NCBI GenBank assembly: GCA_902780235.1
Contig: CACZEL010000004.1
Coordinates: forward strand, 9,402 to 73,401
DNA: 64,000 nt
DNA from: an uncultured Bacteroidales bacterium
GTDB lineage: Bacteria > Bacteroidota > Bacteroidia > Bacteroidales > Paludibacteraceae
Reading direction: 5' to 3'
Part shown: positions 1 through 64,000 of the stretch, piece by piece
How positions within the stretch are numbered: the first letter of the stretch is position 1
Layout: each line of letters opens with the position of its first letter
Position numbers and translations under genes: made by a program
Notes under the pieces: model-generated
What the model was told of the DNA's origin: nothing
Database searches by the model: none
What the model saw: only the letters and a program-made list of their open reading frames with translations

Positions 1-793
1 TACCCCGTGTTACTCTGCGCGAACGTCTTCTCGTCGTTCACCGTCACACGCAGCGCTTGCAACTGATCCAGCAACTTATGCTTGTCCAAAAACTCGATAT
101 AATCGCGGCAGTACTGCTCATGTGTATAATCGGCATAACGTGCATTCACTGCACAATTCTCTTTCTTCGCAAATATCGCACTCACCAGCCGGAAGAACTC
201 CCTCCAATTGCTGTTGTCGTCGATGTTTGCCTTCAGCGATGTACGCGAAATCAGACTCGCCGTCTCCACGGCCATGGCCCAACTGTGCTCCAATCGCGTC
301 CGTATCTGCAACTCCACACGCAGTCCGTCATAATCCGCATTCTCCGAGTGGTATTTATATACGTAATGGATACTCCGGTAACCGCTATCTTTCGGCTCGA
401 CGATGTAGTTGTTCACTTTCTCCAACTCAAAATGTGCCGGACTATACGTTGCCATTGCCGCTTCACATGCATGCAGATCCTCCAGCGTCTCAAACACAAA
501 CCGCGCACCGCCTATATCCTGCAATCCTCCAAGCCGCATACCGGTTGCCTCGTTGTTACGAAGCTTCTCAATGATCGATGTCATTCGCTTGATACGCTGC
601 GAGTAGAAAGCATACTTTACGTTCTGCTGAGCCAGATAGGTGGTCAGGCTCTCCACAAACTCACGAAGTACCGGCAAATGAGTCATTCGCCAGTCGCTGA
701 CTATCTGTATCGCCTCCGAACGCTTGAAAGCATCCACTCCTTCGGCATACAAATACGTACCTACTCTATTTAAATTACTCCGTGAGTATTTCA
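1..793 (-). CDS. RelA/SpoT-domain (small alarmone synthetase / toxSAS-like) nucleotidyltransferase, C-terminus cut by the window edge
   Basis: Absent from the supplied track because there is no stop in the window. My translation from ATG 793-791 gives MKYSRSNLNRVGTYLY...RIKRMTSIIEKL...DIGGARFVF...GYRSIHYVYKY...VELQIRTRLEHSWAMAVE. This shows the G-loop, GYRS[IL]H and QIRT..H.WA motifs of the synthetase fold. The frame is open to position 1. Confidence 0.75.
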
Positions 794-808
794 TATCTTT
801 TTGTATCT

Positions 809-957
809 ATATTTTCACGCTCTCACACGCACGGACGTAAGCGGCGCGTATAAAAGCGCCGCAAAGTTACTGCTTTTTTGCGACATACACAAGAGTTTAG
901 GGGTAAAAAAGAACAAAAATATTATTTTTGTAAAGAAAAGATAGCAAAATCGTAAAA
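809..957. repeat. About 150-nt promoter-leader module, copy 1 (copy 2 at 13679-13828)
   Basis: Near-identical run TATATTTT..CGCTCTC....CGCACGGA.GTAAGCGGCGCGTATAAAAGCG.CGCAAAGTTACTGCTTTTTTGCGACATACACAAGAGTTT, then ..TTTTTGTAAA.AA.AGATAGCAAAATCGTAA. Same orientation in both copies. Confidence 0.85.
862..893 (-). promoter_or_regulatory. Bacteroidota sigma-A-type promoter for the RelA/SpoT-like gene
   Basis: The minus strand reads CTTG-N20-TAACTTTG, matching the -33 TTG / -7 TAnnTTTG consensus. Confidence 0.65.
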
Positions 958-960
958 AAT

Positions 961-1002
961 GATTAGAGATTTTCGATTAGAGATTTTCGATTAGAGATTT
1001 TT
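961..1002. repeat. Tandem repeat block
   Basis: GATTAGAGATTTTC x3, direct. Confidence 0.9.
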
Positions 1003-1151
1003 ACGACAACAGGGAAAGAGGGTTTTGGAAAATGTTGAATATGAAATGGATAGATTGGGTTTTGCTGTTGCAGGGGACAAAAAGGCCAATAAGGGGATAT
1101 ACGAAAAGAGTTTGGAGGGGCGCTTATATTTGCAGTAGATTTCGATTTTTC

Positions 1152-1201
1152 CGAGATCACGAAATAACGAGATCACGAGATAACGAGATCACGAGATCAC
1201 G
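1152..1201. repeat. Tandem repeat block
   Basis: CGAGATCACGA(A/G)ATAA x2, then CGAGATCAC x2. Lies just upstream of ATG 1233. Confidence 0.9.
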
Positions 1202-1232
1202 AAAAATTTTTAACCAATTAAATTTTATCATT

Positions 1233-2480
1233 ATGCTTAAAAACCTTAATTCGATGGAGGGACAGGAAGACCTCCGCATCGTCGAGCATCTCGACATGCA
1301 AAAACTCCCTGAGAGTGTACAACAGATGATCTCGCTGGCTTCGACGCCCGAAGAGCAGGACATTATCCTGATGGCTACGCTTGCGGCGGCGAGCGCGTGC
1401 GTACCGAATCTGTATTTTAATTATGGTCCGACGGGCAAGAAGTACTACGCGAACCTGCAATGTTTCATCTTGGCGGCTGCGGCTTCCGGTAAGGGTATCG
1501 CGAACCAAGCATTAGAGATGGTACGCGTGATCGACGAGCAGTATCCGATGCTGATTGCGGGCGACAGCACCTTAGCGGCATGGTATAAAGCGCTGGAGGA
1601 GCAGGGCGGTGTCGGATACATGCATGAGAGCGAAGGAAGCGTGATCACCGACATCTGGCGCACGGCGGCGGCGAACTACAACACAGCGCTCCGTAAGGCT
1701 GCCGAGCACGAGGCGATCAGCCGTAACCGCGTCAAGGGAGCTTCGGAGATCAAGAACCCGCGCCTCTCTATGCTCCTTACAGGTACATTCGGTCAGTACA
1801 AAGCCTTGGTGCCAAGTGTGGAGAACGGATATTTCAGCCGTCTGCTGACGGTCGTTATCCGCGGCTCGAACGGCTTTGACAAGCGATATGTCTCGTCCAA
1901 AGGCGGACAGAGCGCGATCCCGAAGATAGTTGGACAGCGGCTCTTGCGGACATACGAAACCTTAATGAACGCAGGCGAGCGCGAATGGAGCCTCACAGAT
2001 GCGCAGAAAGAGCGGCTGGGTGAACACCTGGAGACGGAGTACGAGACGCTCATCGGGCTGCTCGGCGATAATTTCCATTCGGCGGTGATACGAATGGCGG
2101 TACAGATTGAACGGATCGCGATGATCTTAAGCGCCCTTAGATTAACGTCGTCTGTTGTGCCGGATGACATCCGGCTGGACTGTTCCGACGATGACTACGA
2201 AACCGCCGAAATCATCGGAAACCGTCTCCTCCTTCACATGGCTGCAGCCTATCGCCTCATCGACGGCGATGCCCAAGACCTCGTTCCCGACATCAAACCC
2301 CTCGACCAACGCCGTGTTCTCTTCGACCAACTCAAAACCGAATACGCCCATAAAGAACTGGTTGCAGAAGCCAAAGCACAGGGCATTTCTGCCAGAACAG
2401 CCTTTCGATGGAACGAAAAATGGCTTTGCGAAGGCCTCATTACAAAGGCAGAATACGGCGTATATCGAAAAGTAGGATGA
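1233..2480 (+). CDS. DUF3987-like P-loop protein (mobile-element replication/helicase-like)
   Basis: Track ORF 1032-2480 trimmed to ATG 1233, because the upstream part only reads through the repeat block. LASTPEEQDIILMATLAAASACVPNLYF...ILAAAASGKGIANQ resembles DUF3987 proteins of Bacteroidota integrative elements. The family call is from memory. Confidence 0.55.
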   Translation: MLKNLNSMEGQEDLRIVEHLDMQKLPESVQQMISLASTPEEQDIILMATLAAASACVPNLYFNYGPTGKKYYANLQCFILAAAASGKGIANQALEMVRVIDEQYPMLIAGDSTLAAWYKALEEQGGVGYMHESEGSVITDIWRTAAANYNTALRKAAEHEAISRNRVKGASEIKNPRLSMLLTGTFGQYKALVPSVENGYFSRLLTVVIRGSNGFDKRYVSSKGGQSAIPKIVGQRLLRTYETLMNAGEREWSLTDAQKERLGEHLETEYETLIGLLGDNFHSAVIRMAVQIERIAMILSALRLTSSVVPDDIRLDCSDDDYETAEIIGNRLLLHMAAAYRLIDGDAQDLVPDIKPLDQRRVLFDQLKTEYAHKELVAEAKAQGISARTAFRWNEKWLCEGLITKAEYGVYRKVG

Positions 2481-2560
2481 CAAAGTGACAAAGTGGCAAA
2501 GTCTAAACAATGCTAATGTGCTTATTTACAGTAACTTTGTCAACTTTGCCACTTTGCCAC
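2479..2560. repeat. Inverted tandem-repeat block (hairpin-capable)
   Basis: GACAAAGTGACAAAGTGGCAAAGT at 2479-2502 faces ACTTTGTCAACTTTGCCACTTTGCCAC at 2534-2560 across a loop of about 30 nt. It starts inside the stop codon. Confidence 0.85.
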
Positions 2561-2599
2561 TCAAATTCTTCTTTCATTAGGTCGGATGCCATCCGACGT

Positions 2600-2638
2600 C
2601 GGTCCCTTATCGGTCCCTTATCGGTCCGTTATCGGTCC
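2600..2638. repeat. Tandem repeat block
   Basis: CGGTCCCTTAT 11-mer, about 3.5 copies. Confidence 0.9.
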
Positions 2639-2726
2639 ATTTACGAGGTAATCCTAGACCATTGCCGGTATAATCGCGGTACCATCTTCCGACCATTACG
2701 GACATCCCAGTCCCCTAACTAAGATA

Positions 2727-2763
2727 TTCATTATTAATTATTCATTATTAATTATTAATTATC
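2727..2763. repeat. AT-rich tandem repeat block
   Basis: TTCATTATTAATTA x2 plus TTAATTA, ending 3 nt before ATG 2767. Confidence 0.8.
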
Positions 2764-2766
2764 ACT

Positions 2767-3201
2767 ATGGCTATTGCAAAATTAGCAAATGGAATCGATG
2801 AACTTCACGGCGCTATAGACAGCGTCAAAGAAGGCAAAAAAAGACGCGCACGTCTCGTATGTCGCTGGCGCCCACAAGGCCCGCAATCCTATGCACCTGA
2901 CGGCAGCAAGTTACACGAACTCTTTTATATGCGTTTCCCGGAAGGACCTCGTTCGGAAGGCTACCAACGCAACTTCAACATGATCTTAGCCGCGCAGCGG
3001 ATGGCGCATGATATCGAGCGGGTATGCTATCATCCGGAGGAGTTCGGCGAGGAAGATATTGCACAGGCGAAGATCTGGCAGGAGAAGTACGCGGAGTACT
3101 TGAAGACGATCCCAAAAGGTAGCAACTGCTACAAGCACTTCTACGGCTGGATGTTTACGGAGATTTATCTGGGGATGAGGAATGAAAGAATGAAGGAATG
3201 A
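2767..3201 (+). CDS. Hypothetical protein (144 aa)
   Basis: Clean ATG ORF with no family recognised. The last codons (..RNERMKE*) are encoded by the 8-mer repeat block. Confidence 0.4.
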   Translation: MAIAKLANGIDELHGAIDSVKEGKKRRARLVCRWRPQGPQSYAPDGSKLHELFYMRFPEGPRSEGYQRNFNMILAAQRMAHDIERVCYHPEEFGEEDIAQAKIWQEKYAEYLKTIPKGSNCYKHFYGWMFTEIYLGMRNERMKE

Positions 3202-3242
3202 AGGAGTGAAAGAATGAAGGAGTTAGGGATTAGGGATTAGGA
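3173..3242. repeat. Tandem repeat block between convergent genes
   Basis: AATGAA(A/G)G 8-mer x5, then ATTAGGG heptamer x3. It contains the stop codons of both flanking ORFs. Confidence 0.9.
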
Positions 3243-4396
3243 GTTTGAAAGCGGAAGAAACCCATAGCTTCGAGCGCTATGACTTCGTCTCGCACTTCCG
3301 GGGTATAGCGGCCATGATCTTTCATAGCGCGCTGGAATTGCGAGGCGTTGTTACGCTCCATGTAATTGATTTTGAGGTGTTCGCTGAGCCACTGGCGCAT
3401 GTCCTTGTCGGAGCATTTGCGGCGGATATAACCGAGTTGGCGCATGGCATAGACGGCGGCAGTGAGGTCGCGGAAATGGGCGGGATGCTGCTCGGCAAGT
3501 TGGAGATGATAGAGCAGATGCTCCTGCACATTCTCCGGCACATCATCTGACCAGAAACGAATGTCTTTCTTAGGCAAGAGACGATCGGTAAGGAAGGAAG
3601 TCCATTCTTTTTGCCATCGATTCCATTCTTTTTGTTCGGAAGGATTCAATTGGTTGATTTCATCAGAGAGAAAAGCCCAGTCGGTTTCTTGCGCGAAGAT
3701 GTATTTGCGATCGGCGGAAGTGATTTTCGCACCGGGGATTTCCTGCTTCATCGCCACATATTCATCGGAGAGCCAGTGAAGGTAGCGCTCCATGATATCG
3801 GCAGCTTTTTCGCCTTCGAAGAAGAAGGTCGGCGCCTCCGTCTCATCGGGCATATCGGCCATTTGGATCACAGCCGGGGCATCTGTCCAATCGGTCTGGA
3901 AGTAACGTTGGCGGCGCGTCTCCACACGGGCGGCATCAATAAGCCACTGGGGGAAAGGCGTTTTCCAAGGCATGACGTCCCATATGTGTTCGCGGAAGGT
4001 GACAAGGACCAAATGCTGCATGTACGCGACGGTAAGGCTTATTGCCAGATAGAGCAGACGGTTGTTGGGGCAAAGGTCATTGAGCGAAGTCGAACCGAGG
4101 GTGAACTGGACGTAGTTATCGCGTAGTTGGTTGACTTCAGCGGAGAGATAACCCCAATCGTCTCGGCGCACCTCTTTCTCATAGCGCGCGAAGAACTCCG
4201 CCTGTTCGGCATCGGTATCGAGGGCTATTTGGCGGGCATCGCCTTCGTCAGTATCGACGATGAGGGCCGCAAAGATAGATGCCGCGAGAAAACCGCGCAA
4301 CTCGATGGTCGCGCCGTCCTCCGGCGTATAGATGAGGGTATGGTTCTCATAACGCGTATGCGTATCGATGATATAGTTGTCTAAGAGTTTAGGCAT
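3230..4396 (-). CDS. Hypothetical protein (388 aa), downstream of the XRE regulator
   Basis: Long ATG-initiated ORF, acidic and Trp-rich, with no motif I recognise. The antisense ORFs in the track are shorter and compositionally odd. Confidence 0.5.
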   Translation of the reverse strand: MPKLLDNYIIDTHTRYENHTLIYTPEDGATIELRGFLAASIFAALIVDTDEGDARQIALDTDAEQAEFFARYEKEVRRDDWGYLSAEVNQLRDNYVQFTLGSTSLNDLCPNNRLLYLAISLTVAYMQHLVLVTFREHIWDVMPWKTPFPQWLIDAARVETRRQRYFQTDWTDAPAVIQMADMPDETEAPTFFFEGEKAADIMERYLHWLSDEYVAMKQEIPGAKITSADRKYIFAQETDWAFLSDEINQLNPSEQKEWNRWQKEWTSFLTDRLLPKKDIRFWSDDVPENVQEHLLYHLQLAEQHPAHFRDLTAAVYAMRQLGYIRRKCSDKDMRQWLSEHLKINYMERNNASQFQRAMKDHGRYTPEVRDEVIALEAMGFFRFQTPNP

Positions 4397-4493
4397 CTTT
4401 ATAATTCTGCTCTAACTATATTCAACTGTTTTTGTATCGGCTGTTTCATCCAATCGGGAATAGAATCTCCGACATAGTCGCCAAATCGCGAAA

Positions 4494-4820
4494 CTAACTA
4501 CGTCGTGGGCGAATACGTTTTGGTACTTTCCCTAGCAACTTGGCAATAAGCAGCGGACTAATCACCGCTTGGGTCTCAAAGTTATTAAGAATCTCCAATT
4601 TATTGAGCACACGCAGCATCGCTACGACGGACTCCATCTTCATTCCTTTCCCATTCTCCACCTGCGTGACTGTCGAACGGGATACACCTGCACGTTCCGC
4701 CAACTGCTGCTGACTCAATCGCGCGTTGATCCGCATCTGCCGCATCTGGTTGCCCACATACTGCAGCAGCGCCTCATTGGTCATAAAATAGTCTATCATA
4801 ATGATTGTTTTTTCATGCAT
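4494..4820 (-). CDS. XRE/Cro-C1 family helix-turn-helix transcriptional regulator
   Basis: LSQQQLAERAGVSRSTVTQVENGKG is a canonical HTH_3 motif. Confidence 0.75.
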   Translation of the reverse strand: MHEKTIIMIDYFMTNEALLQYVGNQMRQMRINARLSQQQLAERAGVSRSTVTQVENGKGMKMESVVAMLRVLNKLEILNNFETQAVISPLLIAKLLGKVPKRIRPRRS

Positions 4821-4870
4821 TAAATGCAGTTTTTATACTTAATGATTGTTATTCCAATCAAAATCCGCCG

Positions 4871-4902
4871 CAAAAGTACTGCTTTTTTTTGATATATGCA
4901 AG
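4871..4902 (-). promoter_or_regulatory. Promoter for the XRE gene
   Basis: The minus strand reads CTTG-N20-TACTTTTG. Confidence 0.65.
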
Positions 4903-4918
4903 AAAATTCGTGGAATTT

Positions 4919-4952
4919 TCAGTTGAAAGTTGAAAGTTTAGAGTTTAGAGGT
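4919..4952. repeat. Tandem repeat block
   Basis: AGTTGAA heptamers followed by AGTTTAG heptamers. Confidence 0.85.
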
Positions 4953-4953
4953 A

Positions 4954-4984
4954 TAAAAATCGCCTCAGGGGAAGCGATTTTTAT
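4954..4984 (-). terminator. Hairpin plus T-run after the ATPase gene
   Basis: AAAATCGC-loop-GCGATTTT with flanking A/T runs. Confidence 0.45.
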
Positions 4985-5030
4985 CGATTAGGGATTAGTG
5001 ATTTTCGATTAGGGAATTAGGGAGTTAGTG
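4985..5030. repeat. Tandem repeat block
   Basis: CGATTAGGGATTAG / GATTAGGGAATTAGGGAGTTAG (GATTAGG family). Overlaps the stop of the ATPase gene. Confidence 0.85.
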
Positions 5031-6158
5031 TTGTTTCAACCAAAGCGCAAAGAACTTCTCATATACCACATATGCGCCATCATCGTTTTGATAGAGTAGC
5101 TCCTTCTCCATCAGATTCTGTATTGCACTGCGAACTGTGCTATACGCTCCGAGTTGGTGCTTTTGAAGGAACACATTACTACCCGGCTCTTTGACGCCCC
5201 CTTCTTTCGCTACAGCTCGCAGCACTTGCAGTTGGCGATCGGTGATAAGACGAGAAATCATCTGATAAGAAGGCGCTTCCTCAAGCAAGATCTGGTTGAG
5301 GGTCATCAGTACCCTATTATAATCGATCTGCTCCACTCCGCTCTGATAGAGGCGGTTCAGCAGACTCTGAATATTCCATGTATAACCATCCACAAGCGTG
5401 TATAGGTCATGGAACGTATCTGCGGACATGTGTTGACCATGCGCGGACAGATGTTTAGCGGCAAAAGCATAATATACTTTCTCGTCAATCACATTGATAT
5501 GCATCATCTGCGTACTGCGGTAGAAAGGACGCTTAGCGGAAGAGAACATCTCGGCCATGATGTGTTTCTTGCTGCCAGAGAAAATAAAATGCACATTACG
5601 CAACTGCTGGATATAGGTGCGCAATAAAGCCTCCATCTTCACATCCGTATATTCCGCTATTGTCTGAAACTCATCAAAAGCCACATAGCAAGGGGTAACC
5701 GATTTCTCCAAGTATGCAAAGATCTGCTGCAAAGTCCATTCTTCGCGTTGGGGCTGAATATCTATGGTACATTGCGGCATGCCGCTAATAGGGTCAGCCC
5801 CGAAGACCGGACGTAGGGCACCAAAGAAATGGGTGATCTCCGACCATACCTGTTCAGAAAAGGGTGTGATACGTTTGGTCAATACTTCTTGCGCAAAGAG
5901 TTTAGTGAACTCTTGTAGATTAGAGGTGCTATAGAGATCCACATAAAAACACTGCACCTCCTTCGGATTCAGACTCCGAAAGAAATGCTGAATCAATCCC
6001 GTTTTTCCTACACGACGGGGACTGCTCAGCGTCACATTGCGGCCATTGACCAGCGCTCCAGCCAGCTCTTTAGTCTCCTCATCACGATCACAGAAATACT
6101 CCGGCCCCATGTAGGAGGTAATAGAAAACGGATTAAAAACGGTCTCTCTATTTGCCAT
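5025..6158 (-). CDS. AAA+ ATPase of the archaeal-ATPase/DUF234 type
   Basis: FCDRDEE...NVTLSSPRRVGKTGLI (Walker A), ..VAFDEFQ (Walker B-like) and a winged-helix-like C-terminus. ATG 6158 is preferred over the TTG 6164 used by the track. Confidence 0.75.
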   Translation of the reverse strand: MANRETVFNPFSITSYMGPEYFCDRDEETKELAGALVNGRNVTLSSPRRVGKTGLIQHFFRSLNPKEVQCFYVDLYSTSNLQEFTKLFAQEVLTKRITPFSEQVWSEITHFFGALRPVFGADPISGMPQCTIDIQPQREEWTLQQIFAYLEKSVTPCYVAFDEFQTIAEYTDVKMEALLRTYIQQLRNVHFIFSGSKKHIMAEMFSSAKRPFYRSTQMMHINVIDEKVYYAFAAKHLSAHGQHMSADTFHDLYTLVDGYTWNIQSLLNRLYQSGVEQIDYNRVLMTLNQILLEEAPSYQMISRLITDRQLQVLRAVAKEGGVKEPGSNVFLQKHQLGAYSTVRSAIQNLMEKELLYQNDDGAYVVYEKFFALWLKQH

Positions 6159-6231
6159 AATCAACTGATTTTATGCATTATAGTCGTAGCGAAATTTTCG
6201 TCACACTTTTTTCGTCACATAAATTTCGCTG

Positions 6232-6263
6232 CAAAAGTACTACATTTTTTTGATATATGCAAG
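6232..6263 (-). promoter_or_regulatory. Promoter for the ATPase gene
   Basis: The minus strand reads CTTG-N20-TACTTTTG. About 30 nt are nearly identical to the XRE promoter. Confidence 0.65.
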
Positions 6264-6270
6264 TGTTCGT

Positions 6271-6311
6271 AAAAAAAAATCGCACATACGCTTGAACGTA
6301 CATGCGATTTT
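6271..6311 (-). terminator. Rho-independent terminator after the giant gene and the small ORF
   Basis: The minus strand reads AATCGCATGTACG-TTCAAG-CGTATGTGCGATT followed by T9. Confidence 0.7.
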
Positions 6312-6315
6312 CGAT

Positions 6316-6471
6316 TTAAAAGACCGGTGTGCGGTGACGACCGGGAGCTCCCGGATGGGGAGGTACCGGTGTAGGATCCGGAGTAGAAGCCGGACTGCTA
6401 TCCAACAAGCACTTACTCAAATTGATTGTCTCCACCTCCATAAGGGGAGCTGTATATATTTTCTTTTCCAT
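6316..6471 (-). CDS. Candidate small ORF (51 aa) with a proline-rich tail
   Basis: Below the track cutoff. My translation is MEKKIYTAPLMEVETINLSKCLLDSSPASTPDPTPVPPHPGAPGRHRTPVF*. It starts 12 nt after the giant gene's stop, follows AAGGAG, and sits directly upstream of the terminator. Confidence 0.3.
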   Translation of the reverse strand: MEKKIYTAPLMEVETINLSKCLLDSSPASTPDPTPVPPHPGAPGRHRTPVF

Positions 6472-6483
6472 AATTCATTCTCC

Positions 6484-9400
6484 TTATTTTACGAGTTGAC
6501 CATCGATAGAATAAACCTTATCACCACGGATAATGAAGACTTGATTGTCGATCAGTACCTTCTTCGTCTCACCTTGAGCATCAACAACTGCTTCATCCAT
6601 ACCGGTAGTAGTTTGCGGCGCGTTCTTCACGCTAATACGCAGACCATAGTTCGCATCGGTGCCTTTCTGGAGTTCAGCCGTGTAAGCGTCCTCAGAGAGG
6701 TTCCAAATAGCTTCTCCGTTATAGGTCAGATAGAGGGTATGATCCTCAGAAGCTTTCTCCTTTTCGATAGCAATCGAGTACTCACCGGCCCTCGGAGCGA
6801 AGATGCTCAGCGGGAACTCAGCTACGCTGTTGACCGGAGCCATCGTATTCATACAGAGTTTCGCATCATAGCGATTTACCCACATCTGTGCCACCTTATC
6901 GCTTACACCAAATTTCAGCACATCCTGACCTATGGTATAGGTATCTGCCTCTTTGTCTTCATTCGCGTTGATGAAGAGACGATCCTGCATTCTACCATAG
7001 GAAGCAATCTCTACCTGATATTCTGCGTTCAAAGTCTGAGCGGCTTCATTGCGGCGAGCCGGAGCAGGAGCAGGAGGTGTGGTAACAGCCGTTGCTGATC
7101 CGTTATTCGTAGCTTGTACGAAGATCGGTTTCGCTACAATCAGTTTGTTGCTCAATGCAACCGCCTCGTAACTCTGTGCATCGGCATTGAATACTTGACC
7201 TACCGTAGCACCGGTATTGCTCAAGTAAGCATAGAAGATAGCCGGGTTGGCGATACCATTCCAGTTAGCGTCGGCTGGTGCTGCTGAATTAAATGCAGCA
7301 ACGCCGGTAGATGTATTCAAGATCGGAGCACCTGCTTTCTTCGGGAAGCGGAGTACCGATGCGTCGTTCGCCAGATAGAGCATGTAGAGACGACCCGGAA
7401 CGAGTACATCACTATTCGACAGATACTTCCAGCAAGCGTCCACCTTACCTTGTGCTGCACGAACCGATCCGTCGTAGTAAGCAAGGTAGTTACCGCTATT
7501 CCAAGAGAGCGGAGAACCATTTGCTGTAATCATACCAGCCGTTACCTGCCAAGGCACTGCCACAGCATACCACTTGCCGGCCGTGAATGTACCCGTGAGG
7601 TCATAGTAGCAATCACCTGTCACATTGAGCAGGTTTACACCTGTCAACTGACCGGATACTGTACCATTGGAGTTCAAAATCAATTGATTCACTGTAGTAG
7701 CCTCAACAATGTTCTGTGCCTGACCCAAGCCAACCTCCATGACAACCTCTTGAGCAGCAAAGTGCGCATAGTAAGATACGCTAGCGGTTGCTTTCGGTGT
7801 CATGTTGTTCTTATAGAACATACCGGCACCATTAGCCTCTGTGGTCCAACCGTCGAAGGTATATACATATTGAGTCGAAGCGGGTTTAGTCGGTATCTCA
7901 CCCGTGTAGATAGTAGCGGTATTCGCTTTCTGACCAACCTCAGCCAATATGGTATTTCCGTCGAAGCTCTTCCAAGTGATGGTATAATCAGGATTTGCTA
8001 CAGTAAAGTTAGCTACTAGGTTAATGTCAGCAGTAATCGTTGCAGGAAGGTCACTTACCGTATTGCCATCTTTATCAGTCCAATTGGTAAAGGTATAACC
8101 ATCGTTGTCCGATCGTGAGATAGAGATAGCTGTACCATAATCAAATGTACCTGCTCCCGAGAATGTACATGCGCCGGAAGGATTCGCCTTGAGCGTAACG
8201 GTGTATTTATTCGTAGTAGCGTCAAATACGGCAGTATAATTAGCATCTGCCATTACCGTTTGGATCTGCGGGGTCCATCTGAGTGCATAGGTGTATTGCG
8301 CTGTTGCTGCCTTAGTCGGAAGTTCCGAGCAAACAGGTGTCTCACCGTATTGATACTGATGACTCTCGATGACATCTGCAGGAGTATTCGGATCACCATT
8401 CTCTTTTACGAACTTAACCGTATATGTCTTTGCTACTTCTGCATAAATAGCGGTGTACGACTTGATGCTGGTAGCAGAAACTTCTTCCAATGCCGGTGAC
8501 CAATGGTCGAAGACATAGGTAAACTCACTTGTAGCCGGTTTGCTATTCGGCGTGGCTTCAGTATATTCCGGCATTGCACCTACAGCTACATTACCTTGCT
8601 GCAGTACCGTAGTACCATTATAGTCATAGAACGTCACCTGATACTCCGTAGGCGGATTCTCAAGCCATGAAGCGGTATATGTTGCATCGCCTGTTACAGC
8701 AGCAATAGCCGGAGTCCATTGGAGTGTGTGACCAACCTTTGTCGGCACATTTTCGCAAACAGGAATCTCATTGTGCGTCAAGAAATGACGCTCAATCTCC
8801 GTACCACCTTCATTTTGGAAGATGATGGTGTACATACGCGGCTTCTCCGTATAAGTGGCCGTATAGGTTACATTGCTCGTCACAGGACCGAGAGCAGGAG
8901 CCCAACCGGTGAAATCATAGGTATAGTCGATGTTTGCTTCACGGGTCGGGTTAGTACCGAGGAATTCAGCCATCGTACCATATTTAACATAGTACTCGTC
9001 AACAAGCGCACCATTGAACGCAGCTGTTTGGATTATGTCGCCATTCCAGTTCTTCCATGAAACCGAGAACATCTGTTCCCTCCACATCTCGAAGTCATCA
9101 TCCCAATAATAATACGTGTCATTATCCGGATGGATACAATGGTAGAGGTTATCTTTCTTCTCTACTTCCCACCACTGATCACAAATACCTAAATTGGTAG
9201 TCAATATAAAGAGTCGACCGGCACCGGCTGCATCGCTGTAGGTATGGTCACTATTACCAACCATCTTTTCTCCATCCCAGGTAGCATTGATGGCTACATA
9301 CTCTTGTGGTTTAGCATAATACGTATCATAATCATCCTTCATGAAGCAGTTATCTTCTGCTACTTCGAAAATATTCCATACATTATCCGTATAGCAGTAT

Positions 9401-12400
9401 GCATCACCGGCTTCAGCAGTGCTCGTATTAGCAAATTCTGGCTCCGCCACGCCGTTTTTCAATTTAGCAGGGTAGAATGTTTTCGATTGATATGTACCGA
9501 CACCTTCTACCTGATATACAGTTCTTGTTCCTGCTTCTTCTGCATCCTCATTAAAAATAAACGTACCTGCATCCTCGTTATTAGAGAAGATATTTGCTCC
9601 GCCTGCCGATGTATAAACAAATCCGGTAGCCGTTGTGAAAGTACCACGCACATTGATTGCGGCTGAAGCCGGTTTGGTTTGCTCATTGCGCACATCCGGT
9701 TTGCCCGGAGTAGTTCCACGTCCTTCCCAGCTCGGAGAGTAACGAACGGTCTTGGTGTAAGCCTTATCAGAACGCGTTTTCCACTCATCTGTTTGTTCTA
9801 CGTAGTACACCTCATTGCAATAGGCATACTTATCCCAATCATCCGCATCATAGACATAGAGGGCTCCGGTATGTTCCGCATCATTATTGTCTTTGGCTAC
9901 ACTAACGGTAGATTCTTTATCTACCTCCACTTCTGCTCCCGGAAGCAAATTGGTATTTTGTTTAAAGTCCATCGTTCCGGAAAGCAGATGAATCTTCATA
10001 TTGTTTGTTAGCGGCAAGTCAAAGTTAGCAGAATTAAGGCGTATAACTACCTTACCAAATGATGGTCCCAAATCGACATTACCCATGTCCAACACCATCG
10101 AACCTATATGCGCACCACTATTAATATCATATACCTGTATATCATTCTCTGCATCATACCATTTGCGCACCCATGTATTATCTGCATCGGCTGCAATATC
10201 CATTAAGAAGATGGCCTGATGCTGACCACTCACTCCGACTACCGCTATATCCGTGGCGGCCATAGAGATACTCAACATTGACAAACCTTCAGATACCGCA
10301 GCAGATCCGGAAAGGACAGCTCCGGGATGATACTTGACAGGTGATTCCACATTCTGGATAAAATACTGCGTGACAGGGAAAATCTTATAACCGCTATCAT
10401 CGCTTTTTACTCGATCCCATAAAGCTGCTGATACCTCATCTTGTTTTACCAATCCTGTGATACGCACAGATGTCATTGCTCCTTTCCAGTCACCCATTTG
10501 GAACATCTCTCTAACTTTGGAACCACGACGTGCATCTGTTTCACCCTTACCTGTCATGAATCCCCATGCGCGGAGTTCAGAACCGGATTGCAAAGTCATT
10601 TTACTTCCTTCTTCCATTACCAAATGACCGTAAGGCCCATAGGGTTGAGAGGTATATGCCTCATTGCTGGCAAATTGCGAGCAAGTCATTTCTATTTTAC
10701 CGAACACATCCATATTTACACCGGTAGCAAATGTCAAACGACGGAACTCCGTAGGTTGCACATAAGGTGTTGCGGCATTCACATCATTGAATATCACACG
10801 CGGAGCCGACATATTCACCTCTGTCTGTGTATCACTCATCGGCACTATAATGGTTGCATTGGCAGGGAGTGTGTAATAACCGGCAGGTAACACATAATCA
10901 TTGGTCATAAAAATAACGATACCCGCTACACCCGGGTTATTGTTCGCATACGCCAAGGCGTCTTCCAATTTTGCGTAAGATGTTGTACCGATACGGCAGA
11001 CTCCGACACCATTCGCCGTTGCAGATTCTTTCGTACCCAAGAAATGACGATATCCTTCGTTATACTCTACACCGGCAGAAATCAACAACTCGGTTTTACC
11101 TTCCGTCGAGACTCCATACTCTGTACTTGTAAAGAAACCGGATGTAAAGTCAATCGTACCATTCAACGGAGCACCAAACTTACCGCACTCAACAGTCAAT
11201 GTACCACCCACACGTTGAGCAGAATAGGTTCCACCTGAAATAGCAGCCAATTTTTTCACGGTAGCGGTACCGGCCGTCATTTTCAAACCACAAGTAGTAC
11301 CATTAATCCTACCACGATTGATGGCAGCCGTTCCTCCGTTGATCGTAATCGCCGTTTCTCCGGCAAAGGTTCCGTTGTTAACGATAAGTGTACCATTTGA
11401 AGTCAATCCTCCGGCAATAGAACCTTGAGAAGCCGTCATCGTACCGTTGTTAACTACGGCACCGGTAATGGTAGCACCGTTCTGCTCCGCTACTGCTCCA
11501 TTGGCAATAGATAGCGAAGCAAAAGTTCCGCCATTGAGTATGAGGTTACCTCCGGTTAGGGATAAAGCGCCTCCGTTTCCGCCAAATTGGCTGAATGCGA
11601 TCGTTACCTGACCACCGGAAACCAAAATGCCATTAACCGTATTACCATTCAAATCGAGTGTAATAATCTTGTCGGAGAAGGAAAGTCCTTCGCTTACCGT
11701 CGTGTTGAGCTTCAAAATCGGATTGGTATAACCACTTACATCTACCGCTAATAATTCAGCCAATGTGGTCAGCTCTGTTTCCATCGGAGTATTGCCATCA
11801 AACAAGTAAGCCTCTGCCGGATTCGGATCCAAAGCGTTCACGTTTAATGACACACCTACATTGATAGAGTTCTCGCCTGCTATCTTGAGCGTCATCGTAG
11901 TGTTTTTAACACCATACTCCACATTGGCAGGCACCGTATAGGTAACCGGAATCGTCAATCTCGTTCTTTGCGCTGAAGGCACTGCTCCCGGTGCAGAGAT
12001 AAGTTCACGATTTGCCAAGGCGGTAGCCAGATCATAAGACCAATCAGAGGGATCATTGGAGAATGTAAAGGTAGCAAAATCAGACGCATCTAAAGCTGAC
12101 GCATCTCCTATCACATCCACCGTAACATTAATCGTTACAGTATTTCCCGCCTCAGCCTCCACATTGGCACCTGATGCACTCGCATTGTCAAATGTGTATT
12201 TGGAAAAAAGAGCATTTAAAACGTTAGGTGCAGCACTAACTGTCTGTATCAATTCGTAAAGATTGTATCCATCTGCCTCGTCATCACCGGTAACTGTTTT
12301 CGTATGAGCGCTATTAGGAAGCACCCTATAACAAGGACTCTTCTCGGGAGAATAGATAGCGCATTGGGTGCCGGCACACACGCTCTCATCAGGATAGGGA

Positions 12401-12924
12401 AACGCATTAATTTTGCTGGTCCAAATTGCATGCTGCTCCCATGCTGTCAATCCATATCCGCCCATTGTTCCTCCCAAAGAAATAGCCCCTTCGGGATTAA
12501 ACGTCCATTCCGCTAAATAGGAACCATTGGCAGGTCGCGCTTCCGGATAAAAATAGGCATACTCCGTCATAAACAATTGGGGATCAGCAGAGTTTCCCAT
12601 CCATGCGAAACCATGATTGAGAGGATAACCCATGGGGCTTTGGGGATTTTGTACCGTAAAGCCAATCAACTGAGCAGTTTCGCCAAATTCCGTTGTGTTA
12701 GTGAGCCCCAGTTGCGGATTGATAAATTGGGAATTCTCCATCGGATAACCATTCACATCCAATAGATTCAACTTTACCGTACCCGTTCCCAGAGAATTTC
12801 CATCCTTTTGGGCTTTCAGAGCAGTCATCCAATAAGTTGGAGTAAATTGCGCCCATGCGACATTCGTACTCATTGAGAGCACAAAGAGCAGCATAAATAC
12901 TTTTAAAAATAATTTTTTCATCAT
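6484..12924 (-). CDS. Giant secreted surface/adhesin-like protein, T9SS cargo (2146 aa)
   Basis: Signal peptide MMKKLFLKVFMLLFVLSMSTNVAWAQ. A Gly/Asn/Thr-rich parallel beta-helix-like region (..NGGTFASLSIANGAVAEQNGATITGAVVNNGTM..). About 7 Listeria-Bacteroides (Flg_new-type) repeats (..YTFDGWT.., ..GYTFTNWTD..). The C-terminus, ..KKVLIDNQVFIIRGDKVYSIDGQLVK, is typical of a T9SS sorting domain. Confidence 0.85.
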   Translation of the reverse strand: MMKKLFLKVFMLLFVLSMSTNVAWAQFTPTYWMTALKAQKDGNSLGTGTVKLNLLDVNGYPMENSQFINPQLGLTNTTEFGETAQLIGFTVQNPQSPMGYPLNHGFAWMGNSADPQLFMTEYAYFYPEARPANGSYLAEWTFNPEGAISLGGTMGGYGLTAWEQHAIWTSKINAFPYPDESVCAGTQCAIYSPEKSPCYRVLPNSAHTKTVTGDDEADGYNLYELIQTVSAAPNVLNALFSKYTFDNASASGANVEAEAGNTVTINVTVDVIGDASALDASDFATFTFSNDPSDWSYDLATALANRELISAPGAVPSAQRTRLTIPVTYTVPANVEYGVKNTTMTLKIAGENSINVGVSLNVNALDPNPAEAYLFDGNTPMETELTTLAELLAVDVSGYTNPILKLNTTVSEGLSFSDKIITLDLNGNTVNGILVSGGQVTIAFSQFGGNGGALSLTGGNLILNGGTFASLSIANGAVAEQNGATITGAVVNNGTMTASQGSIAGGLTSNGTLIVNNGTFAGETAITINGGTAAINRGRINGTTCGLKMTAGTATVKKLAAISGGTYSAQRVGGTLTVECGKFGAPLNGTIDFTSGFFTSTEYGVSTEGKTELLISAGVEYNEGYRHFLGTKESATANGVGVCRIGTTSYAKLEDALAYANNNPGVAGIVIFMTNDYVLPAGYYTLPANATIIVPMSDTQTEVNMSAPRVIFNDVNAATPYVQPTEFRRLTFATGVNMDVFGKIEMTCSQFASNEAYTSQPYGPYGHLVMEEGSKMTLQSGSELRAWGFMTGKGETDARRGSKVREMFQMGDWKGAMTSVRITGLVKQDEVSAALWDRVKSDDSGYKIFPVTQYFIQNVESPVKYHPGAVLSGSAAVSEGLSMLSISMAATDIAVVGVSGQHQAIFLMDIAADADNTWVRKWYDAENDIQVYDINSGAHIGSMVLDMGNVDLGPSFGKVVIRLNSANFDLPLTNNMKIHLLSGTMDFKQNTNLLPGAEVEVDKESTVSVAKDNNDAEHTGALYVYDADDWDKYAYCNEVYYVEQTDEWKTRSDKAYTKTVRYSPSWEGRGTTPGKPDVRNEQTKPASAAINVRGTFTTATGFVYTSAGGANIFSNNEDAGTFIFNEDAEEAGTRTVYQVEGVGTYQSKTFYPAKLKNGVAEPEFANTSTAEAGDAYCYTDNVWNIFEVAEDNCFMKDDYDTYYAKPQEYVAINATWDGEKMVGNSDHTYSDAAGAGRLFILTTNLGICDQWWEVEKKDNLYHCIHPDNDTYYYWDDDFEMWREQMFSVSWKNWNGDIIQTAAFNGALVDEYYVKYGTMAEFLGTNPTREANIDYTYDFTGWAPALGPVTSNVTYTATYTEKPRMYTIIFQNEGGTEIERHFLTHNEIPVCENVPTKVGHTLQWTPAIAAVTGDATYTASWLENPPTEYQVTFYDYNGTTVLQQGNVAVGAMPEYTEATPNSKPATSEFTYVFDHWSPALEEVSATSIKSYTAIYAEVAKTYTVKFVKENGDPNTPADVIESHQYQYGETPVCSELPTKAATAQYTYALRWTPQIQTVMADANYTAVFDATTNKYTVTLKANPSGACTFSGAGTFDYGTAISISRSDNDGYTFTNWTDKDGNTVSDLPATITADINLVANFTVANPDYTITWKSFDGNTILAEVGQKANTATIYTGEIPTKPASTQYVYTFDGWTTEANGAGMFYKNNMTPKATASVSYYAHFAAQEVVMEVGLGQAQNIVEATTVNQLILNSNGTVSGQLTGVNLLNVTGDCYYDLTGTFTAGKWYAVAVPWQVTAGMITANGSPLSWNSGNYLAYYDGSVRAAQGKVDACWKYLSNSDVLVPGRLYMLYLANDASVLRFPKKAGAPILNTSTGVAAFNSAAPADANWNGIANPAIFYAYLSNTGATVGQVFNADAQSYEAVALSNKLIVAKPIFVQATNNGSATAVTTPPAPAPARRNEAAQTLNAEYQVEIASYGRMQDRLFINANEDKEADTYTIGQDVLKFGVSDKVAQMWVNRYDAKLCMNTMAPVNSVAEFPLSIFAPRAGEYSIAIEKEKASEDHTLYLTYNGEAIWNLSEDAYTAELQKGTDANYGLRISVKNAPQTTTGMDEAVVDAQGETKKVLIDNQVFIIRGDKVYSIDGQLVK

Positions 12925-13068
12925 ATCTTTTGTTTTTTATGTTAGTTTCTTATCTCGATTCTCTCGAACGATTATTGCTTAATCCAATCTTCTTATTTCG
13001 TTGCAATCAAACGATTATTGCTATTTGCTTGTCGGTCAAAAATTACCAACAATGATCCAAAAAATTTC

Positions 13069-13410
13069 TTAGAATATCGATTCTATAATTTTATCTACTA
13101 TTTCATTGAAATATTGTTCCTTAATCGTTCCTATTCGGCGCATTACATCGCGCTCCACATATCCGGCAATAATCTGACATTTCACGCGACTTGGCTTTGA
13201 GAATGTAAAACCATCAACCATATAATCAGACAACTCATACGCATATTGCGGATTAAGCAACCGATTGGATGTGATAAGCACCAAATACATCAAGCCAAAT
13301 TCATCTTCTTGCAAATCATCGTTTGACACAATGATAGCCGGATGCACTTTGAAAGTACCATCCGCAAATTGGAAATTGACTTCTACGATATCTCTTTGAT
13401 GGTATTTCAT
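13069..13410 (-). CDS. MazF/PemK-like toxin (type II TA)
   Basis: RDIVEVNF.F.DG..KVHPAIIVSND...VLITSN...KPSRVKCQII..V fits the PemK SH3-like fold pattern. ATG 13410 overlaps the upstream stop as ATGA. Confidence 0.65.
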   Translation of the reverse strand: MKYHQRDIVEVNFQFADGTFKVHPAIIVSNDDLQEDEFGLMYLVLITSNRLLNPQYAYELSDYMVDGFTFSKPSRVKCQIIAGYVERDVMRRIGTIKEQYFNEIVDKIIESIF

Positions 13411-13616
13411 ACGCAACGAGCAATAATATCTGACATACTCCGTTTAGAGTGTTCCATAAACGCTTGCGTCAACTCACGCTCCTCACGAATTTCCACCTGA
13501 GAAGGGACCTGAGATTCCATAGCGACTTGCGTAAACAAACCGGTCGCCATCAATGCCGCCATCTTGCGACGAGCAAGAGCACTGCTCTGATCGTATTGTA
13601 ATGTTACCGTACACAT
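13407..13616 (-). CDS. Putative cognate antitoxin (69 aa)
   Basis: Small ORF translationally coupled (ATGA) to the PemK-like gene. Family not recognised. Confidence 0.5.
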   Translation of the reverse strand: MCTVTLQYDQSSALARRKMAALMATGLFTQVAMESQVPSQVEIREERELTQAFMEHSKRSMSDIIARCV

Positions 13617-13678
13617 ATCTTTTTGATTTTTATGTTTGTTTCTATTTTGATCTGTTCAATCTGTCTAATCTGTGGGCT

Positions 13679-13828
13679 TATATTTTTGCGCTCTCGTGCG
13701 CACGGATGTAAGCGGCGCGTATAAAAGCGTCGCAAAGTTACTGCTTTTTTGCGACATACACAAGAGTTTTACGATAAAAATGCAAAAATATATGCTTTTT
13801 GTAAACAAGAGATAGCAAAATCGTAAGA
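13679..13828. repeat. About 150-nt promoter-leader module, copy 2
   Basis: See 809-957. This copy has about 55 extra nt between the module and the ATG, including CTGTTCAATCTGTCTAATCTGTGG. Confidence 0.85.
13733..13764 (-). promoter_or_regulatory. Promoter for the TA operon
   Basis: The minus strand reads CTTG-N20-TAACTTTG, identical to the box at 862-893. Confidence 0.65.
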
Positions 13829-13902
13829 TTTGTCACCTCATTGAGCAAGCCGTTAATGGAGTTTCCAAGACGCAAACAATAGCAAAATAGAACATTTTTC
13901 TA

Positions 13903-14664
13903 TTATACTCTTCGTTGGTAGTGATAGTTGTCGTACTTATCGTTCTTGGAGCTGTCGAGGCGTTGGCGGAAGCCGAGTTTGGACTTGATCTGCATCCAGA
14001 GTTCACCGGGTTCGCGCCAGTTCGTTTTCTTCCAATAGAGGATCAGTAGCCAGCCGAAGAGCATGCCACCGAGGTGGGCGAAATGTGCAACATTATCAGC
14101 CGTTAGACCGGCTACGGAACCGAGGCCGGCAAAGAGTTCGATCAGGGCATATATAATAACGAATATACGCGCGCGAATAGGGATGGGGATGAAGAGGATG
14201 TACATCGGCACATCGGGATAAAGCCATCCGAAAGCGAACAGGATGCCGAACACGGCGCCTGAAGCACCGATAGTATTGAGCATCCGCGCATAATACACGA
14301 TAGACGCCGGATCGTAAGAGCCGGCCATGTTGTTAAGCATCATCATCCATACCAGTTCCTGGATCAATGCCGCTCCAAGACCGCAAACGAGGTAATAAAG
14401 CGAGAACCGTTTGGAACCCCACTCTTGCTCAATCATGGGCGCAAACATCCAGACAGCGAACATATTAAAGAAGATATGGCTGAAGTTCGCATGGAGGAAC
14501 ATATAGGTGAACGGTTGCCACCAATGGAAAGACGATGCGGAGACATAATGGAGTCCGCAGAGGGTGTTCAGATCGATACCGTAACGCTGCAGGATCGCAG
14601 CGAGGAAGTAGATACAAAAATTTGCTATCAGCAAATAGCGGGTTACTGTTGGTAAATTTCTCAT
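13903..14664 (-). CDS. Rhomboid family intramembrane serine protease
   Basis: Multi-TM protein with GASGAVFG (catalytic Ser) and HLGGMLFGW (His). ATG 14664 is preferred because the track's GTG 14673 overlaps the -7 box. Confidence 0.85.
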   Translation of the reverse strand: MRNLPTVTRYLLIANFCIYFLAAILQRYGIDLNTLCGLHYVSASSFHWWQPFTYMFLHANFSHIFFNMFAVWMFAPMIEQEWGSKRFSLYYLVCGLGAALIQELVWMMMLNNMAGSYDPASIVYYARMLNTIGASGAVFGILFAFGWLYPDVPMYILFIPIPIRARIFVIIYALIELFAGLGSVAGLTADNVAHFAHLGGMLFGWLLILYWKKTNWREPGELWMQIKSKLGFRQRLDSSKNDKYDNYHYQRRV

Positions 14665-14672
14665 AACGGGCA

Positions 14673-14680
14673 CAAAATTA
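14673..14680 (-). promoter_or_regulatory. -7 box for the rhomboid gene
   Basis: The minus strand reads TAATTTTG, 8 nt upstream of the ATG. There is no well-spaced -33. Confidence 0.45.
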
Positions 14681-14773
14681 CTGCTTTTTTATGAAATATT
14701 CATACAAAAAGTACACCAAATTGACAAAAAAGTGATTTTTTTTGCAAAAAATGCATTTTTTTTGCCTAAAATA

Positions 14774-14804
14774 TTTGGTATATAAAGATTTTTTTGTAAT
14801 TTTG
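14774..14804 (+). promoter_or_regulatory. Promoter for the HU gene
   Basis: TTTG-N19-TAATTTTG. Confidence 0.65.
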
Positions 14805-14867
14805 CAGTCGTTATTCCGTTTAAGGAACAAAAAGTTCACATTATTAATAACTAAAAAAACAAAAGTT

Positions 14868-15131
14868 ATGAACAAATCAGCTCTTATTGAAGCAGCAGCA
14901 GCTAAGGCTCAAGTAAGCAAAGCAGATGCAGCTAAAGTTATCGACGCAGCTCTTGAGGCAGCTGTAGAGGCAGTTAAGAAAGGTGAGGGTCTTCAACTCG
15001 TTGGTTACCTCTCTATCGGTGTAGCTAACCGTGCTGCTCGCGTTTCGAAAAACCCGCGCACCGGTGCTGTTGTAAACGTTCCGGCAAAGAAGGTTGCTAA
15101 AGCTAAATTGGGTGCTAAATTCGCTCTCTAA
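14868..15131 (+). CDS. hup: HU family DNA-binding protein
   Basis: MNKSALIEAAAAKAQVSKADAAKVIDA...RNPRTGAVVNVPAKKVAKAKLGAKF. Track ORF trimmed to ATG 14868. Confidence 0.9.
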   Translation: MNKSALIEAAAAKAQVSKADAAKVIDAALEAAVEAVKKGEGLQLVGYLSIGVANRAARVSKNPRTGAVVNVPAKKVAKAKLGAKFAL

Positions 15132-15151
15132 TTCGGCCATGTAGCTTCATA

Positions 15152-15186
15152 AACGAGTTGCTCATAGCGGGCAACTCGTTTTGTCT
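15152..15186 (+). terminator. Rho-independent terminator after hup
   Basis: ACGAGTTGC-loop-GCAACTCGT followed by TTTTGTCTGTTT. Confidence 0.7.
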
Positions 15187-15200
15187 GTTTATTTAAAACA

Positions 15201-15320
15201 TTAGCTGTTAGCCGTTAGCTGTTAGCAATTTGCCGTTAGCCGTTAGCTATTAGCCTAAAAAGCCAATAGCCAATAGCCAATAGCTAAATGCCAATAGCCA
15301 ATAGTTAAAAGCCCAAAGCC
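15201..15320. repeat. Polarity-switching heptamer block (GCTGTTA family)
   Basis: TTAGCTGTTAGCCGTTAGC.. changes at about 15256 to ..GCCAATAGCCAATAGCC.. . It ends 8 nt before the adk ATG. Confidence 0.9.
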
Positions 15321-15328
15321 AAAATATA

Positions 15329-15907
15329 ATGTTAAACATTATTCTATGCGGAGCCCCGGGTAGCGGAAAGGGCACGCAGTCGGCATTCATTGCCCAGAAA
15401 TATGGCGTACAGCATCTCTCGACTGGAGATGTGTTGCGCGCCGAGATCGCTACAGGAAGTGAGTTAGGCAAGCAGATCGATGCCATCATTTCCAAAGGAA
15501 ACCTCGTTCCGGACGAGATGATGTTAGGCGTTATCGAGAACTATATCGCCAACCTGCCGGCGGACTGCAAGGGTACGATTTTCGACGGTTATCCCCGTAC
15601 TGTATCACAGGCAGAATCGCTGGATAAACTGCTCAAGAAATACAACATGGAAGCCATCATGATCGACCTGATGGTGGACGAGCAGCTACTGATCCAGCGT
15701 CTGATTGAGCGCGGTAAGGTAAGCGGACGCGCGGACGATAACCTCAATACGATTCGTCACCGCATCGCAATCTACCACAACCAAACAGAACCTATCGCCC
15801 ATTATTATCTGCATCACGGCAACTACTGCCCGGTGAACGGCAACCACACCATGGCCGACGTTTTCCTGCAGATAATGAAAATAATTGACAATTACATTAG
15901 CCGTTAG
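15329..15907 (+). CDS. adk: Adenylate kinase
   Basis: MLNIILCGAPGSGKGTQS..., short-LID type. Confidence 0.95.
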   Translation: MLNIILCGAPGSGKGTQSAFIAQKYGVQHLSTGDVLRAEIATGSELGKQIDAIISKGNLVPDEMMLGVIENYIANLPADCKGTIFDGYPRTVSQAESLDKLLKKYNMEAIMIDLMVDEQLLIQRLIERGKVSGRADDNLNTIRHRIAIYHNQTEPIAHYYLHHGNYCPVNGNHTMADVFLQIMKIIDNYISR

Positions 15908-15948
15908 CTGTTAGCCATTAGCTAATAGCCAGAAGCTAAAAGCCAAAG
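15897..15948. repeat. Heptamer block (GCTGTTA family)
   Basis: TTAGCCGTTAGCTGTTAGCCATTAGCTAATAGCCAGAAGCTAAAAGCC. It supplies the adk stop codon. Confidence 0.9.
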
Positions 15949-15958
15949 TAAAACTATT

Positions 15959-17131
15959 ATGACTAATTTTATCGACTACGTCAAGATCTATTGCCGCTCG
16001 GGAAAGGGTGGCGCAGGATGTATGCACCTTCATCGCGCGAAGTACCTGCCGAAAGGCGGACCGGACGGCGGTGACGGCGGTAAAGGCGGGTCGATTATCC
16101 TGCGCGGAAACCGTAACCTCTGGACGCTGCTGCATCTGAAGTATCAGAAACATATCATGGCCACGGACGGAGGCAAAGGTGGTCAGAGTCGTTCGTTCGG
16201 TAAGGACGGCGAGGATAAGATCATCGAGGTTCCGTGCGGCACGGTCGTTTACGACGGCGAGACGGGTGAGTTCATCTGCGAGGTCAAGGAGCATAACGAG
16301 CAGGTGGTGCTGCTCAAAGGTGGTCGTGGAGGCTTAGGCAACTGGCATTTCCGTACCGCCACCAATCAGGCACCGCGTTATGCCCAACCCGGCGAACCGG
16401 CGCAGGAGCGCACCGTCATCATGCAGCTCAAAGTGCTGGCCGATGTCGGTCTGGTCGGTTTCCCGAATGCAGGTAAGAGTACGCTCTTGAGCGTCGTTTC
16501 TGCCGCCAAACCGGAGATCGCCGATTATCCGTTCACCACCCTTACCCCGCAACTCGGCATCGTCTCGTACCGCGACGGACGGTCGTTCTGCATGGCCGAT
16601 ATCCCCGGTATCATCGAGGGTGCCAGCGAAGGACGAGGTCTGGGTTTACGATTCTTGCGACATATCGAGCGCAACGCCGTGCTGCTGTTCATGGTGCCCG
16701 TCACAAGCGACGATATCGTCAAGGAATACAAGATCCTGCTTAACGAATTGGAGCAATACAACCCTGAGTTGCTCACCAAAGCACGTATCTTAGCCATCAC
16801 GAAAATCGATGCGCTCGATGAGAAAGAACTCAAGAAAAAGAAAGCCTCCAAGAAACTGCAGAAACTGGATCTGCCGGTGGTTTTCATCTCGTCGGTAGCC
16901 GGCGAAGGTATCGACGAACTCAAAGATGCGCTGTGGGTTGAACTGAACAAAGAGCAGAACCAAGTCATCGAGATCAGCCATGCGCCGATTGACGTCCGAA
17001 TCAATGAGGAAATGAGCGCTTCGCTCAATGATGAAATGATGGTTGAAGACGAAGAAGGCACGATCTATCTCAACGAGGTAGAAGAAGAATGGGATCTCGA
17101 TAAGTACAAAGGTATTGGTTGGGATGAGTGA
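15959..17131 (+). CDS. obg: GTPase Obg/CgtA
   Basis: Gly-rich Obg fold ([12 protein letters not shown]) followed by G-domain motifs GFPNAGKST and DIPG. Confidence 0.95.
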
Positions 17132-17166
17132 ATTGGCTGTTAGCTGTTGGCTGTTAGCTGTTAGCT
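17132..17166. repeat. Heptamer block, left flank of four-helix-bundle gene A
   Basis: ATTGGCTGTTAGCTGTTGGCTGTTAGCTGTTAGC, starting right after the obg stop. Confidence 0.9.
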
Positions 17167-17179
17167 TATTTATTAGGGG

Positions 17180-17545
17180 ATGAGAGATTTTAGAAAATAT
17201 CGAATTTGGCAAGATGCTATATCTATTACCAATGATATATATAGTATAACAGATTCATTTCCCAAAAATGAAACATATGGATTGTCTAATCAACTGCAAC
17301 GAGCTGCTGTTTCTATAGCCTCCAATATTGCTGAAGGTGCTTCTCGTGAATCTGCAGTTGAATTTGCTCATTTTTTAGAAATCGCTATTGGATCGGCTTT
17401 TGAGGTTGAGACTCAATTGACAATTGCATTCCAACGACACTATTTATCATTGGAATCATTTCAAAAAATAATATCTTCTTTGCAAGAAGAAGAGAAAGGA
17501 ATCAACACCTTTATTCAGACATTAAAGCCAAAAGCTAATAGCTAA
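17180..17545 (+). CDS. Four-helix-bundle protein, 23S rRNA-intervening-sequence / Avd family (copy A)
   Basis: ..YGLSNQLQRAAVSIASNIAEGASRES..EFAHFLEIAIGSAFEVETQL matches the family signature. The C-terminal ..KANS* is encoded by the repeat. Confidence 0.85.
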   Translation: MRDFRKYRIWQDAISITNDIYSITDSFPKNETYGLSNQLQRAAVSIASNIAEGASRESAVEFAHFLEIAIGSAFEVETQLTIAFQRHYLSLESFQKIISSLQEEEKGINTFIQTLKPKANS

Positions 17546-17554
17546 TAGCTAAAG
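17531..17554. repeat. Heptamer block, right flank of gene A, opposite polarity
   Basis: AAAGCTAATAGCTAATAGCTAAAG. It contains the stop and ends 5 nt before the ClC ATG. Confidence 0.9.
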
Positions 17555-17558
17555 TAAA

Positions 17559-19370
17559 ATGCGAAGCACCTTTTATGATAGAATGATCGAGTGGCGGGAA
17601 CGTCATATCAGCGAGAAGCATTTGGTGCTCTTGTTGTCATTCTTCGTAGGTGCTTTCTCTGCCGCAGCGGCAGCGCTGCTGAAATCCTTCATCCACCTTA
17701 TCCAATGGTTCGTAGAGAACCATCTGATCGCCGGCGGCCATACATGGTGGTACCTCATCACGCCGGTCATCGGTATCACGCTGGCGGCCTTGTTCGTCAA
17801 ATACGTGGTGCGGGACGATATATCGCACGGTATCACGAAAATCCTCTACGCTATCTCTCAGCGCAAATCGATCATCAAAGCGCATAACATGTGGTCTTCT
17901 GTGGTCGGTTCGGGTCTGACGATCGGTTTTGGTGGATCAGTCGGAGCCGAGGCACCTATCGTGCTGACGGGTGCAGCCATCGGTTCGAACCTCGCCAAGG
18001 CTTTCCGCTTGGATCAGAAGACGATGATGCTGATGATCGGTTGCGGTGCAGCCGGCGCGATAGGCGGTATCTTCAAAGCCCCTATAGCCGGTTTGGTCTT
18101 CACGCTCGAAGTGCTGATGATGGACCTGACGATGACGTCTGTGGCTCCGCTGCTGATCTCATCCGTCACGGCCACCGCTATCTCGTATATCCTCACCGGC
18201 ACCGATCCGATGTTCCCCTTGGATGTTGAAGAGCCGTTCTTAGTCCAACGTATCCCGTGGTACCTGATATTAGGCGCAGTATGCGGTCTGGTGAGCCTTT
18301 ATTTCACCCGCGGCATGAACCGTCTGGAGCAGTGGATGAAGCATAACATCCGCTCGATAGGCATGAAGATCCTTGTGGGCGGCGTGACGCTGAGTCTGCT
18401 CATTTTCCTTTTCCCTCCTTTGTATGGTGAGGGATATGATGTGATACGCCAGTTGATCAACGGCGACAGCATCAGTGCGCTTAAGAATAGCCCGATGGAG
18501 ACCTATATGCTCTCATCGGACAACGCGATCCTGCATTCGAAATTCAACACGCAGCTGGTGATCGTGATCTATTTCGCGGCGATCCTGCTGCTGAAGATCG
18601 TAGCCAGCGTAGCCACCAACGGCGGAGGCGGCGTCGGAGGTATCTTCGCTCCTTCGCTTTTCATGGGTGCTATCGTCGGTTTCGTGACCGCGCGTATCAT
18701 GAACATGTCGGGTCTGCTGGTGCCGGAGACCAATTTCGCCTTGGTAGGCATGGCAGGTCTGATGTCCGGTGTGATGCATGCGCCGCTGACAGGTATCTTC
18801 CTCATCGCCGAACTGACGGGCGGTTATCACCTGTTCATGCCGCTGATGATCGTGAGCGTCATCTCGTACCTGACGATCATGCTGTTCGAACCCCACTCTT
18901 TGTACGCCATGCGTCTGGCGCAGAAAGGTGAGTTACTCACGCATAACAAAGACCGGAACGTGCTGACGCTGCTCAAGATGGACAGCGTCTTGGAGACTGA
19001 TTTCATCACGATCTTCCCCGAGATGACCTTGGGCGAATTGGTGAAGGTGATCAGCGAAAGCAAACGCAATATTTTCCCCGTCATAGACCAGAAAGGGCAT
19101 CTAAAAGGGATCTTGCTCTTGGACGAAGTACGCAATATCATGTTCCAACCGCGTCTGTACAAACGCTTCACGGTAGGACAACTGATGACCTCCCCTGCCG
19201 CGGTCTTGCGGTTCGACCTACCGATGGAAAAAGTGATGGAGATCTTCGAAGACACGGGTGCCTGGAACCTGCCGGTAGTCGATCAAGACCGACGCTATCT
19301 GGGCTTCGTCTCCAAATCCAAGATCTTCAATTCCTACCGCCACGTGCTGGTTCACTTCTCCGAAGAATAA
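17559..19370 (+). CDS. ClC family chloride channel/antiporter with C-terminal CBS pair
   Basis: GGSVGAEAPIV and GGIFAPSLFMGA ClC motifs, about 10 TM segments, and a CBS-like tail. Confidence 0.9.
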   Translation: MRSTFYDRMIEWRERHISEKHLVLLLSFFVGAFSAAAAALLKSFIHLIQWFVENHLIAGGHTWWYLITPVIGITLAALFVKYVVRDDISHGITKILYAISQRKSIIKAHNMWSSVVGSGLTIGFGGSVGAEAPIVLTGAAIGSNLAKAFRLDQKTMMLMIGCGAAGAIGGIFKAPIAGLVFTLEVLMMDLTMTSVAPLLISSVTATAISYILTGTDPMFPLDVEEPFLVQRIPWYLILGAVCGLVSLYFTRGMNRLEQWMKHNIRSIGMKILVGGVTLSLLIFLFPPLYGEGYDVIRQLINGDSISALKNSPMETYMLSSDNAILHSKFNTQLVIVIYFAAILLLKIVASVATNGGGGVGGIFAPSLFMGAIVGFVTARIMNMSGLLVPETNFALVGMAGLMSGVMHAPLTGIFLIAELTGGYHLFMPLMIVSVISYLTIMLFEPHSLYAMRLAQKGELLTHNKDRNVLTLLKMDSVLETDFITIFPEMTLGELVKVISESKRNIFPVIDQKGHLKGILLLDEVRNIMFQPRLYKRFTVGQLMTSPAAVLRFDLPMEKVMEIFEDTGAWNLPVVDQDRRYLGFVSKSKIFNSYRHVLVHFSEE

Positions 19371-19372
19371 AC

Positions 19373-19403
19373 AAAAAATCCACTCGATTGAGTGGATTTT
19401 TTT
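19373..19403 (+). terminator. Rho-independent terminator after the ClC gene
   Basis: AAAAAATCCACTC-GATT-GAGTGGATTTTTTT. Confidence 0.8.
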
Positions 19404-19404
19404 G

Positions 19405-19475
19405 TAGCGGGACCCAGGATTGAAATAATCGTGCCCTCGTGGCTAAGAACTTGGGACCTCATGATTCATAATCAT
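19405..19475 (-). pseudogene. tRNA-Met 3'-half remnant
   Basis: The 23 nt TTGTAGCGGGACCCAGGATTGAA are identical to the 3' end of the tRNA at 19510-19583. A 25-nt insertion follows, then an anticodon-arm copy whose loop triplet is inverted. There is no 5' acceptor or D arm. Confidence 0.6.
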
Positions 19476-19477
19476 AC

Positions 19478-19509
19478 GAAAGAAACCACCCTTGCGAGTG
19501 GTTTCTTTG
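19478..19509 (-). terminator. Hairpin immediately 3' of tRNA-Met
   Basis: AAGAAACCAC-loop-GTGGTTTCTT. Confidence 0.5.
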
Positions 19510-19583
19510 TAGCGGGACCCAGGATTGAACTGGGGACCTCATGATTATGAATCATGCGCTCTAACCAGCTGAGCTATCCCGCC
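19510..19583 (-). tRNA. tRNA-Met (anticodon CAU); a lysidine-modified tRNA-Ile2 cannot be excluded
   Basis: The reverse complement is GGCGGGATAGCTCAGCTGGTTAGAGCGCATGATTCATAATCATGAGGTCCCCAGTTCAATCCTGGGTCCCGCTA. It folds as a cloverleaf by hand with loop TTCATAA. The anticodon stem lacks the initiator 3xGC. No CCA is encoded. Confidence 0.85.
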
Positions 19584-19587
19584 GCGC

Positions 19588-19665
19588 TTGGCTATTAGCT
19601 GTTAGCTTTTAGCCGTTAGCAGTTTGCTTTCTGCCAATAGCCAATAGCCAATGGCTAACAGCTAT
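19588..19665. repeat. Polarity-switching heptamer block inside the tRNA-Met leader
   Basis: TTGGCTATTAGCTGTTAGCTTTTAGCCGTTAGC ... GCCAATAGCCAATAGCCAATGGCTAACAGCTAT. The outer 11 nt are perfectly complementary. Confidence 0.9.
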
Positions 19666-19681
19666 TTGTCAAAAGCGGGTG

Positions 19682-19713
19682 CAAAAGTACTGCTTTTTTC
19701 TGACATACGCAAA
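19682..19713 (-). promoter_or_regulatory. Promoter for tRNA-Met
   Basis: The minus strand reads TTTG-N20-TACTTTTG, about 90 nt upstream of the mature 5' end. Confidence 0.65.
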
Positions 19714-19757
19714 TTTTTTGCCATTTTTTTTGCATTTTTAGGCAAAAAAGTGCAAAA

Positions 19758-20705
19758 TCAGGCTACATTGAACTGACTTCCGCCGATAAACTCACGCAGA
19801 ATAGAGGTGCGCGGAATATAAGACGCTTCGAGTCCTTCGAAGAAACTGAGGTAGAAAAGGAGTCGTTTCGCCACCTCATATTCCTTGGAAGAAGCAGGAA
19901 CGGTCTGCAGCGCCACTTCCACCGCATAGCGGATCGCCGGCAGTTCGTACATCATCGAGGTATCGAAGCGGGCATCTGCCTCTTTCTTGAACGGTTCAAT
20001 CCATTTCTTCTCCCCTGCACGCACAGAAGGCCAGTTGGCAATGGTCTGCTGCGGACTCTTGCCACGCGTACGGAAATCGCGACTCATGCGGCGCAGCAGA
20101 CGATGGACGTGCGTCGGGATCCATTTATGTCCGTCCAGCGACACGGGACTCATCGGCGAAGCGAAGATCTTGTACTTACATGCCGGATCGATATGCTCGG
20201 TCAGGATCGGATTGAGCGCATGGATACCTTCGATGACCATGATGGTGTCGGGTTCCAGTCTGAGCGTATCGCCCAAGTACTCCCGTTTCTCTGCCGCAAA
20301 ATTGAAGGTAGGCAACGCGATCTCCTTGCCGTCAATCAGGGCCTTCAGATCCGCCTCCAGTTGTTTGATATCCAATGCATAGACGGACTCGTCATCGCGT
20401 TTACCGTTCTCATCGCGGGGAATGAGTTCGCTATTCAGATACCAGTTATCAAGCGACAGAGCCACCGGCTGTTTGCCTTGCGCCAGCAGTTCGAGGCATA
20501 GTTTATGACTGGTACTCGTTTTTCCGCTCGAAGAAGGTCCGGCAATCAGCACGACACGTACCTCCGGGCGCGAACAGATCTTACGCGCGATACGCGCGAG
20601 CTGGTCATGATGGTACTTCTCTCCCATCGCCACCAGTTCGGCAGCATGACGGGACTCAATCATCTCATTGATATACGCCACACGGCGTTTCTCTCTGTTT
20701 ATCAT
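19758..20705 (-). CDS. Uridine-kinase/PRK-family nucleoside kinase-like protein
   Basis: VVLIAGPSSSGKTSTSHKL P-loop, ..IMVIEGIHALNP.. . The start overlaps the priA stop (ATGA). Confidence 0.7.
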   Translation of the reverse strand: MINREKRRVAYINEMIESRHAAELVAMGEKYHHDQLARIARKICSRPEVRVVLIAGPSSSGKTSTSHKLCLELLAQGKQPVALSLDNWYLNSELIPRDENGKRDDESVYALDIKQLEADLKALIDGKEIALPTFNFAAEKREYLGDTLRLEPDTIMVIEGIHALNPILTEHIDPACKYKIFASPMSPVSLDGHKWIPTHVHRLLRRMSRDFRTRGKSPQQTIANWPSVRAGEKKWIEPFKKEADARFDTSMMYELPAIRYAVEVALQTVPASSKEYEVAKRLLFYLSFFEGLEASYIPRTSILREFIGGSQFNVA

Positions 20706-22681
20706 ATAGGGTCAATATCAATAATAATTTTCACGTTTTTATTCGATGGAACCGACCAAACTTGATCAATCGCTTCCTGCAATCGCCGTTTGGCTTCAGC
20801 CATATTGGCAGTCGATTCAATACGCAGGGTCAGTTCGCGGATATAATAGGCTTGCACGCGTTCCACGGATGGAATAATAACCGCAGAGATGCGCCTACCG
20901 AAGATCTGGGACAGGTAAGCCTGCAACTGCGTCGCCGTGGCATGTGCCAGCGGCTGTTTGGAATGACGCATCTGGATACGAATCATCCGATGAAATGGGG
21001 GATAATGGAACATTTGGCGTTCCGCTAATTGCTGGTTATAGAGCGCGATATAATCATGTTCCCGCACCATCTGCAGCACCTTATTGGAGGGATCAAAAGT
21101 CTGAATCCACACTTCCCCTTTGGTACCTTTGCGTCCTGCCCGACCTGCTACCTGCTCCAGCATCTGGAACGCCCGTTCGTACGCCCGGAAATCGGGTTGG
21201 TTAAAGAGCGGATCGGCATTGAGCACCGCTACCAAGCGTACATCATCAAAATGTAAACCCTTGGTCACCATCTGCGTACCGACTAAGATGTCGCATTCAT
21301 GGTTGGCAAAGGCATTGATGATATCCTGATACGCGGACTTATTCCGCGTGGTATCCAGATCCATACGCAGCACCCGTGCCTCGGGGAAGAGCGTCTGTAT
21401 CTCATCTTCGATGCGTTCGGTACCGATACCGATGGCTTTGAGTTCACCGCCACATTGCGGACAAACGGCTGGTACGGCAGTATGATAACCGCAGTAATGA
21501 CACCGCATCTCCCGCGGATGCAGATGGAGCGTCATCGGCACATCACATTGGACGCAACGAGGCGGTTCGCCGCATTGCATGCACTGGATCTGCGGCGCAT
21601 AGCCGCGTCGGTTCTGAAAGAGAATAACCTGTTTATGATCCGCCAGACATTGCCGTATACGCTCTACGAGCGGATCGGAGAAATGCCCATACATCTCCTT
21701 GCGCTCATACTGCCGCTTAAGGTCAATCAGTTGGATGTCAGGTAACTCGACCCCACCGAAACGTTCGGTAAGGGAAACCAATCCATACACCCCTTTCTGC
21801 GCCAGGTAATACGACTCGATGGAAGGCGTAGCCGTGCCCAAGAGCACTTTGGCCTTATGCAGTTGCGCCAACATGATCGCTGCCGCACGGGCATGATAAC
21901 GAGGATTCGGTTCTGCCTGCTTATAACTGGGTTCATGCTCTTCATCCACGATAACAAGACCGAGATCTTGTATTGGCAAAAAGATTGCACTACGGGCGCC
22001 AATTACTACGTAATTAGTTGAAAGTTGAAAGTTCTGCCGATCTGCTGACGCCGTATGGAAAGTTGAAAGTTTTTTATATCTCACCTCCCGTTCGGCATCG
22101 GTGAAACGGCTGTGATAGACGATGAGCCGATCGCCGAAGATGGTCTGTAGACGAGAGGTGAGTTGGGTAGTCAAAGCGATCTCCGGCACCAGATACAGCA
22201 CGTTCTTGCCCGCCTCCAACTGCGCCTGAATCAGATGAATATATATATCCGTTTTGCCTCCGGACGTCACCCCATGCAGCAGCACGATATCCTTACCCGA
22301 ACGCCAAAAAGTCTCGATTTCATCGGCACTTTTCGCTTGTGCCGGCGATAAGTCATGCATAGGTTCGATAGGACCCGTATAGGGTGCAAGCGCCTTACGT
22401 GCCCGTTTGGGCGGGTCAGTGAGTCGTTTATCCAAACCACCGGGCAAAGCCGCAGCCATCACTTCACCCAAAGAGCACATGTAATAACGGCTCATCCATT
22501 GCCATAAAGCCAACTGCTCCCGCGTAACGACCGGCGCCGTATCGACTACAGACAGGATCGGGCGTATCTTATCGGCAAAAGCCGGTTCGATGGGTTCTGT
22601 ATGTTCGCGCAAAACCACCCCTCGCAGTTCTTTCTTGAGTAGCGGCACGATGACGCGTGTACCCGGCGCAGGTATAGACAA
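20702..22681 (-). CDS. priA: Primosomal protein N' (replication restart helicase PriA)
   Basis: LHGVTSGGKT (Walker A), IVDEEH, a Cys4 cluster (CVQCDVP..CHYCGY..CPQCG), QMVTKGLHF and GRAGR. The conserved N-terminus continues upstream of TTG 22681 to about 22750 with no canonical start codon (see findings). Confidence 0.9.
   Translation of the reverse strand: MSIPAPGTRVIVPLLKKELRGVVLREHTEPIEPAFADKIRPILSVVDTAPVVTREQLALWQWMSRYYMCSLGEVMAAALPGGLDKRLTDPPKRARKALAPYTGPIEPMHDLSPAQAKSADEIETFWRSGKDIVLLHGVTSGGKTDIYIHLIQAQLEAGKNVLYLVPEIALTTQLTSRLQTIFGDRLIVYHSRFTDAEREVRYKKLSTFHTASADRQNFQLSTNYVVIGARSAIFLPIQDLGLVIVDEEHEPSYKQAEPNPRYHARAAAIMLAQLHKAKVLLGTATPSIESYYLAQKGVYGLVSLTERFGGVELPDIQLIDLKRQYERKEMYGHFSDPLVERIRQCLADHKQVILFQNRRGYAPQIQCMQCGEPPRCVQCDVPMTLHLHPREMRCHYCGYHTAVPAVCPQCGGELKAIGIGTERIEDEIQTLFPEARVLRMDLDTTRNKSAYQDIINAFANHECDILVGTQMVTKGLHFDDVRLVAVLNADPLFNQPDFRAYERAFQMLEQVAGRAGRKGTKGEVWIQTFDPSNKVLQMVREHDYIALYNQQLAERQMFHYPPFHRMIRIQMRHSKQPLAHATATQLQAYLSQIFGRRISAVIIPSVERVQAYYIRELTLRIESTANMAEAKRRLQEAIDQVWSVPSNKNVKIIIDIDPI
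22014..22075. repeat. Repeat-core-repeat insertion inside priA, in frame
   Basis: AGTTGAAAGTTGAAAGTT - CTGCCGATCTGCTGACGCCGTATG - GAAAGTTGAAAGTTTTTT. It encodes ..LSTFHTASADRQNFQLSTNY.. . Confidence 0.85.
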
Positions 22682-22742
22682 ACCCTCCGGAACGCTATAG
22701 GTATAACAATCCCGAAGCGCTAAAGGTAATATGATATCAACG

Positions 22743-22786
22743 TAGTTGATAATTGATGATTTCTGATTTATGATTTTTGATTTTCC
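22743..22786. repeat. Tandem block at the tdk/priA junction
   Basis: GTTGATAATTGATGATTTCTGATTTATGATTTTTGATTTTCC (TGATTGA family). It contains the tdk stop. Confidence 0.85.
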
Positions 22787-23367
22787 TCATTAGCCAGTGC
22801 TCTATTGTAGCACTCGCGGCAGAGGGGTTCGTAGCTGTCGGTCTCTCCTAAGAGGACGCGTTTCTCGGAAGCTACCAGACGATGGCTGACATACGCCAGA
22901 TCACCGCATTGCACGCAGATCGCATGGGTCTTGTACACATCATCGGCAATCGCCATAAGGGCCGGCATCGGACCGAAGGGTACACCGCGGAAGTCCATAT
23001 CCAGACCGGCACAGATGACGCGGATACCGCGATCAGCCAGTTGCTTGCATACATCAACGATACCCATATCGAAGAACTGCGCCTCATCGATACCCACTAC
23101 ATCGATATCATCGACCATGAGCAGAATATTCTGACTGCTATCAACAGGTGTCGATTGAATCACATTACGGTCGTGGGAGACGACATCCTCTTCGCTGTAC
23201 CGCACATCGATCGCGGGTTTATAGATCTCCACACGCAGTTTGGCAAACTTAGCGCGTTTCATACGGCGGATGAGTTCTTCGGTCTTACCGCTGAACATCG
23301 ATCCGCATACTACTTCAATCGAACCCTTACGTAAACTCGGGCCTTTGGTGTCTCGTTCGGAAAACAT
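22768..23367 (-). CDS. tdk: Thymidine kinase
   Basis: [23 protein letters not shown] and C-terminal Zn-binding Cys pairs. Track ORF trimmed to ATG 23367, because the upstream part reads through a repeat. Confidence 0.9.
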
Positions 23368-23370
23368 AAA

Positions 23371-23408
23371 ATTATTTACTATTTGGTCATTTACAATTTG
23401 ATCATTTA
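23371..23408. repeat. Tandem block at the AAA/tdk junction
   Basis: ATTATTTACTATTTGGTCATTTACAATTTGATCATTTA. Confidence 0.8.
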
Positions 23409-26400
23409 AGCACCAAAACCGATATGGTTGGAAGGAATCTGTTTCCATTTGATGGAAGTCACATCCTCTTTGGTTATCTCATGCTTCGTCTCCTCTTTCT
23501 GAGCACTCATCCGCAAGTCGGTTGCCGATGTGATGGCCGTATAGAGATGGCGTATGGTGCGTGCATTCGCAAAACCGGTACTGCGATTAGAGCATAGTGT
23601 CCGGATACGTTCCAGCACCTCTTCCGCCGCTTCATCGGTGATCGTATAACCGTTTTTGGAGAGGCGCTGCCGTAAGATCGCCATCAGTTCATCGGCCGTA
23701 TAATCGGCAAAATGCAGCACGGAGGTAGAGAGCGGCATGTCGATCGGCGATTCCGGGAAACGGGTGTCATCCACGGCGATGACGAAGGCATACGAACCCG
23801 GCATCTCTGCTGTGAGCGAGGTCAGTTTGCAGCGCAACCACTGGACATTGATATGACTGTTCGCCACATCGTCCAAGTCAATGAAGAGCAATCCTTGTCC
23901 GGACTGCTTCATGGTGTCGCGCAGGATACGGTCGATATCATACGAGGTCCACGTGCCGTTAGCCGTCTGCGGCATACGCAGTTGCGTCATCCGGTCGGAA
24001 GAAAGCAGATGGAACGCATACAGTATCTGCGCCAAGATGCCGGCTACCGAACTCTTACCCGTTCCTGTCGCACCGGTGAAGGTCCACTGCAGCGGAATCG
24101 TCTCATTCAGGTCCTCCCCTTGCTGTTGCTTGGTGCGCGCCAGCGAGACCATATTATGCAAGGTCTGCTTCACCTGCTCCAGTCCCACCATCTCGTCCAA
24201 CTGCTTGAGCGCCTTGTTCAGTGCGGTTTCATCGACTGCATAATCCGTATTATCCACCGTCACCGGTATATCCGCCGCTTCGATACGCGAGAGCAGTTGG
24301 GGCGAAACGGTACCGCCTTCGAGACCCAAGACACGACAACTCATGTTCGGTATGATCTGCGAAGAGATGAGACGCGTGATGAAGCGGGCGTTACCGAAAT
24401 GCTGACGGCTCTTCTTGGACGTATGCTCCATCTCCCGATGAACGAGTTTGCGCAGTTTCTTCATCGCCTCATCAGAAAGCGTATATCCGCTGCTTTGGGC
24501 AGTAAGAACAGCTATCTCCATCAACTCCTCTTCGGTATAATCTTCGAAATGGAAAGTATAGGGGAAACGGGATTTCAGACCCTTGTTGGAATGCAACATT
24601 TTCTCCATTTCATCGGGATATCCGGCAAGGATGATGATCATGTCCGTGCTCTCTTTACTGAGCTCTTCCAGCAAGCAGTCCAGCACTTTCGGACCAAAAT
24701 CTTTCTTGTCATCCGGATCCGCCACCAGGGTATAGGCCTCGTCGATAAAGAGAATATTCCCATGCGCCTGCTGTAGATAGCGTTTGGTATTGTCTTCGGT
24801 GTCACCGATATATTGTCCGACCAGTTTTTTCCTATCCACCGCAATGACCTGTCCGGTCTTGAGGATGCCAAGCGAAGCGTATATCTCTCCCAACAGGTTA
24901 GCGACGGTCGTCTTGCCCGTTCCCGGATTGCCGGTGAAGATCATATGCAGCGGAGGCATGGTCGCTTTGAGTCCGTTCTGTCGGCGCAGCTGCGCAAAAC
25001 GAACGAGGTTAAGGTGCGACTCAATATTGTATTTGAGTTTCTTCAACCCCACCAGTTCGTTCAGTTTATCCATCGACATCTGGTATCGTCCCACCTGCGG
25101 ATGCGGTACATCTTCGGCCTTGAGTTCACTCAGCATCTCTTTGGTATGGAGCAGTTCGGAAGTATCGTTCACCACACGCATGGACATATTCATGACCATG
25201 GTCTCAATCAGTTTGGTCACAACCGATGTGGTGGCATTCGGTTGTGAAGAAAGGTACGATTTCATCGCAACTTTTGCGTCCTCAGAAAGGATAAAACCAC
25301 CTGCTTTGCACTCCCGTTCGGCGATGTCAATCATCTGATCCAAGTTGAGTGTCGGCAGCCGGTATATCTGCCCGATACAGGCTTCGAGGTTAGCGGTAGC
25401 CAAGAGTTGCGAGATACGTTCCGGCGTGTCCGCCAAGACCACACAGGTATCGTGTCGGTTCTCTTGTATCAGGCGCACCAATGACTCTACCATGGCGTTC
25501 TTGTTCCCACGCGTTTCGGTCGCAATCATCGAGGCGGCATTCTCAATATAGAGCATACCTCCGCCTGCAATACTGAACTCCGACTCCAAAGAGGACATTT
25601 CCGACCATTGTGCGGCATCCTCGACATGCAGTTTGCCATCGGAGATAAACCCGTTCTGCACATAATAATCGAACAAGACCTGGGCGAAAGCCGTTTTACC
25701 AGATCCTTTCTCTCCCATGACAGCCGCATGCAGATTGATCGGCACGGTCACCAAGTTCATCGCCTGACGTTGCTCGTTGAATAGTTTCTGCTGCGTGAGC
25801 GTAGCCATCTGGCTATACACCGAATCCATTCCTACCATCGTCGAATCTACCTTGAGCGACTTCGTCTTGGCCGGAACGACATTGATATACTGAATGACCG
25901 GTTCACCAATATACGAATCCTGCTTCTTCCGCAAGCGGAAAGCCACATAATAGCGTCCGCAATCGAGCGCACGGTTCTCCTTACGAATCACGTCTATCAG
26001 CACATACACCGACTCCGGATTGGAACGGGGAATAACGATATCTATCTCATGATCAACGGGATGCAGTTTAACAATATCACCTGTCGGATCCCGATAAAAG
26101 AAAAAGAACTCGAGGGTGCAAGGGGTGTCTTTTTTCTCTGCCTCAAAGAGCATCAGATACCGCACTCCTTTGCCTTTGGCTTGCGGATAAGAGGCCACTT
26201 CGGGGACATTATCATCTTCCTTGTAGCAGTATTTCAAACCCGTGGCATAGATGATCCCGTCCTCATCAAATCGGCCGGAGGGACCACCCCATTCCATCTT
26301 ATGCTCAAACTCAATCTTACTGATCTGCTCGATGATCTGCACGTCATCCCAGGGTTCATAGAAAGCCTCATCGAGCGTCCGATCTGCATCGCTGTCTTGC

Positions 26401-26483
26401 GGGGTATCGGAAAGGCACAGATCGATCTCTATCTCCTCATCCGTCTGTTTACGGAAAAACAATTTACTGTATATATCGTTCAT
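23406..26483 (-). CDS. Large AAA+ ATPase with three CbxX/SpoVK-like ATPase modules (1025 aa)
   Basis: Three P-loops: [32 protein letters not shown] (followed by LFIDEAYTL) and [16 protein letters not shown] (followed by LFIDLDD). The N-terminal domain of about 230 aa is unrecognised. Confidence 0.8.
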
Positions 26484-26498
26484 GGTAATATAGAAGGC

Positions 26499-28214
26499 TT
26501 ATTCATTCAATTTGATGTCCTGCGCGTTCATCTGCAGGGTCGAACGACCGCGATAGGTGTTCTCCTCCAGATAGAAGCAGATATCGATACTATTGCCGTT
26601 CTGCAGATGCTCGGCTTTGTCCCCTTGACCGAAAGCGATACCGTCCATGGCCACGATGCGGTCCGTCAGATCCAGATGCAGATGACGTCCCTCACTCACG
26701 GCACGGGTGCTGCGGTTATTGATCAGATGGCGGCAGAGAAAGAGCGGTCGCTCATTGCCCGGACCGAAAGGCTCAAGGCATTGCAGGATCTTGTACATCT
26801 TCCAGTTCATGTCGCTCAGCTCCACCTCGGCTTCGATGTCGAGTGTCGGCACTTGCTGTTCGGGCGTGATATGCGCCGCTACGTACTCTTCGAACCGCCG
26901 TTGGAACTCCGGCAGATCTTTTCGATGCATACTCAGTCCGGCAGCGAACTTATGTCCGCCGAAATTGGTAAGCAGATCCCGACAAGAGTCGATGGCAGTG
27001 TATATATCGAAGTCACTTACCGAACGGGCACTACCGCTGATGATATCATCATCTCCGGCTGTCAACACGATCGTCGGACGGTAATAGGTCTCGGTTAGAC
27101 GGCTGGCCGCAATGCCCACGACGCCTTTATGCCAATCCGGCGAGAAGACCACCGTCGTATGTTTGGTCGCATTCATCGGATCTTGCTGCAGTTGCTCCAG
27201 CGCCTCGTCGGTTGTTTTCGTATCTTTATCCCGCCGGTCCTGGTTATAGGAATCGATGTCTTGCGCAAAGCGCAAAGCGGCCTCTGCATCATCGGTAATG
27301 AGCAGTCGCACGGCTTCTGCCCCACTCTTGATACGTCCGGCTGCATTGATACGCGGACCGAACTTAAAGACCAGATCGCTCATGTTCACCGTCTTACCTT
27401 CGATACCTGCCACTTTCATGATCGCTTGCACGCCTACGGAAGGCGACGCATTGAGTGCACGGAGACCGTAGAAAGCAAGGATGCGGTTTTCTCCCGTCAA
27501 CGGCACCACATCCGACGCGATAGACATCGCCAGCAGCGGCAAGAGACGATAGACCTGCTGCATGGGTAGCAGACGCCGTTGGGCGTATGCTTGCACCAGC
27601 TTGAAACCGACACCGCACCCGCTCAGTTCCTTATACGGATAATGGCAGTCAGCCCGTTTCATGTTCAGCACGGCTACTGCTTCGGGGATGACATCTCCCG
27701 GCGTATGGTGGTCGCAGATGATGAAATCCACACCAATGGACTTGGCGTATTGCATCTTCTCCACCGACTTGATACCGCAGTCGAGCGCAATGACAAGCGT
27801 ACATCCTTTCTCTTTGGCAGTATCGATACCCTTGGTGGAGATACCATATCCCTCCGTATAACGGTCGGGGATATAATAAATGAGATTATCTGTCTGGGTC
27901 TTGAGGAACGAATACATCAGGGCTACGGCAGTAGTACCGTCCACATCGTAATCACCATAGACCATGATCCGTTCGTGATTATCGATAGCCTGACAAAGAC
28001 GGTCCACTGCTAAGCCCATATCGCGCATGAGGAAGGGATCATGCAAGCTGTCCAGCGACGGCCGGATATACGACCGCGCTTCGGCTGCGGTACGGATACC
28101 GCGTCCCGCCAAGATACGTCCTGCCACCGGACTGATCTCCAGTTCGGCACTCAGACGCTCAGCCGCTTGCTGCTCCTCCTGCGTCAATTCTTTTATTTTC
28201 CAGTTAATATCCAA
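26499..28214 (-). CDS. recJ: Single-stranded-DNA-specific exonuclease RecJ
   Basis: DHH motifs (GDYDVDG, DCGI, ICDHH) and the DHHA1 motif GGHKFAAG. TTG start 7 nt after the upstream stop. Confidence 0.95.
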   Translation of the reverse strand: MDINWKIKELTQEEQQAAERLSAELEISPVAGRILAGRGIRTAAEARSYIRPSLDSLHDPFLMRDMGLAVDRLCQAIDNHERIMVYGDYDVDGTTAVALMYSFLKTQTDNLIYYIPDRYTEGYGISTKGIDTAKEKGCTLVIALDCGIKSVEKMQYAKSIGVDFIICDHHTPGDVIPEAVAVLNMKRADCHYPYKELSGCGVGFKLVQAYAQRRLLPMQQVYRLLPLLAMSIASDVVPLTGENRILAFYGLRALNASPSVGVQAIMKVAGIEGKTVNMSDLVFKFGPRINAAGRIKSGAEAVRLLITDDAEAALRFAQDIDSYNQDRRDKDTKTTDEALEQLQQDPMNATKHTTVVFSPDWHKGVVGIAASRLTETYYRPTIVLTAGDDDIISGSARSVSDFDIYTAIDSCRDLLTNFGGHKFAAGLSMHRKDLPEFQRRFEEYVAAHITPEQQVPTLDIEAEVELSDMNWKMYKILQCLEPFGPGNERPLFLCRHLINNRSTRAVSEGRHLHLDLTDRIVAMDGIAFGQGDKAEHLQNGNSIDICFYLEENTYRGRSTLQMNAQDIKLNE

Positions 28215-28216
28215 AA

Positions 28217-28240
28217 CCTTTCACTTTTCACCTTTCACCT
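28217..28240. repeat. Heptamer block at the hydrolase/recJ junction
   Basis: CCTTTCACTTTTCACCTTTCACCT (complement of the GAAAGGT family). Confidence 0.85.
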
Positions 28241-29027
28241 CGTATTCGTCCGCTTCCTGCCATTGTGGCAACACTTCCCTAAAATGTCTCAGTTTTTCGA
28301 TGGACAAGTCCACGATCTTCGTGCCTTCTTCGTAGTCCTCGAAGCCTGCTACATCCTTGAGCCATGTGTCGTACGCCGCCGAATGCCCGTTATAATCGAG
28401 TTGCAGTCCGTCCGTACCGACCATATTGACGCCGATGCCGTAACAGTGGTTCTCCGCTGCACGGGCTGCCAAGAGTGCATCCCAGTACTGGATTCGTATC
28501 GTCGGCCAGCATGCCACTACGATCAGGATGTCGTACAAGTTATGCTTATCCTGCCTCAGCCACACCGGAAAACGCAGGTCGTAGCATACTGCCAAACGGA
28601 TCTTGACCCCGCGATACTCGAAGATCTTCCGTTCCTGACCTGGCGTGAAGAACTCCGCTTCCCCACCGCTCGCATACAGATGATGCTTGTCGTAATACTG
28701 CGGCGCGCTATTAGGCGAGAAGAGAAAACCGCGGTTTCGAAGTCCGCTAACCCTTTCATCCCCTAATCCGCTAACCCTTACGATCAACGAGCCCACGATA
28801 GCGAGGTTATACTCATCCGCCATCCGTTGCAGTGCTTGGCATGTCGGTCCGCTTTCCCACGGTTCTGCCAACCCGGGACGGTCGGTACAGAAACCCGTAC
28901 TGAACATCTCCGGCACAACGGCGATGTCCGCCTGACCGGCTATCGCCCGCAGACGTTCGTCCAGCAGACCTATGTTCGCTTGCGGATCTGCCCAAACAAT
29001 CGGATATTGGAGAAGAGCGATTTTCAC
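28221..29027 (-). CDS. Carbon-nitrogen hydrolase (nitrilase superfamily, YafV/omega-amidase-like)
   Basis: MKIALLQYPIVWADP..., VVPEMFSTGF (Glu), YDKHHL (Lys), LAVCYDLRFP (Cys). Confidence 0.85.
   Translation of the reverse strand: MKIALLQYPIVWADPQANIGLLDERLRAIAGQADIAVVPEMFSTGFCTDRPGLAEPWESGPTCQALQRMADEYNLAIVGSLIVRVSGLGDERVSGLRNRGFLFSPNSAPQYYDKHHLYASGGEAEFFTPGQERKIFEYRGVKIRLAVCYDLRFPVWLRQDKHNLYDILIVVACWPTIRIQYWDALLAARAAENHCYGIGVNMVGTDGLQLDYNGHSAAYDTWLKDVAGFEDYEEGTKIVDLSIEKLRHFREVLPQWQEADEYEVKGEK
28742..28780. repeat. Repeat-core-repeat insertion inside the hydrolase gene, in frame
   Basis: CCGCTAACCCTT - TCATCCCCTAAT - CCGCTAACCCTT. It encodes ..VRVSGLGDERVSGL.. . Confidence 0.85.
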
Positions 29028-29028
29028 T

Positions 29029-29058
29029 TTAGCTGTTAACTATTAGCTGTTGGCTATT
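29029..29058. repeat. Heptamer block at the floA/hydrolase junction
   Basis: TTAGCTGTTAACTATTAGCTGTTGGCTATT. Confidence 0.85.
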
Positions 29059-30031
29059 TCTTTTTCTTTTCCGTTCCGGTACCGGCTATATTCTCACGCA
29101 TGGCGGTATCAGCCTGCATGTTCTGCATGCGGTAATAATCCATGATACCGAGGTTGCCGTTACGGAAAGCCTCCGCCATCGCTTGCGGCACGAGTGCTTC
29201 AGCCTCAATCACTTTGGCACGTGCTTCCTGCGCCTTCGCTTTCATCTCCTGCTCTTGGGCAATGGCCATCGCACGACGCTCTTCGGCTTTGGCTTGCGCA
29301 ATATTCTTATCCGCCTCCGCCTGATCCATCTGCAGTTGGGCACCGATATTCTTACCTACATCAATATCCGCGATATCGATAGACAGGATCTCAAACGCCG
29401 TTCCGTCATCCAATCCTTTGGAGAGCACTAATTTACTGATGGAATCGGGGTTTTCGAGCACTTGTTTATGGCTCTCAGCACTACCGATCGAGCTGACGAT
29501 ACCTTCACCTACACGGGCAAGGATGGTGTCTTCACCGGCGCCACCAACGAGTTGGCGGATGTTTGCACGAACCGTCACACGGGCTTTGGCGATCAACTGA
29601 ATACCGTCTTTGGCTACCGCAGCTACCGGCGGCGTATCAATCACGCGAGGGTTAACAGACATCTGTACGGCCTCGAACACATCACGACCGGCAAGGTCAA
29701 TCGCCGTAGCCATCTGGAAAGAGAGGTCGATACCGGCTTTGGAAGCCGATACGAGAGCATGTACCACACGCTCGATATGCCCTCCGGCGAGATAGTGCGC
29801 TTCCAGACCGTCACGCTTCACCTCTACCAGACCCGCCTTGTGCGCCTCGATCATGCAATTGACGATCTTTGCAGGCGGCACCTTACGGATGCGCATCAAG
29901 AAGAGCTGTACCAAACTGATATGTACTCCGCTCACGGCTGCGTTGATCCACAGCATGAAAGGTACATAATAAAAGAAGATGATCAGGCCGATACTAATCA
30001 GCACAATCAGAATTACATTTAAAACTTCCAT
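29054..30031 (-). CDS. floA: Flotillin-like protein FloA (UPF0365/YqfA, SPFH)
   Basis: N-terminal TM segment, ..[24 protein letters not shown].. and an Ala/Glu-rich coiled-coil tail. Confidence 0.85.
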
Positions 30032-30039
30032 GTTATTTA

Positions 30040-30357
30040 TTATTTGTCATTATCCTCTTTCTTGAGTTTGTTGTTCGCCAACTCGACATGGCTGTCGATC
30101 TTACTGTCCAACGCCATCTTATCAAGCGCTTTACTGCGCAAGAAACCCCAGATAGCCAGACCGGACACCAGCAAGCATGCCGCCAAGGTGATGTAACCGG
30201 CAATATGACCTATCTTGATCCATGCCAACACCACGGCTCCGACTAAGGCAGCGAAACCGCCTATTCCTGCCACGCCGAAACCCGGCAGAAGGAACATCTC
30301 CATTAATAATAACGCGACGCCCGCGAGCACTAATAATACGACTAAAAAAACGTTCAT
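30040..30357 (-). CDS. NfeD-like membrane protein
   Basis: Three hydrophobic helices (..[12 protein letters not shown]..), directly upstream of floA as in nfeD-floA pairs. Confidence 0.6.
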
Positions 30358-30405
30358 GCAAGTATTTTATTAAAAATTTTTCAACTATTTTTTCAAAATC
30401 GGCTG

Positions 30406-30437
30406 CAAAGATACAAAATATCTTTGATATACGCAAG
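30406..30437 (-). promoter_or_regulatory. Promoter for the nfeD-floA... minus-strand array
   Basis: The minus strand reads CTTG-N20-TATCTTTG. Confidence 0.6.
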
Positions 30438-30450
30438 CGAATAAAAAAAA

Positions 30451-30482
30451 TTTGCACAAATAAATTAATTATACTACTTTTG
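30451..30482 (+). promoter_or_regulatory. Promoter for topA
   Basis: TTTG-N20-TACTTTTG, divergent from the promoter at 30406-30437. Confidence 0.65.
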
Positions 30483-30518
30483 CAGCCGATTTTTTGGAGG
30501 GTACACCTTAAATATTAT

Positions 30519-30564
30519 AGTTGAAAGGTGAAAGTTGAAAGTTGAAAGAAGGTGAAAGGTAAAA
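30519..30564. repeat. Heptamer block in the topA leader
   Basis: AGTTGAAAGGTGAAAGTTGAAAGTTGAAAGAAGGTGAAAGGTAAAA. Confidence 0.9.
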
Positions 30565-30570
30565 TTGATT

Positions 30571-32886
30571 ATGAGTAAAAATTTGGTTATAGTAGAGTCA
30601 CCGGGTAAGGTAAAAACGATCAAGTCGTTTCTGGGAGATGATTTCAAAGTGATGAGTAGTCAGGGGCATATCCGTGACATCGAACCGAAAGGTAAAAACT
30701 CCTTAGGTATCGATCTGGAGAACGGATACCAACCAAACTACGTCATCGACGCCAACAAAGAGCGTCTGGTGGAAGACTTACGCAAAGAGGTCAGCAAGTC
30801 GGATGTCGTTTGGTTGGCTTCCGATGAAGACCGTGAAGGAGAAGCGATCGCTTGGCATTTATACGATGTATTGGGCCTGCAGAACAAAGAAACTCATCGT
30901 ATCGTTTTCTCGTCCATCACCAAAAGCGATGTCTTGGACGGAATCGCCCATCCGCGCGATATCGATTATAACCTCGTCGATGCCCAACAGGCACGTCGTG
31001 TGCTGGACCGCATCGTGGGATTTGAGTTGTCGCCTATCCTGTGGAAGAAAGTGACGACAGGTCTTTCGGCCGGTCGTGTACAGTCGGTAGCGGTACGTCT
31101 GATCGTGGAGAAAGAGCGGGAGATAGAGTCTTTCCGTGCTTCGTCCGCTTACCGCGTCTTTGCGGATTTCGTGGGCGCGAACCCGGGAGATGCATCAGTA
31201 CTCCGATGCGAACTGAACCATCGTTTCTCGCATAAGAAAGATGCGATTGAGTTCTTGGAGAGCCTCAACACGGCGCAGTTCATCGTTCGCGATGTACAAC
31301 GCAAACCCGTGACGCACATGCCGGCTCCGCCTTTCACGACCTCTACGCTCCAGCAGGAAGCGGCTCGTAAGCTCAAGTTCACAGTCTCGAAGACCATGCG
31401 TCTGGCTCAGTCGTTGTACGAGAGCGGAGCGATCACCTACATGCGTACCGACTCGGTCAACCTGTCCGCTTTGGCGCTGGCCACCAGCAAAGAGGTCATC
31501 GCAGACCAGTACGGCAAAGAGTATGTACATACCCGCCAATATCGCACCAAGTCCAAAGGGGCACAAGAGGCACACGAAGCCATCCGTCCGGCGTATATGG
31601 ACCGTCTCAGTGCCGGTACGACCAAAGATGAGCAGCGCCTGTACGAACTAATCTGGAAGCGAACCATCGCCAGCCAGATGTCCGAGGCACAGAGCGAGAA
31701 AACGACCATCGAGGTATCGATCCACGGCAGTAAGTACGCTTTTGTCGCTACCGGCGAGGTGATCACTTTTGACGGTTTCACACGCGTCTATGTCCAATCG
31801 ACCGACGAAGCGGAAGAAGAACGTCATCTGTTACCGGCAATGTCTCCGCGTGAGCGACTGAAACTGCAAAATGCCGAAGCGATCCAGACCTACGCCAAAC
31901 CGCCTTTCCGCTATAACGACGCAACGCTCGTCAAGCGTATGGAGGAACTCGGTATCGGTCGTCCTTCTACGTACGCCACCATCATCGACACCATCCAGCA
32001 CGTCAAATATGTGGAGAAAGGATCCGTTCCCGGTGTCAAACGCGACATCGCCATCCTCACGCTCAAGAACGGCATGGTCATCGAGAAACAGAAGAGCGAG
32101 ATGTACGGCGCGGATGCACAACGCTTCCTGCCTACCGACTTGGGACGCATGACCAATGATTTCCTCGTGGAGTATTTCCCATCCATCCTCAGTTATGACT
32201 TCACGGCGCATGAGGAGGAGCAGTTCGACCGCATTGCAGCCGGCAGAGCCGAATGGGTGGCTACCGTCGATCGGTTCTACAAGACTTTCCAACCGCTCTT
32301 GGCAGCCGTGCCGGCAGGCAAAGTGGAAGGACGGTTCTTGGGCAACGACCCGGAGAGCGGACAGCCCGTCATCGCGAAGATCAGCAAGATCGGTCCGTGC
32401 GTACAGATGGGGGACTCCGCGGATGCCAAACCGCGTTTCGCGAGTCTGAAGAAGAATCAGTCCATCTATACCATCACGCTGGCAGAAGCGTTGGATCTAT
32501 TCAAGACGGCATTGCCGATCACGTTGGGTGAGTTCGCCGGTCTGCCGGTAGTGGTAGGAGAAGGCAAGTACGGACCGTATGTACATTACGACAAGTATTT
32601 CATCTCCATTCCCAAAGGCAAAGACCCGCTGACGCTGAAGATGGACGAGGCGGTGGCACTCATCGCAGAGAAGCAACAGACCGCCACGCCGATTCACGAG
32701 TGGGGTGAGGTACAGGTACTCAACGGCAAATATGGCGCATATATCCATACTGCGGAAGGCAATTATCAGTTGCCAAAGAACCTCGATCCGCAGACCGTGA
32801 CCGAAGAGCAAGTTCGCGAAATTATGGCAAAAAACGAGCCAATTAAGCCCGGAAAACGCACTTTTAGACGAAAAAGTGCAAAATAA
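30571..32886 (+). CDS. topA: DNA topoisomerase I
   Basis: Toprim MSKNLVIVESPGKVKTI, ..DEDREGEAI.., active-site ..ITYMRTDS.. . ATG 30571 is preferred over the TTG 30565 used by the track. Confidence 0.95.
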   Translation: MSKNLVIVESPGKVKTIKSFLGDDFKVMSSQGHIRDIEPKGKNSLGIDLENGYQPNYVIDANKERLVEDLRKEVSKSDVVWLASDEDREGEAIAWHLYDVLGLQNKETHRIVFSSITKSDVLDGIAHPRDIDYNLVDAQQARRVLDRIVGFELSPILWKKVTTGLSAGRVQSVAVRLIVEKEREIESFRASSAYRVFADFVGANPGDASVLRCELNHRFSHKKDAIEFLESLNTAQFIVRDVQRKPVTHMPAPPFTTSTLQQEAARKLKFTVSKTMRLAQSLYESGAITYMRTDSVNLSALALATSKEVIADQYGKEYVHTRQYRTKSKGAQEAHEAIRPAYMDRLSAGTTKDEQRLYELIWKRTIASQMSEAQSEKTTIEVSIHGSKYAFVATGEVITFDGFTRVYVQSTDEAEEERHLLPAMSPRERLKLQNAEAIQTYAKPPFRYNDATLVKRMEELGIGRPSTYATIIDTIQHVKYVEKGSVPGVKRDIAILTLKNGMVIEKQKSEMYGADAQRFLPTDLGRMTNDFLVEYFPSILSYDFTAHEEEQFDRIAAGRAEWVATVDRFYKTFQPLLAAVPAGKVEGRFLGNDPESGQPVIAKISKIGPCVQMGDSADAKPRFASLKKNQSIYTITLAEALDLFKTALPITLGEFAGLPVVVGEGKYGPYVHYDKYFISIPKGKDPLTLKMDEAVALIAEKQQTATPIHEWGEVQVLNGKYGAYIHTAEGNYQLPKNLDPQTVTEEQVREIMAKNEPIKPGKRTFRRKSAK

Positions 32887-32907
32887 TTGCAAAAAAATGC
32901 AGAATTA

Positions 32908-32939
32908 TTTGGTCAATTCAAAAAAAAGCAGTACTTTTG
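32908..32939 (+). promoter_or_regulatory. Promoter about 210 nt upstream of tRNA-Pro
   Basis: TTTG-N20-TACTTTTG. Confidence 0.6.
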
Positions 32940-33151
32940 CACCCGCTTTCGATGGAAAGCCTCTGGTTTGATGGATTTTCAACAGCGAGAATTCACGCAG
33001 AGAGGAGATTGTTTTAAGGAGTAAAGGAGGGCTGGGTTCCCTGCTTTATGACTATCAAAACAACGAACTCTCAAGGGATTCCGAGGAGATTTGCGGAGCA
33101 AATTCGAGAAAATTTTGCTCGGCAAAATAATCGAAGCGAACTGAAAGTGAG

Positions 33152-33224
33152 CGAGAAGTAGCGCAGTTGGTAGCGCACTACGTTCGGGACGTAGGGGTCG
33201 GGTGTTCGAGTCACCTCTTCTCGA
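33152..33224 (+). tRNA. tRNA-Pro (anticodon CGG)
   Basis: CGAGAAGTAGCGCAGTTGGTAGCGCACTACGTTCGGGACGTAGGGGTCGGGTGTTCGAGTCACCTCTTCTCGA. Hand-folded cloverleaf with anticodon loop TTCGGGA. No CCA is encoded. Confidence 0.9.
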
Positions 33225-33227
33225 CAA

Positions 33228-33256
33228 AAAAGACAGTCAAACGGCTGTCTTTTTTG
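33228..33256 (+). terminator. Hairpin plus T-run after tRNA-Pro
   Basis: AGACAG-TCAAACGG-CTGTCT followed by TTTTT. Confidence 0.65.
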
Positions 33257-33284
33257 GAAAAAGGACAATTTAACATAGCAATAT

Positions 33285-34775
33285 ATGGCTAATTTTCAAA
33301 AACTGACTCCTCGTAGCGAGGATTACTCCAAGTGGTACAATGAACTCGTAGTGAAAGCCGATCTGGCTGAACAGAGTGCCGTTCGCGGATGCATGGTGAT
33401 CAAACCCTATGGCTACGCCATCTGGGAAACGATCCAGGCTGAACTCGATCGCCGATTCAAAGAGAAAGGGGTGAAGAACGCCTATTTCCCGCTCTTGATT
33501 CCGAAATCGTTCTTAAGTCGTGAGGCAGAACACGTAGAGGGTTTTGCCAAAGAGTGCGCCGTAGTGACGCACCATCGTCTGATGAACGATCCGAACGGCA
33601 AGGGTGTCGTTGTTGATCCGAACGCACGCTTGGAAGAAGAACTCATCATCCGTCCGACCTCCGAGACCATCATCTGGAGCACGTACAAGAACTGGATCTC
33701 GTCCTATCGCGACCTGCCTATCCTGTGCAACCAATGGTGTAACGTCATGCGTTGGGAGATGCGTACGCGTCTTTTCCTGCGTACGGCCGAGTTCCTCTGG
33801 CAGGAAGGTCATACGGCTCATGCTACCAAAGAGGAGGCAGAAGACTACGCCCGCGACATGCTAGACGTTTATGCCGATTTCGCAGAGAACGTGATGGCCA
33901 TTCCGGTTGTCAAAGGTGTCAAGAGCCCGAACGAGCGTTTTGCAGGAGCCCTCAACACCTATTGCATCGAAGCCATGATGCAGGACGGTAAGGCACTGCA
34001 AGCCGGTACAAGTCACTTCCTCGGTCAGAACTTCGCGAAGTCGTTCGATGTGCAGTTCCTCAGCAAGGAGAACAAATACGAGTACGTATGGGCAACCTCT
34101 TGGGGCGTATCGACCCGTCTGATGGGTGCGCTCATCATGACCCACTCCGACGACAGCGGTCTCGTTCTGCCGCCGCACTTGGCACCGATCCAAGTAGTCA
34201 TCGTGCCGATCTTCAAAGCCCCCGAACAACTGGCGGCTCTCATGGAGAAACTCAACCCGATCGCCGATCAACTCAAGGCGCTCGGCATCCGCGTCAAAGT
34301 GGATAGCGACGAGAAATACACGCCGGGATATAAGTTCGCAGACTACGAACTGAAGGGTGTGCCGGTTCGTCTGGCGATGGGCGGTCGCGACCTCGAGAAC
34401 AACACGATCGAGATCGCTCGTCGTGACACGCAGACCAAAGAGACCATCTCGTTGGACGGTATCGTGGAGAAGATCCAAGCGCTGCTTGAGGAGATCCAGA
34501 AGAACCTGCTCAAGAAAGCACTCGATTTCCGTATCGCCAACACCCGCGAGGTGAACACGTACGATGAGTTCAAAGAGGAACTGAAGAAAGGCGGCTTCCT
34601 GCTCGCACACTGGGACGGCACGGCAGAGACCGAGCAACGCATCAAGGATGAGACCAAAGCGACGATCCGTTGTATTCCTCTGGCTGACCTGCCGGGTCAT
34701 CACAACGAACCGGGCAAGTGCATCCTCACCGGAAAACCGTCCGCCGGACGCGTGATCTTCGCACTCAATTACTAA
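33285..34775 (+). CDS. proS: Proline--tRNA ligase (archaeal/eukaryote-like short type)
   Basis: Class II motifs (..IRPTSET.., ..[16 protein letters not shown].., ..[10 protein letters not shown]..) and a C-terminal ..GRVIFALNY. Confidence 0.95.
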
Positions 34776-34832
34776 TTGGCACGATATTTGTGCTTGCAGC
34801 TGAAAGCGGTCCAACAGTAAAAAGGTCTAACA

Positions 34833-35417
34833 GTGAAACGGTCTTTCAGCATAGCGATCTTATTGTTGGCAGTGGGCATAAATTTGTTCGCTGCCAAACA
34901 GTATATGGACTCTTGCATGCTGCGCGTGCAGGACGGCGATACGATGTATCTGGCGTATCTGCATGAGGTTTGGGTCTATCCGCCCATGCAGTTCAAGAAC
35001 AAGAAACAGGAGAAATTCTATTGGCGCACCGTGCGGGACGTCAAGAAATGCCTACCCTACGCCAAGATGATCACCGCCGACATGGCGTACGCCGATGCCG
35101 AACTCGCCAAACTGCCGGATACCAAAAGCCGCAAGAAATGGTGGCGTAACTTCGAGCGCAAGCTCTATAAGAAATACGAGAAAGATTTCCGCGACATGTA
35201 CGCCTCACAGGGCCTCATGCTCATGAAACTCATGGATCGCGAAACGGACAAAACCAGCTACCAACTCATCGAGCAGTACAAAGGCAAAGCCGCCGCGAAT
35301 TTCTGGCAGTTCGTTGCCAAACTCTTCAAGAACGACCTCAAAGAGGAGTACGACGCCTCCGACAGAGATCGCATCATCGAACGCGTCATCAACCTCGTCG
35401 AAGCCGGACAGCTTTGA
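34833..35417 (+). CDS. Secreted hypothetical protein (DUF4294-like)
   Basis: GTG start and signal peptide MKRSFSIAILLLAVGINLFA. The family name is from memory only. Confidence 0.5.
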   Translation: MKRSFSIAILLLAVGINLFAAKQYMDSCMLRVQDGDTMYLAYLHEVWVYPPMQFKNKKQEKFYWRTVRDVKKCLPYAKMITADMAYADAELAKLPDTKSRKKWWRNFERKLYKKYEKDFRDMYASQGLMLMKLMDRETDKTSYQLIEQYKGKAAANFWQFVAKLFKNDLKEEYDASDRDRIIERVINLVEAGQL

Positions 35418-35582
35418 CGAGTTTTACTCCCGATAAAATCTGCATACTTATATCCTTTTCATTTTTAGTGCTTTACAATCTACTTTTCGTATGCAATGCA
35501 CAAATTCAACGAAATTCCGTCCTTAGGTTCGCGAACGGCATAATTTTTGTAGGAGATATTAAACTAAAAAGAAGGAGAAGGT

Positions 35583-37166
35583 ATGAGTCGAATTCTGTGG
35601 GTTGACGACGAAGTGGATTTGTTGCAACCGTATATCATTTATCTGAAAAATAAGGGGTACGAGGTCGTTACCGCTTCTAACGGCGAGGATGCGCTTTATT
35701 TAGTCGAAAGTCAAAAGACCGCTTCGCTCAAAGACAAAAGCCATTTTGATATCGTATTCCTTGATGAGAATATGCCGGGAATGAGCGGATTGGAGACGCT
35801 GCAGGAGATCAAGAGGGTTCATCCTGAGTTGCCCGTGGTGATGATCACCAAGTCCGAAGAGGAGCATATCATGGAGCAGGCGATCGGTGAGAAAATAGCC
35901 GATTACCTCATTAAACCGGTGAATCCCAGCCAGATACTGCTGTGTTTGAAGAAGCATATTCATCAGCAGGAGATTGTGACCGAACAGGTGCAGCAGAACT
36001 ACCGTCAGGAATGGAGCGACATCTCCTATATGATCGATACGGCCTCGACGATCGAAGAGTGGCAAGCGATCGAGCGTACGCTGAGCAAATGGGATCTGGA
36101 GTTAGAGAACTCGCCTATGCGTTCGCTCATCGAAGATCAACGCACGCAAGCCAATGCGGCGTTTGCCAAGTGGGTGGCACGAAACTACGAGGATATAGTC
36201 GAAAGAAAAAAGACCGCTTCGCTCAAAGATGAAAGCCTTGTCATGTCGCAGGACGTGATGAAACATGCCGTATTTCCATTGCTGGACAAGGGGGAGAAGG
36301 TGCTGCTATGCGTGATTGATAATTTCCGTTATGACCAATGGAAGACCATCCAACCGCTTATCAGTGAGTTCTACACGATTCGTCATGAAGAGCAATATAC
36401 CTCGATTTTGCCGACGGCCACGCAGTACGCGCGCAATGCCATTTTCTCAGGTTTGCTACCGCTGCAGATCAAGGAGATGTATCCGCAATATTGGGTAGAA
36501 GAAGGGGACGAAGAGACCAAGAACCAATACGAGAAAGAGTTGGTTCAGACCCTGCTCGATCGGTATCGCAGGCGGGAGAGTTTCAACTATTGGAAGATCA
36601 ACGAGAGTGATTTCTGCGAGCGTGTGATCGGGCAACTCAAAGGCGTTCAGGCGCCGCTGAACATCGTGGTGCTGAACTTTATTGATATGCTGAGCCATTC
36701 GCGGACGGAGAGCAAGATGATGCGAGAGTTGGCGAACGATGAAGCCGCGTATAGAAGCTTGACTCTCAGTTGGTTCCGGCATTCGCCGACGTATGAGTTA
36801 CTGCGTCGCGCGGCCGAGTTGGGATTCACGCTCGTGCTGACGACCGACCATGGTACGACACGCGTGAAGAACGCCGTACAGATCATCGCCGATAAGAATA
36901 CAAACACCAATATCCGATACAAAGTAGGCAAAGCGCTGAACTGCAATTCGAAGAACGTGTTCTTCATCGAGCAACCCAAGCGGGTGGGTCTACCCTGCCC
37001 GAACGTGAGCAGCAGTTATGCCTTCTGCGCCGGCAGCGATTTCTTCGCGTACCCGAATCAATTTAATTATTACGCGCAATATTACCGCAACACGTTCCAA
37101 CACGGCGGTATTTCGCTGGAGGAGATGATAATTCCTTTGGTGACTTTGGAGCCAAAGTCACGTTAA
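35583..37166 (+). CDS. porX: PorX-type response regulator (CheY receiver plus PglZ/alkaline-phosphatase-like domain)
   Basis: MSRILWVDDE..., ..FLDENMPGMSGLE.., ..ADYLIKPV.., and a C-terminal ..TDHGT.. PglZ-like region. Confidence 0.85.
   Translation: MSRILWVDDEVDLLQPYIIYLKNKGYEVVTASNGEDALYLVESQKTASLKDKSHFDIVFLDENMPGMSGLETLQEIKRVHPELPVVMITKSEEEHIMEQAIGEKIADYLIKPVNPSQILLCLKKHIHQQEIVTEQVQQNYRQEWSDISYMIDTASTIEEWQAIERTLSKWDLELENSPMRSLIEDQRTQANAAFAKWVARNYEDIVERKKTASLKDESLVMSQDVMKHAVFPLLDKGEKVLLCVIDNFRYDQWKTIQPLISEFYTIRHEEQYTSILPTATQYARNAIFSGLLPLQIKEMYPQYWVEEGDEETKNQYEKELVQTLLDRYRRRESFNYWKINESDFCERVIGQLKGVQAPLNIVVLNFIDMLSHSRTESKMMRELANDEAAYRSLTLSWFRHSPTYELLRRAAELGFTLVLTTDHGTTRVKNAVQIIADKNTNTNIRYKVGKALNCNSKNVFFIEQPKRVGLPCPNVSSSYAFCAGSDFFAYPNQFNYYAQYYRNTFQHGGISLEEMIIPLVTLEPKSR
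35702..35742. repeat. 41-nt in-frame insertion in porX, copy 1
   Basis: AGTCGAAAGTCAAAAGACCGCTTCGCTCAAAGACAAAAGCC encodes ..ESQKTASLKDKSH.. . Confidence 0.9.
36197..36237. repeat. 41-nt in-frame insertion in porX, copy 2
   Basis: AGTCGAAAGAAAAAAGACCGCTTCGCTCAAAGATGAAAGCC encodes ..ERKKTASLKDESL.. . Confidence 0.9.
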
Positions 37167-37214
37167 ACAGTTAAGATGGTTTTACTGCGTAAAACGTTAA
37201 AAAGTTAAAATGGT
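37162..37214. repeat. Direct repeat pair with a central hairpin
   Basis: CGTTAAACAGTTAAGATGG .. GTTTTACTGCGTAAAAC .. CGTTAAAAAGTTAAAATGG. Confidence 0.6.
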
Positions 37215-37226
37215 GCTTCGCACGTT

Positions 37227-38030
37227 ATGTTCGATTTTATTCTTATAGCGATCAGTGTCCTGACGTGGAATACGGCGCGGATGGATTTTAAGCACAAGCC
37301 GGCAGAGAACGCTGTGCTGCAGTACCTGCTGACGCAGGATGCGGATGTGGTATGTCTGCAGGAGGTAGATGTGTATAAGGACGGGAAGTACCTGACTTTG
37401 CCGGACGTGAAACAATGTATGGGGCAGAAATATCCGTACTCGTATCTGGATTTCTCGGTCTATAACAGCCGGCATCAGTACGGCACGATGGTGTGGTCCA
37501 AATATCCGCTGATCAACAAGCAGAGCATCCATTATCAATCGCGAGGCAATCTGTCCAATCGATGCGACATCGTAGTAGGCAAGGACACGTTCCGATTGAT
37601 CAACAATCATTTAGAGTCGTATAGTTTCACGCCGGAAGACATCGCGGAAGCCGAAAAACAACGAAATTACGAAGGTATCCTCTCGTCGCTCAAACGGCTC
37701 AAAGCCAAATGGGAGAAAGCGGTGCCCTTACGCAACGAGCAAGCTAAGATCGTTCGTACGGAGATTGAGGCAAGTCCTTATCCTGTGATCGTGGTGGGTG
37801 ATTTCAATGCGCCGGCATGGAGTTTTGCTTATCAGCATATATCTGCCGGGCTGCATGATGCATGGAACAGCGTACATCCGTGGCAGATGGGCTTTACCGT
37901 AGAGAAACGCGGTTTGGGACTTCGAATCGATTATATCCTTTGTTCGGATCCTTTAGTTCCTGCCAAATGCGCGGTCTCTTCTTCCCATAGTTCCGACCAC
38001 AAACCCGTCATCGCCACTTTGGCATGGTGA
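37227..38030 (+). CDS. Endonuclease/exonuclease/phosphatase (EEP) family protein
   Basis: ..LTWNTA.., ..DVVCLQEV.., ..VVGDFN.., ..SDHKPV.. . Confidence 0.8.
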   Translation: MFDFILIAISVLTWNTARMDFKHKPAENAVLQYLLTQDADVVCLQEVDVYKDGKYLTLPDVKQCMGQKYPYSYLDFSVYNSRHQYGTMVWSKYPLINKQSIHYQSRGNLSNRCDIVVGKDTFRLINNHLESYSFTPEDIAEAEKQRNYEGILSSLKRLKAKWEKAVPLRNEQAKIVRTEIEASPYPVIVVGDFNAPAWSFAYQHISAGLHDAWNSVHPWQMGFTVEKRGLGLRIDYILCSDPLVPAKCAVSSSHSSDHKPVIATLAW

Positions 38031-38032
38031 GG

Positions 38033-39961
38033 TCATTTGACCCAACGCATGCAGAGCGGCGGAATCGTGACCGCCATCAGCAGAACGATGGCCATGCCGA
38101 TGAGGGTGACCGCACCCAACGAATGCATGGCGGGATGCACTGCGAAGATAAGGATTCCAATACCAATCAACATAATTAGCGCCGACAAAAGGATCGATTG
38201 CCGATATTGCGGCAGGATCTGTTTGCCGGTTCTTCGTTCGTACAGAAGCCCTTCCACAATGAAGATGGTATAGTCGTCTCCTTGCCCGAAAATGAAGGTA
38301 GCAAGGATGATATTGACTATGTTAAACTGCAAGTGGCAGAGTTGCATGATAGCCAGTATCCAAACCCAACTCAGCGCCATCGGCAGGAAAGCGATGAGCG
38401 CCAAAGAGAAACGCTTGAACGCCAGCCACAGGAAGACGAAGACGATGAGCGAGCAGACGAGACCGATATAATCGAACTCCGCGCTGAGACGCTCGGCAAC
38501 CTTGGACATGAGGGAGCTGACGCTATTGGCTATTGGCTCTTGGCTATTAGCTCTTAGTTTCTCATAGAACGGTTCGAAAGCATCTGGACGAAAACCGACG
38601 GCTTCGGCTTCTTCGCGGATGAGGGATATGAGCTCTTGGCTGTTGGCTATTGCAGGTCTGACCTGGCTATTGGCTATGGGCTCTTGACTATTGGCTATTG
38701 GCTCGAAGAGGGCCATGTCGGCGCGTTGCTCGTCGGTCATGAAGTTGATATGCGTCAAGTTGGCATCAAACCGGTCTTGCGGACGAAACCAGAGATACAA
38801 TCCTCCGATAAGAGTAAGGGCGAGAATAGTCCATTGACTGACAGCTATTAGCTTTTGGCTCTTGGCTATTGGCTTGATTTTGATCTCTCTTATCGGCGTG
38901 GGTTCGGCGGACATGAGATGAGGCAGAACGAAGACGCAGAAGAGGATCGTTCCGACCAACATGGCAGCCGCAAAGATACCGAGGTGACGGAGGGCGGTGG
39001 CATGCATGGGGATAAGCGCCATGAACGCACCGACGGTCGTGATATTGCCTACGATAAGGGGTGAGAGTACTTCATCCAATGTTTGCCGCACGGAGGTCGT
39101 ATAGCGCTGATGTACAAGCAGATGCAGCGGGTAATTGACGGCGATACCGATCAGGACACTACCGATACCCAGCACAACGGCGGAGACGGTAGGCGTGACG
39201 ATATGTAAGACGGCCATACCCATTAACCAACCGACAGAAACCGACAAGAGGATGAGCCACCAGTCTCTGCGACGCGGGAAAGCGTAAGCAAGAAGCAAGA
39301 TGATCAATACCGCCGAAAGAGAGATACAAAGGAGCGTGTCGGTCTTGATTCGACGTGCGTTACCTACGGCAATCACAGGACCTCCCGTCCAGCGTATCAG
39401 CAGATTCGGATAAAGAAGCGCCACCTCGTTCGTGATAGCCGTCAGCGAATCCACGAGAGCCGCGTTTTGCTTGGTTTCCGTACTGCCATATGGAGAATCG
39501 ATATACGCAAAGCTTTTATTAGTTGAAAGTTGAAAGTTGAAAGTTGAAAGGTCGATTAAACCCAAGGGATCTTGTTGGATGAGGGGGGCTAAGGCTGAAC
39601 CGCCGGGCGTAGAGAGGATGGCTTTATCGCGTAAGAGGGCGGCATGAACTGCTTCGCGCGTAAGGAGAGAATCGGGAATGTTGAAAGGTGAAAGGTGAAA
39701 GGTGAAAGGTGAAAGGTCGGATAAGGTGAAAGTGGATAGTGGATAGTGGATAGTGGAAAGACGATCTTCGATCGTATAGAGGGCATCTTCCCGTTCGTAC
39801 TCCTCTTCACCCTCGATGATCAGCACGATGCGCGCAGCCGATTGCTGGGCTTGCAGGCTGTCGATGGCTTGGCGCTCCTCCGCAGTGATCGGCAGAAAAT
39901 CCATGATGTCTTCGTCGTAACGCAAAGTAGCAGCCAAAGCGATGAGGATGCTCATCACCAC
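38033..39961 (-). CDS. MMPL/RND-like exporter (ApeM-like)
   Basis: Two clusters of TM helices. The conserved N-terminus (..ILLHIYDFFASHRAWLWIG..) lies upstream of GTG 39961 with no canonical start codon. Five repeat insertions are present. Confidence 0.7.
   Translation of the reverse strand: MVMSILIALAATLRYDEDIMDFLPITAEERQAIDSLQAQQSAARIVLIIEGEEEYEREDALYTIEDRLSTIHYPLSTFTLSDLSPFTFHLSPFNIPDSLLTREAVHAALLRDKAILSTPGGSALAPLIQQDPLGLIDLSTFNFQLSTNKSFAYIDSPYGSTETKQNAALVDSLTAITNEVALLYPNLLIRWTGGPVIAVGNARRIKTDTLLCISLSAVLIILLLAYAFPRRRDWWLILLSVSVGWLMGMAVLHIVTPTVSAVVLGIGSVLIGIAVNYPLHLLVHQRYTTSVRQTLDEVLSPLIVGNITTVGAFMALIPMHATALRHLGIFAAAMLVGTILFCVFVLPHLMSAEPTPIREIKIKPIAKSQKLIAVSQWTILALTLIGGLYLWFRPQDRFDANLTHINFMTDEQRADMALFEPIANSQEPIANSQVRPAIANSQELISLIREEAEAVGFRPDAFEPFYEKLRANSQEPIANSVSSLMSKVAERLSAEFDYIGLVCSLIVFVFLWLAFKRFSLALIAFLPMALSWVWILAIMQLCHLQFNIVNIILATFIFGQGDDYTIFIVEGLLYERRTGKQILPQYRQSILLSALIMLIGIGILIFAVHPAMHSLGAVTLIGMAIVLLMAVTIPPLCMRWVK
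38522..38557. repeat. In-frame heptamer block in the exporter
   Basis: GCTATTGGCTATTGGCTCTTGGCTATTAGCTCTTAG encodes ..RANSQEPIANS.. . Confidence 0.9.
38631..38705. repeat. In-frame repeat-core-repeat block in the exporter
   Basis: ..CTCTTGGCTGTTGGCTATTGC-AGGTCTGACCT-GGCTATTGGCTATGGGCTCTTGACTATTGGCTATTGGCTC encodes EPIANSQEPIANSQVRPAIANSQEL. Confidence 0.9.
38841..38875. repeat. In-frame heptamer block in the exporter
   Basis: ACAGCTATTAGCTTTTGGCTCTTGGCTATTGGCTT encodes ..KPIAKSQKLIAVS.. . Confidence 0.85.
39521..39552. repeat. In-frame heptamer block in the exporter
   Basis: AGTTGAA x4 encodes ..LSTFNFQLSTN.. . Confidence 0.9.
39680..39760. repeat. In-frame compound block in the exporter
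   Basis: GAAAGGT x5 followed by GGATAGT x3 encodes ..STIHYPLSTFTLSDLSPFTFHLSPFN.. . Confidence 0.9.
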
Positions 39962-40024
39962 AGCGCACCCGATCCACAGCCAAGCGCGGTGGGAGGCAAA
40001 GAAATCGTAAATATGTAATAAGAT

Positions 40025-40056
40025 AGTTTTCAGTGGTCAGTATTCAGTTTTCAGCG
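40025..40056. repeat. Block at the ligase/exporter junction
   Basis: AGTTTTCAGTGGTCAGTATTCAGTTTTCAGCG. Confidence 0.8.
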
Positions 40057-41373
40057 TTCGTCTATAAACTTAACGGGTTTACGACTTTTGGCAGGGAAAT
40101 TGATCTGCTGGATCACATCGGCAGGTAGAATCTCGACGATAGGCGCCACACGCAGACGCGAACGGAAATGGTCCTTGAGTTGTTTGATCGCTTCCTCGGG
40201 TTGGATGCTCTTATCGCGCAGGCTGATACGAACGATGACTTCGTCGGTACCGGCATCTGAATGACGCACTACCACCACATAATTGCCGACAAAAAGGGTG
40301 TTATCCAGCACATCATTGATAGCCGGCGGATAGATGGTCGTTCCTTTCAGTTTGATCATGTTATGTTTCCGTCCGATGAGCGGCGTAAGACGATACGAGT
40401 TCCGTCCGCATGCGCAAGGATCGGTCACCTTAGCCGCTATGTCACCTGTACGGAAACGGATAAGCGGCATGCCTTCTACGCCAAGGGTTGTGATGACGAT
40501 CTCTCCGGGTTGACCGTCCGGAACGGGTTGGTCATCCTCTCCGATGATCTCCACGATGATCAGTTCGGGGTGTACATGCCCGCCGCACGCGTGCTCACAC
40601 TCAGAGAAAGTAGCGGACATCTCGGTGGACGAATACGTAGCGTAGAGTTCCACTTCCGGCCATTTGTCATGGATCCGCTGACCGAGCAGGTTGAGGTTAA
40701 ACTGCTGATCGCGCAGTCCTTCACCGATACCGATGATCTTACGAATCGACGAATGGCGATAATCGATGTTATGCTGCTCAGCGTACTCGATGAGACGCAG
40801 GATGAAAGATGGCACGCACATGATGGCCGTCGGGTGCAGACGTTGGATCGTGTCCCACTGCAGTTCGGGGATACCGTTCCCCACACGAATGATGCTCGCG
40901 CCCATGCGACGGATACCCATCCAGTAAGCGAGACCCGCCATGAAACGTTTGTCCATCGTGGTCATGAGTTGAAGGATATCGCCTTTGTGTAAGCCGGCGC
41001 AAGCAAAGGACTTATGCTCGTTGTACGCCAAACGCTGCAGGTCCGATTCGGTACAACCGAACAAGACGGGTTCGCCGAGCGTACCCGACGTAGTGATATA
41101 ATCAATGATCTCCTCTTTGGGCACGCACAAAAAATCATCGTTGAAACGTTGCAAGTCCGCTTTCTCGGTGAAAGGCAGTCGCTGCAAATCCTCGATGGTG
41201 CGTATGGACGCAGGATCGATATGCTGCTCGGCAAACATCCGCTGGTAATAGGGCGAGTGTTCGGCTACATACGCGATCTGTTTGGTTAACGCTACTTCTT
41301 GAAAGTCGCGAATACGTTCTATTGATTCAAATTCGATATCCATTGTAGAAATTCGTTTTTCCATTGTCTGCAT
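40051..41373 (-). CDS. Phenylacetate-CoA ligase / coenzyme F390 synthetase family adenylating enzyme (ApeH-like)
   Basis: ..ITTSGTLGEPV.. (AMP motif), ..YSSTE.., ..FRTGD.. . Confidence 0.8.
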   Translation of the reverse strand: MQTMEKRISTMDIEFESIERIRDFQEVALTKQIAYVAEHSPYYQRMFAEQHIDPASIRTIEDLQRLPFTEKADLQRFNDDFLCVPKEEIIDYITTSGTLGEPVLFGCTESDLQRLAYNEHKSFACAGLHKGDILQLMTTMDKRFMAGLAYWMGIRRMGASIIRVGNGIPELQWDTIQRLHPTAIMCVPSFILRLIEYAEQHNIDYRHSSIRKIIGIGEGLRDQQFNLNLLGQRIHDKWPEVELYATYSSTEMSATFSECEHACGGHVHPELIIVEIIGEDDQPVPDGQPGEIVITTLGVEGMPLIRFRTGDIAAKVTDPCACGRNSYRLTPLIGRKHNMIKLKGTTIYPPAINDVLDNTLFVGNYVVVVRHSDAGTDEVIVRISLRDKSIQPEEAIKQLKDHFRSRLRVAPIVEILPADVIQQINFPAKSRKPVKFIDER

Positions 41374-42143
41374 TCTTCTGTTCCTTTAACCTCTGACGCA
41401 CCGAATCCATGTCCGCCGGTTTGGTACTGGATATACACATGCGGTACGGCATGGGCAGTAAGCGCGGAGTCGAGTAACTCAGAGTTCTGATATTTGACGA
41501 TCGGGTCATCCTGACAGTTGATCAGGAAGACCGGCGGACAATCGTCCGGTATATGTTTCTCGATCGAGAGCGAGTCCCGTTTGGTGCGGTTAAACTGTCC
41601 CCACACGCCCAAAGCGCCACGACGCGAGCGATGATGGGTGTATTTCTTATGACTCATCGTCACGACCGGATAGACAGGGCAGAGGAAAGAGGGTTTGTAT
41701 TCCGTTCGGTTATGGGTATAGGACATCATCGTGAGATGCCCTCCGGCCGAGAAACCCATCACGCCTATGCGCGCGCGATCAATATGTAAGGAGTCGGCAA
41801 GGGTATAGACATACTGCAGTGCCTGCTCGACATCCGTAAGCATATTGGGGTATTTATTGCCCAAACCGATGACGCGGTAGCCGATACAGAAGGCGCTGAT
41901 GTTCGCCACCCGGTACTTGAGCACGAAAGCATGGATACCTTGACTGCTCAACCACTCCGCCACTTCGCGTCCCTCGTGCTCCATGTCATGCCAGCAGTAA
42001 CTTCCACCCGGACAGACGATGATCGCCATACCTGTGTTACGCGTACTATCGGCGGGATAATACGTAAGACGTTGGCTTTTGGCTGTTAGCTGTTGGCAAA
42101 CGGCTATTAGCAGGAGAAGTATCAGTATTCGAAATCTTCGCAT
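41319..42143 (-). CDS. Secreted alpha/beta hydrolase (esterase/lipase-like)
   Basis: Signal-like MRRFRILILLLLIAV and nucleophile elbow GFSAGGH. Start set to ATG 42143. Confidence 0.75.
   Translation of the reverse strand: MRRFRILILLLLIAVCQQLTAKSQRLTYYPADSTRNTGMAIIVCPGGSYCWHDMEHEGREVAEWLSSQGIHAFVLKYRVANISAFCIGYRVIGLGNKYPNMLTDVEQALQYVYTLADSLHIDRARIGVMGFSAGGHLTMMSYTHNRTEYKPSFLCPVYPVVTMSHKKYTHHRSRRGALGVWGQFNRTKRDSLSIEKHIPDDCPPVFLINCQDDPIVKYQNSELLDSALTAHAVPHVYIQYQTGGHGFGASEVKGTEECRQWKNEFLQWISNLNQ
42071..42111. repeat. In-frame heptamer block in the hydrolase signal-peptide region
   Basis: GTTGGCTTTTGGCTGTTAGCTGTTGGCAAACGGCTATTAGC encodes ..LLIAVCQQLTAKSQRL.. . Confidence 0.85.
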
Positions 42144-44638
42144 AGGGCTTGAACTGTTTGTTGAGCGGTCATGACGACACCGCATAGACCGTGTAAGAAA
42201 ATATTCTGTCCCGAGAGATAGAATCCCTTGAGGCGGGTTCGCACCGATCCGACGGATTCGGACATACCGAACATCGCTCCTTCGGGCGAGAGATAATCAT
42301 CCCGATAGGTGAGCGAAGTGGAGGAGAAGATATCCTCCATCTGCGTCCGTATATCGGGGTAAATTTGTTCGATGAGATCGAGGGTTTTCTGCTCCTGAGT
42401 ATGCTTGAACGCTTCGTAAGCCGCATAGTCGTTCTTGCGGTTCTCATGCCAAGGTGCCAACTCATTATAATCGAGCGGCATGACCGTTTCAATCGTGCGT
42501 GCAAACGACTGATTCTTGGTCGCACAAGGCGTCATGACGAGAAGGTTGTGCTTCGGCATAAAATGTGTGACCGGATCGTAAGGCAGCGTATCGGGTTTGA
42601 GCCGGATATAGGTCTTGAACGAACCCAAGGTCTCCGGAGTAGAAAGGATACGATTGCGGGCGATGGTGCGGAAAAGCGGCAAGTCAGTCAGCCTCAGCAG
42701 TTGCTTGGGATGAAGAGTCGAGACGACCGTATCGAATTGATGATTGATAATTGATGATTGATGATTTGTGATTTGGAATTTGTCTCCTTCTCCCTTTAAG
42801 CCACTCACCTTTTGACCTGTCAAGATACGACCACCGTGGCGGGTGATGAAGAGGGCGAGATCATCGGCAAGTTGTTGCGAACCGCCCACAAAACGGTATA
42901 TACCTTGGTCACATTGCGCCCATTCGGCTTCGCCGATGAGCGATGCCGGCGCATGATCAACCGAAGTAGGCACGATGTTTGCTTCGATACCTAACGACTG
43001 CAGCACGTGCGTCACTGCCCCTTCCGGATGCAGACCGGAGAGGATATGCATGCCGGTGAGCCAGGTCTCGCCGTTGCGTTCATACGAATAGAGTCCGCCG
43101 CCATAAACAGGCAGTTGTTCGAATAGCGTCACCAGATAACCTTTTTGCGCCAAGAGAGCACCGCAAAAAAGCCCGGAAACACCGGCACCAAGGATAGCTA
43201 CAGAACGTCGGTTGGAATGCAGCAAGGCATCATAATGCATCTCCAGCGATTTGGTTTGTTTCTTATAGTTACGCCCGAAAGAAGCATCGTCGCAGGAAAT
43301 AGGAGGCAGGATATGCATGACGACATGCGCCGGCTTGAGAGCAAACTGCTTGCGCGAGATATAATCGCAAAGGCCCTCCAAAAGCAGAGGTTGGATCGGC
43401 AGATGAAGCAACCGCGCATAATAGGCTGCCCCACGATGGAAACGCCCGATCTCACCGGTCGCGGTACGTGTACCTTCGGGGAAAAGCATGATCGAGTACC
43501 CTTCTTCGGTCACCCGACGGATGAGCGTCTCTTTGGCAGCATCGTCCATGGAGAGCGGGAAGCAGTCCAACTTACGCGCCACGACATGGAAAATCGGGTT
43601 GTACCAGATATAATCTTTAACCATGATCGCCACCTTCGCCGTCTGCGAGAGGATGAGCATGATGTCAATATGCGACTGATGGTTGGCGATAATCACCGAC
43701 GGTTGGGCTCCCAATTCGATTTGATAGGGATTATCGATCGTGTAATGCAAGCCGGCCAAGAGACGACAGTAATGGTTCGCCAGACGCTGCATACGTCGGC
43801 GATAGATGGCCCTACTCCGCGCGTTCTCACCATGGATAGCGAAATAGATCAGCGTATAAGGCGTGACGCCAAACAGCATCGTCAAACCGAAATAGGCGAA
43901 GCAAACGACCGTACGCCAATACATATTGATATAGCCGAACAGCAAGGCACCGAGGCACAGGAAGCAGTTGAGGATCGAGATACGCGTGAAATCCCGAACC
44001 GGCCGAAAATGACTGACCCGCTGCTCCTTAGGCGGATAATAGACCCGAATAGGAACCGGTATCAAAGGCACGTTATGCCATGCGGCGAAAACGAGCAGTT
44101 CCAGTTCCGCTTCGTACCGGCTGGTAAGCAGAGGCAGACCGTACAATTGATGCAAAGGATAGATACGCATGCCCGTCTGGGTGTCCGGCAGATTGATCGT
44201 CGTTTGCAAACGGAACCAGAAATTCGAGAACCGGTTGGCAAACTTACTCTTACCCGACATGTTCTCATCCGTAAACTGCCGGCTACCGACGATGATCGCT
44301 TCGCGATGCAGATCCAGCGCACGCAGCATGAGGGGTATATCTTCGGGATAATGCTGTCCGTCGGCATCGATGGTCAGGGCATGGGTAAAACCCATCTCGA
44401 GCGCTTTATAAAAACCCGAAACGAGTGCTTTGCCTTTGCCTTGGTTACGCGTATGAGAGACGATGGTGACCGGAAAATCAAGCGTACCTAACAAAGCCAA
44501 GGTATCGTCTGTGCAACCGTCATCCACGACGATGATATCGCGTACCTGCTGATGCACGCGACGAACGACGTCAAGGATCGTACCGGCGTTATTGAAGGTC
44601 GGTATCAGGACACATATATGTGACGATGAAGGACGCAT
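42122..44638 (-). CDS. Three-domain fusion: GT2 glycosyltransferase, LPLAT (PlsC-like) acyltransferase and FAD-dependent (CrtI-like) oxidoreductase
   Basis: N-terminus ICVLIPTFNNAG..VVDDGCTDDT..DADGQH. Middle ANHQSHIDI (HX4D) and FPEGTRT. C-terminus VAILGAGVSGLFCGALLAQKGYLVTLFEQ..YGGG (Rossmann). Confidence 0.8.
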   Translation of the reverse strand: MRPSSSHICVLIPTFNNAGTILDVVRRVHQQVRDIIVVDDGCTDDTLALLGTLDFPVTIVSHTRNQGKGKALVSGFYKALEMGFTHALTIDADGQHYPEDIPLMLRALDLHREAIIVGSRQFTDENMSGKSKFANRFSNFWFRLQTTINLPDTQTGMRIYPLHQLYGLPLLTSRYEAELELLVFAAWHNVPLIPVPIRVYYPPKEQRVSHFRPVRDFTRISILNCFLCLGALLFGYINMYWRTVVCFAYFGLTMLFGVTPYTLIYFAIHGENARSRAIYRRRMQRLANHYCRLLAGLHYTIDNPYQIELGAQPSVIIANHQSHIDIMLILSQTAKVAIMVKDYIWYNPIFHVVARKLDCFPLSMDDAAKETLIRRVTEEGYSIMLFPEGTRTATGEIGRFHRGAAYYARLLHLPIQPLLLEGLCDYISRKQFALKPAHVVMHILPPISCDDASFGRNYKKQTKSLEMHYDALLHSNRRSVAILGAGVSGLFCGALLAQKGYLVTLFEQLPVYGGGLYSYERNGETWLTGMHILSGLHPEGAVTHVLQSLGIEANIVPTSVDHAPASLIGEAEWAQCDQGIYRFVGGSQQLADDLALFITRHGGRILTGQKVSGLKGEGDKFQITNHQSSIINHQFDTVVSTLHPKQLLRLTDLPLFRTIARNRILSTPETLGSFKTYIRLKPDTLPYDPVTHFMPKHNLLVMTPCATKNQSFARTIETVMPLDYNELAPWHENRKNDYAAYEAFKHTQEQKTLDLIEQIYPDIRTQMEDIFSSTSLTYRDDYLSPEGAMFGMSESVGSVRTRLKGFYLSGQNIFLHGLCGVVMTAQQTVQALCEDFEY
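42736..42776. repeat. In-frame block in the oxidoreductase domain
   Basis: ATTGATGATTGATAATTGATGATTGATGATTTGTGATTTGG encodes ..FQITNHQSSIINHQF.. . Confidence 0.9.
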
Positions 44639-44960
44639 TTACAGAATTGAAAGTTGAAAGGTGAAAGTTGAAAGATTTATCCCGTTCTCCGTTTTCGATA
44701 CAAAGGGTTACTTCCATGTCCGGCGTGATCGGTTGACGGAATTTCAAGTTACGGATTGCGTTGAAGCAAACCGTACTCCCGACAAATACACCTGCCAATT
44801 CTTCGGCTATCTGCACAAGAACAGCACCGGGTACAACCGGATGACCGGGAAAATGACCGGCAAAAATAGGGTGCGAAGGATTGAAGCGAATGACAAAAGT
44901 GCTTTGCTCTTTCGACTTTTGACTTTCGACGATATCATATAAACTATTTAACAGTGACAT
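44589..44960 (-). CDS. FabZ/FabA-like hotdog dehydratase
   Basis: ..HPIFAGHFPGHPVVPGA.. . The C-terminus reads through the block at 44646-44675 and overlaps the next gene by 50 nt. Confidence 0.7.
   Translation of the reverse strand: MSLLNSLYDIVESQKSKEQSTFVIRFNPSHPIFAGHFPGHPVVPGAVLVQIAEELAGVFVGSTVCFNAIRNLKFRQPITPDMEVTLCIENGERDKSFNFHLSTFNSVNASFIVTYMCPDTDLQ
44646..44675. repeat. Heptamer block at the dehydratase/GT2 junction
   Basis: ATTGAAAGTTGAAAGGTGAAAGTTGAAAGA is translated as ..SFNFHLSTFN.. . Confidence 0.9.
44907..44930. repeat. In-frame block near the dehydratase N-terminus
   Basis: CTCTTTCGACTTTTGACTTTCGAC is the complement of the GTCGAAAGTCAAAAG seen in porX. It encodes ..VESQKSKEQ.. 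. Confidence 0.8.
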
Positions 44961-45354
44961 TCTTAAATTCAATAATCGTGGTATCTCCGTTTTTTTCTAT
45001 CATCTCCACGCGCTGAGCGGCATGGGTTTTATCGTCCATGGTAACATTCACCGAACGAAAGAGTTTTTGGGACTCCCGCTGCATCCGTTCATCCTGCGTA
45101 TTCTCACCTGCAATAGATGCCATGATCATGCGCAAGAGACGCTGTACCTGCGGATTGACATTCGATTGTTTACCGTCTATCTCCCACACCAACGCCTGCG
45201 GCGAAGTATATTCCCATCGCATGTACTCCGGCGCACGGTAAGAGAGGTGGCCGGTGGATACCTGCGGTTCATTCATCAACGCTACTTGCTTCGTTTGCAC
45301 GAAATCCGCTTCCAGCGAAACGATGAGCGACAATATGAGTCCCAAAATATTCAT
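44944..45354 (-). CDS. LolA-like lipoprotein-carrier fold protein (ApeL-like)
   Basis: ..ADFVQTKQVALMNEP..GHLSY.AP..MRWEY.. . Short N-terminus. Confidence 0.6.
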   Translation of the reverse strand: MNILGLILSLIVSLEADFVQTKQVALMNEPQVSTGHLSYRAPEYMRWEYTSPQALVWEIDGKQSNVNPQVQRLLRMIMASIAGENTQDERMQRESQKLFRSVNVTMDDKTHAAQRVEMIEKNGDTTIIEFKNVTVK

Positions 45355-45364
45355 TTTATCATTA

Positions 45365-45715
45365 TTAATTGACCACCAAATAGCACCCCGCCATGATAAA
45401 GAGGATACCTAACCATTGTGTCCACGCGATATGCTCGTGGAAGACGAACATGGCTGCTATCATACCGAACACATACGCAAGGCTACTGAGCGGATAAGCC
45501 TGCGAGAACGACCAGTGCTTGAGGATGTACATCCACAGGATGCCGGCTGCCGTGAACGATATGCCGCAGGCGAGCCACCACCAGTTCGTCACTTGACTCC
45601 ACACGAACGCCCATGACCAGGAAACCGCACCCATCGCTTTGAGGGCGAGTTTCATGAAGAGCTGTCCTGCGCAGAGCAGCATGCTTTGTATGAGGGCTAA
45701 GAGAATCAGTTTCAT
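45365..45715 (-). CDS. Small 4-TM membrane protein (EamA/SMR-like)
   Basis: Four hydrophobic helices. ATGA overlap with the upstream KS gene. Confidence 0.55.
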   Translation of the reverse strand: MKLILLALIQSMLLCAGQLFMKLALKAMGAVSWSWAFVWSQVTNWWWLACGISFTAAGILWMYILKHWSFSQAYPLSSLAYVFGMIAAMFVFHEHIAWTQWLGILFIMAGCYLVVN

Positions 45716-47439
45716 AGCGTTATAATCGTTGCTTTAGCGATATTTTGGGTTTTCTCACCGATATGTTGCATTACCTTATCCCATGCTTCCACCTCTTCGT
45801 CAAACTCCAGCACGAGGGCGTTACGGATCAGACCTAATGCCATCTGCGATCGGATATCGGTCATCGCACACGCGAGCGAATCCTTGCCCTGCGAATAGGT
45901 GGCATTATAGCCGTGATTGCCGGTGAGGATCGCAATAAGCGAAGCGATCGTGTTATGCGTCGATTGGATGAAAGGCGTCGGTTTGAGTTGTTGCTCCTCC
46001 GAATCGATCATGTCCTGCAAGAAACGCATGGATTGCAACATACAACCGTACTGCGTTGCGCAAACGATGGCGTCAGGTTGGTCGATATGCGCCTCCTGCA
46101 TCGCTTTCTTCGCTGCCGCTACGATACGTCGGGTCTGCGGCGTCATACGACGAGCCTCAGCACCGTTGACAAAAGCACTCACCTCGGTATCATCCGAGAT
46201 CTCGATTTCTCGACATTTCGACATCTCGACCAAAGAAGCTACGCTCAGGTCTTTTCCTTCGGCACTGATGACTAACGAGGACTCGTTTCCACCAAAACCG
46301 AACGCATTGCAGAGCACATGATGCAGGGCTTGATGGCGCGTATGGGTAAGGGGTTGAATAAGCCCTTCGGCGGTCTGCGACCAATGCAGGTTAGCCGGAA
46401 TAAAACCATGCTGCATCGCCAGCACACATATCGCCGCTTCGAGTCCGCCGCTGGCCGAAGTGGTATGACCGGTGAGGGCTTTCGTACTGCTGACTGCAGG
46501 CATATGATCACCGAACAAACGGATCAGTGCGGCCGATTCCGAGAGGTCGTTATTAGGGGTCGCTGTACCGTGGGCATTGATATAATCGATGTCTTCGGGC
46601 TGCAGTTGCGCCATCTCCAATGCACCCTTCATCGCGCGATAGGCACCTTCGCCGTCGGCAGAAGAAGCGGTCTGATGGAAAGCATCGCAGGTATTGGCAT
46701 AGCCGTTGATATAACCTAAGATCTTCGCTCCACGGGCAAGGGCCTCCGCCTCCGGTTCGATCAGCAGATACCCTGCTCCTTCACCCAAGTTCAGTCCGTT
46801 CCGGTTCGCATCAAACGGTCGGCAAGGCTGATGATCAAGGATCATAAGCGTATTAAAACCGTTGAGATGGAATTTGCTCAGACTCTCTGCTCCACCCACC
46901 AAAGCTGCTTTCGCTTGACCCGTACGCAACAGGTTCGCTCCTAACATGATTGCATTGAGCGCTGAGGAACAGGCGGTGGAAGGCGTTGCGACGAAGCTGT
47001 TGGCTGTTGGCTCTTGGCTATTGGCTGAAAGGTGACGGACAATAGCGTTCGTCGATTCACCGGCTTCATGCAGATGAATATTCTCCGTGGCAAGACCTTG
47101 CTGGTAGTCCTGCCAATGCTGCTCGGTCAAGTCCATACCGCCGACGGTAGTGCCGCTGATAAATGCTATTTGCTGTTGGCTATTAGCCATTAGCATCGCT
47201 TCACGAGCGGCCATGAGACCTAAGAGGGACGTACGCGGCATAGGTTCATCGACACCGAGCATCTGTTTGAGTTCGGCGTCGGTATAGGGCACTTCCCCCA
47301 CCGGCAAGTCGGTATGAACGCTTTGCAACATACGCATCGCGCCGATACCGGAACGCTCATTCCGTAAAGCCTGCAGGGTCTCGGTGGAGTTGCATCCGAT
47401 GGCGCTGACCATTCCTATGCCTGTGATCGCAATACGCAT
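45712..47439 (-). CDS. Beta-ketoacyl-ACP synthase with a C-terminal extension (KS plus CLF-like tail)
   Basis: ..PSTACSSAL.. (active Cys), ..NAHGTATPNND.., ..GHTTSASG.., ..FGFGGN.. . Confidence 0.85.
   Translation of the reverse strand: MRIAITGIGMVSAIGCNSTETLQALRNERSGIGAMRMLQSVHTDLPVGEVPYTDAELKQMLGVDEPMPRTSLLGLMAAREAMLMANSQQQIAFISGTTVGGMDLTEQHWQDYQQGLATENIHLHEAGESTNAIVRHLSANSQEPTANSFVATPSTACSSALNAIMLGANLLRTGQAKAALVGGAESLSKFHLNGFNTLMILDHQPCRPFDANRNGLNLGEGAGYLLIEPEAEALARGAKILGYINGYANTCDAFHQTASSADGEGAYRAMKGALEMAQLQPEDIDYINAHGTATPNNDLSESAALIRLFGDHMPAVSSTKALTGHTTSASGGLEAAICVLAMQHGFIPANLHWSQTAEGLIQPLTHTRHQALHHVLCNAFGFGGNESSLVISAEGKDLSVASLVEMSKCREIEISDDTEVSAFVNGAEARRMTPQTRRIVAAAKKAMQEAHIDQPDAIVCATQYGCMLQSMRFLQDMIDSEEQQLKPTPFIQSTHNTIASLIAILTGNHGYNATYSQGKDSLACAMTDIRSQMALGLIRNALVLEFDEEVEAWDKVMQHIGEKTQNIAKATIITL
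46996..47035. repeat. In-frame heptamer block in the KS gene
   Basis: GCTGTTGGCTGTTGGCTCTTGGCTATTGGCTGAAAGGTGA encodes ..HLSANSQEPTANS.. . Confidence 0.9.
47165..47194. repeat. In-frame heptamer block in the KS gene
   Basis: GCTATTTGCTGTTGGCTATTAGCCATTAGC encodes ..LMANSQQQIA.. . Confidence 0.9.
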
Positions 47440-47696
47440 TATTTGGTGCGGTTAGCTTGGATATATTCCGCCATCGTGCGAACGGATTGGAAAATCGCTT
47501 TACCGGCTTTCGGGTCGGCTAATTTGATTCCGTACTCACGATCCATCAGCATGATCAATTCCAAGGCATCGATCGAGTCCAAACCAAGGCCTTCTCCGAA
47601 CAGAGGGGCATCGGTATCGATGTCTGCAGGCGTCATATCTTCAAAATTAAGGGCGTCAATGATTTGGGATTTCAGTTGTTCAATCAATTGTTCCAT
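47439..47696 (-). CDS. Acyl carrier protein
   Basis: ..LGLDSIDALELI.. phosphopantetheine attachment site. Confidence 0.85.
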   Translation of the reverse strand: MEQLIEQLKSQIIDALNFEDMTPADIDTDAPLFGEGLGLDSIDALELIMLMDREYGIKLADPKAGKAIFQSVRTMAEYIQANRTK

Positions 47697-48235
47697 ATAA
47701 TCTGTAATTTAGCATAAAAATTATTCGGTTCCGTACACTCGCACCAACCGGCGAGGATGGTTTGCGGGTTTGAAGGTTTGAGGTTGTTTGACATCGTTGA
47801 AAGAAGGATCTGTTCTAATTGCTCGGGGGCGTCGAGGATATAGAACGAGGTCTCTCCCTGGATATGATGGCGGATGGCGATCTCGCCGGTCACGATATTC
47901 GGCAAGGTATAGACGAATAACGCCGGGCTGGGATAATAGTTGCCATCCGAGATAGTTGCCAAATAGTCAGTATCGTTCTTGATACTGGCGCTGCGGTTTG
48001 CCAATATGATGGCTGTTGGCTCTTGGCTCTTGGCTCTTGGCTCTTTCAGCAGTATCTCTGCTGCAATAAAACCGAGACGCGAGAGAGTGTCCATCTTGAA
48101 GAATTTCGGATAGTCACCGGCGTAACGACGATAGAGTTCGACAAGCATCTTCTCGCCTGTCGTCTCCACGGCTATCGGTTGTCCGTTCAGCACTACCGAT
48201 GTCGGTCTGATCTCTATTTCGCTAACAACTTTCAA
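47684..48235 (-). CDS. KS-N-terminal-like accessory protein of aryl-polyene clusters
   Basis: Size and position are typical. No catalytic Cys motif was seen. Confidence 0.5.
   Translation of the reverse strand: MKVVSEIEIRPTSVVLNGQPIAVETTGEKMLVELYRRYAGDYPKFFKMDTLSRLGFIAAEILLKEPRAKSQEPTAIILANRSASIKNDTDYLATISDGNYYPSPALFVYTLPNIVTGEIAIRHHIQGETSFYILDAPEQLEQILLSTMSNNLKPSNPQTILAGWCECTEPNNFYAKLQIIWNN
48011..48044. repeat. In-frame heptamer block
   Basis: GGCTGTTGGCTCTTGGCTCTTGGCTCTTGGCTCT encodes ..PRAKSQEPTA.. . Confidence 0.9.
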
Positions 48236-48267
48236 ACTATCTCAAACTTTCAAACTATCTCAAACTC
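48228..48267. repeat. Junction block (TCAAAC family)
   Basis: ACTTTCAAACTATCTCAAACTTTCAAACTATCTCAAACTC. It spans the stop of one gene and the start of the next. Confidence 0.9.
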
Positions 48268-49252
48268 TTATTCGTATCGCTGCATTCACGCCTCCGAAGC
48301 CGGAAAGCATCTTGATACAATTTACCATTTTGTTATTTACCATTTTCTCATTGGCCTGCATGGCACAGAGGATCGTCTCCAGTACGCCGGCAGCCCCCAT
48401 CGTATGCCCGAAGAAAGGCTTGAGGGCCGAGATGGGCGTGTCTTGCAGTCCTGCCCGCTCCAATGCGATACGCTCCATATCGTCGTTATAAAGCGTTGCT
48501 GTACCGTGTACACCCACCAAATCGATGTCAGCAGGTGACAAGCCTTCCATCACATCCATCAGGCAGCGGTACGCACCTTCTCCCGTGCGACTCGGCGCAG
48601 AGATATGGTTCGCGTCGTTATGGATACTGCCGGCTTCCAAGGTCCAGAGGGGCTGTTGGCTATTAGCCATTGGCAGTTGGCTATAAACGATCGTGGCAGC
48701 TGCTTCGCCGAGGTTCAGTCCTTTGCGGTCGGGGCTGAAAGGCAGACAGGGTTCGGGCGACAAGGCCTTGAACGCCTGAAAACCGCTGACGATGAATTTC
48801 GTTTGAATATCGCATCCTACCACCACGGCATGTTGGTACATCCCGGCTTCCAAGAGACGCATCGCCGTTATCTGCGCACAGACACCGGAGGTGCAGGCAT
48901 TACTGACCACGATCGGTGGGTTCGGATTGCCGAAATGGTGCGCGATCATTTTTGCCGGCGTGATCAAGTCCAAGTTGTCGCCCTTGGTGGTCGAGAGAAT
49001 GAAGATCGTATCCTTCGAATTGGTGATTGGTGATTGGTTATTGGTGATTGCTTCTTCCACGCTTCGGATGCAAAGCGGCACAAAAGCCTGCGGCGTATCG
49101 AACAGCGAGGCGCAGAACGGTTCTACCGAATCGAACCGATCGGTATGGATCTTCAATCCGCTGCGACCTGCTTGCACCGCTTCGTAGTTCGCTTGCGAAC
49201 CATCACCAAGGGGCGAGATAATACTATGTCCGACGCAATAAACCATTTTCAC
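48260..49252 (-). CDS. Beta-ketoacyl synthase family protein
   Basis: ..VVSNACTSGV.. (Cys), ..GVHGTATLYND.., ..GHTMGAAG.. . The start may be ATG 49246. Confidence 0.8.
   Translation of the reverse strand: MKMVYCVGHSIISPLGDGSQANYEAVQAGRSGLKIHTDRFDSVEPFCASLFDTPQAFVPLCIRSVEEAITNNQSPITNSKDTIFILSTTKGDNLDLITPAKMIAHHFGNPNPPIVVSNACTSGVCAQITAMRLLEAGMYQHAVVVGCDIQTKFIVSGFQAFKALSPEPCLPFSPDRKGLNLGEAAATIVYSQLPMANSQQPLWTLEAGSIHNDANHISAPSRTGEGAYRCLMDVMEGLSPADIDLVGVHGTATLYNDDMERIALERAGLQDTPISALKPFFGHTMGAAGVLETILCAMQANEKMVNNKMVNCIKMLSGFGGVNAAIRIRV
48320..48352. repeat. In-frame block (CATTTAC family)
   Basis: ATTTACCATTTTGTTATTTACCATTTTCTCATT encodes ..NEKMVNNKMVN.. . Confidence 0.9.
48651..48684. repeat. 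In-frame heptamer block
   Basis: GGCTGTTGGCTATTAGCCATTGGCAGTTGGCTAT encodes ..LPMANSQQP.. . Confidence 0.9.
49019..49051. repeat. In-frame heptamer block
   Basis: ATTGGTGATTGGTGATTGGTTATTGGTGATTGC encodes ..ITNNQSPITNS.. . Confidence 0.9.
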
Positions 49253-49273
49253 ATTTGCGCATTTTCACATTTA
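49244..49273. repeat. Junction block
   Basis: CATTTTCACATTTGCGCATTTTCACATTTA. It supplies both the start and the upstream stop. Confidence 0.85.
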
Positions 49274-49666
49274 ATCGATAATCGCCAGTTTGAGGGTAGT
49301 GGTTGCAATCATCTCATCCGCCACCTTCGTCGTACACTCGATGAGGCTGATATTCATCACTTCCTGGACCAACACCACTTCGGTAGTCAGCGTCTCACCT
49401 ATCTTCGGCAAACGGTTTGCCTGCATCGTCTTCACGGCGCCGATGAAGCCTATCTTGTTTCCTCCGCAATAACCGGCCCGTACGGCACAGGTCTGCGCCG
49501 CATTCTCCATCAGTCCGGCTAAGGACAGATGACCGTTGGTCACCAAGGGGCAGCCTTCTCGGATCGTGAACGCACTGACCGCACGTTCGTTATTAACGCT
49601 CACCACTTCGTCAATGAAGACGAACGGCGGACGTTGGGGGATATATGTCTCAACTCCAGAAATCAT
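49271..49666 (-). CDS. Hotdog-fold dehydratase (ApeI/ApeP-like)
   Basis: ..PQRPPFVFIDEV.., about 130 aa. Confidence 0.65.
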   Translation of the reverse strand: MISGVETYIPQRPPFVFIDEVVSVNNERAVSAFTIREGCPLVTNGHLSLAGLMENAAQTCAVRAGYCGGNKIGFIGAVKTMQANRLPKIGETLTTEVVLVQEVMNISLIECTTKVADEMIATTTLKLAIID

Positions 49667-50525
49667 AAAAATTAAACCATTGGTAAGGGTACTGCATCAC
49701 GATCCGCTCCATGCTCTGCGCATAGCGGTTCGCCAGATCTTGTACCTGTTCTTTGCGGGATAGCGCGCTGTTGATATCCAACTGCTCACTGTAAACGCGA
49801 TAGGTCCTGTGGTCTTCTTTGATCACAAAAATGAGCAGTACCGGTTGTTTCATCGTCACGCAGATCTGGAACACGCCGGCCGGGAACTTAGCCTCCGCCC
49901 CCATAAAGGTGCATGTGAGGGTCGCATCATTGGTACAACGGTCACCGGCTACGGTGAGCACATCGCCCTGCTGCAGCACCTCGCTGATGCGGTAGATATG
50001 ACTCATGTCGTCCGGCATGACGGTGATCAAACCAATGTTATTGCGTTCCAGCACTTTCGCGCGATGCACCAGCACGACCGGTGACTCTCCGCCATAAGCA
50101 AGGATATGCATTCTCTTGTCCGGGGTAGGCAGGAAATAACCTGCCATCTCGGCATTGCCGACGTGGGAGAAGAGCATGATAAAACCTTGGGGATCATTCA
50201 CCCGACCGTAGTACAACTCGCGGTTTTCCACTTGTACATCAAACGGTTGACCGGCATAGACAGCGAATCGATCAATGATCGCCTTGCCGAAATGATAAAA
50301 AGAGCGATAGACATCCAAAGACGCCTGGATACGAGTGCGTCCGCGACGACGATGGAAGAGATACGATCCGTGGCGTTCGGTGCGACGAACGATGATATAC
50401 CAGATCAGCCAAAGGTGCATCAATCCATACGCCACACGGATATCCGTATGTCGTATAAGACTCACCAAAGCGCTCTGCATACCATGCGTACCGCCCGTCT
50501 TTCCGTTCCACGCCTGTTTAGCCAT
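49650..50525 (-). CDS. LpxL/HtrB-like lipid acyltransferase
   Basis: N-terminal TM segment and ..FSHVGNAEM.. (H..N.E acyltransferase motif). Confidence 0.7.
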   Translation of the reverse strand: MAKQAWNGKTGGTHGMQSALVSLIRHTDIRVAYGLMHLWLIWYIIVRRTERHGSYLFHRRRGRTRIQASLDVYRSFYHFGKAIIDRFAVYAGQPFDVQVENRELYYGRVNDPQGFIMLFSHVGNAEMAGYFLPTPDKRMHILAYGGESPVVLVHRAKVLERNNIGLITVMPDDMSHIYRISEVLQQGDVLTVAGDRCTNDATLTCTFMGAEAKFPAGVFQICVTMKQPVLLIFVIKEDHRTYRVYSEQLDINSALSRKEQVQDLANRYAQSMERIVMQYPYQWFNFYDFWS

Positions 50526-50764
50526 TAGAGGTGCGCCTCGATATAATCGTAAAAGTCCTGTAATGTCTTAACGGTCTTTAACTCTTCTGCCTTGGGTTTG
50601 AAGCCGAACTCGCGGTCAATCAGCACCACGATATCCACAAAATCCAAGGAGTCAATCTCCAGATCGCTCTTGAGCGATGCATCCGGAGTGAGAAGGCTCT
50701 CTTCAATCTCAAATTCCTCCACAAGGAGGTTGTTCACTTTCGCAATAATCTCTTGTTTTGTCAT
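50525..50764 (-). CDS. Acyl carrier protein
   Basis: ..LEIDSLDFVDIV.. . Confidence 0.85.
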   Translation of the reverse strand: MTKQEIIAKVNNLLVEEFEIEESLLTPDASLKSDLEIDSLDFVDIVVLIDREFGFKPKAEELKTVKTLQDFYDYIEAHL

Positions 50765-51885
50765 ATATGTTCTTTCAATTTACAAACGAGTATCGAGTGT
50801 CCGCCATTACCGATCCGGTCATGGATAGTCTCTATCTCCAAACCGGCTTCGAGGATAAGGCGGGTCATATCATCCGTGTTATACATCTTGCTGTTTCCAT
50901 TCGCCAACGCTGTAAAATAAAGGCTGGTCATGGTCAGACTCATCGCTGCCGGCACGTAATCCTGTCTGTCCCACAAAGTCTCCATGATATACACACGGTT
51001 GTTGGCATCGAGGATAGCGGCGGCGCGACGAAGGATAGAGACGATCTGCGTTTCGCTGAAGCAGTCGAGGAACTGCGACATCCAGATCACCTCGTATCGC
51101 TGATCGGTAGGAAAAGCGTTCTTCTCATCGAGGATATCCATTCCTACCCCATGGATACGCTCTGCGCCTGCTTGTCCGGCTGTCGCCTTCTGCATCAAGG
51201 CGATCTGTTGCGGCAGGTCGCATATCGTCACTTCGATATCCGGACTGCTTTGCACGCAGCGGAGGGCGAAACGACCCGTGTTACCGCCTACGTCCAACAG
51301 ATTCAACTGTTGGCTATTGGCTTTTAGCTGTTGGCGGATGATCGCCAAGGCCTCATCAAACGAGTGGTCGGAGTAATAATGGTCAAAACCGAACCAACTC
51401 TTCTGCACCTCTTCCGGCAGACTGCTGAGTCCTTCGTAGATCGTCGGCCAGGGTCCGAAATGCTTCAATCCTGCCGGACGACCCTGCTCGAGCGCTTCGT
51501 CCAGATGAAACCACCCTTCGTAGTTCACATCATGATTGAAGTCAATATCCGCCCGAATCATCGCGTCGCGCAACAAGAACCAACCGATCTTCGCCAAGCG
51601 ATAGGTCTCTTTGTCCGGATCGATGAGCACCATATGGGTCGTCAGCGCCGCTTCCATCAGACACTTAACGGCATAAGCGCTCAAGCCTGTCTGCTGCGCG
51701 ATCTGCGCCTGCGTCATCCCTTCGCGGTGATCGTTCAGCATCTCCAAGATACCGTATCGGATCATCAAGCGGCTAACCTGAAAAATGACCGATCCCCACG
51801 AATAGATATGCGCCATCTCCTGCGCCTGTTGCGCAGTAAAAGGTTCTTTGCTGAACGCGGTATGTAGGTTGTCAAATAAATGCAT
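50761..51885 (-). CDS. Class I SAM-dependent O-methyltransferase with an N-terminal dimerisation/wHTH domain
   Basis: ..LLDVGGNTGRFAL.. (motif I). Confidence 0.8.
   Translation of the reverse strand: MHLFDNLHTAFSKEPFTAQQAQEMAHIYSWGSVIFQVSRLMIRYGILEMLNDHREGMTQAQIAQQTGLSAYAVKCLMEAALTTHMVLIDPDKETYRLAKIGWFLLRDAMIRADIDFNHDVNYEGWFHLDEALEQGRPAGLKHFGPWPTIYEGLSSLPEEVQKSWFGFDHYYSDHSFDEALAIIRQQLKANSQQLNLLDVGGNTGRFALRCVQSSPDIEVTICDLPQQIALMQKATAGQAGAERIHGVGMDILDEKNAFPTDQRYEVIWMSQFLDCFSETQIVSILRRAAAILDANNRVYIMETLWDRQDYVPAAMSLTMTSLYFTALANGNSKMYNTDDMTRLILEAGLEIETIHDRIGNGGHSILVCKLKEHI
51305..51335. repeat. In-frame heptamer block directly before SAM motif I
   Basis: ..CTGTTGGCTATTGGCTTTTAGCTGTTGGC encodes ..QQLKANSQQLN.. 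. Confidence 0.9.
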
Positions 51886-51898
51886 TTACTAATTCACT

Positions 51899-51927
51899 TT
51901 GGCTATTAGCCATTAGCTGTTAGCTTT
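51899..51927. repeat. Junction block
   Basis: TTGGCTATTAGCCATTAGCTGTTAGCTTT encodes the FabF-like C-terminus ..KLTANG* and its stop. Confidence 0.9.
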
Positions 51928-53135
51928 CGTAAAACAATGGCGCTGTTCGTGCCGCCAAAACCGAAACTGTTACTTAAGACAGTCTGGAGCGGCGTCTCGA
52001 TCGTTTGGGTAGCCAGACGCAGATCGGCTGCACAGGGATCGACATGCTCGAGGTTGATGTTGGGCGCCACAAATCCGTGCTGCATCATCAGGATGCTATA
52101 CACCGCCTCACTGGCGCCGGCCATCCAGCACTCATGTCCGGTCATGGACTTGGTGCTGCTGACCCATGCCTGCTTGCCGCCGAAAAGGCGTGCGAGGGCA
52201 ATTGCCTCTTCTTCATCCCCTTGTTTGGTAGAAGTAGCATGGGCATTGACATAATCGATCTGATCGGCAGTGACACCGGCATCCGCCAACGCACGCTGCA
52301 TGGCGATGAACGAACCTTCGCTGCTCGGTTGCGAGATACCGCCTCCGTTGCTGGAGAATCCGTATCCGCATACCTCCGCAAGGATCGTTGCTCCACGAGC
52401 GACAGCGTGGTCGTAGTCTTCGAGCACCAAGGCTGCCGCACCGCCGCTGGGTACTAATCCGTTACGGTCGAGATCGAACGGCCTGCTGGCTTTGGTGGGT
52501 TCATCGACCCGCCCGGAGAACGTGCCTAAGGCATCAAAAGCAGCCATCGAGTACGGGTTCACCTCCTGCGCACCGCCCACCAGCACCATCTCTTGCAGCC
52601 CCTGGTGAATGAACATTGCCCCTAAACCGATCGAGTGGCTACCGCTCGCACAGGCAGCACTGACCGAGAAATTGATACCCCGCAGATGGAAGATCGTACT
52701 CAGGTTCATGTTCACCGTCGAGTTCATCGACTGGAAGATCAAACCGCTACCCAACAAAGCCGTGTCATGCTTCTCCAGCATCGTCTCGTGCATCTCCACC
52801 GTCGCTTGCGCCGTACTGTCGTTACCGAAGAGGATACCTACCTCGTGGTCCAACAGATACTGCTCCTCAATGCCGGCTTGCTCAAACGCTTCGCGGGCTG
52901 CCATATAGGCATACATCGCTTCCTGCGACATACCCGTTCGCAGACGACGATGCAAGAGGTTCTTCAGGTCCGGCGTCTCCACCATACCTGTCAGCGGACT
53001 GCGAAAACCGTACTCCTTGCGTGCCTCGTCATATCCGATACCGCTGCGTCCCATACGCAACGATTGAGTCACTTCCTCTTTATTCCGGCCGATACACGAC
53101 CAGATACCCATGCCTGTTACTACTACCCTTTTCAC
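51906..53135 (-). CDS. Beta-ketoacyl-ACP synthase II-like (FabF family)
   Basis: GTG start MKRVVVTGMGIW, ..SAACASGSH.., ..NAHATSTKQGD.., ..GHECWMAG.., ..FGFGGTN.. . Confidence 0.9.
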   Translation of the reverse strand: MKRVVVTGMGIWSCIGRNKEEVTQSLRMGRSGIGYDEARKEYGFRSPLTGMVETPDLKNLLHRRLRTGMSQEAMYAYMAAREAFEQAGIEEQYLLDHEVGILFGNDSTAQATVEMHETMLEKHDTALLGSGLIFQSMNSTVNMNLSTIFHLRGINFSVSAACASGSHSIGLGAMFIHQGLQEMVLVGGAQEVNPYSMAAFDALGTFSGRVDEPTKASRPFDLDRNGLVPSGGAAALVLEDYDHAVARGATILAEVCGYGFSSNGGGISQPSSEGSFIAMQRALADAGVTADQIDYVNAHATSTKQGDEEEAIALARLFGGKQAWVSSTKSMTGHECWMAGASEAVYSILMMQHGFVAPNINLEHVDPCAADLRLATQTIETPLQTVLSNSFGFGGTNSAIVLRKLTANG

Positions 53136-53165
53136 CTTTCAACTTTCACCTTTCAACTTTCAATT
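53128..53165. repeat. Junction block
   Basis: CTTTTCACCTTTCAACTTTCACCTTTCAACTTTCAATT. Confidence 0.9.
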
Positions 53166-53913
53166 ACCCCATTCCTCCTGCTACGGCAATGACTTGCCCG
53201 GTTATATAAGCCGCTTCGTCAGAGCAGAGAAAACTAACCAATGCCGCCACCTCTTCGGGTTGACCGAAGCGTCCGGCCGGGATGTTTTTTTTCAGTTCCG
53301 CCTCATCCAGATCGGCCGTCATGTCGGTGGCGATGAAACCCGGTGCGACAGCATTGACCGTCACTTTGCGAACCGCCACTTCTTTGCTCAGCGCTTTGGT
53401 AGCACCGATCAAGGCCGCTTTCGCCGCCGAGTAGTTCGCTTGTCCCGGCAGACCACTCACGCCCGAGATAGAGGCTATATTGACGATACGTCCTTTGCGG
53501 GCCCGAACCATCGCCGGCAGTACATGATGCGTGATATAATAGAGCCCTTCGGTCGTCGTATGCAGCACGTCGTGCCAGTCATCTTCACCCATAAAAACCA
53601 TCAGTCCGTCGCGACGGATACCGGCGTTATTGACGAGCACGGAGATATGTGCTCCTTCGTGCGCCGCATCCCATGCCGTCAAGGCCGCTTCAATCGCTTT
53701 GCCGTCTGCCACGTCGAAAGGCAGTAACTCTGCCGAACCGCCTGCCGCCTCGATAGCGGCTTTGGTAGCCTCAGCAGCAGAGGTGTTGCTATGGTAGTTG
53801 AGGATCACAGTGTAACCGTCTCTTGCCAAGCGTTCCGCGATCGACCGGCCTATTCCCCGACTGGCTCCGGTGACCAATGCGTAAGCAGTATTTACCATTT
53901 TGTCATTTACCAT
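53164..53913 (-). CDS. fabG: 3-oxoacyl-ACP reductase (SDR, FabG-like)
   Basis: ..ALVTGASRGIG.., ..NNAG.., ..YSAAKAA.. . The start codon lies in the repeat, and ATG 53898 is an alternative. Confidence 0.9.
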   Translation of the reverse strand: MVNDKMVNTAYALVTGASRGIGRSIAERLARDGYTVILNYHSNTSAAEATKAAIEAAGGSAELLPFDVADGKAIEAALTAWDAAHEGAHISVLVNNAGIRRDGLMVFMGEDDWHDVLHTTTEGLYYITHHVLPAMVRARKGRIVNIASISGVSGLPGQANYSAAKAALIGATKALSKEVAVRKVTVNAVAPGFIATDMTADLDEAELKKNIPAGRFGQPEEVAALVSFLCSDEAAYITGQVIAVAGGMG

Positions 53914-53916
53914 TTA
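53889..53916. repeat. Junction block
   Basis: TATTTACCATTTTGTCATTTACCATTTA is translated as MVNDKMVN. Confidence 0.9.
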
Positions 53917-55440
53917 AAATGTACGTAAGTAGCGTTCTATGTCAGCGATATCTTCGTAGAACGGTGTATCTTCGATGATCGTCGGCGTGATGGCGCGGAT
54001 GGCATCGTACTGCATTCTGGTAGCAGGAGCCAATTGGTCCTGAATACCAAGACAGTCCACCGCTTGCGCCAACGCCAGGTACAAGATCGCCAGCACCTGA
54101 TAGCAGTTGTCAATCACCTGCGCACACAGTTCGGCGCTGTTCGTACCCATCGAGACGATATCCTGGTTGTCGTTATTATTCGGAATAGAGTGTACGTAGT
54201 TCGGCATCGCCAAAGTCTGGCACTCCGCCGTCGTACTAGTGGCCGTGAACTGGCATGCCTGGATGCCGTAGTTCAGACCTAAGGTTCCTAAATTGAGGAA
54301 CGGAGGTAAGATACCGTTGATACGGTCATGGCAGAGGTAGTTCAGTTGTCGCTCACTGATCATCGCCAGACGCACCATCGCGATCTTCATCTTATCTGCT
54401 TCCAGCGATATGTAATCGCCGTGGAAATTACCGCCATGATAAACGTTCTGCGTTACGGGATCAACAATCGGGTTGTCGCTCGCAGCATTCAGTTCTTCTT
54501 CGATCACCATGCGGCTGTACGCCAGCGTGTCTGCGATCGGACCCAGGATCTGCGGGGCACAACGCAAGGAATAATAGGCCTGTACCTTGTCCTTGAACAC
54601 ATGCTGCCCTTCATCCATTAATCCGTTCACCCGTTCACCATTATACAACAAGTTCTCCCTTTTCTGCAGACGCTTGCTACCCTTACTGAGTTTACGCATC
54701 TGTTCGGCGATCAGGATCTGTCCGCCGTGCCGACGGGCCTCATTGAGCGGCGCCGCCATCAGGTCGTCATAACTGCCGGCTATCTCGTTCATCCATACAG
54801 CTGCCAGAGTAGCCCAATACAGCAGTTGTTCAGCGTTCATTTGATTGACCGCACTGATACCAGTCATCACGCTGGTTCCGTTGGTGCAACTCAGTCCTTC
54901 GCGCAGATGGATCGTCATCGGTTGCAACCCGCATTCGTCTAATACCTCTTTGGTGGGACGCCATGCGCCTTGGTAATGCACTTTTCCTTCCCCGATCAGG
55001 CACAAGGCGATATGGGCTAACTGCACCAGATCACCGCTGGCACCCACACTGCCGTGCTTGGGAATGAAAGGACAGATACCGCGGTTGATAAACTCCGTCA
55101 GCAGGTTCACCAACTCCGGATGGATACCGCTCTTGCATTGCGCGAACGAGCCCACGCGCGCGAGCATAGCCGCGCGTACAAAATTATCCTCCAGCGGTTC
55201 GCCCGCGCCTGTGGCGTGAGAGCGGATAATGTTATACTGCAACTCACGGAGATGGTCATCCGCTACACGCCACTGCGCCATCGGACCAAAACCCGTGTTG
55301 ATGCCGTATATCACCTTATCGCTAGAGAAACGCTGCAGAAAGGCAAAGCAGTCCGCTATGCCCTTCTGCGTCTCTATATCCCATTCCAAACGACCATTCC
55401 CATAGAGAATGTCGTGAATGAGTTCAATCGTGATTGTCAT
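53914..55440 (-). CDS. Aromatic amino acid ammonia-lyase (HAL/TAL/PAL family, MIO cofactor)
   Basis: ..GSVGASGDLVQLAH.. (Ala-Ser-Gly MIO triad), ..YGINTGFG.. . Confidence 0.9.
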   Translation of the reverse strand: MTITIELIHDILYGNGRLEWDIETQKGIADCFAFLQRFSSDKVIYGINTGFGPMAQWRVADDHLRELQYNIIRSHATGAGEPLEDNFVRAAMLARVGSFAQCKSGIHPELVNLLTEFINRGICPFIPKHGSVGASGDLVQLAHIALCLIGEGKVHYQGAWRPTKEVLDECGLQPMTIHLREGLSCTNGTSVMTGISAVNQMNAEQLLYWATLAAVWMNEIAGSYDDLMAAPLNEARRHGGQILIAEQMRKLSKGSKRLQKRENLLYNGERVNGLMDEGQHVFKDKVQAYYSLRCAPQILGPIADTLAYSRMVIEEELNAASDNPIVDPVTQNVYHGGNFHGDYISLEADKMKIAMVRLAMISERQLNYLCHDRINGILPPFLNLGTLGLNYGIQACQFTATSTTAECQTLAMPNYVHSIPNNNDNQDIVSMGTNSAELCAQVIDNCYQVLAILYLALAQAVDCLGIQDQLAPATRMQYDAIRAITPTIIEDTPFYEDIADIERYLRTF

Positions 55441-56930
55441 CGTTTATAGTTTTCCCACTTCGTATTACGCATGTCGCCGCTCTTGAGGAACTCCTCATGC
55501 ATAGCGAAGGCGCAACTTAACTCATGTTGTGTCTGACCGTGACGTGCGATCTTGAGGTAGTCCCGCAGCATCTCGCGATACTCAGGTGCTACACAGTTAT
55601 TGATGATCTCTTCAGCGCGCTGACGCGGACTCTTACCACGCAGATCGGCTACACCCTGTTCGGTCACCAGCACCTTCACGCTGTGCTCACTATGGTCGAG
55701 GTGCGTCACCATCGGTACGATGGACGAGATAGCGCCGTTCTTCGCCGTCGAAGCGGTGGTGAAGATAGACAGGTACGAGTTACGGGCGAAATCACCCGAA
55801 CCGCCGATACCGTTCATCATCTTCGTACCGCAAACATGCGTCGAGTTGACGTTGCCGTAGATGTCTGCTTCGAGCGCCGTGTTGATGGCGATGATACCCA
55901 AACGACGGGCGATCTCCGGACTGTTGGACGTCTCTTGCGGACGAAGCAACAACTTGTCACGATAGAAATCAAGGTCAGCCAGTACTTCTGCCATCTTGCT
56001 CTCTACCAGACGGAGAGAGCATCCGCTCGCGAACTTACAATGTCCGGCTTTGATGAGATCCACCACGCTATCCTGGATCACCTCCGAGTACATCTCAAAG
56101 GGCGGGATATTGGGGTTCTTGCCCAGTTCGCCAAGGACCGCATTCGCTACGTTTCCTACACCCGATTGGATCGGCAAGAAGGAAGCCGGGATACGTCCCG
56201 CTTTCATCTCTGCCTCCAGGAAAGCCGCTACGTTGGCGCCGATCTTAGCCGTCGTCTCATCTACCGGCGTGAAAGCCGGGATCTCATTTGGACGGTTGGT
56301 CTTCACCACCGCTGCGATCTTCGCCGGATCCACTTTGATATGGTCCGAACCGCAACGATCCGATGGCTTATAGATCGGGATCTCGCGACGGCAAGGAGGA
56401 TCAAGCGGCTCATACAAGTCATGCATGCCACGCATCGAAGCGGGGAACATCTCGTTTAACTCGATGATGATCTTATCCGCCAAACGACAGATGGTCGGCA
56501 TGATACCTACACCGGCAGCCGGAACGATCGTTCCGTCTTCCCCTACATACGATGCCTCGATGATCGCCCAGTTGGGCTTCGGAAGGAATCCGTAACGCAG
56601 GTCCTGCGGCATATGACTCAGGTGGCCGTCGAAATAGTGCGTTCCTTCGGCATTGATCTCGTCACGCATCGACTTGTTCGATTGGTACGGCGTACGGAAC
56701 TCGACCGCGTGAGCGCGTGCTAACGCACCGTCACAACTGTCACCCATCGACGCACCGGTCTCCAGACCTACACGGAAAGGAATACCCTGCTCGTGCAGAC
56801 GCTCTGCGCGTTGTGCCAAAGCAAACGGCACTGCCTTGGGCACTCCGGTAGCAGTAAAACCACCGAGACCCAAGACATCACCATGTTGTATTAATTCGGC
56901 AGCTTGCTCTGCCGACATGTATTTTAACAT
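55437..56930 (-). CDS. Acetyl-CoA hydrolase/transferase family protein (succinate/acetate CoA-transferase-like)
   Basis: ..GDVLGLGGFTATGVPKA.., ..IAINTALEADIYGNVNS.., ..GIGGSGDF.. . Start set to MLKYMSAEQ, because the track's N-terminus reads through a repeat. Confidence 0.85.
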   Translation of the reverse strand: MLKYMSAEQAAELIQHGDVLGLGGFTATGVPKAVPFALAQRAERLHEQGIPFRVGLETGASMGDSCDGALARAHAVEFRTPYQSNKSMRDEINAEGTHYFDGHLSHMPQDLRYGFLPKPNWAIIEASYVGEDGTIVPAAGVGIMPTICRLADKIIIELNEMFPASMRGMHDLYEPLDPPCRREIPIYKPSDRCGSDHIKVDPAKIAAVVKTNRPNEIPAFTPVDETTAKIGANVAAFLEAEMKAGRIPASFLPIQSGVGNVANAVLGELGKNPNIPPFEMYSEVIQDSVVDLIKAGHCKFASGCSLRLVESKMAEVLADLDFYRDKLLLRPQETSNSPEIARRLGIIAINTALEADIYGNVNSTHVCGTKMMNGIGGSGDFARNSYLSIFTTASTAKNGAISSIVPMVTHLDHSEHSVKVLVTEQGVADLRGKSPRQRAEEIINNCVAPEYREMLRDYLKIARHGQTQHELSCAFAMHEEFLKSGDMRNTKWENYKR

Positions 56931-56931
56931 T

Positions 56932-56975
56932 TTCTTATTTTCGCATTTTTTCATTTTCTCATTTTCTCATTTAAG
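56932..56975. repeat. Left flank block of four-helix-bundle gene B
   Basis: ..CGCATTTTTTCATTTTCTCATTTTCTCATTTAAG. The inner 14 nt, CATTTTCTCATTTA (56960-56973), are a perfect inverted match to 57356-57369. Confidence 0.9.
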
Positions 56976-57353
56976 CTATGACGCTTGAGAAGGAATGATA
57001 TCTCGCTTTATTTTGAACGTACTAATAGATTTAGTAGTTATTTTACACAACTCTAAACATTCGTCATAAAGCGGCTGCACTCTGGATTTTGGAAGCATCT
57101 CTGTTTCCATAATGATATCTAACCAATGTGCTGTTTCATCTATTTCCTCTTCCACTATCTTTAACTTATTCACAAAATCTTTTTCAGATTTAGCTAAACA
57201 AGCAGCTCTATAATTAGCAGCAGGGGACGTTCCTGAACGAACTATTTGACGCGCAATTGCCCAAGCCGATATGGTATTAGGCATAGCATCTACCATTCTA
57301 ATAATCCTTATAGAAAAGGCACGGAAACGTTCTTTTAATTCATCTTCCTGCAT
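56976..57353 (-). CDS. Four-helix-bundle protein, 23S rRNA-IVS / Avd family (copy B)
   Basis: ..IARQIVRSGTSPAANYRAACLAKSEKDFVNKLKIVEEEIDETAHWL.. . Confidence 0.85.
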   Translation of the reverse strand: MQEDELKERFRAFSIRIIRMVDAMPNTISAWAIARQIVRSGTSPAANYRAACLAKSEKDFVNKLKIVEEEIDETAHWLDIIMETEMLPKSRVQPLYDECLELCKITTKSISTFKIKRDIIPSQAS

Positions 57354-57394
57354 ACTAAATGAGAAAATGCGAAAATGAGTAAATGAATAAATGA
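57354..57394. repeat. Right flank block of gene B (inverted)
   Basis: ACTAAATGAGAAAATGCGAAAATGAGTAAATGAATAAATGA. Confidence 0.9.
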
Positions 57395-58393
57395 TTAGGC
57401 TTTGCCGTCAGAACCGAGCACGTTGATGATCTTGTGCTTGTAGAGCTCCTCCATCAGGTCACGAGCCGGACCGCAGTACTTACGCGGATCGAACTCACCC
57501 GGTTTCTCAGCGAAGACCTTACGAACAGCAGCGGTGAAAGCAAGACGGCTGTCGGAGTCGATGTTGATCTTGCAAACAGCACTCTTGGCAGCCTTGCGGA
57601 GTTGCTCCTCAGGAATACCTACTGCATCAGGCAGTTTACCGCCGTATTGGTTGATCATATCTACATACTCTTGCGGAACGGAAGACGAACCGTGCAGCAC
57701 GATCGGGAAGCCCGGCAGTTGCTCCATGATAGCGTCGAGAACGTCGAATGCCAAGGGGGGCGGAACGAGACGACCGGTCTTCGGGTCACGGGTGCACTGC
57801 TCCGGAGTGAACTTGTATGCGCCGTGCGAAGTACCGATCGAGATAGCCAAGCTGTCGCAGCCCGTACGGGTAGCGAAATCAACTACCTCTTCCGGTTTGG
57901 TGTAGTGGCTCACTGCAGACGATACCTCATCCTCAACACCTGCGAGCACGCCGAGTTCAGCCTCAACAGTTACATCGAACTGGTGAGCATACTCAACCAC
58001 TTTCTTGGTCAGCGCGATGTTCTCTTCGTACGGAAGCGAACTTGCATCGATCATGACGCTCGAGAAACCGAAGTCAACACAGCTCTTGCAGAGTTCGAAG
58101 CTGTCACCGTGGTCGAGGTGCAGACAGATCTGCGGATGCTCCCAACCGAGTTCTTTAGCGTACTCTACAGCACCTTGTGCCATATAACGGAGCAGGGTTT
58201 GGTTAGCGTAGTTACGCGCACCCTTCGATACCTGAAGGATCACCGGACTCTTGGTCTCAGCAGCTGCTTTGATGATAGCTTGGAGCTGCTCCATGTTGTT
58301 GAAGTTGAATGCCGGGATAGCATAGCCTCCCTTGATTGCCTTTGCGAACATTTCACGAGTGTTCACAAGACCTAATTCTTTGTAAGATACCAT
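57395..58393 (-). CDS. fba: Class II fructose-1,6-bisphosphate aldolase
   Basis: ..YAIPAFNFNNMEQ.., ..LHLDHG.., ..IGTSHGAYKF.., ..LHGSS.. . Confidence 0.95.
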   Translation of the reverse strand: MVSYKELGLVNTREMFAKAIKGGYAIPAFNFNNMEQLQAIIKAAAETKSPVILQVSKGARNYANQTLLRYMAQGAVEYAKELGWEHPQICLHLDHGDSFELCKSCVDFGFSSVMIDASSLPYEENIALTKKVVEYAHQFDVTVEAELGVLAGVEDEVSSAVSHYTKPEEVVDFATRTGCDSLAISIGTSHGAYKFTPEQCTRDPKTGRLVPPPLAFDVLDAIMEQLPGFPIVLHGSSSVPQEYVDMINQYGGKLPDAVGIPEEQLRKAAKSAVCKINIDSDSRLAFTAAVRKVFAEKPGEFDPRKYCGPARDLMEELYKHKIINVLGSDGKA

Positions 58394-58414
58394 AATGTTT
58401 AAAATTAAATTTTT

Positions 58415-58528
58415 ATGTTTGATGTTGTTTGATATTGTTTGACATTGTTTGACATTGTTTGATGTCGTTTGAGGTTGTTTGATCTTGTTAACGATCTCAA
58501 ACCTTCAAACTATCTCAAACCTTCAAAC
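58415..58528. repeat. Empty polarity-switching block (GTTTGA then TCAAAC)
   Basis: (N4)GTTTGA 10-mers x7, a switch at TTGTTAACGATC, then CTCAAACCTTCAAAC.. . The 28-nt core at 58486-58513 is identical to 63473-63500. Confidence 0.9.
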
Positions 58529-59603
58529 GACTTGCGTAGTGTCCACGAATCAGCACATGATGGTTGTGGATCGGGTTGGTCAGGAAATACTGACTCACTT
58601 CGGGTGTAGCCTTGATCCAAACCTGCGTACGGCAGAGGTTGGGCTCGAACTGACAACGCTCGAGTTCCACATCCACTGCTAACAAACGCTGCATGTCGCC
58701 GCTCATCTTGAGAAGCGTGTAGTCGCCTGTCGGCAGATCGCCGTGGATCGCTACACCGATACCCGACTCGAAATGCGTGGTGTACTCATGCTTCTCGGTC
58801 ATACCCAAGGGCAGCGTACAGTGCGCGAACAGCATCTCGCCGTCGGCTTGGATACGTGCCGGATTGACTTGGAAGCATAACTCACCCGTCAGACGCTTGG
58901 CGATCATCATCGTCAGCAGGGTCGGTATATCGCCTTCGCATGCTGCCGGAATACCTTCGTCATTGAGTTTGCTGAGCGCGATACAACCCGTGTTCTTAAC
59001 CGTGGTCAACAGGTCAAAACAACGCAGTGTCACGCCCTGCAGATCATATTGCTCCACAAGTTCTTTGAGACGCGCGTAGATAGCCTCAGCACCTTTCATG
59101 CCCGGATCCACCTCGCCCAATTTCGTCATCTCTTCGATCGCGATGTCCACCAATTCGATGTTCATCCGCTTCAGCACCTCGGTATAATTGACGCCCGATG
59201 AAATCAACCAATCGGACGGTTTACCGACAACGCCCAGACGCAGCGGTTGGTCGCTATGCAGCAATTTCTCCGAAGGCTGAATACTGACTACTGACGGCTG
59301 ATCACTGATCGCCAGATCGGTATCCTCCGCGTTCATCATCACTTTGCCGACCCCCTGATGCTGACGAACATAACTCAGGATCTCCAGCGAAGCGGCCAAG
59401 GAGTTACTATGCCCGCTGACCATCAGATAAACCGGTTGGCTCAGGTCAATCAACCCGTCTTCCACCAACTGAACGAACTTAGCCTCCGTTCCGCCGGTCA
59501 GAATAGCCACTACCTGATGGTCATTCAGAAACGCCTGCGGCAATTCAAACGGCACCGTCAGCGTCTCTTTATGCATCTCCGATGATAAAATATGCAAGAT
59601 CAT
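58515..59603 (-). CDS. L-arabinose/L-fucose isomerase-superfamily-like protein, paralog 1
   Basis: ..ACEGDIPTLL.. and C-terminal ..NHHVLIRGH.. resemble the AraA/FucI catalytic-domain layout. Substrate unknown. Confidence 0.5.
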   Translation of the reverse strand: MILHILSSEMHKETLTVPFELPQAFLNDHQVVAILTGGTEAKFVQLVEDGLIDLSQPVYLMVSGHSNSLAASLEILSYVRQHQGVGKVMMNAEDTDLAISDQPSVVSIQPSEKLLHSDQPLRLGVVGKPSDWLISSGVNYTEVLKRMNIELVDIAIEEMTKLGEVDPGMKGAEAIYARLKELVEQYDLQGVTLRCFDLLTTVKNTGCIALSKLNDEGIPAACEGDIPTLLTMMIAKRLTGELCFQVNPARIQADGEMLFAHCTLPLGMTEKHEYTTHFESGIGVAIHGDLPTGDYTLLKMSGDMQRLLAVDVELERCQFEPNLCRTQVWIKATPEVSQYFLTNPIHNHHVLIRGHYASRLKV

Positions 59604-60688
59604 TCTCTCCAGAATTTAGCAGCGTGATGACCCTTGATCAATACATGGTGGTCGGACAGCGGATTGGTCAGCAGGTACTGGCTCACGATAGGCGTGGACT
59701 GAACCCAGATCTGCGTGCGGCACATGTTCTGCTCATATTGGCATCGGGTCACTTGGACATTCACCGCCAGCAGACGCTTCATGTCGTGACTCAGCTTAAC
59801 CAAGGTATAATCGCCCGGCTCCACTTCGCCGTGGATAGCGACACCGATACCCGACTCGAAATGCGTGGTGTACTCATGCTTCTTGGTCATCTTCAGAGGT
59901 ATGGTACATTTCGCCAGCAGGATCTTTCCGTCCGGTTGGATACGTGCCGGACTACCCATGAAGGCCGGTTCGCCGGTCAGTTTACGGCAAGCCATCATCG
60001 TCAGCAATACCGGGATATCGCCCTCACAACCGGCTGCAATACCCTCGTCCTGCAACTTGCTGACTGCTACACAACCCGTGTTCTTCAGCGTCGTGAAGAG
60101 CTCGAAACAACGAACAGTGATACCGTCCAACTTGTATTTGGCGATGATCTCTTTCTCGCGCTCGTAGATGGCTTCTGCACCTTTCATACCGGGATCGACC
60201 TCACCGAGGCTTGCCATCTCGTCAAACGGGATATCCACCAACTCGCAGTTCATCGTAGCCAGCACGGCTTTGTAATCCACACCCGAAGCGATCAACCAGT
60301 CTTGCGACTTGCCGACTACACCGAGGCGCAACTTCTTCTCGTTCTTCAGCACTTTCTCCAGCGGCACGCGGGTAAGCGATGCGGTCTCGCTCTCATCTAC
60401 AAAAACCGTATCATTCGGATGCTGCATGATCTTCGCGATTCCGTTGCGCTGACGAATGAAACTCAGGATCTCCAACGCTGCCGGAAGAGAGTTACTGAAT
60501 CCGCCGACTAACAGATAAACAGGGCGCTTCAGGTCTATCTTCTTCTCGCGAACGAGATCCACGAACATAGCCTCTGTTCCTCCGGACAGAACGGCTACTA
60601 CTTGGTTTTCTTCGATAAACGAATCCGACACCTTAAACGGCACTTCCAATACCTCCGTGTGGAGTTGGGAACGTAATTTGTGTAACAT
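59600..60688 (-). CDS. L-arabinose/L-fucose isomerase-superfamily-like protein, paralog 2
   Basis: Collinear with paralog 1 along its full length. ATGA overlap. Confidence 0.5.
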   Translation of the reverse strand: MLHKLRSQLHTEVLEVPFKVSDSFIEENQVVAVLSGGTEAMFVDLVREKKIDLKRPVYLLVGGFSNSLPAALEILSFIRQRNGIAKIMQHPNDTVFVDESETASLTRVPLEKVLKNEKKLRLGVVGKSQDWLIASGVDYKAVLATMNCELVDIPFDEMASLGEVDPGMKGAEAIYEREKEIIAKYKLDGITVRCFELFTTLKNTGCVAVSKLQDEGIAAGCEGDIPVLLTMMACRKLTGEPAFMGSPARIQPDGKILLAKCTIPLKMTKKHEYTTHFESGIGVAIHGEVEPGDYTLVKLSHDMKRLLAVNVQVTRCQYEQNMCRTQIWVQSTPIVSQYLLTNPLSDHHVLIKGHHAAKFWRE

Positions 60689-60751
60689 GGTTCTATTATT
60701 TTATGGGTTTAACTGTTCTCTGTTTTTTAATCGTGTACATAAATGACGCCG

Positions 60752-60783
60752 CAAAATTACAAAAAAAATTTGATATGTGCAAA
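60752..60783 (-). promoter_or_regulatory. Promoter for the isomerase-like pair
   Basis: The minus strand reads TTTG-N20-TAATTTTG. Confidence 0.6.
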
Positions 60784-60819
60784 TTTATTTATAAATTTTG
60801 TAAAATTATGTGCAAAAAC

Positions 60820-60850
60820 TTGCATATATGCAATTTTTGTAGTACTTTTG
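60820..60850 (+). promoter_or_regulatory. Promoter for the CPBP gene
   Basis: TTG-N20-TACTTTTG, 4 nt before the ATG (near-leaderless). Confidence 0.6.
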
Positions 60851-60854
60851 CAGC

Positions 60855-61832
60855 ATGAAAAAGAATCTTTTCGTTCGTCTTATCACATGGCTCGCCATCA
60901 TGGCGGTGCTGACCTTGATAGCGATGGGGGCTTGGATGCTCCTTAGCGGGAACAGTCAGAGTACAGTCAGTCTCAAATGGCTGCAGTTCGTTCAGACGGT
61001 TGCTACTTTTTTAATCCCGCCTGTGCTCTGCGCTTGGCTGTGGGACGCCGATCGACGTCCCTTCGCGTGGCTTAAGATGGACAAGCGCGTCGATGGGTCG
61101 CTCTTTGCTTTGGCGGTCGTCCTCATGGTCTGCGCCGTACCGGCTATCAACCTCTTGGCGGATCTCAACAGCCGTATCACGCTGCCGGAGAGCATGGCGG
61201 CATGGGAGGCGAAGATGAAATCGATGGAAGCCGCAGCGGCAGCGCTCACCGAACGCTTCCTGCAAGTCGATAATCTCGGCGGACTCATCATCAACCTCGG
61301 TCTGATGGCCCTCCTTCCCGCCCTCTCCGAAGAACTCTCCTTCCGCGGCACCCTGCAGCAGCTAATAGCCAATAGCCAAGAGCTAAGAGCCAATAGCCAA
61401 CAGCTAAGAGCCAATAGCCAACAGTTAAGAGCCAAGAGCCAAGAGCTAATAGCCAATAGCCAACAGCTAATAGCCAATAGCCATATGGCTATATGGATCA
61501 CTGCTATTATATTTTCAGCGATACATATGCAATTTTACGGTTTCATCCCGCGTATGCTCATGGGCGCGATGTTCGGCTATGTCTTCGTCTGGACGGGTAG
61601 CCTGTGGGTGCCGATCGTCATGCATTTCACCAACAACGCACTCGCGGTTGTGGTTTACTACATAACAGCCAATAGCCAAGAGCTAATAGCCAATAGCCAA
61701 CAGCTAACAGCCAATAACCAAAATATCGCCGACACGATAGGTGCCGGCGATACATGGTGGTTAGGCGTCATCAGCCTGATCCTTACATCTCTGGGTCTAC
61801 TAATATTCTACCGCAGAACTCACAAGGAATAA
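60855..61832 (+). CDS. CPBP (CAAX/Abi) family intramembrane glutamic endopeptidase
   Basis: Motif 1 SEELSFRG, motif 2 FSAIH, motif 3 HFTNN. Two long repeat insertions lie in loops. Confidence 0.8.
   Translation: MKKNLFVRLITWLAIMAVLTLIAMGAWMLLSGNSQSTVSLKWLQFVQTVATFLIPPVLCAWLWDADRRPFAWLKMDKRVDGSLFALAVVLMVCAVPAINLLADLNSRITLPESMAAWEAKMKSMEAAAAALTERFLQVDNLGGLIINLGLMALLPALSEELSFRGTLQQLIANSQELRANSQQLRANSQQLRAKSQELIANSQQLIANSHMAIWITAIIFSAIHMQFYGFIPRMLMGAMFGYVFVWTGSLWVPIVMHFTNNALAVVVYYITANSQELIANSQQLTANNQNIADTIGAGDTWWLGVISLILTSLGLLIFYRRTHKE
61358..61496. repeat. In-frame 21-nt-period block between CPBP motifs 1 and 2
   Basis: Encodes IANSQELRANSQQLRANSQQLRAKSQELIANSQQLIANSH. Each 21-mer is three degenerate CCAATAG-type heptamers with the TAG removed. 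Confidence 0.95.
61664..61721. repeat. In-frame 21-nt-period block after CPBP motif 3
   Basis: Encodes ITANSQELIANSQQLTANNQN. Confidence 0.95.
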
Positions 61833-62517
61833 TACGTTTGCGAGCGCGGATGTCCAACTGACCCTGTGCAGGGATTTTTGCGTGACAACCTCCGCAGGAG
61901 TCACGTTCGATCTTAACAACAGCCAGACCGTTACGGGCATTCTTGCGGATACGCTTGAAAGCAGTCAGCAGACGCTCGTCGATCTTCTTCTCCAACTCCG
62001 TTGCTTTGAGAACGAGAGCCTCCGTCTTAGCTTTAGTCTCGGCTAAGATCTGGTCGAGTTCCGAACGTTTCTGGTTCAGATCCACCGTACGCTCCTCGAT
62101 ATCCTTCACGGTCTTTGTCTTCTCGGCGATACGTGCCTCCAACTCAGCCGTGAAATGTTTGATTTTGCGTTGCGATGCTTCGATCTCCAACTCCTGATAC
62201 TCGATCTCTTTGCTTAGGTTGTCGAACTCACGGTTGTTACGCACGCTGTTCTGCTGCTCTTTGTAACGCGAGATGGACGCATTGGCGTTCTCCGTACGTA
62301 CGCGGTGGTCAGAGATCTGCGTCTCGCACTCTTTGATGTCGTTCTCGATATTCACCAGACGGGTCTTGAGACCTTCCACTTCGTCGGCCATATCTTTTAC
62401 TTCTTGCGGTAACTCACCCGCCAATGCACGCAACTCGTCAATCTGCGAGTCCACTTGCTGCAATTCGTAGAGCGCTTTGAGCTTGTCCTCTACGGTTAAT
62501 TCTTTCGTTCTTGCCAT
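61783..62517 (-). CDS. Coiled-coil plus C4 zinc-ribbon protein (COG1579-like)
   Basis: Long heptad-rich N-terminus and ..CGGCHAKIP...IPCEFCGRIL. Lies directly upstream of nif3 on the minus strand; a nif3/Zn-ribbon pairing is common in my recollection. Confidence 0.75.
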   Translation of the reverse strand: MARTKELTVEDKLKALYELQQVDSQIDELRALAGELPQEVKDMADEVEGLKTRLVNIENDIKECETQISDHRVRTENANASISRYKEQQNSVRNNREFDNLSKEIEYQELEIEASQRKIKHFTAELEARIAEKTKTVKDIEERTVDLNQKRSELDQILAETKAKTEALVLKATELEKKIDERLLTAFKRIRKNARNGLAVVKIERDSCGGCHAKIPAQGQLDIRARKRIIPCEFCGRILVDPEM

Positions 62518-62530
62518 ACTATAATAGTTT

Positions 62531-62660
62531 TTTGTTTGACATTGTTGGATGTTGTTTGAGGTTGTTTGAGATCGTTTGAGATTGTTTGAGATTGTTTGAG
62601 ATCGTTTAAACCTTCAAACCTTCAAACTTCAAACTACCTCAAACCCTCAAACTTCAAACC
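62531..62660. repeat. Empty polarity-switching block (GTTTGA then TCAAAC)
   Basis: TTTGTTTGACATTGTTGGATGTTGTTTGAGGTTGTTTGAGATCGTTTGAG... switches at about 62607 to AAACCTTCAAACCTTCAAACTTCAAAC... . It contains the nif3 stop. Confidence 0.9.
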
Positions 62661-63409
62661 AAAATGGGACTTTTGTCCCTCTCACTAATGATGCATTTTA
62701 CGCCAAGGGGTTCGATCAGGTCGCGGAAGATCTCCCGTGCATGTCGCTCGCTGTACCAATGGTCGATATCGATGAGTCCGATGCGCCGGTCGGCGTCCTG
62801 AAACTCATGGTACTTGCAGTCTGCTGTCAGATACACATCCGCCCCTTGCTCGATAGCGGTATCGATAAACTCAGCCCCGCTTCCGCCACAAACGGCTACG
62901 GTCCGGATCAACTCCTTCGCCGGACGGGTATAACGGACGTACGAGCAGTCGAGCGTCTTGCGGATTTGTTCGATGAAATCGAGATAATTGACCGGTTCCG
63001 GCAGGCTACCTATCGCCCCTAAACCGCTCTCGGTCAATAATCGATAATCCCTAATCCCTAATCGTTCCGCCAGCCTCGTGTTGATCCCTCCAACCACCGA
63101 GTCAAGGTTCGTATGCGCAGAATAGATAGCGATATCATGCTTGATCGCCATCTCTACGACACGTGCCTGCGGCGTCTGACCGCAGACCTGCTTCAAACCG
63201 TGAAACAACAAAGGATGATGGGAGATAATGAGTTGACATCCATATTCAATAGCTTCACTGACCACATCTTCCGTGATGTCTGTGGTCAGGAGGACAGACG
63301 TAATGTCTCGTCCCGTGTCACCTACCTGCATTCCCGAGTTATCCCAACTCTCCTGGGCACTCCGTGGCGCTACAGATTCTATGCTATTGATAATGGCTCT
63401 TAAGAGCAC
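62654..63409 (-). CDS. Nif3-like dinuclear metal-centre protein (GTP cyclohydrolase I type 2 family)
   Basis: ..AQESWDNSGMQVG.., ..ISHHPLLF.., ..YSAHTNLD.., ..DHW.SE. . GTG start. Confidence 0.9.
   Translation of the reverse strand: MLLRAIINSIESVAPRSAQESWDNSGMQVGDTGRDITSVLLTTDITEDVVSEAIEYGCQLIISHHPLLFHGLKQVCGQTPQARVVEMAIKHDIAIYSAHTNLDSVVGGINTRLAERLGIRDYRLLTESGLGAIGSLPEPVNYLDFIEQIRKTLDCSYVRYTRPAKELIRTVAVCGGSGAEFIDTAIEQGADVYLTADCKYHEFQDADRRIGLIDIDHWYSERHAREIFRDLIEPLGVKCIISERDKSPILV
63036..63064. repeat. In-frame heptamer block in nif3
   Basis: AATAATCGATAATCCCTAATCCCTAATCG (complement of GATTAGG) encodes ..GIRDYRLLT.. . Confidence 0.85.
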
Positions 63410-63416
63410 TTAGTCT

Positions 63417-63541
63417 ACTGTTTGATATCGTTTGATATTGTTTGATGCTGCGCGTTTGATGTTGTTTGACGTTGTTAACGATCTCAAACCTTCAAACTAC
63501 CTCAAACAATCTCAAACTTCAAACTTTCAAACCCTCAAACC
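63417..63541. repeat. Polarity-switching block left of four-helix-bundle gene C
   Basis: GTTTGAT units, the TTGTTAACGATC switch, then CTCAAAC units running into the stop of gene C. Confidence 0.9.
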
Positions 63542-63927
63542 TTTTTAAACTTATTTCCAGTTATCTCTGCTTGTTTGAGATACTTTATCATATTAAATAT
63601 TTTTGACCCGATAGTTTTGGAGTCCTGAATTAAGGCTTTGCATTTGTCGTCTAATATATAACCCGCATCCAATGCTCTATATAATTGACTTCGCACCTCA
63701 CCACAAGAACCTTTTGAGACATACAAGAATTGTATAAATTCTTTTGTTCCCTCTCTCTCAAAACCTTCCGCAATATTGTCCATTATTGACCCCGCCGCAG
63801 CTCTTATTTGAGAGCAGAAACGTGTATCGCTTCTAAAATCTCGTGTTCTGGTAATTTGGTAGATTTCCTTACTAAAGGTACGAGCTAATTGCCATATTTC
63901 CAAATCTTCGAAATTACTAATAGTCAT
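63535..63927 (-). CDS. Four-helix-bundle protein, 23S rRNA-IVS / Avd family (copy C)
   Basis: ..LEIWQLARTFSKEIY..FCSQIRAAAGSIMDNIAEGFEREGTKEFIQFLYVSKGSCGEVRSQL.. . Confidence 0.85.
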   Translation of the reverse strand: MTISNFEDLEIWQLARTFSKEIYQITRTRDFRSDTRFCSQIRAAAGSIMDNIAEGFEREGTKEFIQFLYVSKGSCGEVRSQLYRALDAGYILDDKCKALIQDSKTIGSKIFNMIKYLKQAEITGNKFKKV

Positions 63928-64000
63928 ACCTCAAACCCTCAAACTTCAAACTATCTCAAACCTCAAACTTCAAACTATCTCAAACTACCTCAAACTATCT
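63928..64000. repeat. TCAAAC-family block right of gene C, running off the window
   Basis: ACCTCAAACCCTCAAACTTCAAACTATCTCAAACCTCAAACTTCAAACTATCTCAAAC... . Confidence 0.9.

Follow-up and report, generated by a model that had tools for sequence, protein, structure and literature searches.

Hypervariable heptanucleotide arrays at gene junctions and around PF05635 genes in a rumen Paludibacteraceae genome

The stretch of DNA analysed here (64,000 nt of a rumen Paludibacteraceae MAG, called the window below) carries about 54 ORFs, among them hup, adk, obg and genes for PriA, thymidine kinase, an MMPL protein, ketosynthases and a CPBP/CAAX protease. Three genes encode four-helix-bundle proteins of the PF05635/TIGR02436 family, whose closest solved structure is the Xanthomonas protein 2GSC. 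Short tandem repeats are scattered among these genes (Table 1). The 116 TRF rows merge into 72 short-period arrays with a total length of 2746 bp, while shuffling the window under an order-3 Markov model yields 3–17 arrays (typically 7–8) of 76–350 bp. Array density is 43 bp/kb in the window as compared to 3.6 bp/kb in E. coli K-12 (7 arrays in a 50-kb stretch). The short-period blocks reported in the original prediction are real, 72 against about 8 expected by chance, and every locus that it gave as an example holds an array, the one at 29029–29058 lying below the TRF score threshold. The arrays are hypervariable, with units of 7–10 nt, mostly heptanucleotides; 7 nt is the commonest period not only in the window but also in 80 related loci and in the flanks of PF05635 genes. 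A few unit families recur at separate loci of the window, as had been predicted. The unit sequences are not the same from species to species.

Table 1. Arrays and PF05635 genes of the window (coordinates are positions in the window).
Feature	Position	Strand	Remark
GATTAGAGATTTTC x2.9 array	961..1001		upstream of + gene starting 1032/1233
Inverted pair, TGACAAAG x3 then ACTTTGCC x3.4	2478..2561		stop codon 2480 in first arm
TCGGTCCCTTA x3.6 array	2599..2638		spacer
TATTAAT x5.4 array	2725..2762		start codon 2767 is 5 nt further on
GAATGAAA and TTAGGGA arrays	3180..3241		fill convergent junction; both stop codons inside (3201, 3230)
AGTTGAA/AGTTTAG array and GATTAGG x5.9 array	4921..5028		- gene stop 5025 inside
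hup/adk quasi-palindrome, left arm, TTAGCYG x8	15201..15255
hup/adk quasi-palindrome, right arm, AGCCAAT x9	15261..15322
adk/obg hairpin array	15897..15945		supplies adk stop and final 2 residues
Cassette 1 upstream arm, GCTGTTA	17133..17166
PF05635/TIGR02436 four-helix-bundle gene 1	17180..17545	+
Cassette 1 downstream arm, AGCTAAT	17533..17552		gene 1 stop codon inside
GCTGTTA/GCCAATA hairpin array	19591..19652		adjoins tRNA-Met
AGTTGAA x2.6 array, PriA gene	22016..22033	-
ATTTATG array	22752..22783		thymidine kinase gene stop inside
ACCTTTC x3.6 array	28216..28240		CN-hydrolase gene stop inside
GCTGTTA-type block	29029..29058		gene junction; seen in sequence
AGTTGAA/AGGTGAA array	30519..30558		start codon 30571 is 13 nt beyond
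16-nt-unit array	34808..34844		spacer
GTTAAAA-type array	37190..37210		spacer shared with GTTAAGATGGT at 37171-37181
GCTATTG-family array, MMPL gene	38522..38557	-	in frame; one of three
GCTATTG-family array, MMPL gene	38640..38703	-	in frame; TRF 38664-38703, start 38640 from sequence
GCTATTG-family array, MMPL gene	38844..38874	-	in frame
AGTTGAA array, MMPL gene	39521..39550	-	in frame
TGAAAGG and AGTGGAT arrays, MMPL gene	39682..39757	-	in frame
AGTTTTC array	40025..40054		stop codon 40051 inside
GTTGGCT array	42071..42097		spacer
ATTGATG array	42736..42783	-	in frame
TGAAAGT/TGAAAGG array	44647..44674		at gene ends that overlap
CATCTCGA x5 array, ketosynthase gene	46191..46230	-
GCTGTTG x4.6 array, ketosynthase gene	46996..47027	-
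GGTTTGAA x3.5 array, within gene	47759..47785	-
TGGCTCT x5.1 array, within gene	48010..48045	-
TCAAAC-family array	48227..48266		stop codon 48260 inside
GGCTATT array, ketosynthase gene	48651..48684	-
ATTGGTG array, ketosynthase gene	49019..49050	-
CATTTTCA array	49244..49272		covers start 49246 and stop 49271
TTGGCTA array, methyltransferase gene	51310..51335	-
GCTATTA array	51902..51925		stop codon 51906 inside
TTTCACC/TTTCAAC array	53130..53163		fills junction
ATTTACC array	53890..53916		covers abutting start and stop
Cassette 2 downstream arm, GAAAATG (- strand)	56921..56972		next gene's start codon inside
PF05635/TIGR02436 gene 2	56976..57353	-
Cassette 2 upstream arm, CATTTNC (- strand)	57357..57394
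ORF-less hairpin array, (GTTTGA..)n GTTAAC (..TCAAAC)n	58416..58530		stop codon 58515 inside
21-nt-period array, CPBP/CAAX protease gene	61359..61483	+	in frame; encodes (ANSQxLx)n
Second array, CPBP protease gene	61663..61721	+	in frame
ORF-less GTTTGA/TCAAAC hairpin array	62532..62660		stop codon 62654 inside
GTTTGA..GTTAAC..TCAAAC hairpin array, downstream of gene 3	63419..63543		stop 63535 inside
PF05635/TIGR02436 gene 3	63535..63927	-
GTTTGA-family array, upstream of gene 3	63929..64000		continues past window end

Non-coding DNA makes up only 8.2% of the window but accounts for 1377 of the 2746 bases in arrays; arrays take up 26% of non-coding and 2.3% of coding bases, which bears out the expected enrichment at junctions. 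It had been claimed that almost every junction is occupied. Overall, arrays touch 30 of 55 junctions. They are found in about 29–30 of the 36 spacers of at least 20 nt (~80%), whereas the 19 gene pairs that overlap or abut are array-free, except for the pair meeting at 53913/53914. Since arrays are nearly absent from gene pairs without a spacer, the claim holds for most junctions having any spacer and fails for overlapping and abutting pairs. The arrays often supply stop codons (18 of 54 in the window) and, less often, start codons (3–4).

Arrays are also present within ORFs (31 in the window), and many of these belong to unit families used at junctions. Such arrays are translated in frame as 7-aa peptide repeats, for example PIANSQE and LRANSQE from the GCTATTG-family arrays of the MMPL gene. 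In the CPBP protease orthologues differ by 7-aa steps at the in-frame arrays; the repeat tract of the first array (61359–61483) is absent in some orthologues and reaches 42 aa in the window copy. The array at 42736–42783 is the same in both conspecific contigs covering it (L090 and L091). Arrays survive only where the reading frame stays unbroken, i.e. in spacers, in the final codons of genes and in permissive protein loops. The in-frame arrays, the enclosure of PF05635 genes by arrays and the allele differences between strains had all escaped the original prediction.

Length polymorphism between strains was looked for in conspecific contigs (95.5–98% identity) and found. Alignments break exactly at arrays, and at one and the same junction the array can be present, absent, resized or replaced by an unrelated one. 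In other strains the hup/adk junction is either 20 nt long and array-free or has 101, 129 or 143 nt; the adk/obg junction has 23, 73 or 90 nt, and its array is absent in L088. The obg/CLC junction has five alleles, of which four are unrelated types and one is a length variant; GTTAAGATGGT, seen in one spacer of the window, is the motif of one obg/CLC allele of other strains. Instead of the array adjoining tRNA-Met, four strains have an unrelated array-free sequence of 158–159 nt, and an unrelated 75-nt allele occurs at the thymidine kinase junction. Smaller changes are the loss of 24 nt from the array at 49244–49272 in strain L098 and differences of 5 nt and 39 nt at junction 53130–53163. Turnover within one species is fast and includes presence or absence, whole-unit changes and a swap to another family. 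An obligatory role of the arrays is not supported, as individual arrays are missing from conspecific strains.

Many arrays are inverted pairs (quasi-palindromes), and these fold well on either strand. The predicted polarity switches within blocks are confirmed; six of them were folded and gave z-scores of −3.5 to −6.9 on both strands. The proposal that the hairpin belongs to the sense transcript is not supported: in the folded arrays the antisense fold is as stable as the sense fold or more so, and the arrays, tested for terminator character, are not terminator-like. In the ORF-less hairpins of the window the two arms complement each other imperfectly and show systematic transition differences. 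At gene 3' ends (n = 22) the ORF enters the array by a median of 1 codon. Stops in all three frames are present at 15 of these 22 ends in the observed polarity and would be present at 6 if the array were turned round; compared with the opposite orientation, the actual one has more stops at 13 ends and fewer at 2 (sign test p about 0.007). Prompt termination of translation is favoured by the way the arrays are oriented at gene ends, and this bias is explained by stop codon content alone. Array-supplied stop codons, C-terminal residues and leaders are best explained as by-products of tolerated sites and not as the purpose of the arrays.

All three PF05635 genes of the window are enclosed by arrays and missing in other strains. 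Eight conspecific contigs could be anchored at the gene 1 junction, and all of them have other alleles there. In place of gene 2, L090 and L093 have a GTTTGA..GTTAAC..TCAAAC hairpin of 120 nt, present at this junction in L092 as well; the aldolase junction holds either a PF05635 cassette or a hairpin (120 nt) from a different family. The same arrangement exists in other bacteria. In 62 unrelated metagenome loci PF05635 genes are flanked by 7–8-nt arrays, mostly inverted. Arrays on both flanks are found for 55% of PF05635 genes and 19% of non-adjacent ORFs, and an inverted match score of at least 12 for 48% and 8%, a 6-fold excess, the controls in both comparisons being unmatched for size and accessory status. 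Flanks of PF05635 genes reach an array density of 266 bp/kb, as compared to 31 bp/kb elsewhere in the same loci. About 15% of PF05635 genes are array-free on both sides, and other genes of PF05635-bearing contigs have arrays in 31–36% of their flanks. Related PF05635 proteins have the same arm units despite unrelated genomic contexts, and in mirror-image arms the unit variants reappear in the opposite order (L104, L141). Plasmids of named Nostoc, Calothrix, Anabaena, Riemerella and Azospirillum provided 14 copies; one or both sides are bordered by arrays in 13 of them, and in 10 the arrays are inverted.

Heptanucleotide repeats of cyanobacteria (STRR) were reportedly described by Mazel in 1990, and Jackman and Mulligan are said to have written in 1995 of "highly variable but structured intergenic regions". 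The original prediction saw no known class in the blocks, which is not correct: intergenic heptanucleotide arrays of several families, variable among relatives and often convergent-inverted, occur in cyanobacteria (STRR), Xanthomonas, Beggiatoaceae and a few Bacteroidetes. The window arrays are a Bacteroidales instance of this class and not a new one. Like STRR and the "long simple sequence repeats" (Mrazek 2007), in which heptamers are the commonest unit length, they have tandem 7-nt units in several families per genome, are concentrated between genes and vary among close relatives. They differ from STRR in their host, a rumen Bacteroidales lineage, in their high density (a quarter of non-coding bases) and in having in-frame arrays in protein loops and cassette-like replacement of junction alleles. 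The GGGAATC heptamers of Xanthomonas form mostly intergenic arrays of 2–26 units, with 70–75 convergent inverted pairs per genome and different lengths in related species (Rehm 2015, PMC4692102). Xanthomonas, like the window genome, encodes a PF05635 protein (2GSC); its units are G-rich and quadruplex-capable, properties not shared by the window units, which belong to many coexisting families. Direct TAACTGA repeats occur in Beggiatoaceae, cyanobacteria and five Bacteroidetes including Paludibacter, as intergenic heptamer arrays near start codons and occasionally within ORFs in a stop-free orientation (MacGregor 2015, PMC4679880). That study deals with a single unit, mostly in 2–6 copies and nearly all direct, in contrast to the many families, inverted pairs and mainly 3' location of the window arrays.

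On balance we consider it probable that hypervariable arrays of the STRR/long simple sequence repeat type colonise the window genome both as arms of a gene-in-hairpin cassette and in ORF-less forms. The cassette with its ORF-less forms is likely the new part; our literature search found no description linking heptamer arrays to PF05635 genes. Its architecture would be that of the 23S rRNA intervening sequences carrying a PF05635 ("S23p") ORF, which likewise lies within complementary flanks capable of forming a long stem. Unlike these, the cassettes sit between protein-coding genes (none of 80 metagenome loci lies within an rRNA operon), and their arms are tandem 7–8-nt units. The ORF-less hairpins may be a miniature or empty form of the cassette. 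Slipped-strand mispairing could alter unit number, templated repair within the palindrome would keep both arms matched, and recombination between arrays of the same family might move cassettes and arrays between junctions. Paired arms in transcripts could be a putative RNase III substrate. It is important to note that the PF05635 gene may simply lodge in arrays already there, since other genes of the same contigs are often flanked by arrays too. We count this against the explanation, together with the unmatched controls, the imperfect arms of the ORF-less hairpins, the PF05635 genes with array-free flanks, the lack of any PF05635 gene in 80 mostly array-rich Paludibacteraceae obg loci and the antisense folds that equal or exceed the sense folds in stability.

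It is unlikely that the arrays are plain microsatellites, produced by neutral 7-nt polymerase slippage and kept where harmless, with PF05635 genes being unrelated small accessory genes at the same sites. Unit sequences that differ between species, strains that do without arrays and the frequency of arrays beside other genes agree with such an origin, as does the absence of a PF05635 gene from all 80 Paludibacteraceae obg loci, most of them array-rich; Mrazek 2007 is reported to have proposed a 7-nt polymerase footprint. Slippage from a local seed fails to explain how unrelated families swap at one junction, why near-identical irregular units such as TCAAACGCGAAGCA recur across loci and species, the reversed unit variants of mirror-image arms and the excess of inverted arms around PF05635 genes.

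We regard as quite improbable that the arrays are selected RNA elements, i.e. intercistronic hairpins or protein-binding mRNA repeats that set processing, stability or translation of their neighbours. The hairpin z-scores, the vicinity of stop and start codons and the biased 3' polarity would fit, and translational regulation has been proposed for the TAACTGA repeats (MacGregor 2015, PMC4679880), but stop codon content is sufficient for the polarity bias. Moreover, arrays come and go among strains at the housekeeping junctions hup/adk/obg, families can stand in for one another at a single site, the same units lie within coding regions, the antisense strand folds no worse, terminator character is lacking and no Rfam family matches.

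Non-autonomous elements of REP/REPIN or MITE type, moved by a dedicated transposase from another locus of the genome, are very unlikely. The arrays resemble REP/BIME/REPIN and MITEs in being short, dispersed, palindrome-forming, intergenic at gene ends and strain-variable. The form (GTTTGA..)n GTTAAC (..TCAAAC)n is conserved at three loci of this species, of which two lie in the window, and at two loci of another species, copies are near-identical within one genome (L015), and the arms of some cassettes look like terminal inverted repeats. Their arms, however, consist of tandem units whose number varies, with no fixed palindromic unit; copies have neither fixed length nor defined ends, each differs in unit number, and between filled and empty alleles the entire spacer is exchanged. 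The 10 window ORFs (of about 54) scanned against Pfam include no RAYT or transposase, and the neighbour annotations show none. Finally, although the window comes from a MAG, in which short repeats can be misassembled, the chance of assembler artefacts is negligible: identical alleles, down to their irregular units, are found in independent assemblies (ENA and JGI) and samples, and equivalent arrays are present in finished plasmid sequences of cultured strains.

The short tandem-repeat blocks of the window are real: merging of 116 TRF rows gave 72 arrays with a total length of 2746 bp, as compared to 3–17 arrays, typically 7–8 (76–350 bp), in order-3 Markov shuffles of the same stretch. Their density is 43 bp/kb, and a 50-kb stretch of E. 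coli K-12 has 7 arrays, or 3.6 bp/kb. A gene map was derived from codon statistics, from Pfam hits and from the genes called on related contigs. On it, only 8.2% of the window is non-coding, yet this part carries half of the array bases; arrays occupy 26% of non-coding and 2.3% of coding bases. The original prediction was therefore right about enrichment at gene junctions, and each interval it named as an example contains an array. It went too far in placing blocks at almost every junction: arrays touch 30 of 55 junctions overall, and among the 36 spacers with a length of 20 nt or more about 80% are affected. At least six unit families recur across the window, in agreement with the claim that unlinked loci share them, and 18 of 54 stop codons lie within arrays, so the blocks do supply stop codons. 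The most common unit length is 7 nt. This also holds across species. A scan of species-representative genomes with the Obg protein matched 78 rumen or gut MAGs of Paludibacteraceae or uncultured Bacteroidales (best match 99% protein identity), which identifies the window as part of a rumen Paludibacteraceae genome. In 80 loci of related genomes around obg the commonest period is again 7, the unit sequences differ, and array density is 5–56 bp/kb in nearly all loci. The phenomenon reaches beyond Paludibacteraceae, since the outgroup locus L080 (Parabacteroides sp. PF5-6, Bacteroidales) has inverted pairs of heptamer arrays at its positions 5921-6018 and 9086-9170, with arrays making up 32 bp/kb.

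To our knowledge, the heptanucleotide arrays of some bacterial genomes have lacked an explanation since 1990, when the class name STRR was reportedly given by Mazel and colleagues. For Anabaena, Jackman and Mulligan (1995) are reported to have described 'highly variable but structured intergenic regions'. Three heptanucleotide families have been reported in Calothrix. Xanthomonas genomes contain 183–186 arrays of the GGGAATC type each, with 70–75 convergent inverted pairs and lengths that differ between species (Rehm 2015, PMC4692102). TAACTGA arrays occur in Beggiatoaceae, in cyanobacteria and in five Bacteroidetes including Paludibacter (MacGregor 2015, PMC4679880). Mrazek (2007), as summarised in later work, ranks tandem heptanucleotide arrays first in abundance among the long simple-sequence repeats of many genomes, and polymerase slippage is proposed as their origin. 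The window arrays show all features of the STRR/heptanucleotide class that could be tested: head-to-tail units of about 7 nt in runs longer than chance, intergenic concentration, several dispersed unit families, and variation in length and sequence between close relatives. The claim that the blocks resemble no known repeat class thus fails. The distinction from CRISPR and, by unit structure, from REP/BIME holds. CRISPR has repeats of 24–48 nt with unique spacers and REP/BIME/REPIN elements are fixed imperfect palindromes of 20–40 nt, whereas here tandem units of 7–10 nt abut without spacers in variable copy number. No RAYT gene was found among 10 scanned ORFs of these 64 kb or in the neighbour annotations, and no mobility enzyme was seen in the same set. 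As to MITE features, some gene-bearing cassettes have inverted arms of 20–30 nt, no discrete element length was seen, and a non-systematic look revealed no target-site signature.

Exact matches to the HU protein and to an acyl carrier protein led to 19 contigs from other assemblies; Obg gave no exact match. Conspecific aligned blocks are typically 95.5–98% identical to the window and the alignment breaks exactly at the arrays. Length polymorphism between strains is confirmed, as junction alleles differ in both length and sequence. Specifically, the hup/adk junction is 20 nt without an array in four strains and a quasi-palindrome of 101, 129 or 143 nt in others; 21 nt are missing from each arm of the 101-nt form and 14 nt from one arm of the 129-nt form. 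At adk/obg the spacer has 23 nt and no array, or else it measures 73 or 90 nt, the longest form apparently with one extra unit per arm; at this junction the array takes the place of the last two residues of adenylate kinase. The obg/CLC junction has five alleles of four unrelated types (one type in two lengths), one of them being the 465-nt array, PF05635 gene and array of the window. Arrays alternate with unrelated sequence at the tRNA-Met flank and at 22752. Between aldolase and acetyl-CoA hydrolase, CATTTNC and GAAAATG arrays enclose a PF05635 gene in the window; in its place the conspecific contigs L090 and L093 carry a hairpin of 120 nt with the structure (GTTTGA..)n GTTAAC (..TCAAAC)n, which is shared by L092. 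A second locus of the species shows this hairpin architecture again, with two GTTAAC-centred copies in the window, where a related GTTTGA/TCAAAC hairpin is found at 62532, and it occurs also at two loci of L015, another species. The irregular unit TCAAACGCGAAGCA is common to the L090–L093 and L015 copies, and the window copy at 63474 carries the variant TCAAACGCGCAGCA. Slippage that starts from a local seed cannot account for such family replacements and shared irregular units. Where empty and filled junction alleles are set side by side, the whole spacer is seen to be replaced, not simply interrupted by an insertion. Arrays alter the ends of genes and the loops of proteins from strain to strain of a single rumen species. 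They can serve as strain markers, and in MAGs they disrupt gene calling and alignments based on synteny.

Only spacers, gene tails and permissive loops tolerate arrays. Array polarity is subject to a filter, and turnover within the species is fast. In the case of 22 arrays abutting gene 3' ends, the ORF enters the array by a median of one codon and at most six. Stops are present in all three frames within the first 30 nt in 15 of the 22 arrays in the observed polarity, compared to 6 of 22 if inverted; the observed polarity gives more stops in 13 cases, equal numbers in 7 and fewer in 2 (sign test, p about 0.007). Where the period is not a multiple of three, any stop trinucleotide falls in every frame, so the simplest view of the stop codons supplied by the blocks is that they follow from the kinds of insertion that can be tolerated. 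Arrays inside genes use the opposite, stop-free polarity. There are 31 arrays within ORFs, many of the same unit families as those at junctions, which the original prediction had overlooked. Those of the MMPL and CPBP genes read as 7-residue repeats, e.g. (ANSQxLx)n, with a 21-nt super-period and avoidance of the unit variant that creates TAG. At the two array-bearing loop positions of the CPBP protease, inserts among 24 orthologues range from none to 42 residues in 7-residue steps, at times with another repeat family. The internal arrays at 42.7–51.3 kb do not change among conspecific strains. Contingency repeats that switch a promoter or 5' coding region in phase variation do not fit, because the arrays lie mostly at 3' ends and in spacers, and changes within genes are frame-preserving 21-nt steps.

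Positions of the main features in the window
Feature	Position	Strand	Remark
PF05635/TIGR02436 gene 1	17180-17545	+	four helix bundle protein
PF05635/TIGR02436 gene 2	56976-57353	-	four helix bundle protein
PF05635/TIGR02436 gene 3	63535-63927	-	four helix bundle protein
MMPL-family gene	38033-39955	-	five array regions, six arrays
CPBP/CAAX protease gene	60855-61832	+	two arrays, within its Pfam domain
GCAAAAGTACTGCTTTTTT copies	861-879, 4870-4888, 6231-6249, 13732-13750, 14672-14690, 19681-19699	+	
GCAAAAGTACTGCTTTTTT copy	32922-32940	-	
Candidate pigment-type cluster	38033-56954	-	in-frame heptamer arrays in several enzymes
Flg_new_2 repeat protein	6484-12924	-	2147 aa, strongly divergent between conspecific strains
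Strain-variable region	1-13400		DUF3987, HTH and PemK genes; HipA at the same position in some strains
tRNA-Met 3' duplication	19405-19490		precedes the intact gene
Long ORF upstream of HU	14751-14867		over-extension; recorded HU protein starts at 14868

The blocks can fold, but the suggestion of a hairpin in the sense transcript is not supported. Six polarity-switching blocks fold with z values of −3.5 to −6.9 on both strands, and there is no preference for the sense strand; for the GCTGTTA family the more stable of the two folds is the one antisense to hup, adk and obg (−50.9 versus −33.3 kcal/mol). A role as intrinsic terminators (a GC-rich stem followed by a T run) does not survive: terminator-like sites are at chance level and outside the arrays, and the true hup terminator lies upstream of the hup array. 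Scans for terminators and sigma-70 promoters revealed no association with arrays, and an Rfam search of the window at gathering thresholds gave two tRNAs and nothing else.

All three PF05635/TIGR02436 genes of the window are flanked by arrays, genes 1 and 2 by inverted arms, and gene 3 has a hairpin beside it. Their products have Pfam E-values of 1e-15 to 1e-35, all pass the TIGR02436 cut-off, and they are only 20–33% identical to one another. The nearest solved structure is Xanthomonas XCC0516 (2GSC). Pfam names the family '23S rRNA intervening sequence protein', and it weakly resembles Avd, a DGR protein. None of the three proteins matched a defence system in PADLOC. Two of the three genes are absent from the same junctions in comparable conspecific contigs, and tblastn found no PF05635 outside the window in the 80 array-rich obg loci and the HU-retrieved conspecific loci. 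A metagenome scan seeded with an alignment of the three proteins gave 80 loci with a GC content of 30–64%, of which 62 are non-redundant. When compared in these 62 with non-adjacent ORFs of the same loci, a set unmatched for size or accessory status, PF05635 genes more often have a TRF array in the upstream 120 nt (68% versus 31%), in the downstream 120 nt (73% versus 36%) and in both flanks (55% versus 19%). Ungapped inverted matches between flanks occur in 48% versus 8% at a score of at least 12 and in 24% versus 4% at a score of at least 16. Periods of 7 (45 arrays) and 8 (25 arrays) dominate in the flanks. Some arm pairs are perfect mirror images with the unit variants in reverse order, e.g. 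over 30 nt in the metagenome locus L104. A G-rich arm upstream and a C-rich arm downstream were found in 46 loci and the reverse in 2; this polarity, identical when read from either strand, is what the stop-codon filter predicts. For inverted pairs of the Paludibacteraceae loci the order of GT-rich-first to AC-rich-first is 6:5, i.e. without bias, as counted by a detector that missed pairs merged into one interval.

PF05635 genes may simply lodge in pre-existing arrays, since arrays are frequent at other junctions of the same contigs. Array density is 266 bp/kb in the PF05635 flanks and 31 bp/kb in the rest of the loci, the latter value being about ninefold that of E. coli. PF05635 proteins that are 72–86% identical have the same arm units in flanking sequences that share no tblastx similarity, and 39% of distant arrays have the unit family of the PF05635 arms of their own locus, compared to 8% between loci.

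The association extends to plasmids. PF05635 homologues are present in 25 records of a 72,556-plasmid collection. Cyanobacteria account for 19 of them (10 from Nostoc, 3 from Calothrix and single records from Anabaena, Aulosira, Pseudanabaena, Stanieria, Geminocystis and Picosynechococcus); the others are from Riemerella (4), Azospirillum (1) and Gemmatirosa (1). Of the 14 copies inspected, 13 are accompanied by heptamer arrays on one or both sides, and in 10 the arms are inverted. In Nostoc edaphicum the gene lies between nrdB and nrdA with arms GGGAGTA x8 and TCCCTAC x5; the arms are AGGGAAC and GTTCCCT in Nostoc C052, and GGTTCAA and TTGAACC in Riemerella. The gene and its arrays lie between cas6 and cas4 in L186 (Pseudanabaena plasmid), adjoin cas4 in L191 (Anabaena sp. 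90 plasmid) and are situated between cas10 and cmr3 in L192 (Picosynechococcus plasmid). Such neighbourhoods could mislead guilt-by-association surveys and could be the reason for the 'cas-associated' label of PF05635. PF05635 genes thus lie between arrays, mostly inverted, in many lineages.

Likeness to 23S rRNA intervening sequences is partial. An enclosed PF05635 ORF is found for three window arrays only, and complementary, stem-forming flanks are seen at genes 1 and 2 and generally across the 62 loci. Unlike intervening sequences, the window cassettes lie between protein-coding genes and not within a helix of 23S rRNA; a blastn comparison with the E. coli rrn operon assigned none of the 80 metagenome loci to an rRNA operon. 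In the literature searched, PF05635 comes up only as an IVS protein that is uncharacterised, as a relative of Avd, as a strain-specific Arthrospira gene and as an ORF in CPR rRNA insertions, with no description of a link to heptamer arrays. We know of no function for this large family. It is a speculative idea, possible rather than probable, that PF05635/TIGR02436 genes (Avd homologues) with inverted heptanucleotide arms form a widespread, unrecognised class of gene-in-hairpin cassettes inserting at junctions, that the STRR-type arrays of cyanobacterial, Xanthomonas and Bacteroidota genomes are their arms and ORF-less derivatives, and that the protein recognises its own units or promotes their copying. 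For the turnover of the arrays themselves, the most likely mechanism is slipped-strand mispairing for changes of unit number, with templated repair within quasi-palindromes for changes that are matched between the two arms. Where one family has arrays at many junctions, these would act as portable homology, through which recombination could exchange the alleles of a junction or supply an empty hairpin with a gene and so make it a cassette. By analogy with rRNA intervening sequences, paired arms in a transcript may be a substrate for RNase III. If arrays and PF05635 belong together, each becomes testable via the other.

Several other features were noticed in the window. Arrays lengthen ORFs spuriously and can lead gene callers astray, and the CLC gene probably starts at 17583, not at 17559. 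The cluster at 38033-56954 looks like one for aryl-polyene or flexirubin-type pigment biosynthesis; it encodes an MMPL transporter, an AMP-ligase, an ApeI-like dehydratase, a LolA-like protein, several ketosynthases, two acyl carrier proteins, an ApeP-like thioesterase, a lipid A acyltransferase, an O-methyltransferase, a ketoreductase and an aromatic ammonia-lyase. The Flg_new_2 protein varies from 2078 to 2518 aa among strains and its DNA is only 73–90% identical where aligned. The 19-nt motif GCAAAAGTACTGCTTTTTT has 7 copies in the window (0.01 expected), each of which points at a gene or tRNA further downstream. TAnnTTTG, the −7 element of Bacteroidetes promoters, is present in its reverse complement, and the motif looks like an extended, unusually conserved promoter. 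Finally, the duplicated 3' part of tRNA-Met (TGTAGCGGGACCCAGGATTGAA...) is interrupted by ATAATCGTGCCCTCGTGGCTAAG, and the near-identical 24-mer AATAATCGTGCCCTTTAGGGCTAAG lies within a 39-nt insertion of the conspecific contigs L092 and L093 in the junction array at 53143; these sequences may represent a second small dispersed element or the remnant of an attachment site.

Follow-up and report, generated by a model that had tools for sequence, protein, structure and literature searches.

Three four-helix-bundle genes of the IVS family bracketed by inverted tandem repeats between housekeeping genes of an uncultured Bacteroidales bacterium

Three genes of the 23S rRNA intervening-sequence (IVS) protein family, each bracketed by inverted tandem repeats and located between housekeeping genes, are present in a stretch of 64,000 nucleotides from an uncultured Bacteroidales bacterium (referred to here as the window). 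Each forms a cassette of ~0.45-0.6 kb, promoter-less and AT-rich, composed of a four-helix-bundle (4HB) ORF and inverted tandem repeats of 7-10 nt units, the type of repeat being particular to each protein subfamily. A preliminary description had read them as divergent IVS-family ORFs in imperfect inverted arms placed, cassette-like, between co-transcribed genes, and this first reading is supported here. The explanation we favour, with rather better than even confidence, is that they are IVS-type cassettes residing outside rRNA, at stop/start junctions of co-directional genes, with arms that would be processed by RNase III. A REP/RAYT-like dispersal of cognate repeats has possibly been added to this arrangement. 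We know of no explanation, in some 30 years, for the origin and biology of rRNA IVSs and of the huge four-helix-bundle family, and no description of repeat-armed cassettes of the PF05635 family outside IVS or DGR contexts was found in the literature searched.

The three genes and their arms

The ORFs of the window are called A, B and C. The sequences used for comparison are all metagenome assemblies or MAGs, and their loci or contigs carry L-numbers.

17180..17545, + strand: 4HB ORF A, 121 aa, GC 0.33; PF05635 121.6 bits, TIGR02436 119.8 bits
56976..57353, - strand: 4HB ORF B, 125 aa, GC 0.37; PF05635 56.8 bits, TIGR02436 85.4 bits
63535..63927, - strand: 4HB ORF C, 130 aa, GC 0.36; PF05635 109.6 bits, TIGR02436 108.6 bits

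In a profile search, all three exceed the curated cut-offs of both PF05635 (33.8 bits) and TIGR02436 (24 bits), which bears out the ORFs and the family assignment of the preliminary description. The strong divergence that it had noted among the three proteins is also apparent: A and C match with an E-value of about 1e-13 only, and B matches neither by phmmer. With A, B and C as queries, no fourth 4HB copy was found among all ORFs of the window. One homologue search returned 7,849 of the 8,000 candidates scored. By sequence similarity alone, matches in the PDB are 2GSC (E 2.4e-20, with ORF A) and 2RLD (E 2e-6), and each of these deposited entries contains 5 chains. The S23p protein of Xanthomonas is a homopentamer according to the passage of PMC4990558 that cites Lin 2006.

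The ORFs are 33-37% GC compared to 50-54% in the surrounding sequence. They are oriented in the same direction as both of their neighbours, which are obg and ClC for A, fba and CoA-transferase for B, and DUF5606 and NIF3 for C. The 4HB protein is under strong purifying selection: dN/dS is 0.04-0.08 for the 4HB ORF, similar to obg and ClC, and 0.04-0.07 when ORF A is compared with alleles at the orthologous site. None of the three ORFs matched the PADLOC defence models. At gathering thresholds, Rfam identified only two tRNAs over the window, with neither 23S rRNA nor a known RNA family over the arms. No close relative of A or B was found among viral contigs in a search which is insensitive because it relies on exact 8-residue words.

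The arms and the limits of the cassettes are as follows.

17130..17564, + strand: cassette A, whole insert of 435 bp relative to the empty obg/ClC junction, by comparison with L001
17133..17168, + strand: cassette A 5' arm, (GCTGTTR) x about 4.4, found by TRF; MFE folding and the duplex test both pair it with the 3' arm
17527..17554, + strand: cassette A 3' arm, built of GCYAAWA units; the end of ORF A (final codons and stop) lies within it
57354..57394, - strand: cassette B 5' arm, sense strand TCATTTA / CATTTTC units, immediately 3' of the fba stop codon
56931..56975, - strand: cassette B 3' arm, sense strand GAAAATG / AAATGAG units, reaching the likely CoA-transferase start at 56930
63928..64000, - strand: cassette C 5' array, sense strand GTTTGA units, continuing for 4 nt past the window end to the stop codon of the DUF5606 gene
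63416..63534, - strand: complete hairpin 3' of ORF C; sense (GTTTGA)n, GTTAAC centre (63474-63479), (TCAAAC)n with a GCGCAGC mini-hairpin

The repeats reported in the preliminary description are found as it gave them. Copy A carries GCTGTTR units on the left (17133-17166) and GCYAAWA units on the right; the reverse complement of GCTGTTAGC is one base apart from GCTAATAGC, which results in a G-U pair on the + strand. In copy B, CATTTTCTCATTTA (56960-56973) recurs as its exact reverse complement at 57356-57369, giving a perfect 14-bp inverted repeat that flanks the ORF. Copy C is flanked on both sides by TCAAAC arrays, with a GTTTGA arm at 63416-63473. With cassette A in place, obg ends at a TGA (17129-17131) and ClC begins at a new ATGCGA start (17559-17564), both supplied by the insert. 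The TGA stop codon of ORF C is embedded in a GGTTTGA repeat unit. The part of the upstream array of cassette C that lies beyond the window was read from L098 (3924-4000).

Arm-to-arm duplex energies are -37.0 kcal/mol for copy A, -29.7 kcal/mol for copy B and -46.9 kcal/mol for copy C, and in each case none of 200 shuffles reaches the observed value (z -5 to -7). In silico folding, which the preliminary description had proposed, closes a long-range stem between the arms of A and between those of B in the MFE structure. Its picture of an ORF in the loop of an imperfect inverted repeat applies to A and B and not to C, whose ORF lies inside the 5' arm beside a complete hairpin; several relatives resemble copy C, with an ORF beside a complete hairpin or within an arm. 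In other words, complementary termini of the IVS type enclose the element in A and B, whereas in C the arms are complementary with the ORF inside the 5' arm. Significant arm complementarity is lacking in about 40% of C-family genes. C-GNA-G mini-hairpins are present in the arms.

No sense-strand preference was found when the arm duplexes were examined for G-U as against A-C pairs. For 27 of 37 C-family cases the antisense duplex is the more stable, and duplex stability favours sense in 4 and antisense in 6 of 10 cassette lineages. The 186 co-directional intergenic regions of the clade, loci which are not independent, show a weak sense bias (60%, 1.3 kcal/mol). With this outcome a role at the DNA level, or no strand constraint, fits as well as an RNA stem.

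Insertion and lateral exchange

The preliminary description had suggested comparing orthologous junctions for presence or absence of the cassette. The obg-ClC junction is devoid of a 4HB gene in 77 related species with adk-obg-ClC synteny, where the spacers range from overlapping genes to about 190 bp, and a search of the obg loci of 80 relatives (1.5 Mb) found no further 4HB genes. In the closest relative, L001, obg and ClC overlap and the junction reads GGGATGAGT^AGCACC. This comparison fixes the insert ends of cassette A to the base, and reveals no target-site duplication between the empty (GAGT^AGCACC) and the filled site.

The window, L091 and L092 share cassette B with its arms at 100% identity, against 86-88% for the flanks; the identical block runs from 56919 to about 57410 and mismatches start 4-13 nt from its edges. 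For cassette A the identity is 99.5-99.8%, compared with 89-98% in the flanks. Its near-identity reaches 11-108 bp into the flanks and could have arisen by homologous recombination. The arms are part of the unit, as they lie inside the insertion relative to the empty site and inside the 100%-identical block of diverged genomes. ORF and arms are thus one inserted unit, in agreement with the cassette-like module of the preliminary description, and these comparisons show lateral exchange of the cassette between diverged genomes at the same junction.

The history of the cassettes is decoupled from that of their flanks, as judged from a patchy and incongruent distribution. A-type carriers are not mutual nearest relatives: the window groups with the empty L001, L108 with the empty L072 and L114 with the empty L016. 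Among contigs with an identical Fba protein, the B allele has an amino-acid identity of only 78%. The divergence of the A cassette from one carrier lineage to another is roughly that of its flanks, a pattern which, taken alone, looks like vertical descent with losses. The preliminary description had reasoned that the same genes at the same junctions across distant relatives without repeats would indicate ordinary vertical genes; the same-junction homologues found in some relatives always have arms, and their occurrence is patchy and incongruent with the flanks.

More distant 4HB homologues are located at other operon junctions with an unchanged arm type, which shows that over longer times the cassette appears at new junctions and keeps its type of arm. 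Genes of this kind are present in many Bacteroides, Prevotella and Flavobacteria, one instance being the mce-mmdA junction of L221-type Prevotella. The arm motif follows the protein subfamily in 6/6 cases for A and 4/4 for B. Protein similarity and arm 6-mer similarity are correlated (Mantel rho 0.35, a value reached by 0 of 2000 permutations). The three cassettes share no terminal core and no recombinase or nuclease was seen with them. An apparent second genomic context for an identical A protein (L087-L090) proved to be a spurious ORF inside ClC, and all of these are the same obg-ClC site. A search for empty C junctions by exact match to the NIF3 neighbour gave no record.

Arrays with and without a 4HB gene

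The window contains 55 short-period arrays, most without a 4HB gene, and repeat blocks as such are therefore not specific to 4HB genes. Likewise, nearly all of 465 arrays in 1.5 Mb are without a 4HB gene. Some of the solo arrays in the window are of the cassette arm types:

15204..15322, + strand: solo A-type hairpin array (GCYGTTA ... GCCAATA), HU-adk spacer; absent from this spacer in L001 and L060
15900..15945, + strand: solo A-type array, adk-obg spacer
19591..19660, + strand: solo A-type hairpin array
58413..58524, - strand: solo C-type hairpin array (GTTTGA / GTTAAC / TCAAAC), separating fba from the gene next to it
62550..62648, - strand: solo C-type hairpin array with a GTTTAAAC centre

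Arm-type arrays are dispersed elsewhere in carrier genomes, as judged within the window and the loci of relatives. There are 13 solo A-type arrays without an ORF in the window and 5 in 1.43 Mb of relatives, and cassette arm-type arrays are 20-60 times denser in the window than in this 1.43 Mb. An A-type array is found in neighbouring spacers in all 4 carrier lineages and in 4 of 77 non-carriers (p = 4e-5), non-carrier status covering about 21 kb per relative. Arm motifs elsewhere in the same metagenomic locus are present at 5.3 vs 2.6 per kb (p = 5e-4), with a weak control for composition.

The obg-ClC junction of relatives carries many unrelated arrays, including TAACTGA-like arrays in L005, L048 and L076, and these often look as if they were generated locally by slippage from a stop-codon heptamer. 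Arrays comprise from 3 to >40 repeat units, and the heptamers adjoining the 4HB start codon vary from 3 to 17 units between lineages. Arrays occur in 5' leaders and immediately 5' of start codons, and some are in frame inside coding sequences. Heptamer repeats are known from Bacteroidetes, including Paludibacter, with lineage-specific turnover; they are located at gene junctions or directly 5' of start codons and provide stops in all three frames (PMC4679880). A post-transcriptional regulator has been postulated for those upstream of start codons (PMC4679880). The main text of that article contains no link of heptamer repeats to PF05635 or to inverted-arm cassettes.

A survey of 66 metagenomic family members, with 71 control genes for array counts, extends the association beyond the window. 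Flanking arrays accompany 50/66 family members and 18/71 controls, and arrays are present on both sides of 31/66 and 4/71, respectively. Arm complementarity with z <= -3 is found for 57% of family members and 8% of controls (p = 1e-11). Most of these metagenomic copies thus have arms, where the preliminary description had regarded a majority without arms as evidence against its proposal. The GC content of the ORF is lower than that of the flanks in 65 of the 66, and both neighbours are co-directional in 38 of 50 family members.

Interpretation and comparison with known systems

The dispersal of cognate repeats invites comparison with a REP/RAYT-like replicator, in which the 4HB protein would be a trans factor acting on DNA or ssDNA of its cognate repeats, its own gene the master copy (REPtron), and the solo arrays and hairpins non-autonomous progeny (REPINs). 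The inverted cognate repeats flanking the gene, the density of cognate arrays in the window, the nearby A-type arrays of carriers and the excess of arm motifs elsewhere in the metagenomic locus all agree with this, although the small region defining a non-carrier and the weak composition control temper the last two. Strong purifying selection and a stable position are as in domesticated RAYTs, and the absence of strand preference together with the C-GNA-G mini-hairpins suits a DNA-level role. Furthermore, in-frame arrays within coding sequences have the look of invasion rather than of adaptive design. We nevertheless find a replicator doubtful as the explanation: a 120-aa helical bundle lacks a recognisable catalytic motif for DNA cleavage and joining, obg-ClC arrays often seem to be of local origin, and heptamer arrays are known with no stated link to a 4HB protein (PMC4679880). 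Replicator and IVS-type cassette can coexist.

A host function is also conceivable. The 4HB ring might be an autoregulated RNA-binding regulator which, like TRAP, binds tandem units in leaders and junctions and tunes downstream translation or stability, its own arrays being autoregulatory and the module not selfish. Arrays located in 5' leaders or just ahead of start codons, purifying selection, the five chains of the solved relatives, the Xanthomonas homopentamer (in the relevant passage of PMC4990558) and the regulator already postulated for heptamers (PMC4679880) would all suit such a role. It is an unlikely one, since it leaves the presence/absence pattern, identical cassettes in diverged flanks, low GC and in-frame arrays unexplained and the number of units is highly variable. 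An incidental association, of vertically inherited ordinary genes with slippage repeats filling the intergenic space of the clade, can draw on the abundance of arrays without a 4HB gene, the unrelated arrays at the obg-ClC junction, same-junction A-type alleles as diverged as their flanks, and the fact that heptamer repeats are a known class. This reading is already disfavoured and appears improbable to us: in contigs of many environments arrays and complementarity mark the 4HB genes and not their neighbours, the arms lie within the identical transferred block, arm type tracks protein subfamily across junctions and genera, and the distribution is patchy and incongruent with the flanks. As for remnants or accessory genes (Avd) of diversity-generating retroelements, copy A gives weak matches of 22.2 bits to DivGenRetAVD (NF033474, cut-off 80) and 21.9 bits to bAvd (PF22296, cut-off 40), and B and C give none. 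All copies, those of the window and those of the homologous loci alike, have housekeeping genes as neighbours, without a reverse transcriptase or TR/VR pair. Avd identity was rejected, and this origin has hardly any credibility.

In the IVS-type cassette explanation, read-through from the upstream gene would transcribe the cassette and the arms would base-pair over at least 25 bp. By analogy with rRNA, RNase III might then cut the resulting stem, which would free the ORF RNA and uncouple the cistrons on either side; such cutting is proposed to make the insertion harmless between genes, as it does in rRNA helices. More speculatively, a homopentameric 4HB protein may recognise the cognate repeat units. 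IVSs would then become one habitat of a general cassette rather than a curiosity of rRNA. The cassettes offer testable candidates for what the 4HB protein binds, for the accumulation of heptamers at gene junctions in some phyla and for the tolerance of DNA insertions in transcription units without splicing. They are also sharp markers of recent gene flow in rumen Bacteroidales, and their arms break metagenome assemblies and mislead start-codon calls. A bolder generalisation, which we put forward only tentatively and with more doubt than belief, is that PF05635 proteins and subfamily-specific 7-10 nt arrays constitute an unrecognised, widespread class of replicator or RNA-processing element, similar to REP/RAYT without a recognisable transposase. 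The armed gene would be the master copy, solo arrays and hairpins, including the unexplained heptamers of Bacteroidota, Cyanobacteria and Beggiatoaceae, its progeny, and ORF-bearing 23S IVSs the same element in rRNA.

Among known systems, classical IS and MITEs differ from cassette A, whose ends have no target-site duplication. Integron cassettes, too, have one ORF without a promoter, accompanied by an imperfect inverted-repeat site, and follow the direction of host transcription. The 4HB cassettes, in contrast, are single and not stacked, lie between housekeeping genes, have arms on both sides of the ORF in the form of tandem repeats, and have no integrase beside any copy. Avd proteins belong to a related four-helix-bundle fold family, as the weak profile match of copy A reflects, but scores fall below all cut-offs and no copy is adjacent to a reverse transcriptase or a template/variable repeat pair.

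In REP/RAYT systems, the gene is flanked by inverted repeats, the repeat family is dispersed intergenically, and there is one repeat family per gene subfamily; the gene is conserved and mostly fixed in place while the repeats turn over. The 4HB genes resemble them in being flanked by inverted cognate repeats, which are also dispersed. They differ in encoding a four-helix bundle, with PF05635 and bAvd as the only Pfam matches, rather than a Y1/HUH transposase, and in repeats that are tandem units of 7-10 nt rather than palindromes of 20-40 nt. TAACTGA heptamer repeats are similar as short tandem heptamers at junctions and before start codons, but are reported with neither a PF05635 link nor inverted-arm cassettes (PMC4679880).

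A close parallel in family and size is the 23S rRNA IVS of Coxiella burnetii and Leptospira, whose S23p ORF belongs to the same PF05635 family. The cassettes differ in lying between protein-coding operon genes and not in an rRNA helix, in their long tandem-array arms specific to the protein subfamily, and in an ORF under strong purifying selection where that of Coxiella is decaying. The Coxiella IVS is 428 nt long with a 28-bp stem, cleavage by RNase III and variable tandem heptamers beside the S23p start codon (PMC4990558); RNase III excision is established there and is suggested for the cassettes by analogy. In both, complementary termini (a stem of ~28 bp in Coxiella) enclose the ORF, variable heptamers lie directly 5' of it, and the element lacks a promoter; the Coxiella IVS sits inside a host transcript (PMC4990558), and the cassettes would likewise be part of one.

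Three four-helix-bundle genes and their repeat arms

Three genes of the 23S rRNA intervening sequence (IVS)/Avd family had been described between housekeeping genes of the window. All three are found there, and against both PF05635 (23S_rRNA_IVP) and TIGR02436 (four helix bundle protein, 4HB) their products score far over the curated cut-offs. Models for Avd, the accessory protein of diversity-generating retroelements (DGRs), were matched by A alone, far under their cut-offs, and an Avd identity was rejected.

4HB ORFs of the window
17180-17545, + strand: A, 121 aa, between obg and ClC
56976-57353, - strand: B, 125 aa, between fba and the acetyl-CoA hydrolase/transferase gene
63535-63927, - strand: C, 130 aa, between the DUF5606 gene and NIF3

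Each ORF is co-directional with both neighbours (families assigned by Pfam), and its GC content is low (33-37%, against 53-54% for the neighbour genes). Six-frame ORFs searched with proteins A, B and C yielded no fourth copy in the window. A and C share remote similarity (E about 1e-13) and B has no phmmer match to either, so the three are not recent duplicates, as had been stated. Among solved structures, 2GSC (Xanthomonas XCC0516, E 2e-20) and 2RLD are similar to protein A, and both entries contain five chains. Among A alleles dN/dS is 0.04-0.08, equal to that of obg and ClC, which points to a functional 4HB protein.

Every repeat quoted in the preliminary description was confirmed in the sequence, among them the perfect 14-bp inverted repeat flanking ORF B. 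In the in-silico folding that it had proposed, the arms of A and B pair, and arm-to-arm duplex energies (A -37.0, B -29.7 and C -46.9 kcal/mol) were matched by none of 200 shuffles in any of the three cases. The placement of the ORF in the loop of an inverted repeat holds for A and B, where minimum free energy folds of the sense strand include a long-range stem around the ORF closed by the arms, but not for C, whose ORF lies within a GTTTGA array followed by a complete GTTTGA/GTTAAC/TCAAAC hairpin. A C-GNA-G mini-hairpin (GCGAAGC or GCGCAGC) is frequent in units of the C/A-rich arm (window 63447-63456 and, among compared loci of other genomes, L015 about 11225-11300 and L164 2076-2415); it also occurs at L075 about 11290-11350, where small C(TTCG)G hairpins separate units of the left arm.

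Insertion and exchange at operon junctions

The window belongs to an uncultured Paludibacteraceae bacterium of the rumen, and the comparative data are metagenome assemblies throughout. Comparison of orthologous junctions for presence or absence of the cassette (ORF and arms), as had been suggested, revealed no 4HB gene at obg-ClC in 77 related species with adk-obg-ClC synteny, in which the two genes overlap or have a spacer of at most about 190 bp between them; 80 related loci (1.5 Mb) likewise contained none. In the closest relative, L001 (Obg and ClC proteins 98.5% identical, DNA about 87%), obg and ClC overlap at the empty site GGGATGAGT^AGCACC. At exactly this point the window carries a 435-bp insert (17130-17564), which supplies a new obg stop codon and a new ClC start (ATGCGA); no target-site duplication was found between the window and this empty site. 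When B is aligned with L091 (MAG RGIG3280) and L092, identity is 100% over about 490 bp (56919 to about 57410), a stretch comprising the ORF, both arms and a few bases of each adjoining gene; in the flanking genes it is 86-88%, the first mismatches lying 4-13 nt beyond the cassette. For cassette A, nine contigs of other samples show 99.5-99.8% identity, against 89-98% in their flanks, and near-identity reaches 11-108 bp into the latter. ORF and arms are thus a single inserted unit; the insertion as a unit and the identical B block support the core of the preliminary description, a cassette-like module of ORF and repeat arms between genes.

Three proteins 82-87% identical to A (P0005, P0010 and P0019) are all encoded at obg-ClC; their alleles keep the A arm type, with 3-17 units per arm, and ClC starts with ATGCGM in every carrier lineage. 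Carriers are not mutual nearest relatives: the grouping partner of the window is L001, that of L108 is L072 (98.9%) and that of L114 is L016, all three partners having an empty site. Between carrier lineages cassette A has diverged about as much as obg and ClC, with dS saturated. At the fba junction, contigs whose Fba protein is identical to that of the window have, between B-type arms, an allele whose product shares only 78% amino acid identity with B. Since cassette divergence is sometimes far below and sometimes far above that of the flanks, these comparisons favour a history in which cassettes at a fixed site were repeatedly replaced laterally over simple vertical descent; replacement may have gone through a site-specific process or through homologous recombination in the flanks.

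Arm repeats within and beyond the cassettes

A metagenome scan with C gave 80 loci (48-64% identity; rumen, gut, sediment, freshwater and soil), 66 of them analysable, and other genes on the same contigs served as controls. Flanking arms, proposed earlier as a check on family members, are common among them.

Repeats flanking metagenomic 4HB genes and controls (statistics rest on crude ORF calls, and related loci are not independent)
Array of at least 3 units within 130 nt, either side: 4HB 50/66; controls 18/71; p = 3e-9
Arrays on both sides: 4HB 31/66; controls 4/71; p = 1e-8
Upstream/downstream complementarity z <= -3: 4HB 57%; controls 8%; Mann-Whitney p = 1e-11

A 6-mer is repeated at least four times in the arms at 63/66 loci, ORF GC is under flank GC at 65/66 (median difference -8 points), and both neighbours are co-directional at 38/50. 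The arms share a common GTTYRA/TYRAAC core, the remainder varying by locus, and the 4HB stop codon often falls inside the first downstream unit. The layouts observed are arm-ORF-arm, hairpin-ORF-arm, arm-ORF-hairpin and hairpin-ORF-hairpin, with arrays of up to several hundred bp. At L164 (1826-3728), GTTCAA and TTGAACGCGAAGC arrays of 60-450 bp each, with nested hairpins, flank a C-family 4HB gene left and right, so arms can reach several times the gene length.

A-type proteins also occur at a metallophosphatase gene-mazG junction (72% identity) and an epimerase gene-cytidylyltransferase gene junction (62%), both with GCYRTTR/GCYAAYR arrays; B-type proteins occur at SIS-GatZ (78%) and at methylmalonyl-CoA epimerase-carboxyltransferase in Prevotella (72%), both with YCATTTR/CGATTTT arrays. 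Arm motif agrees with protein subfamily in every A lineage (6/6) and every B lineage (4/4), the motifs having been set after examples were viewed. A Mantel test of protein against arm 6-mer similarity, which avoids this circularity, gave rho 0.35 over 77 loci and 0.13 inside the C family, with 0/2000 permutations as high in each case.

The repeats by themselves are unremarkable in the window. It holds 55 short-period arrays (0.86 per kb, against 0.29 per kb in 78 related loci), and period 7 predominates (229 of the 465 arrays in 1.5 Mb). Most arrays have no 4HB gene and lie at operon junctions (many), in 5′ leaders or in frame within coding sequences (some each), which raises the question of whether those around 4HB genes belong to them. 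The window has 13 A-type arrays besides the cassette arms and 10 C-type arrays, arms counted, against 5 and 6 in 1.43 Mb of relatives' loci. An A-type array is present in the HU-adk or adk-obg spacer of 4/4 carriers and 4/77 non-carriers (Fisher p = 4e-5), and in metagenomic loci the arm motif at least 400 bp from the gene reaches 5.3 vs 2.6 per kb (p = 5e-4, with a weak composition control).

A-type heptamer arrays are in frame within two membrane-protein genes, an Rce1/CPBP-like ORF (60855-61832; arrays 61359-61483 and 61663-61721, encoding ANSQQLRANSQQL... runs) and a 640-aa ORF with many hydrophobic stretches (38033-39955; arrays 38522-38874 and 39682-39757, encoding PIANSQEPIANSQ runs); the repeats thus invade coding sequence where a 21-nt period preserves frame. 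At 19371-19757 a tRNA gene (19510-19583, - strand) has a partial duplicate of one end about 100 bp off, beside an A-type hairpin array, which may be an integration or rearrangement scar. Two small overlapping ORFs lie on the - strand (13069-13410 and 13407-13616), the first with 37% GC, low like the 4HB genes.

In L001-L078 the obg-ClC junction (about 11150-11400) has a different short array in nearly each species (e.g. AGTTGAA, TTAACGG, AATTGAC, ATTGGTR and GTTTGA hairpins), several of them composed of copies of the stop-codon heptamer found there. L072 and L108, 98.9% identical in Obg and ClC protein, have wholly different junctions, a 48-bp AAATGA-type array and a 559-bp A-type cassette respectively; the adk-obg spacer of L072 nonetheless retains an A-type array. 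The commonest family among relatives, (AGTTGAA)n, never seen as arms of a 4HB gene, lies in sense directly 5′ of start codons in the window (4921-4938, 22016-22033, 30519-30548, 39521-39550, 44647-44674 and 53130-53163). In co-directional intergenic regions of the window and L001-L078, the unit contains a stop codon in sense in 148/216 arrays against 101/216 in antisense, and with period 7 such a unit gives stops in all three frames. Published work on Beggiatoaceae, Cyanobacteria and a few Bacteroidetes, Paludibacter among them, describes direct heptamer repeats between genes that lie immediately 5′ of start codons, contain stops in every frame and had no factor assigned to them (PMC4679880); TAACTGA/ATACTGA repeats of L005, L048 and L076 resemble those of Beggiatoaceae.

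Possible mechanism and relation to known systems

PADLOC gave no match for A, B or C, Rfam no family over the arms and viral contigs no close relative of A or B, and no integrase or reverse transcriptase adjoins any of the three genes. Among systems studied by experiment, the ORF-bearing IVS of 23S rRNA is the nearest relative. In Coxiella this element measures 428 nt, its ends form a 28-bp stem, RNase III excises it, and two or three tandem heptamers (GACAGAT), strain-variable in number, stand before the S23p start codon (PMC4990558). Because protein and architecture are homologous, we infer by analogy that the cassette would be transcribed by read-through from the upstream gene, that its arms would pair into a stem and that RNase III would cut this stem, separating the flanking cistrons harmlessly. 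The sense strand was not favoured in a G-U vs A-C asymmetry test on the arm duplexes, and the C-GNA-G mini-hairpins would suit a DNA-level role too. Arm specificity and co-occurrence suggest the hypothesis that a pentameric 4HB protein binds its own repeat units.

Repeat-armed 4HB genes are a real observation. Our literature search found the family treated only for IVSs, for DGRs or as bystander annotation. The new finding is that, outside rRNA, this large 4HB family is generally built like an IVS, that at operon junctions the unit behaves like a cassette under lateral exchange, and that its arm repeats correspond to repeat families spread through the host genome. The Coxiella IVS ORF is decaying (PMC4990558), unlike the A alleles with their low dN/dS, and the pairing of a gene with cognate dispersed repeats resembles that of RAYT genes with REP sequences.

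Follow-up and report, generated by a model that had tools for sequence, protein, structure and literature searches.

Heptanucleotide arrays kept in frame within conserved genes of a ruminant-gut Bacteroidales genome: a probable proliferating lineage-specific satellite

Introduction

The window analyzed here (the whole 64-kb stretch of DNA) raises the question of how arrays of a 7-nt unit can lie within conserved protein-coding genes without closing their reading frames, and how the same units have reached so many loci. The earlier note interpreted the arrays as repeat blocks inserted in frame and kept open by selection. Overall, the analysis supports this interpretation, with several corrections given below.

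Abundance and location of the arrays

The observation itself was confirmed: 37 period-7 arrays were found in the window, 40 shuffles that preserved dinucleotides averaged 0.3 and never exceeded 1, and the control periods 5, 6, and 9 gave 0, 3, and 4 arrays, respectively. Array density was 0.58 per kb in the window and 0.65 per kb in contig L012, versus 0–0.05 in outgroup Bacteroidales loci; the highest value among short contigs of related pigment clusters was 2.35 per kb (L092, 3.8 kb). According to this comparison, the arrays appear to be lineage-specific, being restricted to one clade.

A scan with looser settings than that giving 37 arrays detected 41 merged arrays, including 20 wholly within ORFs, 9 across ORF ends, and 12 in intergenic DNA, which totals just 4141 nt of the window. 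A few unit families, NAGCYAA, TTCAACT/CCTTTCA, ATCCACT, CAYCAAT, and GTCGAAA, recur across dozens of loci, and array length in the inserts ranges from 15 to 125 nt.

The array-bearing conserved genes, whose identities were confirmed by Pfam, are priA, obg, nitrilase, porX, CPBP protease, and approximately nine pigment-cluster genes, which is close to the at least ten pigment hosts claimed previously. Internal arrays were found in the pigment genes at 38033-39961, 41319-42185, 42122-44638, 44589-44972, 45712-47439, 47684-48235, 48260-49252, and 50761-51885, and a C-terminal array in that at 51906-53135. The blocks in priA, nitrilase, porX (two), NIF3, and CPBP (two) lie where the earlier note placed them and match its description (Table 1), but its range of 20702-63409 is too narrow, since obg also carries a block. 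In-frame translation recovered four of the five recurrent peptide words, namely, ANSQ(E/Q)L(I/R), FNFQLST, ITNHQSS/ITNNQSP, and IHYPLST; of the fifth, VNNKM was met only incidentally, in a pairwise alignment of the window KS sequence.

Table 1. Positions of heptamer-periodic features in the window.
Feature	Position	Strand	Description
Intergenic inverted arrays	15201..15322	.	(TTAGCYG)n / (AGCCAAT)n; imperfect hairpin; non-coding form of NAGCYAA family
Intergenic inverted arrays	19588..19652	.	same family as 15201..15322; adjoins tRNA gene
obg block	16999..17044	+	in-frame [AATGAGG AAATGAG]-CGCTTCGCTC-[AATGATG AAATGATG]; encodes 12 residues
priA block	22014..22075	-	sense (TTCAACT)n-24-nt core-(TTCAACT)n; letters AGTTGAAAGTTGAAAGTT-core-GAAAGTTGAAAGTT; encodes KLSTFHTASADRQNFQLST
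Nitrilase-family hydrolase block	28742..28780	-	21-nt (7-aa) insertion, direct 13-nt repeat; encodes VSGLGDERVSGL
porX site 1	35697..35745 (approx.)	+	GTCGAAAGTCAAAAG-ACCGCTTCGCTC-AAAGACAAAAGCC; encodes SQKTASLKDKS
porX site 2	36192..36240 (approx.)	+	near-copy of site 1 (36/40 nt); encodes ERKKTASLKDES
MMPL-like exporter, four arrays	38522-38557, 38632-38652, 38664-38703, 38843-38874	-	NAGCYAA arrays
MMPL-like exporter, palindromic core	38653-38665	-	CAGGTCTGACCTG; within feature 38522..38874
MMPL-like exporter	39521..39757	-	(TTCAACT)4, (CCTTTCA)5, (ATCCACT)4; conserved segment replaced by arrays
BD-FAE hydrolase	42072..42094	-	array in signal-peptide region; encodes QQLTAKSQ
GT2/acyltransferase/oxidase fusion	42736..42782	-	(CATCAAT)n array; encodes ITNHQSSIINHQ
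FabA-like dehydratase	44647..44930	-	arrays 44647-44674 (FNFHLSTFN), 44909-44930 (VESQKSKE)
KS 45712-47439	46996..47194	-	NAGCYAA arrays 46996-47026, 47164-47194
ORF 47684-48235	48007..48045	-	(GAGCCAA)n array; encodes KEPRAKSQEPTA
KS 48260-49252	48651..49050	-	arrays 48651-48685 (PMANSQ), 49019-49050 (ITNNQSPITN)
O-methyltransferase	51306..51339	-	array encodes LKANSQQL; 5-aa insertion vs most orthologs
CPBP protease site 1	61360..61483	+	six 21-nt units [C/G]AGCTAA-[T/G]AGCCAA-TAGCCAA; 42-aa ANSQxLx array
CPBP protease site 2	61664..61721	+	ANSQ array, ~20 aa
NIF3 heptamer-periodic segment	63034..63063	-	TTAGGGA TTAGGGA TTATCGA TTATTGA; encodes LGIRDYRLL

Comparison with orthologous genes

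The segments in porX, CPBP, priA, nitrilase, and KS are absent from distant orthologs, from homologs of solved structure, and from many close relatives; the ortholog alignments show them to be insertions or replacements, specific to the lineage, in variable loops. Conserved domains resume in unchanged frame on either side of the blocks. Purifying selection acts on every host gene tested (dN/dS 0.02–0.43), indicating that these genes are not pseudogenes; from the intact frames and this selection, we infer that the inserts are probably translated.

The NIF3 segment was also considered as an insertion and rejected: because its counterpart in relatives and PDB homologs, LG(I/L)xxxxx(L/V)L, is equally long, the block is a periodic native segment. 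The word "insertion" suits the added segments, but several blocks replace native sequence instead. In obg, relatives have a different, shorter acidic linker at the block position. Site 1 of porX falls within the receiver domain, in its alpha2-beta3 loop. The AF2 model places the priA insert in a coil between a helix and a strand, with pLDDT <50 at aa 206–220, and the insert is thus predicted to be disordered.

The blocks are not identical across species. Sister species bear different heptamer families at shared loops of porX, CPBP, priA, nitrilase, KS, and other pigment genes. In the KS loop that spans aa 136–150, (AGCCAAN)4 is found in the window and L081, (CCTTTCA)3–4 in L082, L083, L086, and L087, and (CCAATTA)3 in L084; the flanks are conserved among these contigs, the whole region being 92% identical to L082 and 89% to L083. 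In KS 45712-47439, L082 and L083 contain (CCTTTCA)n at both loops, and L086 and L087 likewise at the 46996-47026 loop.

Strand choice and reading frame

All 57 genic heptamers of the NAGCYAA family are in the sense orientation. At codon phase 0, where GAG, CAG, or AAG stands in place of TAG, the base N is T in 1 of 20 heptamers; the corresponding figures are 19 of 37 for phases 1 and 2 together and 10 of 22 for intergenic copies. The avoidance of TAG at phase 0 supports selection for an open frame, as proposed earlier. In six of the seven window families, the genic strand is free of stops in every frame, unlike the reverse strand. However, the reverse strand of AGCCAAT is stop-free and encodes the hydrophobic peptide IGYWLLA (GRAVY +1.6), so stop avoidance alone does not account for its orientation; peptide hydrophobicity may indirectly account for the use of the TAG-bearing strand. 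If neither strand contains stops or encodes a strongly hydrophobic peptide, both are found in ORFs, as in L143 and for core B, which is read antisense within an L010 ORF, a putative glycogen synthase.

Since 7 and 3 have no common factor, a heptamer array yields one cyclic 7-residue peptide in every frame. Therefore, only orientation and total length count, which explains the recurring peptide words. The 21-nt CTAA/CCAA super-period had been regarded as specific to coding copies; it is also present in the intergenic arrays at 15201-15322.

Origin and spread of the arrays

It is probable that the arrays represent a proliferating lineage-specific heptanucleotide satellite, which spreads through slippage and copying from array to array, while selection retains those arrays that keep the frame and encode tolerable peptides. 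One part of this engine, unit slippage by 7-nt steps, is directly visible in strain comparisons. Between near-identical strains, intergenic arrays changed by 7, 7, 28, 7, 7, and 7 nt (a small sample), and the 15201-15322 arrays differ by 7-nt units. Coding indels relative to L081–L083, in or adjoining arrays, are all multiples of 3 in a similarly small sample. As anticipated in the earlier note, copy number in the long CPBP coding arrays varies in 21-nt multiples: relatives 84–91% identical differ by 7-aa steps at both sites (slices of 43, 64, and 71 aa at site 1; 39, 46, and 53 aa at site 2). The comparison sequences are mostly metagenome assemblies, in which repeats are prone to error; nonetheless, the arrays recur in independent assemblies.

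Slippage alone cannot explain the genome-wide sharing of units. The second part of the engine, copying or replacement between arrays, is seen in individual cases and is presumably general; it is probably ectopic gene conversion or template switching, with the arrays serving as homology, and may underlie both the spread of one family to many loci and the family swaps at a fixed site. The individual cases that support it are porX site 1 as a copy of site 2, the core CGCTTCGCTC in varied heptamer flanks, and the strain indel with the palindromic exporter core together with the matching VRP peptide, all detailed below. For the swap of (CCTTTCA)n to (AGCCAAN)n, there is no obvious homology for gene conversion, which counts against the satellite reading. 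The arrays of intergenic spacers occur as inverted pairs, with long imperfect hairpins as their predicted fold; those within genes occupy a few permissive, variable loops in frame with the host ORF. Selection would remove orientations placing stops or a hydrophobic peptide on the coding strand, in-frame TAG (giving GAG, CAG, or AAG at phase 0), and any change in length not divisible by 3, the last being the reason why long coding arrays step by 21 nt.

A less likely explanation is that the blocks are ultra-small mobile elements of the RPE, MITE, or cyanobacterial SDR type, which owe their movement to an enzyme acting in trans. In this view, a hairpin or mini-palindromic core would enter preferred heptamer targets, existing arrays would become hot spots, and array growth would reflect target-site duplications or excision footprints. 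Two cores (A and B) of 11–14 nt, one palindromic and one nearly so, are indeed dispersed within arrays of several species at loci unrelated to each other, but conserved ends, fixed length, and clear target-site duplications are lacking. The core CGCTTCGCTC occurs once in obg, at both porX sites, and at a different locus in L010, each time with different heptamer flanks; porX site 1 copies site 2 over ~50 nt, non-repeat core included, and site 2 is shared with L005, L001 having a core-less heptamer array at the equivalent place. The palindromic core of the MMPL-like exporter lies in a 27-nt indel between strains 97.5% identical, and the VRP peptide, which matches its expected product, is found within ANSQ arrays of CPBP proteins of other species; the intergenic arrays of different strains, on the other hand, differ simply by gain or loss of whole units, as expected from slippage. 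Mobility would also fit the repeated striking of identical loops by different families and the unrelated metagenomic contig L143, whose inserts, [TGCGATA]n-[ATCGCAA]n, are palindromic throughout and lie in frame within ORFs. Three PF05635 genes, each flanked by inverted arrays and missing from equivalent positions in relatives, could be the autonomous form; however, no PF05635 homologs were found in 160 related loci, including the heavily infested L012, L092, and L143, and no transposase, RAYT, or reverse transcriptase was found by Pfam in the 64-kb window.

It is improbable that the arrays are kept for a function, whether as flexible or heptad-repeat linkers, as regulator sites at the DNA or RNA level, or as slippage on/off contingency loci. 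The arrays often stand immediately upstream of start codons. Intergenic arrays form stable predicted hairpins (z-scores -4.3 to -5.8), one of which lost a unit from both arms together, whereas a stable RNA structure was looked for in the coding CPBP array and not found. The 7-residue period fits coiled-coil heptads, but disorder is predicted for the priA insert, many close relatives have no coding arrays, and sister lineages encode unrelated peptides at the equivalent site. The hosts are housekeeping rather than surface or antigen genes, and no frameshifted alleles were seen among the compared coding arrays, the long ones stepping by frame-keeping 21 nt.

Explanations by an artefact, whether low-complexity sequence arising by chance, errors of assembly, or pseudogenes in decay with ORFs open by chance, are effectively refuted already: short-read assembly of repeats is difficult and the ORF-based gene calls used here ensure stop-free frames by construction, but the excess over shuffles, recurrence across assemblies from different studies, frame conservation on both sides of each block, and dN/dS far below 1 all argue against them.

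Under the satellite explanation, the peptides encoded by the arrays would most likely be passengers that disordered loops tolerate rather than modules with a function, and slippage-prone repeat DNA can reshape proteins of this ruminant-gut genome without breaking them.

Comparison with known repeat systems

Rickettsia palindromic elements (RPE) are reportedly discrete palindromes of ~100–150 bp, and are said to place short repeat DNA in frame within conserved, functional protein-coding genes. Rickettsia is an obligate intracellular bacterium; the present host belongs to gut Bacteroidales from ruminants. The arrays resemble RPE in their lineage-specific, in-frame insertion into functional conserved genes and in the tolerance of loop regions (predicted disorder in priA, length variability among orthologs in other hosts), and the truly palindromic L143 inserts make the analogy drawn in the earlier note apt. 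Unlike RPE, the window inserts are direct tandem 7-nt arrays of variable length, not palindromic, which change by slippage and swap families at one site. The SDR of Nostoc are reportedly dispersed hairpin-like elements <30 nt, nested in other repeats and without a known transposase. By description, cores A and B inside arrays resemble nested SDR, but they are always within heptamer arrays and are seen inside ORFs.

Enterobacterial REP/REPIN and intragenic small mobile sequences are inverted-repeat hairpins, some intragenic copies having open frames (PMC3116915, which also mentions SDR; PMC2229807). The intergenic form described here is likewise a hairpin of inverted repeats, and some copies lie inside genes whose frames stay open, but its arms are tandem arrays rather than a fixed palindrome, and RAYT and IS200-like genes are absent.

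TAACTGA direct repeats of Beggiatoaceae, Cyanobacteria, and some Bacteroidetes (MacGregor 2015, PMC4679880) have a single, overwhelmingly intergenic unit, often just 5' of start codons, with stop codons restricting how it can be oriented relative to genes (LSVISYQ would be encoded by its reverse strand). The present arrays share the heptamer direct repeats, the stop-limited orientation, and the frequent position before start codons, but comprise several unit families, and in-frame occupation of conserved loops is not described there as a general feature. Cyanobacterial STRR and "long simple sequence repeats" (Mazel 1990, Mrazek 2007), as summarized in PMC4679880, have heptanucleotide units in a few dispersed families, mainly intergenic and sporadically distributed in the phylogeny, with slippage proposed; within coding regions, that summary expects units whose length is a multiple of three. 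The arrays of the window agree with them in unit length, few dispersed families, sporadic distribution, and proposed slippage, and differ in that about half lie in frame inside conserved ORFs.

Abundance and Distribution of Heptamer Arrays

The window originates from a ruminant-gut genome of the Paludibacteraceae (Bacteroidales). When its PorX sequence was compared with the genome collection, only Bacteroidales MAGs were found, the closest being 82–89% identical (loci L001–L014). Pfam analysis upheld the gene identities proposed earlier, namely priA, CN-hydrolase, PorX (receiver and PglZ domains), NIF3, and Rce1/CPBP protease, and also the flexirubin-type pigment cluster. According to the Rfam analysis, the window contains no known RNA families except two tRNAs. 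Beside an array hairpin, the spacer upstream of one tRNA gene repeats the tRNA 3'-end (GTAGCGGGACCCAGGATTGAA...) and looks like a partial tRNA duplicate.

Tandem Repeats Finder returned 116 rows of short-period arrays in the window, with period 7 predominating. The number of period-7 arrays was 37 versus a mean of 0.3 and a maximum of 1 in dinucleotide-preserving shuffles, so a chance origin is rejected; the same scan gave 0, 3, and 4 arrays for the control periods 5, 6, and 9, respectively. The units NAGCYAA, TTCAACT/CCTTTCA, ATCCACT, CAYCAAT, GTCGAAA, and TTAGGGA were each found at many loci of the window. Array density was 0.58 per kb in the window, 0.65 in the related locus L012, and about 0–0.05 in outgroup loci; the highest value, 2.35 per kb, belonged to short contigs from related pigment clusters.

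A looser scan, in which neighbouring arrays were merged, gave 41 arrays. Twenty lay wholly within ORFs of conserved genes, nine crossed ORF ends, often providing the stop codon, and 12 were intergenic, despite the fact that intergenic DNA makes up only 4.1 kb of the window. The genes hosting arrays span replication, repair, secretion-regulator, and biosynthetic functions.

The pigment cluster is missing as a whole in L004, between the exonuclease/PorX and acetyl-CoA hydrolase genes, and GCA_017447875.1 (L169) does not have it either, which makes it a presence/absence island in this clade. This island is nonetheless densely colonised by arrays.

Arrays in Variable Loops of Conserved Proteins

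The earlier note read the repeat blocks as lineage-specific in-frame insertions. Conserved domains continue in one frame on either side of the blocks, and, NIF3 excepted, the blocks are missing from distant orthologs and differ among relatives. Four of the five recurrent peptide words listed in that note were recovered by in-frame translation; the fifth, VNNKM, turned up solely when the window KS was aligned pairwise. In every host gene tested against close relatives, dN/dS was 0.02–0.43; these genes are therefore not pseudogenes, and that reading was rejected.

The PorX protein of the window carries an additional 9 aa and about 6 aa, which are absent from solved PorX structures and from most relatives, and further members of the clade have other repeat peptides at exactly these two sites. 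The CPBP protease arrays (42 aa and about 20 aa) are missing in L004, L037, and all distant orthologs, and (RTCAGCC)n arrays occupy both sites in L012. The PriA loop contains LSTF/FQLST, ITNH/SPITN, ISNVQSPISN, or other peptides in different relatives and none in two of them. An AlphaFold model, which is of modest quality (mean pLDDT 63), shows the PriA insert as a coil with pLDDT below 50, located between a helix and a strand. As for the nitrilase, a minority of relatives have an insert at the position of the 7-aa insert of the window, with differing sequences.

Every array-bearing loop of the pigment genes follows this variable-loop pattern. The KS loop at aa 136–150 is occupied by (AGCCAAN)4 in the window and in the 97.5%-identical strain L081, by (CCTTTCA)3-4 in the related contigs L082, L083, L086, and L087, and by (CCAATTA)3 in L084. 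The flanks of the loop are conserved among these contigs; over the whole region, identity is 92% to L082 and 89% to L083. In the MMPL-like exporter, conserved native segments are replaced by arrays and not lengthened.

The insertion reading had to be abandoned for NIF3. Its heptamer-periodic segment encodes LGIRDYRLL, whose counterpart in relatives and PDB homologs, LG(I/L)xxxxx(L/V)L, can be aligned to it with no gaps; the DNA of this segment is identical in L004, and in L012 it is equal in length but non-periodic.

Orientation, Stop Codons, and Length Changes

Since seven and three share no factor, any reading frame of a heptamer array gives one and the same cyclic heptapeptide, and only orientation and total length count. 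In six of the seven families of the window, the genic strand lacks stops in every frame and the reverse strand contains them. The exception is NAGCYAA, whose perfect sense array contains TAG and whose reverse strand is stop-free. All genic heptamers of this family are in the sense orientation (57/57); the reverse strand would encode IGYWLLA, with a GRAVY value of +1.6. The variable base was T in 1/20 cases at codon phase 0, compared with 19/37 at the other two phases and 10/22 in spacers. Where neither strand has stops or encodes a strongly hydrophobic peptide, ORFs contain both orientations, as in L143 (described below) and for core B in L010. The proposal that a 21-nt period marks coding arrays only was discarded, since the intergenic arrays at 15201-15322 have this period as well.

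Between near-identical strains, intergenic arrays differed by 7, 7, 28, 7, 7, and 7 nt and in one further case by 17 nt, and one intergenic hairpin had lost one unit from each arm. All coding length differences in or adjoining arrays in comparison with L081–L083 were multiples of 3. Over 12.9 kb and 312 substitutions separating the window from L081, the coding arrays showed a single net length change, an in-frame 27-nt piece containing the near-palindromic core A. The predicted 21-nt steps were observed in the long CPBP arrays, which differ by multiples of 7 aa, with a few exceptions, among relatives of 84–91% identity (the slices measure 43, 64, or 71 aa at site 1 and 39, 46, or 53 aa at site 2). 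These relatives show that coding indels can be multiples of 21 nt, which overturns the view to the contrary. Coding differences from L081–L083 that were multiples of neither 7 nor 21 nt came mostly from comparisons of non-homologous arrays. A nested 18-nt insertion at 47183 (L082, L083) was set aside as alignment-dependent, the whole array being replaced there.

Cores and Copying between Arrays

The repeat-core-repeat layout described earlier was borne out by cores A, B, and SADRQ, all located within heptamer arrays. Core B, G(A/C)(G/C)CGCTTCGCTC, occurs in obg, twice in porX, and at another locus of L010, with different heptamer flanks at each occurrence. The obg copy forms a small stem-loop, GAGCG-CTT-CGCTC, whose 5-bp stem has no mismatch; the porX stem matches at four of five positions. 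The L010 copy is antisense in an ORF that, from its sequence, looks like a glycogen synthase. PorX site 1 duplicates roughly 50 nt of site 2; the latter is common to L005, and a core-less (GTCGAAA)n array occupies this position in L001. Core A, CAGGTCTGACCTG, is a near-perfect palindrome and the polymorphic piece of the exporter gene; the VRP peptide, as core A would encode it, was found within ANSQ arrays of CPBP proteins of other species. The SADRQ core of priA is common to species whose flanking arrays belong to different families. Slippage alone cannot yield such sharing of cores and the porX duplication; array-to-array copying, or conversion of arrays around a fixed core, is therefore required.

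Intergenic Hairpins and PF05635 Cassettes

Intergenic arrays are arranged as inverted pairs, and these pairs fold as long imperfect hairpins (z = -4.3, -5.2, and -5.8); the same folding analysis gave no stable fold for the coding CPBP array. In the composite intergenic arrays, a (TGTTTGAKAT)n 10-mer is followed by a (TCAAACCT)n 8-mer. Their cores are complementary, with long imperfect hairpins (z = -5.2 and -5.8), and one such array, at 48240, differs by a 10-nt unit between strains.

L143 (JGI Ga0209628_10000434) is a metagenomic contig of another lineage, with KS 50% identical, and contains 26 arrays in 16.7 kb. Its ATCGCAA/TGCGATA arrays are mostly palindromic pairs, [TGCGATA]n-spacer-[ATCGCAA]n. 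Nearly all L143 arrays are located in ORFs, inserted in frame into conserved pigment genes, including KS genes, where they lengthen conserved KS loops by up to 38 aa, and some share loops with arrays of the window.

Three genes of the window encode PF05635 proteins (23S rRNA intervening-sequence protein, bAvd-like) and are flanked by arrays. Relatives lacking the genes at these positions have an obg-CLC gap of 41 nt (L002) and an acetyl-CoA hydrolase-aldolase gap of 47 nt (L004). The genes look like inserted cassettes with the ORF in a hairpin loop. Identical PF05635 proteins were found at the same syntenic sites in other assemblies.

Features of the window and their positions
Feature	Position	Strand	Flanking arrays
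PF05635 gene 1	17180-17545	+	17133-17166 and 17524-17552, clearly inverted
PF05635 gene 2	56976-57353	-	56921-56972 and 57357-57394, clearly inverted
PF05635 gene 3	63535-63927	-	short-period, 63419-63543 and 63929-64000, orientation less clear
Flexirubin-type pigment cluster	38033-55440		
Composite 10-mer/8-mer arrays	58416-58530, 62532-62660, 63419-63543, 63929-64000		
(AGKTGAA)n arrays	28215-28240, 30519-30564, 53136-53163		
Intergenic motif of roughly 43 nt, eight copies	851-893, 4860-4902, 6221-6263, 13722-13764, 14662-14704, 19671-19713, 30395-30437, 60741-60783		
148-nt direct repeat	808-955, 13679-13826		
Spacer with tRNA 3'-end repeat	19400-19583		
tRNA gene adjoining this spacer	19510-19583	-	
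Paralogous 362-aa ORFs	58515-59603, 59600-60688		

Other Features of the Window

Purine-rich (AGKTGAA)n arrays are located directly upstream of the recJ, topA, and KS start codons and might influence translation initiation in an organism without strong Shine-Dalgarno use. Judging by its sequence, the intergenic motif of roughly 43 nt appears to include TTTG and TAnnTTTG, which are Bacteroidetes promoter elements. The 148-nt direct repeat (87% identity) lies in two spacers separated by about 12.9 kb; the region between them, which may be a mobile island, includes genes for a DUF3987 protein, an HTH protein, a MazF-like toxin, and a 2146-aa repeat protein. The adjacent paralogous ORFs have no Pfam match and share a 300-nt stretch of 71% identity; one is 60% and the other 92% identical to its L004 ortholog.

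Origin and Significance of the Arrays

The best-supported reading is that the arrays represent a proliferating heptanucleotide satellite. Its engine would be slippage, which the whole-unit gains and losses demonstrate; array-to-array copying, documented in individual cases, would probably serve as a second, general one. Selection would then filter arrays for orientation, absence of stops, and frame-preserving length.

A process, active and specific to the genome, by which 7-nt arrays are written and overwritten at fixed hot spots, loops of essential genes among them, seems rather unlikely. Such a process could colonise ORFs because the 7-nt unit gives one peptide in all three frames. If it existed, the arrays with their small, partly palindromic cores would form a new class of ultra-small mobile or templated elements in gut Bacteroidales, and might have a connection with the PF05635 cassettes that lie between inverted arrays. 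PF05635 as the driver of the arrays is not supported, as no homolog was found among 160 related loci. A dedicated mobile-element mechanism is likewise rather unlikely. Pfam analysis detected no transposase, RAYT, or reverse transcriptase domains within the 64-kb window, so that involvement of a transposase, RAYT, or diversity-generating retroelement is not supported, and neither fixed element ends nor target-site duplications were found for the window arrays; an enzyme acting in trans might still be encoded elsewhere in the genome. An adaptive role of the encoded peptides is unlikely, because sister lineages have unrelated sequences instead.

Repeats with units that are not a multiple of three are usually taken to break the frame; they count as switches of phase variation or are expected in spacers only. 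In this window, non-triplet repeats stand in frame and at scale inside conserved genes of a clade of ruminant gut commensals. The literature searched contained no description of in-frame heptamer arrays in Bacteroidales, nor any of heptamer arrays filling conserved loops of proteins on such a scale, of turnover of array families between orthologous loops, or of 7-nt steps contrasting with 21-nt ones. The arrays offer a natural experiment on which protein loops tolerate arbitrary insertions, which can be read out because independent lineages have arrays at the same loops; on how selection reshapes mutation, with 7-nt steps outside genes versus 21-nt steps inside; and on the joint genome-wide turnover of dispersed microsatellite families. 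They also inflate protein-length variation, add low-complexity segments, and may complicate the assembly of MAGs, gene calling, and the clustering of orthologs in rumen datasets.

Comparison with Known Systems

Diversity-generating retroelements combine a reverse transcriptase and a template/variable repeat pair with an Avd accessory protein; the window has three PF05635 (Avd-like) genes and neither a reverse transcriptase nor a template/variable repeat pair. MITEs and REPINs have terminal inverted repeats, target-site duplications, and a cognate transposase or RAYT; the intergenic copies in the window are hairpins, for which neither fixed ends nor target-site duplications were found, and no transposase or RAYT was detected in the window. 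At phase-variable contingency loci, gain or loss of a unit shifts the frame and turns the gene on or off, and the typical hosts are surface or restriction genes, whereas housekeeping genes are the hosts here; no frameshifted alleles were seen, and the coding arrays vary by 21-nt or 3n steps.

In-frame repeat insertions are already known from Rickettsia palindromic elements (RPE), which are discrete palindromic elements of defined length (about 100–150 bp) with family-wide sequence similarity. The window shares with them in-frame insertion into conserved protein-coding genes and a host gene that stays functional. In contrast to RPE, the in-ORF arrays of the window are direct repeats of variable length (15–125 nt); palindromic in-ORF pairs occur only in L143, whose in-frame inserts are RPE-like in the strict sense. 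Heptanucleotide repeat families have also been described (PMC4679880). The arrays share with these STRR, or heptanucleotide long SSR, the tandem 7-nt units, the dispersal of a few unit families over many loci, and, in intergenic arrays, copy number shifts by whole units; the known repeats are mainly non-coding, whereas 20/41 arrays of the window are fully in-ORF.
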